Origin: Amoebidium appalachense | Taxonomy: Eukaryota > Protista > Ichthyosporea | NCBI GenBank assembly: GCA_963693365.1 | Contig: CAVNZM010000006.1 | Location: 8,184,855-8,248,854, forward strand | Length of the DNA: 64,000 bases | Reading direction: 5' to 3' | Shown here: positions 1-64,000 of the stretch, in pieces | Numbering within the stretch: position 1 is the stretch's first letter | How the letters are laid out: every line of letters starts with the position of its first letter | The notes under the pieces: model-generated | The model's database searches: none | What the model was told of the DNA's origin: nothing | What the model saw: the letters and a program-made list of their open reading frames with translations, nothing else | Made by a program: the position numbers and the translations under genes

Positions 1-923
1 CAAGACAAAAATGTGCATGCAGGCACCTTCGTCAGAAGTTACTCAATTGCAGCTATTCCAGGGAAGACTTAGTGTGAGTCGTGACGTCGATATTTACCAT
101 GGCCAGCATCTCTTTCTATGAATAATTGATTTCATTGGAATTGCGCACGTGTGCATACATCCACCTACTCGTACATGAAAATGAAACGCTTGCGTTGTTA
201 CGCGCGTGCTTGGTTCCTAGCTACGTGCGTGACACAGGCGCGCTCGTGCAGCTGCAGCACGGCACATGACTAATATAGTACTATCGCTGTGCACGTGATC
301 GGATTCCATCATTTCCATGGAAAGTTCTAAGAGATCCAAAAGATATTCAGCGCTCCGATTGGCTCGGAGAGCACCATGCCTTGCTCCAAATAGATCTAGA
401 TCTTTCTTTCTGAGAATAGCGCAGTGTGGGGGAAGCTGTGTGGGGACGGGATAGCGCGCGTGAATTTGCACGCTGCATGTAAACCTCCGGTCAAAACGTA
501 ACTTACGGCGATAGTATGTGGGGTAAACCTACCCTTTCTTTTCTGTCACACGGTAAGAACGGGTGAAACATGTGTCTGGTAGAAGCGGAAACGTTTTTTC
601 ACTGACCCGCTAACTAGGCCGGAATAGCCTGAGTGCATATGCACCTGAACGGGTTTTCAAATGTGCTCACAAAACGGTAATGAATGCTAACAATTGTATG
701 AGAAACGACGTCAATTTCTTTCTTAATAACGAAATTTTTTCTTTCACACAGGAGAAAAAATTGTGCTCCTAACAGTCGAGATTTTTTGATACGAAGGCCT
801 GTCTTTGTGTTAATTAGCAGAAACTTTTTGCTTCTTCTTGGAGCCTTACAAGGACTTGCACGAAAACTTTAGCTGAACCTCCTCGCTATCCCAACTATTG
901 GGTTCAATTTTAACAAAACGAAA

Positions 924-11621
<10,698 letters not shown>

Positions 11622-11648
<27 letters not shown>

Positions 11649-12330
11649 TGACTTATGATTACATATCTGGAAAGAAATCCGTTTATGGCCACTTAAATGT
11701 GATAGGCTCTAGCGGCTATAATATGGAAGGATATCATTAGATGGTCTTATGAATGTACTCCTGGCGATATGTGGGTGATAGGGTGTAGTTACTGATGATT
11801 GCTTAATATGGAAAGATTTACATACGTGGTCACGTGAATGTACTTCATACAGGTGAAAGGGTGTGGCAACTGATAAATCGAATTGCTTGATATGAAAGAT
11901 AACCATATATGGCAAATGAACGATCTACATAAATGTAGGTGATAGGGTGTAGCAATTGATAGTTACTAATTATGGAGGGATATGCATATATGGTCACATG
12001 AATGTACTCCACCAATGTAGGTGATAGGGTGTGGCATATCAATGCATCATACCTAAGGATTTCCAAACATGGATGCATAATGTACTCCACAAATGTAGTT
12101 GATAGGGTGTGGCAACTGGTAAGTGCCCTATATAAAAGAATATCATCATAGTATATATGTGCACATGAAATTAAGTGTATGTGATAAGGTGAAGCGATTG
12201 ATGATTGCTTGATATGGAAGGACATCTATATTTGGTAACATGAATGTACTCACCTTGTACAAATTTGGGTGATAGAGTGTAAGTGACAATTGCTTATTAT
12301 AATTGTATCTATGTATGGTCACATGAATGT
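11622..12330. repeat. Degenerate tandem repeat (unit roughly 65-90 bp, about 9 copies) at the GPCR 3' end
   Basis: Recurring core aatgtact...tgtaggtgatagggtgt...tatggaag at about 11637, 11701, 11777, 11853, 11941, 12022, 12101, 12183 and 12271. Confidence 0.75.
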
Positions 12331-12590
12331 AGTACAACAGACTGTCAATCTTGGTACACATACAATATGCAAATAACTCACAAATTTACGGGTCGCTCGC
12401 TAAACTTTGGCAGTCAAATCCTCAGAAACCCCATAGAAACCCCCAGAAAGAAGTATTTTTTGTCTGCTACTATCTTATTTCCGGGACTCTGATATGTGAC
12501 ATCTAAGCGCCTGTTCTTCCTTACGTTGAGTCCGATTGAATATTGTAGGACAACTCGGGGGACTCAGGGGCCGGGGGAGGGAGAGAGAGA

Positions 12591-12647
<57 letters not shown>

Positions 12648-13510
12648 CGTTTTTGCACCCACATCTATCATCGGTGGAAACAAGAAGTCACTGATGAAGA
12701 ACGATTCGACAATTTACAAGGGGGGGGGGGGGAGGGGGGGGGGGGGGGGGGGAGGCTGCGGATTTCGCAACGTAAGAGGACTAGTCAGGAGCAGGGGTGT
12801 GTGGATATGTACGTGGGTTTCACGGGGTGTGGGGTGTGTGTGTGTGTGTGTCTGTTTTTTTTTCTTCTTTTCTTTTCGTTTTTTTTTTCTTTTTTTTTTT
12901 TTTTTGGGGGGGGGGGGGATACAATGATGAACTGAGTGCCTCATTGACAACCGTTATGCCGCGCAGTGTGTACATGTTGCATGTGTGTGTTTTCATTGTC
13001 AGTGCGTGTGTGTATGTGGCAGCAGTGGTGGGTGGTGATTGTGACATGTATGTATGTACGTGGGTGCACGTGCGGGCAGGGGGCACATGCAGCTTTTCAT
13101 CCTCTTTGAACTCTTTTGTTCTGAAATCAAGAGCCAAGATGTTGGTTTTGACCTCTGGGGCATACTTCTTCAACTACTGAGACTGCCAGGATATACATAC
13201 TACATTGTCAGCATGAAAATTGAACACGTTTACTCTTAACATGCAAACATTGACTGCTAGCTCTTAGAAACATTTCAAACTGTACAAATTTGCATTCGTT
13301 TTTGGTACAATTCACGTTCATCCGCAGTCACCTTTTAGAAAACCCATTGCCAATTTACATACGTCATGAACCTCCACCTCGGCTCGTCCCATTCATTCAT
13401 AGATCTTTCCTTTCGCAAACACGAATACTATCTCACAACCTGACTACATTTTCACTACGTATGCAGCAGTGTTAACAAAGACCTGAACCACACCTTCATT
13501 CCCATGAAGA

Positions 13511-13542
<32 letters not shown>

Positions 13543-13566
13543 CGCAATCCAAGTAGATACTTGGCC

Positions 13567-15195
13567 TCAACTCATTGGTCCAGGACCATGATCAATGGCA
13601 TGCCACCTAATCCAACGAGGCTCAGACATTATACTTGCACCCCTCCTCCCAGGCCTTCGGGTGCCGCTTGAACTGGCCCTCATGGCATACTCAAAGCGTG
13701 CATGCAGTACCTGAGTCAAAAACTGATCCAAGGTATGAATTGATACGACCATTCGCGTGAACGTTGTCCACCCGACGCACGCAAACACATGATGAGGCTT
13801 CAACCAGGTAAACAACGTGGACACCGTAAACATAACCACCAAAAATGAAAAACTGCGAATGTTAGAATACAGGTCATTAAAGTGGATCGACGCGCTCCGC
13901 GCCTTATACGCATAGTATGCCAACACGGGCGCAAACACGGTCGGAAGTGCCACTAGACCCGCGATAGCGTACACAGCACCTTCCGGGCGGTGTAGATATA
14001 CTACTCTCCACACAATAAACCCCGGCATCGCCAAAACCACAGCCAAAATTGAATATCCTGCGGAACCCAAAAGGAGGTCCTTTTCCTTCAGCTGGTTGAG
14101 ACTCGGCCCAAACACGTGCGCAATCATTCGTTGTCGCAGGACCATGACCGAAAACCACGACGCAAACAGGAAAATCTGTATCGTGTACGCGGCAAAGATG
14201 TAGTTTGCGGCCAGTACGAGCCGCTCTTGCAAGACCTCAGGTTGGCGGTAATCGAGATCCATTGAAAATTCGTTTAATTGGTATTGGCTTGCGGCCGCCA
14301 TGTGCAGGCTGTTGGCGACAACCAAAAGTGCAAAGGTGAATATTAAAACAAGGTACAGTTGCCCCCTCGACCGGACGACTGGGTGCCTCCGATTTAGGCA
14401 CACGATGCACACGATAAGCAGGAATGGAACAAGGTTCAGCACGGTAAAAACCATTTCCAAAAAAAAGAGCCCCGTGGACTTTTGCAAGGCGACCTTCATC
14501 GTCGTTCTGAAATCTGCCACCCCAGCGTCCAGCATTGCATTTGCCCGGGCCATTTCAGTCTCATTCCCCGCCGCACTCGCCATCATTCTAGAATGATTTG
14601 CGTGGGTAGCTTTCAATGCATCTGCACTATTGAAAACAAGCGCATACGGCGCAACCATTGTCGTCCTGGCACACAAATACAGAAATATTGCCTCCATGGC
14701 GATGGTTATCAGCATCACGGTGAAATTCGCTACAAAAGTCAAGCGTAGGTACGACTTTGCAAGTCGTAACCGCTTCGCCCTTAATATTCTCCTGTCTGCT
14801 TCCACCGTCAGCGACAGATTTTGCGCCGTGGATGGTGGCACGTTTGTATCATGTCTTGCTGTTTCGTGATGCGTCTCCACCGTCACACTTCTTCGTGTCT
14901 CATTCGCACCGTCTTTGAACATAACTTGCTTGGACTTGCAAGAGAAATTGTCGACCGACTCGACGAGACAAGATTCCCGTGCGCGTGACTGAGAATTACT
15001 CCCGCTAGAGCCCGGATCATCCTTGGTGACATTTTGACCCTCCTGGGTTTTCTTGCTACATTCATCTAGGTTTGGGGCCCTCACACTATCTATGACTTGA
15101 TCACCTTCCAATAACTCTACGGGTTGGTGTCTCTGTGCTTCTTTGTCAACTGGCAAACCGGACGCCATGGGATGCTCAGGCTGACCTAGGTCCAT
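13567..15195 (-). CDS. Intronless multi-pass (7TM-like) membrane protein, possibly a divergent class C GPCR-like receptor
   Basis: 542-aa ATG-initiated ORF with a hydrophilic N-terminus and 7-8 hydrophobic segments. NRRHPVVRSRG after a TM helix and SIHFND before a late helix echo class C loop motifs. Confidence 0.65.
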   Translation of the reverse strand: MDLGQPEHPMASGLPVDKEAQRHQPVELLEGDQVIDSVRAPNLDECSKKTQEGQNVTKDDPGSSGSNSQSRARESCLVESVDNFSCKSKQVMFKDGANETRRSVTVETHHETARHDTNVPPSTAQNLSLTVEADRRILRAKRLRLAKSYLRLTFVANFTVMLITIAMEAIFLYLCARTTMVAPYALVFNSADALKATHANHSRMMASAAGNETEMARANAMLDAGVADFRTTMKVALQKSTGLFFLEMVFTVLNLVPFLLIVCIVCLNRRHPVVRSRGQLYLVLIFTFALLVVANSLHMAAASQYQLNEFSMDLDYRQPEVLQERLVLAANYIFAAYTIQIFLFASWFSVMVLRQRMIAHVFGPSLNQLKEKDLLLGSAGYSILAVVLAMPGFIVWRVVYLHRPEGAVYAIAGLVALPTVFAPVLAYYAYKARSASIHFNDLYSNIRSFSFLVVMFTVSTLFTWLKPHHVFACVGWTTFTRMVVSIHTLDQFLTQVLHARFEYAMRASSSGTRRPGRRGASIMSEPRWIRWHAIDHGPGPMS

Positions 15196-15949
15196 TTCCA
15201 GGTCAGACGTTGTTTAAGTTGTTGTGTGTGTGCTGTAGATAGAGTGGGAGAGCCATGGGTTTTCTTTTTGCCCCCGGCATTGCTTGCCACGCGTTAATTA
15301 CGTGCATTGAAACATGGAATTGCAGCCTACGACAGTGTACATTTATCAAGTAAATTACAACGTATATATGCACTCGTGCAAAGGCATATTAGGCCTAAAT
15401 CGTGGTTTTTGGTCAGTTTGTAGTGCTGGGAGGTGGCTGGACACAATGCATCTTGAAATGCGGCATTTGCAACTTTTGTGCCTAATCAGCATCCAATAAT
15501 ATCAGATCTGAAATACATACTTCTTGTGCCGTCACTCTTTACTCGCCCCAGTGAGTCATCGTGATTTGGTGCCCGCGAACAAGGTCACCAGAAGAATCAT
15601 TGGACTCGCGTTACTGCATTTTTCTGCATTGAACAAGTAACCAAGTAACCTGAGTAACAGAGGCCCCTTTGTTCACACACATATACAGCACATACTTAGC
15701 ATGTAATATAGGAAACCTTGAAAGCCCAGAAATCCTAAGCTTGACGTAGTGTTTTTGAGTTTGTTTAGGTATCCCGTATACTTTTGTTCCCATGTGGCTG
15801 ACCAATCAAATCGATCAGCTGCACCGCCATGTGTGACGTAGATATACATCGTCACCCCAGAAAAGGAAGCCCCCCAGATCAATAAACATCACGATGTAAA
15901 TTTTCTTTTGACTGGATTTATTCGACGGAAAGATAGGCAAGTATGCACG

Positions 15950-18900
15950 GCATACTGACAAGAAGACAATAAAAACTTCACGAGTTATCCAGTAACAAGT
16001 GCATACTGAGATACCTGAACACTGTGTGAAAATCATATAAATACTCAATGTGACGACCAACAGATTTAAACAAAAAGTCTAAAGTGTTCACGTTGCCAGC
16101 TAGTGTAGCAGACACCCGTAGGGAAAGAGGTAAAACGCGACATAAAAACTCACACCTATCAACATGCTTGCGATTAAAAAGGTCAGCACAAAAGTGGCAC
16201 CAGCGGCGATGAAAACAAGAATTACAGCGCCACTGCACAACTTCCCAGGCAATAACAACATCAGAGCACCATACAGACTTATCTACGAGGGTGGTATCCA
16301 TACGTACAGCAGGAGAAATGTATCCTGCCAAAGCTCCCAAAAAGCGATAATGATCAGTACGGTGTTGCCTAAGGAACATAACACATGCCGACTGAGTTTT
16401 ACCTTTGATTTCTCTATCAGAACGAGAAAGAAACTTATACTGCGTATGGTAGTAACGCGAAAAGGCAGAAAAAACAGGAAGAGAAAAGAAAGAGGGAGTG
16501 AGATAGCGAGAGGAAGAATCAGGTTGAAAGAGGGTAGGCTGAGGACATTCAGAAGTAGCGTTGGTGAATCGAGGGGGAAGAGGGATGGAGGGAGGGGGGG
16601 GGAACTTGAAGAAAGCATAAAGAGGGTGACCATCAGGTAGCCTAACTAAATGAAAACAAAAACGAAGAGACAATTCCTCCATACAACAAACAGCAGACGA
16701 CAATCCAAACATACTGATTAAGGGAGGCACAAACCGAGTACGAAAAAAAGTGCGCAGCGCAGTACCCTGAAAATCGTCGAACTCTTTCAGCGCCATGGCC
16801 GCCTCGCGAGGTGGGGCGCAGGCCAATAGCGGAAGTCCATATTCGAAAGTCGGCCGTAAAAAAGTTTTATAGTAGAGAAGAAGGTTCGCAGGATGGATCA
16901 TAGACTCCTGTTGAAACATATTTGACACGATGTGAAGCTTACCCTTCGCACGAGCGATCCGTGCCGTGAGGAGCTTGCGGAAATCAATACCCCGTGCAGT
17001 AAAAGGAATACCCAAATAGTCATAGGTGCTCTGAACAGGAATAGGAAGACCGGCCAATCGAAAGGAAGTGTTCTTCGAAAAAGTAGCACACTTTGCAATT
17101 CCGACTGTCATGAGATTCTCGGTGCACCATTGATCCACCTGACGAAGCATCTGGTGCATGACATCTTCGGTTAAGGAACAAAGAACAATATTGTCCGCAA
17201 AAAGGAGACCCGGTTAACACGGCGGGTATGCAGTTGGCCAAAGGGTTCGAGGGCGCAGGCTAAATCGTCAATGAAAACGTCAAACAACAACGGACTCAGG
17301 AGGGACCCCTGCAGAAGACCCCGAGAACGGGAAAAACCGGGTGTTAATGTTCCATTGACCGCCGCTCGTCCGCGAGTGGTATCGAACAACGCTTGCAGAA
17401 GACGGCCAAAGGGGGCTGGTAAGCCCCGCATAGCCAGCTTATGCCATAACAAACCAGTGGGTACGGTGTCGTAGGCGTTCTTAAGGTCGATGAAGACAAC
17501 GTGTGGAGAGCCAGAAGTAATGGATTCATGGAGTAACAGACTGTGAGTATAACACGAATAGGCATGACGAAAGCCCCCTTGAAGGGAAGAAAGACGGAAC
17601 ACGGCGTTTAAAGAATCGTCGGTGTTAAACGCGCGAAGCATGCAACCCTCGAAGAGCCGACGAAAAACGTTGGTAAGTGTGACGGGACGAAAGTCGTTAA
17701 TGACCCCCTGCGACACCTTCTTACGAACGGGCGTAACGATTGTGTCAAGCCACGAATTTGGAATCAACCCGAGTTCGAAAAAAGCCGAAAAAACTCACTA
17801 AGAAGGACAGCAAAAGGCGGGGGCGGGGGGGACTCTGCACGATTACGGGGCGGAAGCACGGGAGAAAGAACCTTGAAAAGCACGGGAGGAAGAGCATCCG
17901 GCCCGCACGCCTTGCGGGGTTTTAATGCCCGTATAGCACCAAAAACAGCCGAAGAGTTGAAATAACTATGAAAAGTGCCCGGGAACGATCGGTCCGGCTC
18001 CCAACTCGGCGGCTGGGAGAGGCCAGCGGGCGGTGATGGAACCGTGGACACGTTAGGAAGCGAAAATAGGGAAGCATAATAGTCATCGACAGGTTCAGCG
18101 ACGGAGATGGAAGGAGACGGGGCATAGACTTGCACGGAAGGCCCAAACCGACCGGCGGATTTCCAGACCGATAATGCTTCCTGTAGAGGCAACAACTGTC
18201 GTAGGGACTGCAAAACGTGAGACTGTCTCAGCCGAACGGAAGGGTACTCAACCGTGCCCACCACCTGCTCGCCAAGGGCAAATAGGAACTCAACAAACTC
18301 ATTATAACAAACCTCCAAAATAGCCGGGTTCCGCTGCGCACGGGCTGCGGCAAGAAAGAAGCCATGAACCTACTCATACTCCTTGACAGCGAGTAACTGG
18401 TTTAACTTGTGCTTGAAACCGCGAGATAAGAGGCGGCGGTTAGTCTGAGAGTAGCCCCGCCGAAGTGAACAGGGAAGGAAACCGAAAATTCTACAGGGGA
18501 ATGGTCCGAACTACGCCGAAAGGAATCGGGTGGGGAAATTACTCGAAGCCTTAGGGTGGAGTCCCAAAACGAGGCACCCCAGTCAGTCGCGTGGTTAGCA
18601 AAAACGCGAGGAAGAGGGACATGGTGCTTTCGAAGAAGGTTGGCGAGGACACGAGCACGGTCAGAAAAAGGACGAAACTGTGCTGGGGACGGGGTATGTT
18701 CCCTATCACACGGAACCACTGGACAATTGAAGTCACCAATAAAAACTTGAGAAACGGGAATTTGGTTAAACACGGCTGATAAAGTGTCAGTACCTAACGA
18801 TAAAGGAAAGTACACGAAAGACAAAGTCCACGCACGAAACTGAATGGTGACGAAATACTCATGCGCCGCAATGACCCTGCAATCCCAACGAATGCTAGGA

Positions 18901-19150
18901 TTGGCTAAAACCGCGATGCCGCCGCGGTAGAAACCAGTCGATGACGACGACCCAATGTAAATGGGGCTTCCGGGGCCCGGGTACCATATCAGGAGCGGGC
19001 AATTTTTGAATTCTCCCTCCCCGGCCCCGCCGGGGAAAATTTGAGGTTTTTGGACCTCAAAGAAGTCAAATCCTGCAAAATCCACTACCGGGAGGCCAAA
19101 AAGGGTGATTTCACAAAAAAGGAGGGTCATACATGAAAAAGAGAAAATGG
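15950..19150 (-). mobile_element. Degenerate non-LTR retrotransposon (LINE) ORF2: APE endonuclease plus reverse transcriptase
   Basis: APE motifs GGIAVL, FIGDFN, SDHSPV (18402-19000). RT motifs KACGPDAL, FRPVTL, QGGFR, FIDLKNAYDTV, GLLQGSLLSPLLF, and YLGI downstream. Split by stops and frameshifts; the catalytic motif reads FADN at about 17195. Confidence 0.92.
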
Positions 19151-20484
19151 GCGAGTTCAGTGGGCTGCCGATAAGTATATTTCGTGCTGGGCCGGTATAC
19201 ATGCTGCCGTGGTTGTTGCTGTAGACGGCAGTATGGCATTGCATGTGTCACGTGACATGCACGTGAATACGACCATGTGCAGGCACTGAGTCTAGGGGGA
19301 TTTGTGTGTGTGTTTTGGAGCACCGACAAGGCAGAGCCAGGGTGAGGGATGTGTAAACATGGAGTTTAGGGAGATCGTGCTGCTATTGTAACATGTGCAC
19401 AAAACAGCCACGTGCACCACACTCCGGTGTACAGAACAATAATACGCACATTATTGCGTCACTGTAATATCATGTATGCGCATGCCGCACAAGGTTTAGG
19501 AGACCACCACAGTATATGCTATTTTCTTTTGGTTGATATCCATGTAGGAATGGTGTGTTGCAGTTGTCATGATCAGCCTGAGGCAGGCACGTGCACTCAC
19601 TGAATTACTAGAACTCATGAATAAAAAATACATTCGCTAAAAATGGCAAGGTAAATTTGGGGCCAAGCTATTATTTCCCCCTTTTAAACGTTTTTTTAGC
19701 TCCAAGAACTTCGACGCCAAAATTTCTATATTTGGCCATCGTATATGATAATGAACACGTGTACTTAAAGTAGTTATATAAATATGAGCGGCCCATTACA
19801 AATACAGTGACGAAAAACAGTGACCCACGAGCAGTTTTTCTTTCTATCCCCCCCGTATGATCTCAGCAACTTTAAAGTAGTCACAAAGTTTAGTTATTTT
19901 CATTATTTTCATTGCTCTGAACTCTATTACTCTGAAGCTTTAACGATCACCGTGCATGTGCCGCAAGATAACAACCCTATATGTGTGCAGCTGCAGCCTG
20001 CAGGTTAGACTCGCTGAAAAGACAATTGTCAGTGTGCATCCGACGCTTGCAGCTGCAGCTAGCCTCTGCAACATTAATACTTGCCAAGTGAATGCTCTTA
20101 CACTTGATCATCATTCACTCAAAAAACCGAGGACCGACAGATTAAATATTAATGTCGATCCGAATGATCAGCAAGTGTCTATGTGTACTACTACTATATA
20201 CACACACACGTAAAAAGCGAAGCTATCAGTTACAAGGCACACCTGCTGCACTGGCACACATACACATACACACCGGCAGATCGATGCTGTCAAAATTTAC
20301 TTTCATGTACTTCGTAGGTCCGACACAGGTGCACATGAACACGTACATATGTGCAAGCTGCGCACACACCACACCACACATACACACACACACACACTCT
20401 CACACACACACACGGACACACGCACGCACGCACACACACACACGCACACACACACGCACGCGCGCGCGCGCGCGCGCGCGCGCA

Positions 20485-20538
<54 letters not shown>

Positions 20539-20811
20539 TACACACATCACTGGGTGCGCTCGCTGGGGATTAGTTTTTTGGCACACTGTTGACTTTATCG
20601 TGTGTTTATTATTTGCTATTTATTGGCCAGCGGCCAACATTTAAAAATATATATACCTAAAAATAAATACTGACTGCGGCCAGCAGACATTATACACCTT
20701 CCAAGACACATGAACACCAATAGTCTAACACACCATACTCTCGATCACAAAGAATTACTAACGAACAGAGAAAAGTGCAAAGGCTCTGTACTATTACTCA
20801 GATTCTAAATT

Positions 20812-22567
20812 TTAATTCTTAACAGTAAACTTCGGAATGAAAGCTAGTCCCCCCCCCCCCCTTAACATGACTGTACGAAGAACAGGTATAACTTGAAGCG
20901 CTACAACACATATGAGATCCGCTACATTGGTGTACATTCCAATATTAGACACTAGTTTGGCTACTCCGAGTCTGACTACTCTGAGATCCTGATTGGCTGC
21001 CTGCAGACTTGCGGCCACGATTACTTTGCTTTCGATCGTGCCATTGCAGCTGCGTCTCTCCAGCAGGTGGCAACGCCAGGCCCAGCACAGCAGATGCACG
21101 AGAAGGGGGTGGGACTCGGAACTGCCCACCAGCCGAGGGCTGGCCCACATGGCCCAAGTAAGGACTCCATGGGGACCGTGCTGCGGCAGTAGCCCAGGCA
21201 TGGGGAAGGCAGGGCCGAGCTGAGGCGGCATGATGCCCCACGGTGGGGGCCAGCCATGTGGGTGATGAGGGCCTGGATGGGGTGCAGGGGGCATGTGCGG
21301 CACATGGCCCTGCTGCATGTCAAGCGCGGGTGCTGGTGGCATGGCATCCTGATTGGCTGCAACCCAACATGGGCAGCTCTTGGCCCGATTGGAGCCGGGG
21401 CAGCCCTTGCCCTGGCGGCCACACGCCTTGCAGGTCTTGGGGGCTCTCTGGGGTGGCTGCATAGGAGGGGGCACCGGCAAATCCATCTGCAGGGGCCCCT
21501 CAGGGCCAATGTTGCGATGCTTCTTGCCCACACGCATGGGCAAGGGCCGCTCACGCTGCGCCCCTGCATCGACACCGTCTGGAACAGGGAGGGGTGGCAG
21601 GGGGGCAGGCCGTATGGTTGCTGGCACAGCGTCTGCCCTCTCCTCGCGCATACGCTTGCGGTGATCTGCCAGGCCCTCGTGTGTGGAGCGCTGTGCATGT
21701 GCCGTCTGCCAGGTCTTCCACTTGTCGAAATGCTTCTTGATGTAGGCCGCATCCTTCATGTAGATTCCCCCAGCCGCAGAGGCAGCCTTGTTGAAGTCTT
21801 GGGCCAAAACCTCGAACAGCTGCCAGTGGCCGTTGGGCTTTGCATGTGCCTTGTAGGTGCCCAGGAGCAGCGTGCTGAATAGCTTGCGCTCCTGAGGGGT
21901 AAGCACCGGAAGGAACGGGATGGCTACATGTTGCTTCTGCGCCAGGAACTTGTAGTCGCCCCTCAGTGCAGGGTCCGGCTGTGGTGCACCACGCGCCACC
22001 TGGTTGCCCCCCCCCCATGGCAGCACCGTCACCCTCCTCGACCTCACAGTCCTCTCGCCCGCCCATTACGCCATTGGCTGCAGGCTCGTTGTTATCAGAC
22101 GGAGGTGGGGGTGCGGGCACCGCAACTGGCTCCTGCGCCGGGGCATTGGCCACACAGGAGAGCGGGGCAAAGTTGAAGTACTCCTCCGGTAGCTTGTAGC
22201 AGCCCACGGGTACCCACTGGTGGTCGAGGTGATGGCCGTACAGCATCAGGGCCAGTGCCTCCATGTCGTCAACAATCCAGGGGCTGTAGTGGGGGGGGCC
22301 CGATGCCTGGCCCAGGCGGTTGCGGTAGTGTGCACGCAGGTTGTGGCGGTGGCGCCTATTGGACATGGTGGCGTCCAGCAGGCGCAGCGACATGCGTGTG
22401 GCCCCAAAGTGGGTGGCCAGGGGGTTGTGCACTGCCCCCTCCACCTCGTTGGTGCCCCGGATGCAGCGGTAGCGCATGAGCCCATCTGCGTCGGCAGTGG
22501 TCTCGTAGTAGAGGGGCAGGCCGGGGGGGTCCGACAGACAGCCATTTTGGGCGTGTTCGAGCAGCGA
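20812..22567 (-). pseudogene. 3' fragment of a putative transposase-like gene (resembles the DUF6729-associated family), frameshifted at the C-run near 22010
   Basis: CLSDPPGLPLYY...YRCIRGTNEVEGAVH motif, then a CKACG...C cluster and a Pro-rich tail in the next frame. Splice acceptor cccccacag at 22568-22576 on the minus strand. No upstream exon was identified before the repeats that start at 22975. Confidence 0.5.
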
Positions 22568-22627
22568 CTGTGGGGGCACAAGCAAACATCAGAGAGATGG
22601 GTGGGTGGTGGTGGCGGTAGTGTGTGT

Positions 22628-22658
<31 letters not shown>

Positions 22659-22735
22659 GGGGATGGGGTTGCTCAGGACAAAAAGGAGCAGGGAAAGGCA
22701 AAAAACAACTGGCTAGGCAGCAAGGGCCGTGCGGG

Positions 22736-22815
<80 letters not shown>

Positions 22816-22974
22816 ATGTTTGGGGGGGGGGGGGGGAGGGGGGAGGGGAGGGAGGCTAGGGTGTGCGTGTGTGTGCAGATGAACCAAGGATGACAAATAA
22901 GCGAAGAATCTTTCTGTGGTGGTGGAGTTGTTGGGCGCCTGCGGGGGGAGGGGGGGGGGGGGATGTTGCCTCGA

Positions 22975-23330
22975 GTGACATATACTAATCCGTCTCAGCA
23001 GATCAGCCTAAGTCTACGATCGAGATCGGGGGGGGGGGGGGGGGGGGGGGGTGGCCCGGGTCCACAGATCATCAAGTCCGGGGCCTCAAGATAGCTGTAC
23101 AGCTGCGTGCATCTTGCCTCTGCCGGCGCAGGGCAGGACCACGTCAGCTGGAGCAGCCGACCAATAGAATTCTAATTAGTGTGTAGGATAGATCAGTTGG
23201 AGGACTTAGGAATGTGATATGTTCGGGCAGAACTGCCCTTTTGTAAATATTGGCAAGTTTTGATAGTGTATGTTGCCAAACGTATTTATATATTTCGATG
23301 TAGAGGAAAGGGGGGAGGGAGGGGGGGGGA
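22975..23330 (+). repeat. Truncated copy of the putative Gypsy LTR at 26601
   Basis: About 355-bp direct repeat of 26600-26958 (gtgacatatactaatccgtctcagcag...); it ends where the Copia LTR begins. Confidence 0.85.
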
Positions 23331-24060
23331 TGTTGTTTTGTACGGGTCTAAGGGAGCAGAGTGCACAGAGGTGTCATGTAAAACACGACTAACACATTAA
23401 TGAGAGGGCAATCGGAGTTGTTCACGAGACATTGAAAGATTTCAAACAACAACTGATTCTTTATTGTGCTCTCGGTTCCTTTTGTACTTGTGACTTATCA
23501 CCTTATCACAACTAAAGAGGGAGAACCAATCGGTTCTATCAGAAGATAGAAAAACACATTCCGTCAGAGCATACGCATTCCAACTTCCGATTAAACTAAA
23601 GTTTTAGAAACTCTTACTTAAATAAATTAAGTAATTATACATCTAGTCACTATTAACTCACATATATATTTATGTTCGTCTCTATAAAGAAACTTATTTA
23701 AATACATATTATTTCCTAATAGTCGACACTCTCAAAGTGAAGACACTTTGCAATAAACCGAATTCCATATATATCTATTGTCCAATCACAACACACATAT
23801 ATTAACAGACAGGAATGCACAACACGATCTACAGATGTACTCGCTCGCGACTATCGGCGAGCCATCCTTTTGAGAACAAAACTAAGCCATTTTGAAATAA
23901 AGGAAAGACAACGAGTGAGGCTAGCCAATCACGCTACCTCTCAGATAAACAGAGGAGAGCAAACAGAAATAAAATACAATAAGTTCTTATCAGGCAAGAG
24001 AGCCAGGTGTGCACAGATCTACAGATATCTGTGCCCACAGAAACGAGGGAGAGAGAGATA

Positions 24061-24091
<31 letters not shown>

Positions 24092-24093
24092 GG

Positions 24094-24151
<58 letters not shown>

Positions 24152-24243
24152 ACAAAGAAGGAAAGCAGACACGAATACAAACAAGCTAAGACACATACAT
24201 ACTTCAAGGCTCTTGCTGTCATACATGGTGACGTATTCCAACA
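23331..24243 (-). mobile_element. Copia 3' LTR (about 913 bp)
   Basis: TGTTG...CAACA termini; reverse complement of 29949-30842. Preceded on the minus strand by the PPT-like ttgagtgggga (24244-24254) and lies downstream of the RNase H stop. Confidence 0.88.
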
Positions 24244-40107: not shown

Positions 40108-40783
40108 ACCACAAAACCCCTCCAAGCCCCCCCACTTTCCCACCCACCGGGTGGGAAAGTGGGGGGGCTTGATGGGGTTTTGTGGTGCACGGCTAAAACT
40201 CGGTGCACACGTTCCTAGCACCCATATCCTACTTGGTACCCAGTTTCAACTGCTACTTGCACGTGGAACACGTTATATTCATTATTTGGTGGTGCCCTGA
40301 GTAGTTGATGTTGCACATGTACAAAAAAAAACATTTACGGGTGTAAATGTACGGGGTTTTTTTTGGTATTTTGGCTGCAGCCCTGTAACTTGGCCCATAC
40401 CTCCCTAGTACCTATATGCTGCTATTCCCCAAAGATGGATGCTCCCACGCCATTGGTTCGGGGGTGGCAACAAAAGTGCACCTAGCCATATGAAGGCACA
40501 TATAGGAAAAACGTACCCGCCGGGTGGGAAAGTGGGGGGGCTTGATGGGGTTTTGTGGTGCACGGCTAAAACTCGGTGCACACGTTCCTAGCACCCATAT
40601 CCTACTTTGTACCAAGTTTCAACTGCTACTTGCACGTGGAACACGTTATATTCATTATTTGGTGGTGCCCTGAGTAGTTGATGTTGCACATGTAGGAAAA
40701 AAGAACTTTTGCGGGTGTAAACGTAGGGGTTTTTTTTTCGGTATCTTTGCTGTAGCCCTGTTACTTGGCCCATACCTCCCTAG
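40108..40783. repeat. Intronic about 265-bp direct duplication (40148-40410 and 40520-40783) with an adjoining about 79-bp hairpin (40108-40186)
   Basis: accacaaaacccc..caagcccccccactttcccaccc-acc-gggtgggaaagtgggggggcttg..ggggttttgtggt; the downstream block is repeated with a few substitutions. Confidence 0.85.
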
Positions 40784-40810
40784 TCCAACCCACCCACCCA
40801 CCCACCCACC

Positions 40811-40912
<102 letters not shown>

Positions 40913-41332
40913 GGGGGGGGGGGGGGGTCCGACACACACATACCTGGTGCACGTCACCTTCCGTCCTTCTGGCCAGTCGGTGATATAGTATGATACACGC
41001 GGGTAAAACAACCGCCACTTATCATCGCTGCTACAGAAAAACCAACGTCCGTTCTCGTTCATGGCCCTCAGGGGCTCACCTATGACCTTGTCCAAAACGC
41101 GATGGAACAGCTTGTTACGTGCAGCAGCTTTGCCAGGCTCTGATATCTTCTCCTTGAATTCCAGCTCTGGTATGTAAGCTACGGGTAGTCTACGGAAAGT
41201 GGAAAGAAGAAAAAGGGGGGTTAGGGTGGGGGGGGGGAGGGGGGGAGCACAAGAGAATTAGGGGGACGGGATAGGGGGGAGGAGGTGTTGCTTTGTTGGG
41301 GGGGGGGGGGGAGGGGGAGGGGAGGGGGGGGG

Positions 41333-41658
41333 GGTTGGAGCCCCAGGGGGGGGGGGGGGGGGGGGGTAAGGGGTTGGTGTCAACCGTGGCACTGGATATC
41401 CATTTGAGCATACCCTATACGGGTAATTGTTCCCAAAACCATATGCATTGTGGCTCTAATTGTACATTAGGATGATTGATATCCTTTGTATACCCTGTTG
41501 GTTATGTAGTGTATGTACGTTGGACATGTAAGGATATTCATATAGATATCACACGTGATCACCATTGGCCATCGAATCTATGTCCATTGGATTCTGTGTT
41601 CCTTCAGCTGGCAACCGTCACATTATGGAGAAAGAGGTGGAGGGAGTTTTTTATTCTT

Positions 41659-41731
<73 letters not shown>

Positions 41732-42020
41732 TACTTGAAGCAGTCCTTTGATCGAACCGTTTTGTCAATGTTTCCACATGACACGTAGACAGGGTAGCCT
41801 TTTACTATGCACTATGGCCAAGTCTGCGCACGACTGCTTTCATTGTTCATCTGAGAACGACCTCAAGTCAAGCAAATTCCATGCCGGGGACCATTGCAGC
41901 GACGACACCCGCCTTTTTGGTTCTGTAGAGCTATGAACGGGCACACAAGCATTACTGCAAGCTACCATATCGTATGACAAACAAGAACCGTACGTTCATG
42001 TTGCAGGTATGTGTGTGTGT
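41333..42020. pseudogene. Rearranged duplicates of Plavaka sequence: direct copy of intron segment 38020-38294 and inverted copy of exon 37967-37763
   Basis: 41333-41613 matches 38020-38294. 41814-42020 (+) encodes MAKSAHDCFHCSSENDLKSSKFH... with a small frameshifting deletion and keeps the donor site. Confidence 0.88.
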
Positions 42021-42343
42021 CGGGATAGGGGAGAGGAGGTGTTGCTTTGTTGGGGGGGGGGGGGGAGGGGGGGGGGGTGGGGGTTTACACACTTTTTATT
42101 GCGTGGACACTGCTTGGAGGGGTGGAGCCCCAGGGGGGGGGGGGGGGGGGGGGTAAGGGGTGCGCGTGCGTCCGTGCACACGTGTATGTGAGTGTGCCAC
42201 GCGTGTACGGTGCGCGTGGGTTTTAATTTCTGTGTGTGTATTAAAGTGCGCGCGTGCGCATCATATGCAGACGTACGCGTGCATGCATATGTCGACGATG
42301 TGTGTGTGTCGTTGACAGTGCGTGAACGCATACGTGCATCATA

Positions 42344-42379
<36 letters not shown>

Positions 42380-42564
42380 ATGTATGGATGTGCTGTATGC
42401 ACGTAAATGAATATCCTTGCTTCTTTATGATAATATATGTGCACAGTGCTAATTAGTACTAGCGTATACGTACACATGCCATGGCGCGCGCCGGCCAGTC
42501 GGTGAAGCATGCACGTGCACATTGTTTTAATTAATATAAAAATGGAGGGGGGGGGGGGGAGGGG

Positions 42565-42619
<55 letters not shown>

Positions 42620-42745
42620 CTGGCCATGGCCGGGGGAACAACCTGAGTGCATATGCATGTACTGCAGCTGCACGGTGCGGGCGTACCGTTTACGGTACAG
42701 TGCATGCATGCGCGCACTAACAATATATACTTGATATCGAATACC

Positions 42746-43166
42746 ATTGGGATATTCGGGTTGGTTGTAAGGTTTTCCGGGTCGGGCCGAAGGCCTTAAC
42801 GGGCCGCAGGCCCGTCTATTGGGCCATAGGCCCTAGGCCGCTAGGCCTGGGGCCCGGGGCGCCGGGGACCGGGGGCCCGGCCCGGCCCGCGAGCCACCCC
42901 GGCCCGGCCCGGCCCCCCCGGCCCGGCCCCGAATCTGCTAACCCCGGGGCCGGGCCGGGGGGCCGAGATTCTGCTAACCCCGGGGCCGGGCCGGGGGGGC
43001 CGGGCCGGGCCGGGGTGGCTCGCGGGCCGGGCCGGGCCCCCGGTCCCCGGCGCCCCGGGCCCCAGGCCTAGCGGTCTAGGGCCTATGGCCCAATAGACGG
43101 GCCTGCGGCCCGTTAAGGCCTTCGGCCCGACCCGGAAAACCTTACAACCAACCCGAATATCCCAAT
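42746..43166. repeat. 421-bp GC-rich palindrome (186-bp arms, 49-bp centre)
   Basis: 42746-42931 is the reverse complement of 42981-43166 with one mismatch that I could find (ccctaggccg vs ccctagaccg). Confidence 0.97.
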
Positions 43167-43420
43167 ATTACTTCATTCTGATTGGTTGTCACACCACGGG
43201 GTTTCCCGATTGTTCTTCGAATGACATTTGCTATCACTATCAGACTGTTCTCCAATATCAGAACAGAAAACGGTCTCTACCCAGATGGCCAGATGGCCAG
43301 GTCAAATTCAGTGTGTGGAAAAAGGTGGATAAAACGGGATAAAACGGTGAGCAAAATGATCTGGCCATCTGGCCATGTGGCCATGGAATCTCTATATCTA
43401 AAAATAGCTGCCACTGCGCC

Positions 43421-43600
43421 GGGGCGTGGTTCCGGGAGGCAGGGGAGCAGGGGAGCAGGGGGGGGCACGTGAGCACTCACTGGGGCCTGGTTCCGGGAGG
43501 CAGGGGAGCAGGGGAGGCAGGGGGGGGGGGGCACGTGAGCACTCACTGGGGCCTGGTTCCGGGAGGCAGGGGAGCAGGGGAGGCAGGGGAGCAGGGGAGA
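43421..43600. repeat. G-rich tandem repeat, about 3 copies of 60-66 bp
   Basis: ggggcctggttccgggaggcaggggagcagggg...gcacgtgagcactcact repeated. Confidence 0.9.
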
Positions 43601-43676
43601 CTGGCATGCCACTCACGGGGAGGATAGTGTATGTTGGCACCATGCGGCTGTGTGGGTGATAAAGGCAGAAGCCACA

Positions 43677-44651
43677 ACACGTGTGGTGTCTAAACAGCCT
43701 ATAGGCATGCTCCGTGTGCAGGCACCAATTTCTACCCTCTTCTGGTTGGTGCCAAGAGGCAGCGCCCTACACGTGTGGTGTCTAAACAGCCTATAGGCAT
43801 GCTCCGTGTGCAGGCACCAATTTCTACCCTCTTCTGGTTGGTGCCAAGAGGCAGCGCCCTACACGTGTGGTGTCTAAACAGCCTATAGGCATGCTCCGTG
43901 TGCAGGCACCAATTTCTACCCTCTTCTGGTTGGTGCCAAGAGGCAGCGCCCTACACGTGTGGTGTCTAAACAGCCTATAGGCATGCTCCGTGTGCAGGCA
44001 CCAATTTCTACCCTCTTCTGGTTGGTGCCAAGAGGCAGCGCCCTACACGTGTGGTGTCTAAACAGCCTATAGGCATGCTCCGTGTGCAGGCACCAATTTC
44101 TACCCTCCTCTGGTTGGTGCCAAGAGGCAGCGCCCTACACGTGTGGTGTCTAAACAGCCTATAGGCATGCTCCGTGTGCAGGCACCAATTTCTACCCTCT
44201 TCTGGTTGGTGCCAAGAGGCAGCGCCCTACACGTGTGGTGTCTAAACAGCCTATAGGCATGCTCCGTGTGCAGGCACCAATTTCTACCCTCTTCTGGTTG
44301 GTGCCAAGAGGCAGCGCCCTACACGTGTGGTGTCTAAACAGCCTATAGGCATGCTCCGTGTGCAGGCACCAATTTCTACCCTCTTCTGGTTGGTGCCAAG
44401 AGGCAGCGCCCTACACGTGTGGTGTCTAAACAGCCTATAGGCATGCTCCGTGTGCAGGCACCAATTTCTACCCTCTTCTGGTTGGTGCCAAGAGGCAGCG
44501 CCCTACACGTGTGGTGTCTAAACAGCCTATAGGCATGCTCCGTGTGCAGGCCCAAATTTCTACCCTCTTCTGGTTGGTGCCAAGAGGCAGCGCCCTACAC
44601 GTGTGGTGTCTAAACAGCCTATAGGCATGCTCCGTGTGCAGGCACCAATTT
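43677..44651. repeat. 92-bp tandem array, about 10.6 near-identical copies
   Basis: gtgtggtgtctaaac starts at 43681, 43773, 43865, 43957, 44049, 44141 ... 44601 (exact 92-bp period); only two single-base variants seen. Confidence 0.97.
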
Positions 44652-44837
44652 GTTGTGCCTTCCTTTTTTGGTTAGATCTATACCCGGCCAATGGTTAGCA
44701 GCCACGGGTTTGTTTTCATCAAGCTTAGACGTGATACTTTGCCAACCATCAAGGCCGTTTGAGTGACAATGACCGTTGATTGGAGAGATCTATCCCATTG
44801 AGCCTTGGCACCATTGCTGTAAGCTGCTTTGTACCGT

Positions 44838-44850
44838 GGCATATAAAAGC
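44838..44850 (+). promoter_or_regulatory. TATA-box motif GGCATATAAAAGC upstream of the 44945 ORF
   Basis: An identical 13-mer lies on the minus strand at 48758-48770 upstream of the 48674 ORF; CCAAT/ATTGG words lie further upstream of both. Confidence 0.7.
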
Positions 44851-44944
44851 AGCACACACGGTCACATTCACTCATTTCAACACTGACACTCAATAGTAAA
44901 AGGCGACACACAACAAACTTGTTTTTCAAACACTCACACGAAAC

Positions 44945-46144
44945 ATGGATTCTTTGAAAGAGGAGCTTCAACAGCTGCAGAAGCGATTTGATTTTCTGTA
45001 CACGGACCATTCGTCTCGCTTAACGGCCCTGCACACCGACCTCATCAGCCTCCGCAGTCAAGTGACCAATGAGAATGCTGCGCGTACGCCCCGACCCCCC
45101 CAACCCCAGCCCTCTGATGTAGAGGCACGACTGAGGGCAGCCGAAGAGCAGATCAAGACCCTGCAGGCCGAGCTTGCCAGCCTGCAACGGGCTGCAGCAC
45201 CCCGTCGGGATGGCCAGGTGGCCTATGAAAACTACATTTTCAGTGGCCCTCGCAAGACTACCATTGCCGCCAACACCACCACTGTGACTGCTGACCCCAC
45301 CCCTGCCGCCAACACCACCACTGTGACTGCCCCCACCCCTGCCGCAAAGACCACCCCTGTGACTGCCCCCACCCCTGTCGCAAAGACCGCCCCTGTGACT
45401 GCCCCCACCCCTGCCGCAAAGACCACCCCTGTGACTGCCCCCACCCCTGTCGCAAAGACCGCCCCTGTGACTGCCCCCACCCCTGCCGCCAAGACCACTC
45501 CTGCCAAGACCACCCCTACCACCAAGACCACTCCTGCCAAGACCACCCCTACCACCAAGACCACTCCTGCCAAGACCACCCCTACCACCAAGACCACTCC
45601 TGCCAAGACCACCCCTGCCGCTAAGCCCAGGCCCAAGCACACCAAAACACCTGAGACTTCGTTGCATGACCATACGATGGACCTCGATGCACAGCTAACT
45701 AGTGTGAGGGGGGAGCTCCAGAATGCTCGAGAGCGTGTCAAAGAGGCAAAGGCGGCTGAAGATGAAATGGCGGAGGGCCTGGCCATTGCTGCTGTGTGTG
45801 CAGCCCAAAACACCATAAAAAGCATCCGAAGGAAGATTCTGCGACGGGAGAAGAACTTGAAGGCATACACAGGTGGTAATGAGTCTGTCTCTTCACCTGC
45901 CTCACCCACCAAACGCGTCCATGATCAATGCGATTGGGACTCAGATGAAGCATTCAACCCCAAGCGGCTCAAACGACGGGCAAATCAGGTACTCGATGAT
46001 ATGACAGATGACGAATCTGCGTCTGATCGTGAGTCGGTCGTGTATGACCGCAAACCTGAACCCAAACATAAACAAACTGAAGAAATTCCCCTCATTGATC
46101 TTGACCAGGAAGAGTTTGACCAGTATGAGCATGAGATGTACTGA
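44945..46144 (+). CDS. Hypothetical protein: N-terminal coiled coil, P/T/A/K-rich tandem repeats, second coiled coil, basic and acidic tail
   Basis: 399-aa ATG ORF with upstream TATA; in-frame repeats PVTAPTPAAKTT and TTKTTPAKTTP. Confidence 0.8.
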   Translation: MDSLKEELQQLQKRFDFLYTDHSSRLTALHTDLISLRSQVTNENAARTPRPPQPQPSDVEARLRAAEEQIKTLQAELASLQRAAAPRRDGQVAYENYIFSGPRKTTIAANTTTVTADPTPAANTTTVTAPTPAAKTTPVTAPTPVAKTAPVTAPTPAAKTTPVTAPTPVAKTAPVTAPTPAAKTTPAKTTPTTKTTPAKTTPTTKTTPAKTTPTTKTTPAKTTPAAKPRPKHTKTPETSLHDHTMDLDAQLTSVRGELQNARERVKEAKAAEDEMAEGLAIAAVCAAQNTIKSIRRKILRREKNLKAYTGGNESVSSPASPTKRVHDQCDWDSDEAFNPKRLKRRANQVLDDMTDDESASDRESVVYDRKPEPKHKQTEEIPLIDLDQEEFDQYEHEMY

Positions 46145-46544
46145 TTTGATTGGTCGACTAAGTGGCATTCTCTTTTGATTTGTATTTGAATTGATCGGTC
46201 TTGATTTATTTGTTTCTTTTCTCTTTTAGTTTGTATTTGAATATACTCGGTCCAAGTTGATTTGTTCTTTGTAATCTGACTAGACTATCATGTACGTACT
46301 TACTCTTTTTCTATACAATCACTTGTGTTCATATTAAAGGATTCTGTGTACGTGGACCACGGAAACATACACCATTTTTTGCAGTGCTTCATGCTATAAA
46401 ATAACCATGAGAGACACAAACAAATACACTAAGTGTGTACACGTCTACCCATAGGCCCAAGTGTTGACATGTCTGCCCACAGTTCCCTAAGGCTTAAAGC
46501 ACACATCTGCCTGTATGCCATAAACTTTACTTTCACCACAAGAC

Positions 46545-47826
46545 ACCCACCTAAGTACACTCTGCACCACCCTAAGTACACTGTGGTGCACAGCCCCACC
46601 CTAAGTACACTCTGCACCACCCTAAGTACACTGTGGTGCACAGCCCCACCCTAAGTACACGTCTGCACCACCCTAACCCTAAGTACACTGTGGTGCACAG
46701 CCCCACCCTAAGTACACTCTGCACCACCCTAAGTACACTCTGCACCACCCTAAGTACACTCTGCACCACCCTAAGTACACTCTGCACCACCCTAAGTACA
46801 CTCTGCACCACCCTAAGTACACGTCTGCACCACCCTAAGTACACGTCTGCACCACCCTAAGTACACGTCTGCACCACCCTAAGTACACGTCTGCACCACC
46901 CTAAGTACACGTCTGCACCACCCTAAGTACACGTCTGCACCACCCTAAGTACACTCTGCACCACCCTAAGTACACGTCTGCACCACCCTAAGTACACTCT
47001 GCACCACCCTAAGTACACGTCTGCACCACCCTAAGTACACTCTGCACCACCCTAAGTACACGTCTGCACCACCCTAAGTACACTCTGCACCACCCTAAGT
47101 ACACGTCTGCACCGCCCTAAGTACACTCTGCACAGCCCCACCCTAAGTACACTCTGCACCACCCTAGGTACACTCTGCACCGCCCTAAGTACACTCTGCA
47201 CAGCCCCACCCTAAGTACACGTCTGCACCACCCTAAGTACACGTCTGCACCACCCTAAGTAGACCTCTGCACCACCCTAAGTAGACCTCTGCACCACCCT
47301 AAGTACACGTCTGCACCACCCTAGGTACACTCTGCACCGCCCTAAGTACACTCTGCACAGCCCCACCCTAAGTACACGTCTGCACCACCCTAAGTACACG
47401 TCTGCACCACCCTAAGTAGACCTCTGCACCACCCTAAGTAGACCTCTGCACCACCCTAAGTACACGTCTGCACCACCCTAAGTACACGTCTGCACCACCC
47501 TAAGTACACGTCTGCACCACCCTAAGTACACCTCTGCACCACCCTAAGTACACGTCTGCACCACCCTAAGTAGACCTCTGCACCACCCTAAGTAGACCTC
47601 TGCACCACCCTAAGTACACGTCTGCACCACCCTAAGTAGACCTCTGCACCACCCTAAGTACACGTCTGCACCACCCTAAGTACACCTCTGCACAGCCCTA
47701 AGTACACCTCTGCACCACCCTAAGTACACCTCTGCACAGCCCTAAGTACACTCTGCACAGCCCCACCCTAAGTACACTCTGCACCACCCTAAGTACACTC
47801 TGCACAGCCCCACCCTAAGTACACTC
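46545..47826. repeat. 21-22-bp minisatellite (roughly 55-60 units) containing CCCTAA
   Basis: Units ccctaagtacactctgcacca, ccctaagtacacgtctgcacca, ccctaagtagacctctgcacca and longer ...cacagcccca variants. Confidence 0.95.
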
Positions 47827-47903
47827 AATGTTAAGTACATCTGCACACAAGCACTAGAATAGCCTGAGGCTACTCTCTAATAGCGGCCCCTTTTTTCACC
47901 GTG

Positions 47904-48674
47904 TCAAGGCCAGTTGATATATTCGTCTGAAGACTCGGAAGACGCCCCAGAGCTGCTGGCTTCACTGGCTCGTGCCCTTTTCTGCTGTCCCCGTGTCAAG
48001 GTCTTGGACTCGGAAGACGAGTACTCCTCAGAAGACGAGTACTCCTCAGGTTCTGACTGCTGTCCCCGTAGCAAGGTCTTGGACAAGGTCTTGAACCAAG
48101 GAGGCACTTCCTCCTGTACCTTCGACCCAGAGCTTTTGACTTCCTCTCGTGTCCTCTTCTGCTGTCTTGGTGGTTTCTCCCGTGTCTTGGACCCCTGTGT
48201 GAAGGTCTTCCAGTTGAACCAAGGAGGCACTGGAGAATGGTGCTCCTCCTCCGACCCAGAGCTTCTGACTTCCTCTCGTGTCCTCTTCTGCTGTCTTCGT
48301 GGTTTCTCCCGTGTCTTGGACCCCTGTGTGATGTGCAAACGTGAGCGCTGCAGGGGCAGGGGGGCCAAGTCCACGGGATAGGAGCTGCCATGCTCGCCAG
48401 CACGAAGTGCAGGTGCCGCTGCCAGGACAGGGGGTGCCACGGTCAGCGCTGGGGGTGCCACGGTTGCTGCTGGGGGTGCCACGGTTGCTGCTGGGGGTGC
48501 CACGGTTGCTGCTGTAGTGGTGCGCTTGCTTAAAGCCATGCGGGCGTGCCTAGCAAGGGCGCACGCGAAACGGGTCTGGGTGTCCCGCAGGACCTTTGCA
48601 TCCTGCTCCAAAGTCTTGAGTCTTGTCTCTATTTTTTCAGCGCGCCTTTCTAGATCTTTGATGTTAGAACTCAT
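47904..48674 (-). CDS. Hypothetical protein: N-terminal coiled coil, AATVAPP repeats, duplicated basic/Ser-rich block
   Basis: First ATG (MSSNIKDLE) about 90 bp downstream of the TATA at 48758-48770; TQGSKTREKP..QQKRTREEV occurs twice. Confidence 0.75.
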   Translation of the reverse strand: MSSNIKDLERRAEKIETRLKTLEQDAKVLRDTQTRFACALARHARMALSKRTTTAATVAPPAATVAPPAATVAPPALTVAPPVLAAAPALRAGEHGSSYPVDLAPLPLQRSRLHITQGSKTREKPRRQQKRTREEVRSSGSEEEHHSPVPPWFNWKTFTQGSKTREKPPRQQKRTREEVKSSGSKVQEEVPPWFKTLSKTLLRGQQSEPEEYSSSEEYSSSESKTLTRGQQKRARASEASSSGASSESSDEYINWP

Positions 48675-49339
48675 TTTCGTGACAGTTGGATGTACGTTGT
48701 GTGCCAAGGGAGAAGCTAGCTAACATGGAAAAGGTGTGTGGATTGAAGAGAGTATGGGCTTTTATATGCCGTGCCCGGCTTTGGCATCAGATGCTTTATT
48801 GCATTAGATTGGTTGGATATACCCCAGCCGCGACGCTTGATTGGATCTAGAGATCGCGTGAATATCTGATTGGCTAATTGTCATTTGGGCATCTTGGTGT
48901 ATCCGATAAGTTGGGGCTCAACCAAATCTGCTGACTGATTGATGAATTCTGATTGGATCAACAAGAGCATGTTTTGACTTGAGAATTGTCATTTGACAGA
49001 TTGGATTGTAATCCGATCTTTGCAACTTGGCCGTCAGTGTTTGAACACAATGTATTTTGATGTAGCAACTCCTAAAAAAACACGAATATGCTTCCCAACA
49101 ATTACGAGCATTATTCTGTCTATCAGGGATACAAAAATTGGTCAGGAAAAGTACACAATCACATGGTGCTGACTGCTTGAACACGATGTCAACTGATAGC
49201 GAATCGGTGCACTGCCTGCTGGGAACAACATGTCACTTTTTGAGCAGCACTTAGGAAACTCGCGCTCACGTGGATCCAATACTTATACACCAACCAGAAG
49301 TGTGCGCACAAAAAGGGGTCCGAGCTGGATACAAATGGC

Positions 49340-49575
49340 TTGGTGTGTGTGTGTGTGTGTTTTATTTTGCACTGTGTAAGGAGCGCTTTTTTTGTTCACA
49401 CTGCTTTACTTTGTAAATAATCAGTGGCGAGTTTTTTAGTTCACGGTGTGTTTGCGCATCATAGGATTTTGCTTTATTTTGCATTGTGTAAGAGGAACGT
49501 TTTTTTTTGGGTCACACTTTTGCTTCGTAAAAATAAGAGGGACGTTTTTTATGTTCACACTGCTTTGCTTCGTGG
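49340..49575. repeat. T-rich imperfect direct repeats upstream of the 49620 ORF
   Basis: tttattttgca.tgtgtaag occurs twice and tcacactgcttt-like words occur three times. Confidence 0.6.
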
Positions 49576-49619
49576 ATAAAAACTAAACACCTCCTGCCCA
49601 ACCGGCTGCAAACGACACA

Positions 49620-49982
49620 ATGGATGAAAGTTTAACAGTCACACAGCGCCAAGATGCACACACCGAGCAGCTGCAAGAGACCAACAAGATGCTGAAGGAG
49701 GCCAACGAGGGGCTGCACGGGCTGATCCAGCAGCTGAGGGAGTTGAACAACGACATGGACAAGGACAACGACGCGCTGCGCACAATGAACAAGAACCAGC
49801 GGGAGGTGATCAAGGGCCTGCAAGAGGAGCGCAACAAGGTGTGCGAAGAGAACAAGAATTTGGTGGTGGAGAACCAAGAGCTGCAGCTGGAAAACGACAA
49901 GCTGAAGAAGCAAAAGGACTTTCTACGGGCCTGTCTCATACGGCTGGGCCAGTCCGCTAAGACTCCGGATGAAACGGATTGA
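49620..49982 (+). CDS. Small coiled-coil protein
   Basis: 120-aa ATG ORF with strong heptad periodicity and GC3-rich codons. Confidence 0.8.
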   Translation: MDESLTVTQRQDAHTEQLQETNKMLKEANEGLHGLIQQLRELNNDMDKDNDALRTMNKNQREVIKGLQEERNKVCEENKNLVVENQELQLENDKLKKQKDFLRACLIRLGQSAKTPDETD

Positions 49983-50040
49983 TACAGTCATGAGGGATAA
50001 CACTTGCGAGTGATTTCATTCTGTTACTTAGTATGTATTA

Positions 50041-50328
50041 ACGTCTAAGCTTGATGAAAACAAACCCGTGGCTGCTAACCATTGGCCGGGTATAGATCTA
50101 ACCAAAAAAGGAAGGCACAACAAATTAGTGCCCTGCACACAGAGCATGCCTATAGGCTGTTTAGACACCACACGTGTAGGGCACTGCCTCTTGGCACCAA
50201 CCAGAAGAGGGTAGAAATCAGTGCCCTGCACACGGAGCATGCCTATAGGCTGTTTAGACACCACACGTGTAGGGCACTGCCCCTTGGCACCAACCAGAAG
50301 AGGGTAGAAATCAGTGCCCTGCACACGG
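50041..50328 (-). repeat. Inverted copy of the array end: about 81 bp of unique flank plus about 2.2 units of 93 bp
   Basis: 50041-50121 is the reverse complement of 44652-44732; gtgccctgcac recurs at 50128, 50221 and 50314. Confidence 0.95.
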
Positions 50329-50399
50329 GGCAACTGGAAATACATGTTTTAGGGCTCGTAGCCCACCCAGACAAAATTATTTTCTAGTATAAGATAATA

Positions 50400-51785
50400 A
50401 TGATAAACATTGACGAGGCCGCACGTACTTCGTTTCTCAATGTTACGGATGGATTACCGCGCTTTGCCCCATCAAGCTCCATTGGTTCCTGGTGTGATAA
50501 AGATGCCATTATTGCTTTTTTGAGGACAAAGGTAGCTCGCGTTCTAAATAGCAATGTGTATGTGGTAAAAATCAACAAGGGGAGACGTACCACTTTTGAT
50601 TTCCAATCCAGGGAGGCAGTCAACGGGACTCTGTCCGCCATGAGATTCACCTATCCGAATGGGAAAAAAGACGCTGTTTACTTGGGGAAGGACTATTTAT
50701 GCGAACCCACAATAACATGGTTCAACGACGCTGTTTTTGACCCGGCTGATCTCAAGTGCGAGAAGGACGAGAACTACGCCTGCTTCAATACATATGGCGG
50801 CATGGCGTTTTCACCTATTGACGGTTTCCGAGTGGACTCACATAAAGTGGGGCCCTTTCTCTGGCACCTACACAACATTATGGCCAACGGTGACCCCATC
50901 ATGGGCGGGTTTCTTCTTAATTGGATTGCACATATCATCCAGCATCCAGGACAAAAGCCTGATAGTTGTTGTCTTTTCAAAAGTGTCCAAGGGACGGGAA
51001 AAAACATGTTTTGGAACATATTCAGCAAGTTATTGGGTCCCGCCCTGGTTGTAACCGTGAACAGCAAACACCGATTGGTTGGGAATTTCAATGCACACCT
51101 CGCGGATAAGCTGCTTGTGTTGGTCGATGAAGTGACCTTTGGGGGGGAACACACAGTCAACAACCAGCTCAAAAATATGATAACAGACACGACAATGGTT
51201 ATCGAGCGAAAAGGCATCGACCAAATGGTCCGACGGTCCTGTGAGCGCTACGTGTTTATGTCAAACGAGGACTGGCCACTGCGTGTTGAAGCCAGCGACC
51301 GCCGCTCTGCCTGCTTTGAGGTCTCACCTGCAAAAGTCAACGACACGGCATACTTCAACAACCTCTGGACACACTATGAGGATCAAGATGCTCTACACCA
51401 CCTCTTCCAATTTCTGCACCAACACCGTCCTAATGGGAATCCAATCTTGCTTTATCTCCGCCCACCGAACTCCAAGTTGAAGGAGCGTCTGAAATCGTTT
51501 TCCCGATCTGACTCTCTGTCCTTTTTGAAGGATGTTGTCATGGGGGAGGACAGCTGCGAAAGAATGGCCCTCACCGACGGAAAGTTTGTGACAGCAACCG
51601 AGATCCACCTTCATCTTCAAGAGTGGATGCGCTTAAACGGCAAGAACCCGCAGACAGCCAGCCTGCGACAAGTGGGCGAATGCCTCTCGAAGCTTTTCGG
51701 GGACAAAGTTAATGGAATGAGTTTGTTTGTCCAGGGGAGGTGTAAGGGGTACCACCTAAATTTTGAGGCCATTTTGATGGGGTGA
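50400..51785 (+). CDS. D5/NrS-1-type superfamily 3 helicase (no primase domain recognised)
   Basis: FNTYGG, LNWIAHIIQHPG.K, Walker A SVQGTGKN, FNAHL, Walker B LVLVDE, IERKG, motif C FMSN, DRR, and a C-terminal winged-helix-like region. Confidence 0.92.
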   Translation: MINIDEAARTSFLNVTDGLPRFAPSSSIGSWCDKDAIIAFLRTKVARVLNSNVYVVKINKGRRTTFDFQSREAVNGTLSAMRFTYPNGKKDAVYLGKDYLCEPTITWFNDAVFDPADLKCEKDENYACFNTYGGMAFSPIDGFRVDSHKVGPFLWHLHNIMANGDPIMGGFLLNWIAHIIQHPGQKPDSCCLFKSVQGTGKNMFWNIFSKLLGPALVVTVNSKHRLVGNFNAHLADKLLVLVDEVTFGGEHTVNNQLKNMITDTTMVIERKGIDQMVRRSCERYVFMSNEDWPLRVEASDRRSACFEVSPAKVNDTAYFNNLWTHYEDQDALHHLFQFLHQHRPNGNPILLYLRPPNSKLKERLKSFSRSDSLSFLKDVVMGEDSCERMALTDGKFVTATEIHLHLQEWMRLNGKNPQTASLRQVGECLSKLFGDKVNGMSLFVQGRCKGYHLNFEAILMG

Positions 51786-52100
51786 GTAGGATGAGTAGCT
51801 TGAGTACCTACTCATCTGGTCTCCCCCCGGGTGTTCCAATTTCCTTTTGGATTGAGATTTAGGTATACCCGTAGCCCACAGTAGATGAGTACGTACTCAT
51901 CCTACTCATCCTACTCACTATATGACAATTGCATATTTTTATACCTAAAAAGGAAACCTTTACCATATTTGGGTGAGTAACATCTAGTGGGGGAAACTTG
52001 TCTGTGTTACTCAGAATGAGTACCCTGAGTAAGATATTGTTACTCATGAAACAAATAAAAAACCATTAATTTTATGCTCAGAGTAACTTGAATTACTCAG
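51782..52100. promoter_or_regulatory. Iteron-like TGAGTA/TACTCA cluster, candidate replication origin
   Basis: 14 copies in both orientations within 320 bp directly after the helicase stop; perfect 17-bp inverted repeat 51782-51798 / 51902-51918. Confidence 0.55.
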
Positions 52101-52142
52101 GGCAAACGAAAACGTTGGCTTTTTTATTCCTTAACCTCAACG

Positions 52143-52697
52143 ATGACAGATTCTCGTGGGTGGAAGTGCAACTGGCCGGAGTGTGGACGGAACTTCAGGC
52201 AGAAGGCTCACTTGGAAACCCATCTGCGAAAACACACAGGCACCCTGTTCAAATGTGATTATCCGGAGTGTTCAGCTGCATATACAACCCCAGCTTCGTT
52301 GTCAACACACATGTGGAAACACAAGTCAGAAAAACCCTTTATTTGCAGCGATTGTGGCAAGGATTTTATACATCCAAGTTCATATCGTGTGCATCAGAGA
52401 TCGCATTCTGGCGGGAACTCTTTCAGATGTGATTATATGGGATGCAGCAAATCATACCGGCACAAGGCCAGTTTGACCGTCCACCAAAGAGTGCACACGG
52501 GCGTAAGACCATATTCCTGCCATATCTGCGCTGCCACTTTTCATACTCGATCCTCGTGGAGTCATCACGAGCGAGCACACAAACAATTGGTCGAAACAAG
52601 CAAAGTTGTGGATGGCATTCCACAAAATTTTACCCTTACGTGCTATGTAGGTGGCACAGGTCTTGCGGAACTCGTGGGCGCGCTTCCCAGGGAGTAG
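52143..52697 (+). CDS. C2H2 zinc-finger protein (5 fingers)
   Basis: Five CxxC/CxxxxC...HxxxH units with HTG/SEKPF/TGVRPY linkers. Confidence 0.93.
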   Translation: MTDSRGWKCNWPECGRNFRQKAHLETHLRKHTGTLFKCDYPECSAAYTTPASLSTHMWKHKSEKPFICSDCGKDFIHPSSYRVHQRSHSGGNSFRCDYMGCSKSYRHKASLTVHQRVHTGVRPYSCHICAATFHTRSSWSHHERAHKQLVETSKVVDGIPQNFTLTCYVGGTGLAELVGALPRE

Positions 52698-52942
52698 GTA
52701 GATGATCTCGAGGAGGTCACGGAATGAAGCCACTGGGGTGAGCTTCCCCACTCCATTGATGCGAAGTTGGCCTCGCGGGCGAGAAGGGTGGGGGGGATCA
52801 TTTCTCTGAAAAATAAACAAATTTGTGCGTGCATACACAGGCATGCGCTCGGAGGACACCTTGGGGGTGGCCCTGCTTATATACGCGTGCTGCACCATCC
52901 GGGGCGCAGTCGCACACACACACGCACTGCGTGATACCTGCA

Positions 52943-53461
52943 TTATTCTCTACACTGCCGCCTATTTTTCTGTACTGATTCATATAACTGCAGCGACAGA
53001 ATGTCGCACCCCATGTCATGCCAAAGGAAGTCCTTCAAAAAGTCGATTCGCAGAAGGGTTGTTCGTTTTCTCTTTGCCTCCATGGGGACAGCTCGTCCCT
53101 CGCTCATGCCCTCCTCCTCCGTCGGATCCCTCGGTGGCAGCAGCGACAGCGTGGTGTCCCAGCGCTCCCAGGTCAGCCGAAACGACTTGCCCCAATCCAG
53201 GTCGATGGTCACCGCATCCCCGGCCCCCTCCAGTGGACACGTCGAAAACACCAGGTGGTTGAGTCCAGTCCTGTTCGACGTTTCCACCGACTGCAGCGGC
53301 AGCATCGTGTCCGACAGCATCGTGTCGCCCTTGCCGAGTCTTGCGTGGAGCTGTAGCGGCCGGCTTGCCACCCTCCCGGCGCCGTTCGAGTCGAACGTCA
53401 TGTTGGATACAAGCAGCGACAGCCGATTGACAAATAGCTTCAGGTCCTGCTCAAAAGCCAT
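52943..53461 (-). CDS. Hypothetical protein (172 aa)
   Basis: ATG (MAFEQDLK) about 55 bp downstream of GGGTATAAAAGC (53512-53523, minus strand); normal globular composition. Confidence 0.65.
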   Translation of the reverse strand: MAFEQDLKLFVNRLSLLVSNMTFDSNGAGRVASRPLQLHARLGKGDTMLSDTMLPLQSVETSNRTGLNHLVFSTCPLEGAGDAVTIDLDWGKSFRLTWERWDTTLSLLPPRDPTEEEGMSEGRAVPMEAKRKRTTLLRIDFLKDFLWHDMGCDILSLQLYESVQKNRRQCRE

Positions 53462-54489
53462 GGTCGGTTCTGGTGCAGATTCAGACTGGCAGCTCCCCGT
53501 GTCAGACACACGCTTTTATACCCTCCAGAGTCCCCGCCTGCGTTGGCGCACACTCATTCGCAAGGTGCCAGTTCTCGAGGCGCTGCATGACCACGAGTGC
53601 GCGCTTGCGTGTTTCGGCGTGTGTGTACGTGGGCCCGAATCGGAGTGTGAGGTGCTGAGCGTGCGCTGTTACACAAGCATGTGGACCGCAGGTGTGCGAC
53701 CGGGAGACATTGTGGTGGCGTGCGAGATCAAGCGCGCAGAATCCGGGTGGCGCAAGGTGTCCCTCGAGCTCGAGGAGGGCGCGTGGACCAGCAACCAGTG
53801 TGCGGCTGGGTGTAAGAGGAGGAAATGGTTTCACAGGGGTTGTGCAGGGCAAGCGCCCAAAATTTTGGGGTAGAGGTCATGCCAAAACAAAGAGGTCAGT
53901 CCAAAAAGAGGGGTCACAGACGTGCAAGGAAGTACGTGTTTGCCAACGAGTTCATGCCAAAATACCGGAGGCTGGCCCTTCGACAAATTGTGCGAGTAAA
54001 GCGAAAAACGCACTGAGATTTATTCTGTCGACATCGATGTTGGAAAAATCACATACCATTATGCACATAACCACCCACCCGAATTTACCCCTAAAGTTTG
54101 ACAACCCGAGATTACATCAATGACAAATATACAAGTGATCGAACCCGAGATTACATCAATGACAAATATACGATTCTACAACAACCCCGAATGAATTCTA
54201 TCACTTGAAAGCACTGGCATGGCATGACCGTAGCGCCATTCGATTGGATATCTCGCTAGATTACGCCTCACGCGCTGATTGGTCAGCCGCGATTGGATCG
54301 TAAATATAAATTCCGATTGGATCATGTGGTTACATCTCATGGTAAGTAAATTTTGATTCCATCAGATAAATCATGTCCATCCAATCAAAACGCGACAGCT
54401 GTCAGCCTTGCCCTGCCTGGCAGGTATAAAATGCCGCGACTCAGCGCTATGCTGACACTTTCCACTCTTCCTGTTTCTCTTCACCAACA

Positions 54490-54966
54490 ATGTCCGGCAC
54501 ACCATCTGCAAAGGCCGGCCCTGACCCAGCCGGGCAGCCTGCCAGTCCACGGCCCCCAGGGTCATTTGCCACGTGGCCTCCCGAATGGCAGCAGTACCTG
54601 TACGAGGAGGCAAAGCGCGACCGCTACCGTGCGCGCGCCAGCGAGCGGGAGATGCAGCTCAAGTACAAGTTGCTGCACAAGAAGTACAAGCGCCTCAAGA
54701 CCAGCGTGAGCCTGTACCGTATGACATGGAGGAGCCTGAAGAACCTCAGCGACCCCGAGACCTCCGCCGAGGAGTCCCCCACCGAGGAGCGCCCCATTCG
54801 CATCTTGAGCTCCGAGGAGGAGCGCCTCCACAAGAAGCCCCCCGAGAAGAAGCGCGCGCGGTCGCCCGAGGACACTTCGGCGCCCACCGAGAAGAAGCGC
54901 GCGCGGTCGCCCGAGGACACTTCGGTGCCCACCGAGAAGCGCAGCCGTGCTGGACACGAGGAGTAA
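54490..54966 (+). CDS. Hypothetical basic protein with coiled coil and EKKRARSPEDTS repeats (NLS-like)
   Basis: 158-aa ATG ORF, GGTATAAAA at 54423, a GATTGG cluster at 54240-54385, and AATAAA overlapping the stop. Confidence 0.8.
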   Translation: MSGTPSAKAGPDPAGQPASPRPPGSFATWPPEWQQYLYEEAKRDRYRARASEREMQLKYKLLHKKYKRLKTSVSLYRMTWRSLKNLSDPETSAEESPTEERPIRILSSEEERLHKKPPEKKRARSPEDTSAPTEKKRARSPEDTSVPTEKRSRAGHEE

Positions 54967-55376
54967 ATAAAAATTGCCACTTCCTCTTCCACACCTGTGT
55001 TGTGGACCGTAGCGCTTGCATGCATGGTGCTGCTCGCACTGCTTGCCGCGTGCTGGCGCTCAGGGGGGGGGGGGGGGGTCTTGTTGTTTGTGTTAATGCA
55101 CCCACAGCGTGCCCTTTGTGACACTTGCAGTGGGTTGTTGTTGTTGCCTTTTACAACCACCGCTCTGGACACAAGATCGAACAGCTATCAAATTGACCAT
55201 ATATATGACAAAGAAAAACAAGGTTGCCAAAGATCATTGTAGCAGTGCGTCCTCCGTCTTGGCGCGCCCTACGTCCCAGCGGTTTTTAGGTTCCATTAGC
55301 ACTGCGATGCATAATCTCTGTGTGTGCTCCCCGAGTTGCTGGGGAGGGGGCGCTCCAAACTATCTCTTTGGAAGGT

Positions 55377-55631
55377 ATGACTTCTCCGAACATTGCAAAC
55401 CTGAGATTTGACAACCCGAGTAACTCGTGGGTGCGCAGGGATGACATTGCCGCCGACCCGCACGAGTACCACCTGACCATCGACAACAACACGCGCTTCA
55501 TGCTCTACATGGGCACTTCATTGGACGACCATGATGCACAGCTCAAGAGCGCTTCGATGTGGAGGGGCATAGCGCTTGCATGCATGGTGCTGCTCGTGCT
55601 GCTCGCTGGCCTGCTGGTGTACAGGTGGTAG
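55377..55631 (+). CDS. Small protein with C-terminal transmembrane anchor (84 aa)
   Basis: ATG ORF ending IALACMVLLVLLAGLLVYRW; the TM-coding stretch is partly duplicated at about 55010-55060. Confidence 0.55.
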   Translation: MTSPNIANLRFDNPSNSWVRRDDIAADPHEYHLTIDNNTRFMLYMGTSLDDHDAQLKSASMWRGIALACMVLLVLLAGLLVYRW

Positions 55632-55849
55632 GGGGGGGGGGGGGGGGGGGGGAGCTCAGGTGGGCTGGTTGTTGCAGCGGTTGAAGCTGTTGAACCGTTG
55701 AGGCTGGGCGGGTCAACCCATACACACACAGACCTATCCCACTTCTCTATTGAATACCCCACCTTCAACAGCTTCAACAGCTTCAATTCTTCAACAAGGG
55801 TATAAAAGGAGCAGGCATGCTTTATTTTCTTCAGTCTATTGTAAGCATC

Positions 55850-57301
55850 ATGAGTGCGCCACCATCTTATGATGCATTTGAGGATCTTACGGTTGACCAC
55901 AGCATGTTGTTTGATCCCCACACATGTGTCCAACGCTCACATTGGACTATGGATGAGGTGTTTGCCTTTTTGAGCCCAAACATCGCATATGTCAGTAGGG
56001 AAGGTGCCTATCTCGTCAAGATTTATGACCAGGACACGAACCTGTACAAACACCATCGCAAAACAAAGGCTGCACTCCAAGAGTTTTTGGGTGCCTTTCT
56101 ATTCCAGCTCGTCCCTGGTGCAAATGGCAAACAGGACACGTACAACGGCGCAAACGTGTTGAAAACACCATGCTTTCCATACTACACCTGTTTTGTTTTC
56201 GACCCGTCATCTCCAGACCCACGCACCGGAAACACCAAGCCAGCCTACCTTGTCCAACGTTGCCGGGCATACAACATGTTCAAGGGGTTGGCCGTTCCCC
56301 ATCAACCCGAGAACATTTCTTGGCAGTCGGGTTCTGTTTCCTTGTTCGAACGTCATGCCTTTGAGGTTCTTTGTAACAACGACCGGGAGAGCTTTCACTA
56401 TCTGATGCAATGGGTCGCACACATCTTCCAGTATCCGGAAGTCAAGTCCGGGACAGCAATTCTCATGAGGTCGATTCAGGGAATAGGGAAAAACATCTGG
56501 TGGGAGATCATCGCCAACATCATTGGCAGCTGTTATTGCGGTTATATCACACACAGAGAGCATTTGGAGGGCAAGTTCAATGCACATCTGGAGAACAAGC
56601 TACTGGTTGTGTGCGACGAAATGGGTCTAGGCAGTAACAGGGAAATTGCGAATCTGATGAAGGCTCGCATCACCCAACAGGTAAACATGATTGAACGGAA
56701 GGGGCATGATGCCGTGTGTGTGAAGAGTTTTGAACGCTATGTCTGGCTTTCAAACGAGAAATGGCCCGTTCGTGTGGAGGAATCAGATCGTCGTTGGGTA
56801 TGTTTGCAGGGGACTCCAGTGGTCTATCCAAGAGCCTACTACCAGAACTTTACACGCTTCTACGAAGACCCGGCAAACCTACAGGCTGTGTGCGATTACT
56901 TCATGAAGATGCCGAATGTTCCCCGTGTTCTTCCGCTTCCACCCAAGACCGAGCTCTGGTGCGAACTGCGTGAAATGACACAGCCAGATGAACTCCTGTT
57001 TCTCAAAGACATGGCGACAGGCGCAGAGGGCATGTCTATCGAGCAACTTCCCAACGGGGCCCGTGTTACAGCCACCACAATGCTGCATCTGTACAAGGAG
57101 TGGCTTTCACTCAACGGCAAGACCAAGAGCATCCCGTACGCCAGTGTGAAGAGCATGGGCTCCATGCTGGGCAAGATACTTGGACCCAACAAAGGGGTGC
57201 GGAACAACCACCTGACTGTTGCACCTGGGATGCCTGCGCTGTCCTCGACTGGAACGTCGTATGCTTTTGTGTTCGACCATGAGAAGATCAAACAGGCTTA
57301 G
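55850..57301 (+). CDS. Second D5/NrS-1-type SF3 helicase (divergent paralogue)
   Basis: YNMFKG, MQWVAHIFQYP..K, Walker A SIQGIGKN, FNAHL, Walker B LVVCDE, IERKG, WLSN, DRR; GGGTATAAAAGG at 55798. Confidence 0.92.
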   Translation: MSAPPSYDAFEDLTVDHSMLFDPHTCVQRSHWTMDEVFAFLSPNIAYVSREGAYLVKIYDQDTNLYKHHRKTKAALQEFLGAFLFQLVPGANGKQDTYNGANVLKTPCFPYYTCFVFDPSSPDPRTGNTKPAYLVQRCRAYNMFKGLAVPHQPENISWQSGSVSLFERHAFEVLCNNDRESFHYLMQWVAHIFQYPEVKSGTAILMRSIQGIGKNIWWEIIANIIGSCYCGYITHREHLEGKFNAHLENKLLVVCDEMGLGSNREIANLMKARITQQVNMIERKGHDAVCVKSFERYVWLSNEKWPVRVEESDRRWVCLQGTPVVYPRAYYQNFTRFYEDPANLQAVCDYFMKMPNVPRVLPLPPKTELWCELREMTQPDELLFLKDMATGAEGMSIEQLPNGARVTATTMLHLYKEWLSLNGKTKSIPYASVKSMGSMLGKILGPNKGVRNNHLTVAPGMPALSSTGTSYAFVFDHEKIKQA

Positions 57302-57476
57302 ACGATCCTCAACGCTGCGCCCGGGCCTGGGTGGCTGGGAGGGGCAGGCGAGGCACGCACGGCCCCAGGAGGCGGATGTGGCACGTGCGCTGGTGAGACA
57401 CACGAGCCACCCCCAGCCACACATGCCCCTAATTGATATACAGGGCATGGTTCGTTTTTTTCTAGCGCCAACTACA

Positions 57477-58169
57477 ATGGCTAGTCCACGTGACGAAGCG
57501 TGGGTGAGGGAGCGACTTATGCGACTGGAGGGTGGGAAGAGCGAGGTGTATACTCCCGCCGGTAGGATCGACCTGCTGACGGACACGGATGTCATTGAAG
57601 TGAAGAAGGTTCAATATTGGAAATCGGCGATGGGGCAGGTACTTGCATACAAAGACCACTACCCCACCCATCGTGCGCGAGTCCATCTATATGGCTATGC
57701 CTCCGCTGACACGTACAAGGTAGCTGTGGAGACCATGATGCGTCATAACATCACCGTAACGGCAGAACATGATACACTGCAGCATATATGGGGTCCACAC
57801 CCCAAATCAGAAACTACAAAGCCCAAGAATGCCCAGAGGAAGCAAGTAGAACGGCAATTTTTAAGAGATTTGCTCTCCCATACCAACGGATGTGAGGACA
57901 TGACTTTTATAAAGGATAGCTGCTTGGTGAGATCATCGGGGCTGTACCAGCTATACCTTTCATGGCATAAACTGAATCTCTCTTCCACAGCGGCTCCAAG
58001 TTTAAAAATCTTCGGCATGACCCTCAGGAAGATTTTGGGAAAACCCAAAGCTGCCAAAGTGAAAAGAGTTACGCGCTGGCCAGACCACCCTCGCGTGTCC
58101 GAAACAAACAAGGTTGTCTATTGCTACAGGATCGATGGTCAGGTCATCAACAGCCCGGAGCAGCAGTAG
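57477..58169 (+). CDS. PD-(D/E)XK-like nuclease fused to a helicase-type C-terminal winged-helix-like domain
   Basis: EVYTPAGRIDLLTDTDVIEVK...WKSAMGQVLAY motif; the C-terminal FLRDLL...LYLSW.KLN...SLKIFGMTLRKILG aligns by eye with both helicase tails. Confidence 0.8.
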   Translation: MASPRDEAWVRERLMRLEGGKSEVYTPAGRIDLLTDTDVIEVKKVQYWKSAMGQVLAYKDHYPTHRARVHLYGYASADTYKVAVETMMRHNITVTAEHDTLQHIWGPHPKSETTKPKNAQRKQVERQFLRDLLSHTNGCEDMTFIKDSCLVRSSGLYQLYLSWHKLNLSSTAAPSLKIFGMTLRKILGKPKAAKVKRVTRWPDHPRVSETNKVVYCYRIDGQVINSPEQQ

Positions 58170-58205
58170 CCGTTGGAAATTATTTTCTCCCCCCTCAATA
58201 ACACC

Positions 58206-58467
58206 ATGTATCTGTGTACGTGCAAGACCCCCCAAGGCATCATGGTCCGCCCGTACAAGGTGTATCGGTGCACAGTCGACGGTTGCGGCTACTTCCACCA
58301 CCCGCAACAGCAACTTTGCGGCGCACAGCGACAGGCATGCGGGGATTCTGCGGCACGTGTGCGCGCATGCGGGGTGCGGGCGGCAGTTTCGGTATGCCTT
58401 GAGCCTCAAGCGGCACATGCAGCAGCACACCAAAGAACCGGGGAGCCCGAATCGGACCCGAAACTAG
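58206..58467 (+). pseudogene. Frameshifted two-finger C2H2 gene
   Basis: YRCTVDGCGY in one frame continues as NFAAHSDRH...CAHAGCGRQFRYALSLKRHMQQH in another, with the shift near 58295. Confidence 0.65.
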
Positions 58468-58623
58468 CGCGGGTGGCTGGGAGGGGCACGCGAGGCACAG
58501 GAGGCACGCGTGGCACGTGCGCCACAGGAGCCCCTCCCGGCCACCCCCAGCCCCCCAGGCCCCCAGGCCCCAGCCCGGATGGGTGACCGAGGACGACAGA
58601 TATGGACCCGACTCGGGGTGGGT

Positions 58624-59499
58624 TTATTGACGCGCCGCGGCGGCCCAGGCAGCAAACGCCGTGCGGCCATCCACAAGCGCCTGCGCGACCTTCCCGGGGT
58701 CGACGTCCATGGGCGACGCAAACAGCCTCCGCTCCGGAGCGACCACCACGAGGCGGTCTCCGAGGCGGGTGCGGAGGTTGGCGAACTCGGTGGCCGCTAG
58801 CTCGGTGCCCGAGTCACGCTGCAGAGCATAGCAGAGCTCCATGCCCGTTTTTGGCACGGATTCTGCGGGGCAGTGCGCCAGCGAGTCGCACAGCACCGTG
58901 ACGTAGATGCCGTCGAACCCATCTGCGGCATCCTCGAGTGCCTTGGTGAGGGGCACCAGCTCAGAGACCCCGCCGTCCAGAAACACGGTGCCGTCGTACT
59001 CGACGGGGGGGACCGCGAGTGGAAGGGCCGAAGACGCACGCATGCCGACCTGGTACTCGGGCCCTGTGAACCACCGCTCCTTCTTGTTGAGGAAGTCCCA
59101 GGCGACGCAGTGGCAGCGCGTGTAGATGTCCGCGTCGATGCCCTCCAGAAGCGCCGCCGCACGCTCCTGCAGGGTGAAGCGGCTGTACGCCGCCCCGTAC
59201 AGCATTGACCCCACAACAATCCTCCAGCTTTTCGGAAGCAGCGCCATTGCGCCACCCCACGGTTCCACAATGTCCTCCACGCACTTCAGCTTCCCCAGCT
59301 CGCGCGCCAGGTCGTCCAGGCGGTCGGCAACCACGAACGGCGCCACCAGCGCGCCGACGGACGTGCCGTACACCCTGTCGACCTGGTACAGCCCCGACGC
59401 GAGCATCCCCTGCATGAACCCGACTTGGAAGCAGCCCTTGACGCCGCCCCCGGGCAGCAGGATCCGCACACGTGTCCTGGCTTGGGAGGGTGTGTCCAT
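58624..59499 (-). CDS. Patatin-like phospholipase
   Basis: GGGVKG oxyanion motif, GTSVG nucleophile elbow, ASSALP, and DGG catalytic motif. Confidence 0.93.
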   Translation of the reverse strand: MDTPSQARTRVRILLPGGGVKGCFQVGFMQGMLASGLYQVDRVYGTSVGALVAPFVVADRLDDLARELGKLKCVEDIVEPWGGAMALLPKSWRIVVGSMLYGAAYSRFTLQERAAALLEGIDADIYTRCHCVAWDFLNKKERWFTGPEYQVGMRASSALPLAVPPVEYDGTVFLDGGVSELVPLTKALEDAADGFDGIYVTVLCDSLAHCPAESVPKTGMELCYALQRDSGTELAATEFANLRTRLGDRLVVVAPERRLFASPMDVDPGKVAQALVDGRTAFAAWAAAARQ

Positions 59500-59531
59500 G
59501 TTGATGTAGGGCGCGATAAGAGTTGACGGCT

Positions 59532-60398
59532 TCATTCCAGATCCAGGGCGTTGCACACCGAGACCAGGTTTGCCCTTGCGCAGTCCAGCACGAAGGCCGC
59601 CAGCTCGGAGTAGTCGTGGGGGGGCGGCTGGCTCTGCGCGGCCAGCAGCAGCGAGTGGTAGCGCTCGCGGGAGCTGCGGTCTGTGTACAACGAGAGGGGA
59701 ACGGCAATATAGGGCGAGAGCAGCACGCTGACCAACAGACGGGCGACGCGCCCGTTGCCGTTGCTGAACGGGTGGATGTAGAGGAACTCCCCGAGGAAAC
59801 GGGCGGTGACCTGTATGGCACCGAGAACGTCATTGCAGCCTTGGAGTTCGGTGCGTGTCCTTTCGAACAGACGCTTGAGAGCCTCTTCGATCTTGAACGG
59901 TGCAAGGTACTGATGACTGCAGCCTGCGGGAAGCGCAAAGCGCACCCGATACCGTCCAGCGCTATCGAGCAGCCCGTCCATGACCTTGCGATGGACCTCC
60001 CTAGCGAGCTCCACCGTAAACGTGCCTGGATCAATCCCCTTCCAAACCCACGGTGTGGGGAACAGCTCGCGAACTGCTATAACGACGTTTTTCAGTTTCT
60101 TCGATGAGCGCGTGTGTTCGGACGTTTCATCGGGGCAGGAGATCAGCCTCTCAATATGTTCGACTGGGACCTTTTCGTTTATTTCCAATTCCATCAGGTG
60201 CTTGATGTATAACACTAGGTGGTGCGTTGTGTATCCCTGCATGAACAAAGCGCTGCTCTTATCGTTATCCAAAAACGTGCGCACCAGGTGGAGGCAGCGC
60301 ACAACAGCCCCTTCGCTGAGTTGAGACATCACGGTGTTGAACCGACAGATAAAGTACCACAAACTATCAGAATCGACCTTTACGTCACACGGCAACAA
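59532..60398 (-). CDS. Fic/Doc-domain protein (start uncertain; first in-frame ATG at 60329)
   Basis: HPFSNGNGRVAR Fic motif, upstream EVHRKVM...AGRYR, downstream RERYHSLL. Confidence 0.9.
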   Translation of the reverse strand: MLPCDVKVDSDSLWYFICRFNTVMSQLSEGAVVRCLHLVRTFLDNDKSSALFMQGYTTHHLVLYIKHLMELEINEKVPVEHIERLISCPDETSEHTRSSKKLKNVVIAVRELFPTPWVWKGIDPGTFTVELAREVHRKVMDGLLDSAGRYRVRFALPAGCSHQYLAPFKIEEALKRLFERTRTELQGCNDVLGAIQVTARFLGEFLYIHPFSNGNGRVARLLVSVLLSPYIAVPLSLYTDRSSRERYHSLLLAAQSQPPPHDYSELAAFVLDCARANLVSVCNALDLE

Positions 60399-61408
60399 CC
60401 CGGCCCATATCCACCTGCGCGTTCACCACCCTGTTCTCCTGCCCCCCGCCCCCTACCCAGTCCACCGATTTCTCCACAAACCAGAGAGAACACGGCAGTG
60501 CCCATGAACGTTTGGCCCGTGATTTGCTAGAGAACAGCATCGCCGGTCCCCCCCATGTCTCCCGGAACCCAAGAGAACACCATGGCATCCCCAACCATGT
60601 CTCCCGGATCCTTGGAGAACAGGTGCCGGGGGGTGGACCCTGTTCGCCGATTGCTTTTTCCTAGGAGCGGGGCCTGGGGGGCATGAGGGGCACGCGAGGC
60701 ACGGATGGCACAGTGGTCTCACGGGTCTGTGTGCCACAGGCGCCCCCCCCAGCCCCCCCCCAGGCCCCCGGAACAGGCAACGCGGAACCACAACTTCGTT
60801 CCAAAGCAGCGCCAGGTGTGCCAATAAACGGCCAAAGCAGCGCGCAGTTGGCTACCCCGCTATTCGATCTGATTGGTCGAAAGCGTTCAAGATCCTGACC
60901 AAGGTTTCAGAATCTGTTTGTAATCGTTGATAGGACTATTACTTCGCGATTTCTATTAGAAATGTGACCGAATTGTTTATAAAACTATCTTGAATATGAA
61001 ATTGGGTATAAAACGTTTGATTTTATTCGTATGTTTGGTTCTAAGGGATAGAAGAGAAAAAGGCATCAGCTGTCATTGAAAAATCTTGAAGCACTGGCAT
61101 TGCCTGCTCTTCGCAGGATCTGATTGGATCTTGAATTGGGTGTGATCCAATCCCCAGCAGCCAATCGTGCAGTTTGGTGATCTGGATCTGAAAGCATTCT
61201 CCCAATCAAACGCGTGACTTCATTCGTTAGAAAGGATATCATTTCGTCAGCATCAGTTGGGAATTGGCTTCTAAGGGCACGGCACAGCTGATAGGGTGTC
61301 ACTTTCACACACCTTCTGTAGTGTCAACATCAAAGGCTTTGAAGTCGCTTGTTAGGTCGCCTTTTACTGATTTTTCGCTTTGCACCCCCATTTCTACACA
61401 CACACACC

Positions 61409-62272
61409 ATGGAACAAGTAGGCAAGCGCAGCTACAAATGGCTGACCGATCACCTTTTCACTAAGAACACCAAGGACAAATACATGGTCAAGTGCCGCGC
61501 TTGTGTCGCTGACATGCACAGCGACCAGATCCCCTCGCATGTGAAGGTGTGCAGGGAATTAAACCACTGCCAGGACGCCATCCTTGCCCTCGTCGCCGCA
61601 GAGAACGCCGTCGGGCCCGCGCGCGACAAGGTGCGTCCGTTGGTCACGGAGTTCGGGGGGTGCGCAGTGGCTGCACAGTCCGTCGTGCCGGGTCTGCGCC
61701 AGTACCTGCAGCAGCCTGGGCGCAACGTCGTGGGCGCGGCTAAGGCACGGGCGGTGGCGCAGGCGCTCCACGACATGGCAGAGGCGGCTCGGGCGGTTAA
61801 GGACGGGTATGTGGGTTTTTGGTCGGCTGAGGATGCTGTGGAGCGCAACAAGCAAGCGCTGCGCCATCGGATTGCCGAACGTGTCCACCGCCGCCAGGGC
61901 GGGGAGGGGCCCGGCCAGTTCGCCTACGTTCCCCGCCCCCCCGGTTCTCCCCGTCCAAACCTCGTCCCCTTTGCGCTCACACCCGGGGAGCTTGCAAGTG
62001 GCAACGTGCTCCGGCAGTGCGAGATATTTCTGTTTGATCGAGTGCAGAGGGATCCGAAGTACCCTCCCGGGAAACGTATCGACTCAGACGATGTGTGGGG
62101 GGCGGAGGAGAGAGACTCTGCTCTTGCGGCATCGATCGATGAGTGGGCGGTGGAGGTTCCCGTTTGGTGGGATGAGGGCAACCACTATTTTGTTCAGGAC
62201 ATGGAGATGATTGAGCAGCGCCTGCGGGAGGGGTATGATTGGGTGATGAAGGTTGTTGCGGAGCTTGAGTGA
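61409..62272 (+). CDS. Hypothetical protein with N-terminal CxxC...HxxxC putative zinc-binding motif
   Basis: 287-aa ATG ORF with GC3-rich codons; VKCRAC...PSHVKVC. Confidence 0.7.
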   Translation: MEQVGKRSYKWLTDHLFTKNTKDKYMVKCRACVADMHSDQIPSHVKVCRELNHCQDAILALVAAENAVGPARDKVRPLVTEFGGCAVAAQSVVPGLRQYLQQPGRNVVGAAKARAVAQALHDMAEAARAVKDGYVGFWSAEDAVERNKQALRHRIAERVHRRQGGEGPGQFAYVPRPPGSPRPNLVPFALTPGELASGNVLRQCEIFLFDRVQRDPKYPPGKRIDSDDVWGAEERDSALAASIDEWAVEVPVWWDEGNHYFVQDMEMIEQRLREGYDWVMKVVAELE

Positions 62273-62767
62273 GGGCTGAGGGGGGGGGGGGGGGGGGGTG
62301 GATGGGGTGGTGTTAGCATGAGCTAGATGGGGGTTGGTTTGATGGGATGGTGTTAGCATGTTAGCATCATGAGAGGGCTTGGAAGTTGGTTGATGTGCTT
62401 CCGGGAGATAAGCTTGTTTGTTTATTGGCCGCTGTGCTGGCTGATTATATCTGTGTCGCTTTTTGAATAAAAACCCAAACCTGGTAGTACCAGAAGACCA
62501 AGGAATGGGCTGTGGAGGAAGTAGGGGAAGTGGGGGAAAAATTCCACCACTTCCAATTCCCGGGCCAGGGGCAACGCGAGACCCCGGCCCCCACTGCCAC
62601 CGTGCTCCGCTGCTTCTTGGGGAATAGGGGTATAAAGGCAGGATGGATGGCAAAGGGGGGTCAGAGCAGGTTGGGCCCAAACAATATTTTCTCTCTCTTA
62701 AGTGATGCACTCGTCAAAAAAACAGTCGTTCCTTATGTCACCGTCTCCACCCCCTTACACCACAAGC

Positions 62768-63925
62768 ATGGGCGCCCAGAGAGAAGCTGACCGTGAAGGC
62801 GACACGGCATCCGCCAAACGCGCCCGTCTCGACGTGCAGCGGTTCACATTTGCCAACGGCGAGTTCGCCGGCCGAAGCGTGCGCACATGCCTTACGGACC
62901 CGCCCCTTGCCAGCGCAAGCCACATCATCATGGCTGTCAACACATGCGACCGCAAGACGGCACTCAATGCCTGGGAGTACCAGCAGAAGCAGCCATGGGC
63001 AATTTCGGAATCAACGTCTGAATTTTTCAGACGTTGGAAGTTTGATGGGCGGAACGAATCGGTTGGTCTGACTGCCAAGCAAGTGGTCAAGCTGATAAAC
63101 GCGCTTCCTGGTGCAAAGGCCGCAGCTTTCCGCGAAAAGTGCGCGGACGTGTTCGTGCGCTACCTTGGAGGCGACGACAGTCTCGTGTCCGAGATTGCTC
63201 AGAACCGTGCCGTGGCCGCCGCCGATCCCTCAAGCACCCAGGCCTTTGCTGCTGCATCTGTCCCCACCGCACCGCCTGTCACCTACACTCCTGCCCAGCT
63301 GGAGTACTTTGTTAACTCTGGCACAGTCACACTCGAGGCTGCTGTGGGGCTGTTTGAGCGTGTCACGATTGCGCGAAACACAACGCCTGAAGTCCTAATC
63401 GAGCGCGAGAAGCACACGACCATCCAGCTCGAGACCGAGAAGGCAGTGGTCGAGGAGCGCGAGCGCCGTGAGACGCTGCTGGCACACACCCGTCTCCTCC
63501 ACGAGCAGGCCAAGGAGGCCAACGCGCTGACGAAGCGGCTGGACGAGCGCTACTACCTCACACGCCAGCTCAACGCCCGCCACACGGCCGAGGCGCGCGG
63601 CGGCCCGTGCTTCTATTTCGTCGACGCCCTGGACTCCACCCTGATGTTTGGCTGCACGGGGCAGAGCATTGCGCGCCGCTACCGCCGCGAAAAGATGCGT
63701 CGAATCGTGCTCAACGGGGTGTTGTTTGCGCTGGCCGCGCAGGACAAGGCAATGGCAGCGGCCATGGAGGGTGCGTTCAAGAGTCTGGTGCGCGAGTCTG
63801 CTGCAACAATGCGTCTCAGCAACTGCGAGGGGCTCGCCAACAACTATGACATGTTCAAGCTGGTCATGGAGAAGTGGAACGGATTGGCGGGCGAGGAGGG
63901 TTGGCCAGTGCTGGACTTGGCATAA
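62768..63925 (+). CDS. Viral-type KilA-N/Bro-like DNA-binding protein with coiled coil and possible degenerate GIY-YIG/T5orf172-like C-terminus
   Basis: LINALPGAKAAAFR...VFVRYLGGDDSLVSEI motif of the kind seen in large DNA virus multigene families; C-terminal CFYFV...FGCTG..IARR; GGGTATAAAGG at 62628. Confidence 0.65.
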   Translation: MGAQREADREGDTASAKRARLDVQRFTFANGEFAGRSVRTCLTDPPLASASHIIMAVNTCDRKTALNAWEYQQKQPWAISESTSEFFRRWKFDGRNESVGLTAKQVVKLINALPGAKAAAFREKCADVFVRYLGGDDSLVSEIAQNRAVAAADPSSTQAFAAASVPTAPPVTYTPAQLEYFVNSGTVTLEAAVGLFERVTIARNTTPEVLIEREKHTTIQLETEKAVVEERERRETLLAHTRLLHEQAKEANALTKRLDERYYLTRQLNARHTAEARGGPCFYFVDALDSTLMFGCTGQSIARRYRREKMRRIVLNGVLFALAAQDKAMAAAMEGAFKSLVRESAATMRLSNCEGLANNYDMFKLVMEKWNGLAGEEGWPVLDLA

Positions 63926-64000
63926 GCTGATCGTACGGTTTCGAACCAAGAGGAGGACATGACATAGTGATGGAAATTATGGATGTAGGTAGATGCTGCT

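Follow-up and report, generated by a model that had tools for sequence, protein, structure and literature searches.

A palindrome-ended block with paired primase-less helicases and iteron clusters in Amoebidium appalachense, likely the left end of an integrated viral-type replicon

The window analysed here is a 64,000-nucleotide stretch of the Amoebidium appalachense genome (GCA_963693365.1, contig CAVNZM010000006.1). From position 42746 to its right edge at 64000 it holds 15 single-ORF genes at a coding fraction of 0.55, a block rich in genes but poor in introns within an intron-rich host, as in endogenous elements of the Amoebidium type:

44945–46144, plus strand: ORF of 399 aa, coiled coil and Thr/Pro/Lys repeats, TATA box ~100 nt upstream, no family
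47904–48674, minus strand: repetitive ORF of 256 aa, preceded by TATA and CCAAT, no family
49620–49982, plus strand: ORF of 120 aa, coiled coil
50400–51785, plus strand: helicase 1, 461 aa, primase-less NrS-1/D5-type SF3 with a C-terminal winged-helix-like domain; absent from some related copies
52143–52697, plus strand: C2H2 zinc-finger protein, 184 aa
52943–53461, minus strand: ORF of 172 aa, TATA box ~60 nt upstream, no family, no Atlas match
54490–54966, plus strand: ORF of 158 aa, TATA/CCAAT-rich promoter; absent from some related copies
55377–55631, plus strand: ORF of 84 aa, hydrophobic C-terminus
55850–57301, plus strand: helicase 2, 483 aa, primase-less, 34% identical to helicase 1
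57477–58169, plus strand: ORF of 230 aa, PD-(D/E)xK-like N-domain (motif-based) and the C-terminal domain of the helicases
58206–58467, plus strand: small zinc-finger gene with a frameshift in the present copy
58624–59535, minus strand: patatin-like phospholipase, catalytic motifs intact
59532–60329, minus strand: Fic-domain protein, canonical HPFxxGNGRxxR motif
61409–62272, plus strand: ORF of 287 aa with a Cys/His cluster in its N-terminal part, no family, Atlas matches below 0.9 only
62705–63925, plus strand: ORF of 406 aa, N-domain common to unnamed ENA proteins

Promoters are long and CCAAT-rich, with TATAAA found 30–200 nt upstream of 6 of the 15 genes as against 5.4% of random positions, while Rfam and tRNA scans found nothing. 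An earlier note, made from the letters of this DNA, had listed patatin, Fic, C2H2 and KilA/Bro-like cargo. Domain matches were obtained for the first three, the catalytic motifs of patatin and Fic being intact; the KilA/Bro-like protein, which we take to be the 406-aa ORF, had no Pfam or PHROG match. For the 172-aa and 287-aa ORFs, no ESM Atlas match reached 0.9. The note had also described a nuclease sharing the C-terminal domain of the helicases: the sharing holds (hhalign 98.2%, E 3e-14), whereas the word nuclease refers to invariant E/D/ExK/Q motifs in an ORF that matched no library family. Its alignment found six loci at 36–44% identity; the one of them that was examined is a bacterial phage-like contig.

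Both genes called as primase-less SF3 helicases match DUF5906 (E 2e-22 and 3e-19) and retain Walker A, Walker B, motif C and the arginine finger, and domain, PHROG and fold comparisons found no primase domain or gene adjoining either of them. The model of helicase 1 matches the C-terminal region of NrS-1 (305–718), the part without the primase, and also the fold of SaPI Rep. By sequence and model comparison, both helicases appear to belong to an unnamed clade (17 of 72 rows, SH-aLRT 98 in a quick tree with no bootstrap), in which three relatives are predicted to be fused to an HUH/origin-binding fold like that of SV40 T-antigen. In fold searches with this N-domain, whose model has a mean pLDDT of 68 and is followed by an ACT domain (Z 8.3), T-antigen, E1 and CRESS Rep domains stand in the top 11 rows at Z 8.6–10.5, and CRESS Reps were matched again in BFVD; a PDB sequence search with the HUH-like alignment returned nothing, the matches coming from the fold search alone. 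No conserved tyrosine was found after the fourth strand of the fused relatives, so these proteins may not nick. Within the window no HUH-like domain was detected with a three-sequence profile (best E 0.2). A hidden N-terminal domain in a 602-aa relative (P0206) was considered and rejected, as the protein has no HUH-profile match and its homology begins at the same Met as helicase 2.

Against IMG/VR viral contigs the helicase alignment found seven loci at 24–31% identity, mostly on phage-like contigs, and none of the seven shares any other gene of the element. No confirmed relative was obtained for helicase 2 in metagenome and viral contigs, for the helicase alignment in metagenome and genome contigs or, in the related-locus scan, for the HUH-fused helicase alignment, the N-domain of the 406-aa ORF (single and aligned) or the patatin.

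Between and ahead of these genes lie a terminal palindrome, tandem arrays and iteron clusters, all unstranded except the inverted copy:

42746–43166: terminal palindrome, marking the left end (42746 or 42747)
43284–43385: subterminal iteron dyad, 2 + 3 opposed 8-bp repeats of GATGGCCA type, spacer 62% AT
43421–43599: G-rich repeats of 61–66 bp, 2.6 copies
43677–44651: 92-bp tandem array, 10.6 copies, 99% matches
46567–47805: 21–22-bp minisatellite, ~50 copies, one CCCTAA per unit
50041–50332, minus strand: inverted copy of 44444–44732 (2.3 units of the 92-bp repeat and ~80 bp of flank), 95% over 292 bp
51783–52099: origin-like cluster of 14 TGAGTA/TACTCA hexamers, the first in the helicase 1 stop codon
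55680–55795: third iteron dyad, GTTGAA type, 8–9-bp step, directly 5′ of the helicase 2 TATA box
57322–57429: GC-rich imperfect palindrome, with related copies at 58464–58563 and 60668–60769

The array and its inverted partner, both named in the earlier note, are thus present as described, and so are its iteron dyads, with four clusters where 60 shuffles gave 0.5 on average and never more than 2; three of the four are clean and the fourth sits within the repetitive ORF at 47904–48674. Its CCCTAA minisatellite is likewise real and is not a telomeric array (54 CCCTAA, a single tandem pair), for which reason integration into telomere arrays was rejected. All 14 TGAGTA hexamers of the element fall within 317 bp starting at the helicase 1 stop codon, around a centre (51918–51973) that is 71% AT against 45% overall. 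By analogy, this cluster has the rep–ori layout of SaPI and is a candidate origin: the SaPI ori (PMC9371898) also has opposed hexamer iterons just 3′ of the helicase gene and an AT-rich centre, and binding is predicted in our case. The helicase 2 dyad lies upstream of its gene, with no more than 52% AT in its spacer.

The terminal palindrome ahead of the intronless genes proved to be 421 bp long, with arms of 186 nt each (42746–42931 and 42981–43166, one mismatch) around a 49-nt centre that contains a ~33-nt duplication. Its predicted fold of −313.9 kcal/mol (z −36.6) was equalled by none of 100 shuffles. Simple repeats drop to 0–38 bases per 2 kb right of 44 kb and reach 955 on the left, where some blocks (e.g. 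14–20 kb) have none either. A CRESS-type NANTATTAC nick motif at 43163–43171 was discarded, because the window base at 43170 differs from nearly all contig depth and the match is therefore private to this copy.

Contigs from three public runs (X1, X7, X12) carry the same end behind different flanks, with the break at 42746/42747. Record 15 of X7 has 1238 bp of other sequence followed by 42747–42854, record 1 of X1 has 43117–43166 at 100% with other letters beyond, and record 3 of X12 also shows the end, the flank contig of that run terminating exactly at 42746. The X7 and X12 records are ~90% alike and probably represent one locus, and because the palindrome arms are symmetric, what reads as another flank could lie inside a divergent member. 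Variants without single genes also occur in contigs of three public runs, with mosaic joints at 50250>51775, 50038>51960, 54407>54934, 57605>61079 and 57369>58150, although the sides of these joints are short (20–41 letters) and matched at 85% likeness. For helicase 1, single-contig depth relative to flank depth is 3.5–3.7 in X7 and 5.5 in X12; for 43226–43317 it is 23.5 in X12. These ratios do not equal copy number, the flank may itself occur more than once, and the window may derive from the best runs. Run X17 was rejected as another strain, its variants being common to X1 and X12. A shared end behind other flanks, together with gene-loss variants, suggests a family of mosaic elements that is likely multi-copy and has a defined end, the palindrome likely marking the left one; the same observations argue against single-copy host genes. 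The earlier proposal, that an integrated nuclear DNA virus or plasmid-like element has its left end here, is therefore supported, its term hairpin-ended being read from the palindrome.

Taken together, we consider it likely, at roughly 65%, that 42746–64000 belongs to a linear replicon of viral type that is integrated in multiple copies and has its left end here. Its helicases are predicted to load themselves on adjacent iterons and to work in the nucleus, drawing on the primase, polymerase and RNA polymerase II of the host. In such a scheme the winged-helix C-terminal domain would bind the iterons and the hexamer would melt the AT-rich centre, as SaPI Rep does. As no primase or polymerase is in view, DNA synthesis would fall to host enzymes, as it does with SV40 T-antigen and papillomavirus E1. 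The free form would be linear with hairpin ends, a hairpin being nicked and filled in to give an open palindrome that is joined to the chromosome, and the best, if weak, candidate for the nick would be the nuclease-like protein bearing the DNA-binding domain of the helicases. Gene cassettes would be gained and lost between copies.

The earlier note was also right that the window lacks capsid, polymerase and integrase: none was found in the 21 kb with Pfam and PHROG, six ORFs being without family. In particular MCP, A32 ATPase, VLTF3, PolB and AEP-D5 were not found in these first 21 kb of an element that runs past the window edge. Two readings of its class are nearly tied. One, which we place somewhat short of even odds, takes the block for the variable end of an Amoebidium-type endogenous giant virus (Mamonoviridae-related), with capsid and core genes further right and the helicase–iteron units as passengers or accessory origins. 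Poxviruses and asfarviruses typically have hairpin ends, tandem arrays just inside them and termini free of core genes, which favours this reading, and nucleus-dependent nucleocytoviricots exist. Two relatives of the 406-aa ORF N-domain lie on contigs of 494 and 514 kb, and the primase-less 474-aa helicase of Iridovirus LCIVAC01 ranks third in BFVD. The main text of Sarre et al. (2024, PMC11244446) further describes about 130 giant-virus insertions in this host (90 chromosomal and 42 unplaced, up to 200 kb), which resemble our block as intron-poor, gene-rich insertions among transposons with many polymorphic copies. However, that main text reports no defined ends, makes no mention of terminal palindromes or terminal inverted repeats, and describes the insertions as stochastic, and the window differs from them in that no MCP, VLTF3, A32, AEP-bearing D5 or JmjC was found in it. 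The 21 kb without a core gene, the low coding fraction, the long CCAAT-rich promoters and the distant, mostly phage-like IMG/VR matches also count against a giant virus.

The other reading, comparably plausible, is a nuclear plasmid or helper-dependent satellite that stands alone and has no capsid. Such an element would correspond in eukaryotes to SaPI and P4, insert through its palindromic ends and carry its cargo as cassettes. This reading would account for the SaPI-like rep–ori coupling, the two divergent helicases with different iterons, the distinct unnamed clade with OBD-fused members, the cassette-like joints and the lack of structural genes in the 21 kb in view. Against it stand the lack of any identified integrase or resolvase, the position of the right part outside it and the six ORFs without family; the cargo types of the element also occur in giant viruses. 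SaPI Rep/ori (PMC9371898) and the NrS-1 helicase (PDB 6k9c, 6k9e, 6lrb) share the SF3 helicase with a C-terminal domain, whereas our element has a eukaryotic host, TATA promoters, two helicases and a palindromic end, and neither the upstream or fused primase gene nor the integrase of SaPI was found in it. That such elements form an undescribed class, namely capsid-less hairpin-ended nuclear plasmids or satellites of animal-related protists, with SaPI-like self-loading helicases each with its own iteron origin (in some relatives a T-antigen-like OBD–helicase fusion), palindromic-end integration and chromatin- or lipid-active cassette cargo, is a tentative and rather unlikely proposition.

A Polinton-like virus, virophage or adintovirus ending in palindromes is improbable. 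Halocafeteria seosinensis virophages and PLVs do pair terminal palindromes with non-pPolB replication genes in integrated protist DNA, some with two such genes, and hairpin priming has been proposed for them (10.64898/2026.07.28.741278). A Qinghai Lake virophage helicase ranks fifth in BFVD, and according to the main text of PMC11244446 the host carries adintoviruses of ~30 kb. Yet the Halocafeteria palindromes measure 52 nt against 421 here, with a capsid module and RVE integrase in ~20 kb, gene density in our block is low, and none of MCP, mCP, ATPase, pPolB, RVE and YR was found in 21 kb, which leaves too little room in a 20–30-kb genome. We give as little credence to cargo of a "Plavaka giant repeat", in which the true element would start further left at a transposase and the palindrome would be internal. 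A Plavaka transposase fragment (PF18759, 40655–41257, E 1.2e-7) does adjoin the element 1.5 kb left of the palindrome, and the main text of PMC11244446 describes Plavaka giant repeats as intron-poor clusters up to 50 kb, usually Plavaka-flanked; but the end recurs behind other flanks, a flank contig ends at 42746, and neither the tyrosine recombinases, many in such repeats, nor the tandem clusters of repetitive genes were found in the window. It is very improbable that the block consists of ordinary host genes or arose in assembly, from a fold-back read or a chimera with another organism in the culture: none of the contigs listed spans the 42746 junction and the palindrome centre, with its duplication, was left out of the contig comparison as a repeat, but arm sequence with variants occurs in short contigs of all three runs, the palindrome covers only 421 bp, and the helicase relatives are viral or plasmid-type.

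Other known systems share single traits. AAV has a GC-rich terminal palindrome, and parvovirus genomes are ~4–6 kb against at least 21 kb here. SV40 T-antigen and papillomavirus E1 are likewise SF3 helicases relying on host polymerases, resembled in modelled folds by the HUH/OBD-fused clade relatives; the element differs from AAV, T-antigen and E1 in its D5/NrS-1-type helicases, a window without an HUH domain, a length above 21 kb and many cargo genes. Mriyaviricetes combine an HUH endonuclease with an NCLDV-like morphogenic module, neither of which was found in the window, which stops short of the right end. In the literature searched we found no published counterpart of the whole combination of palindromic end, paired helicases and iterons. 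New here are the end recurring behind other flanks, the TGAGTA cluster at the helicase 1 stop and the unnamed helicase clade with fused relatives.

The clade, some members of which carry a D5/NrS-1-type helicase fused to an HUH/origin-binding fold, would be an apparent parallel to the initiators of polyomaviruses and papillomaviruses. If the block is the end of a giant virus, endogenous viruses of this kind would end at precise points derived from palindromes and carry accessory iteron origins. This would call into question the published account of their integration as stochastic and offer a primer-sized handle to map every insertion. If it stands alone, it would represent a new class of eukaryotic replicon, in which an origin of phage-satellite type is combined with the host nuclear machinery.

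The element begins at 42746 with a terminal palindrome, as the earlier note had claimed; its arms (42746-42931 and 42981-43166) are 186 nt each with one mismatch, and 0 of 100 shuffles equalled the native fold. Its loop (42932-42980) carries GCTAACCC twice, a motif also found in a variant end with a shorter arm in the public sequencing run X12.

Features of the element and of the host sequence to its left
2449-11648: host multi-exon gene for a receptor that has several transmembrane segments and a solute-binding domain; we take it to be class C GPCR-like
13567-15213: host intronless gene for a 548-aa multi-pass membrane protein without Pfam family
34166-42010: remains of Plavaka-type transposases, decayed and in part duplicated, with very long introns rich in CA/G; they adjoin the element on the left
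After the palindrome, in order: 8-bp iteron dyad, G-rich repeats, 92-bp array (10.6 copies), gene region
43284-44732: dyad, then 92-bp repeats
50041-52099: inverted 92-bp repeats, then dyad
50400-51785 (+): helicase 1, 461 aa
52452-52943 (-): probable gene remnant with weak similarity (E 4e-4) to the 406-aa ORF's N-domain
53541-53873 (+): probable gene remnant without Pfam match; a Cys/His stretch that presumably resembles a PHD finger
55850-57301 (+): helicase 2, 483 aa
57322-57429, 58464-58563, 60668-60769: three imperfect, GC-rich intergenic palindromes, related to one another (72-76% alike)
57477-58169: nuclease-like ORF, 230 aa
59532-59535: four-base overlap of the Fic stop and the first patatin ATG, an arrangement seen in coupled genes of prokaryotes or viruses; the patatin gene has another Met 12 codons on

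The 92-bp array does have the inverted partner proposed for it, since its end recurs inverted as a 292-bp copy, and the first 9 kb of the element resembles a sub-element whose two ends mirror each other. In some copies the two repeat/dyad blocks are joined directly (joint 50250>51775, a contig skipping the bases between). The CCCTAA minisatellite has a unit of 21-22 bp and is not a telomeric array. The three GC-rich palindromes are possible cassette boundaries, terminators or origins; one contig joint begins within 57322-57429.

Iteron dyads were recovered in four clusters, against a mean of 0.5 in 60 shuffles. All 14 TGAGTA/TACTCA hexamers of the 21 kb fall in 51783-52099, as 8 + 6 copies around a 71% AT centre, the first within the helicase-1 stop codon; a dyad of a different type lies upstream of helicase 2, and the third is 120 bp beyond the inner border of the palindrome. 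SaPIs, bacterial islands with a Rep helicase and origin, carry 6-12 penta- or hexanucleotide iterons just after rep; these face each other across an AT-rich centre and are the binding sites of Rep's C-terminal winged helix (PMC9371898). Common to both are opposed hexamer iterons right after the helicase gene and an AT-rich centre, known here from sequence.

The element holds 15 single-ORF genes (coding fraction 0.55). Pfam bears out both SF3 helicases (DUF5906 in ORFs 50400 and 55850) and, of the effector-like cargo, C2H2 (ORF 52143), patatin (58624) and Fic (59532); the KilA/Bro-like label needs softening to a resemblance, and has no library match. Capsid, polymerase, primase and integrase families were absent from Pfam (17 ORFs) and PHROG (12 ORFs) matches within these 21 kb, PHROG 'primase' matches being confined to the helicase part of the proteins. 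Host-type Pol II promoters are supported by TATAAA 30-200 nt upstream of 6/15 genes; of 20,000 random positions, coding ones included, 5.4% have it at that distance.

The helicase-1 model (pLDDT 89.5) best fits the C-terminal region 305-718 of NrS-1, and a primase is therefore absent; SaPI Rep, poxvirus D5 and ASFV PrimPol come next. In a search of 1.84 billion representatives, the top 12 proteins (E 3e-160 to 4e-51; all but one 410-503 aa long) rank ahead of primase-fused proteins (E 1e-44 or weaker). The ten relatives looked up first come from Logan/ENA records, on contigs of up to 22 kb. As to phylogeny, a provisional tree (quick search, no bootstrap) on 72 chosen rows rather than all 150 matches places these proteins in a single clade of 17 rows (SH-aLRT 98). 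The sole taxon-named clade member, P0058, is annotated on a 183-kb contig of a Daphnia sinensis assembly; its source may be a protist living on the cuticle, or it may be a genuine insertion. A. appalachense itself was isolated from freshwater arthropod cuticle (PMC11244446).

Three clade members (P0002, P0044 and P0191) join a D5/NrS-1-type helicase to an extra N-terminal domain of HUH/origin-binding fold, which a 3-sequence profile did not find in the window. Against 48,161 chains, the first 11 matches of its model (mean pLDDT 68) were T-antigen, papillomavirus E1 and gemini-, circo-, nano- and smacovirus Rep domains (Z 8.6-10.5), followed by an ACT domain (Z 8.3), and the named rows of a BFVD fold search were CRESS Reps. 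No conserved tyrosine follows the fourth strand in these three; Trp stands at the position expected of a catalytic Tyr. The 230-aa ORF combines a PD-(D/E)xK-like domain, recognized by motifs only and ~50% identical to unnamed or HTH-fused proteins, with the helicases' C-terminal domain (hhalign 98.2%).

The region 50000-59900 occurs whole or in part in 20 of 23 listed runs (three studies named, one perhaps the window's own source), of which X1, X7, X12 and X17 were compared in detail. Among contigs over 42620-43420, those of X7 and X12 have 42747-42854 preceded by other sequence (1238 and 131 letters); these flanks are ~90% alike and probably one locus. An X1 contig matches 43117-43166 at 100% before turning to other letters, and the X12 flank contig stops exactly at 42746, as expected where filled and empty insertion sites part. 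No contig listed for this region spans the element's left junction. The expectation of other copies holds for an end behind other flanks and for gene-lacking variants, with the reservation that, because the arms are symmetric, what is read as another flank may belong to the interior of a divergent member.

Over 47850-64000, joint 50250>51775 skips helicase 1 in 4/4 runs (strongly in X1, X7 and X17), as does 50038>51960 in X12 and X17; further joints skip the 158-aa gene in 4/4 runs and the nuclease gene in X1, X7 and X12. A single joint, with sides of 20-41 letters that are 85% alike, is weak evidence; the joints as a set describe a mosaic family. For helicase 1 the ratio of single-contig to flank depth is 3.5-3.7 in X7 and 5.5 in X12, and for 43226-43317 in X12 it is 23.5; contig depth is no copy number, and therefore only hints at several to tens of copies. 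Over 47850-64000, X17 shares variants with the other three runs but its contig depths do not scale with theirs: helicase 1 and Fic stand at ~20, three small ORFs at 800-2000 and the flank at 0. These depths are no sign of expression.

The left flank holds a Plavaka transposase fragment, Copia and LINE-type reverse transcriptases and CA/G-rich introns. In the Copia-type LTR retrotransposon ORFs (24975-26420 and 30845-32400) CGC/GCG stands at 0.05 of expected and other CG contexts at 0.78-1.07, an avoidance not common to other host ORFs. By composition, this would fit a host with preferential CGC/GCG methylation, as PMC11244446 describes for A. appalachense. Together with the Daphnia record, the left flank would suit an Amoebidium-like ichthyosporean host.

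For the class of the element, our tentative first choice is the end of a giant virus, to which the cargo types, the arrays behind the hairpin and the host's published insertion load point. Poxvirus and asfarvirus ends are hairpins with subterminal arrays. Ranked second, and almost level with it, is a stand-alone replicon: rep and ori are paired, the helicases form a clade of their own, the coding fraction is 0.55, and IMG/VR yielded no close relatives. From A. appalachense, ~130 giant-virus insertions are reported, along with adintoviruses and Plavaka giant repeats (PMC11244446); we consider a PLV or adintovirus, or cargo of a Plavaka giant repeat, improbable, and an artefact very improbable.

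Onto the directly observed anatomy, fold, iterons and recurrence of the end we would place a general picture, with a probability of about 0.65, of a viral-type integrated linear replicon. Its helicases would self-load on their cognate iterons, host enzymes would prime and copy its DNA, and host Pol II would transcribe its genes. Nicking and filling in of a linear hairpin-ended form may have opened out the palindrome that now adjoins the chromosome; for the nicking enzyme, the nuclease that bears the DNA-binding domain of the helicases may be put forward, though weakly.

Endogenous DNA elements that end in palindromes are already known from protists (10.64898/2026.07.28.741278). We found no published description of this layout in literature that excluded most subscription papers: it is not described in the consulted text of PMC11244446, whose figures (Pfam list, genome snapshots) could show the element, in the consulted parts of 10.64898/2026.06.19.733378, 10.64898/2026.10.17.759575 and 10.64898/2026.08.29.747986, whose supplements may list similar elements, or in the accessible sections of PMC13236599, PMC8383183 and PMC9371898. 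That it represents a new replicon class is on balance unlikely; the integrated element end is real, and its replication anatomy is both unusual and testable.
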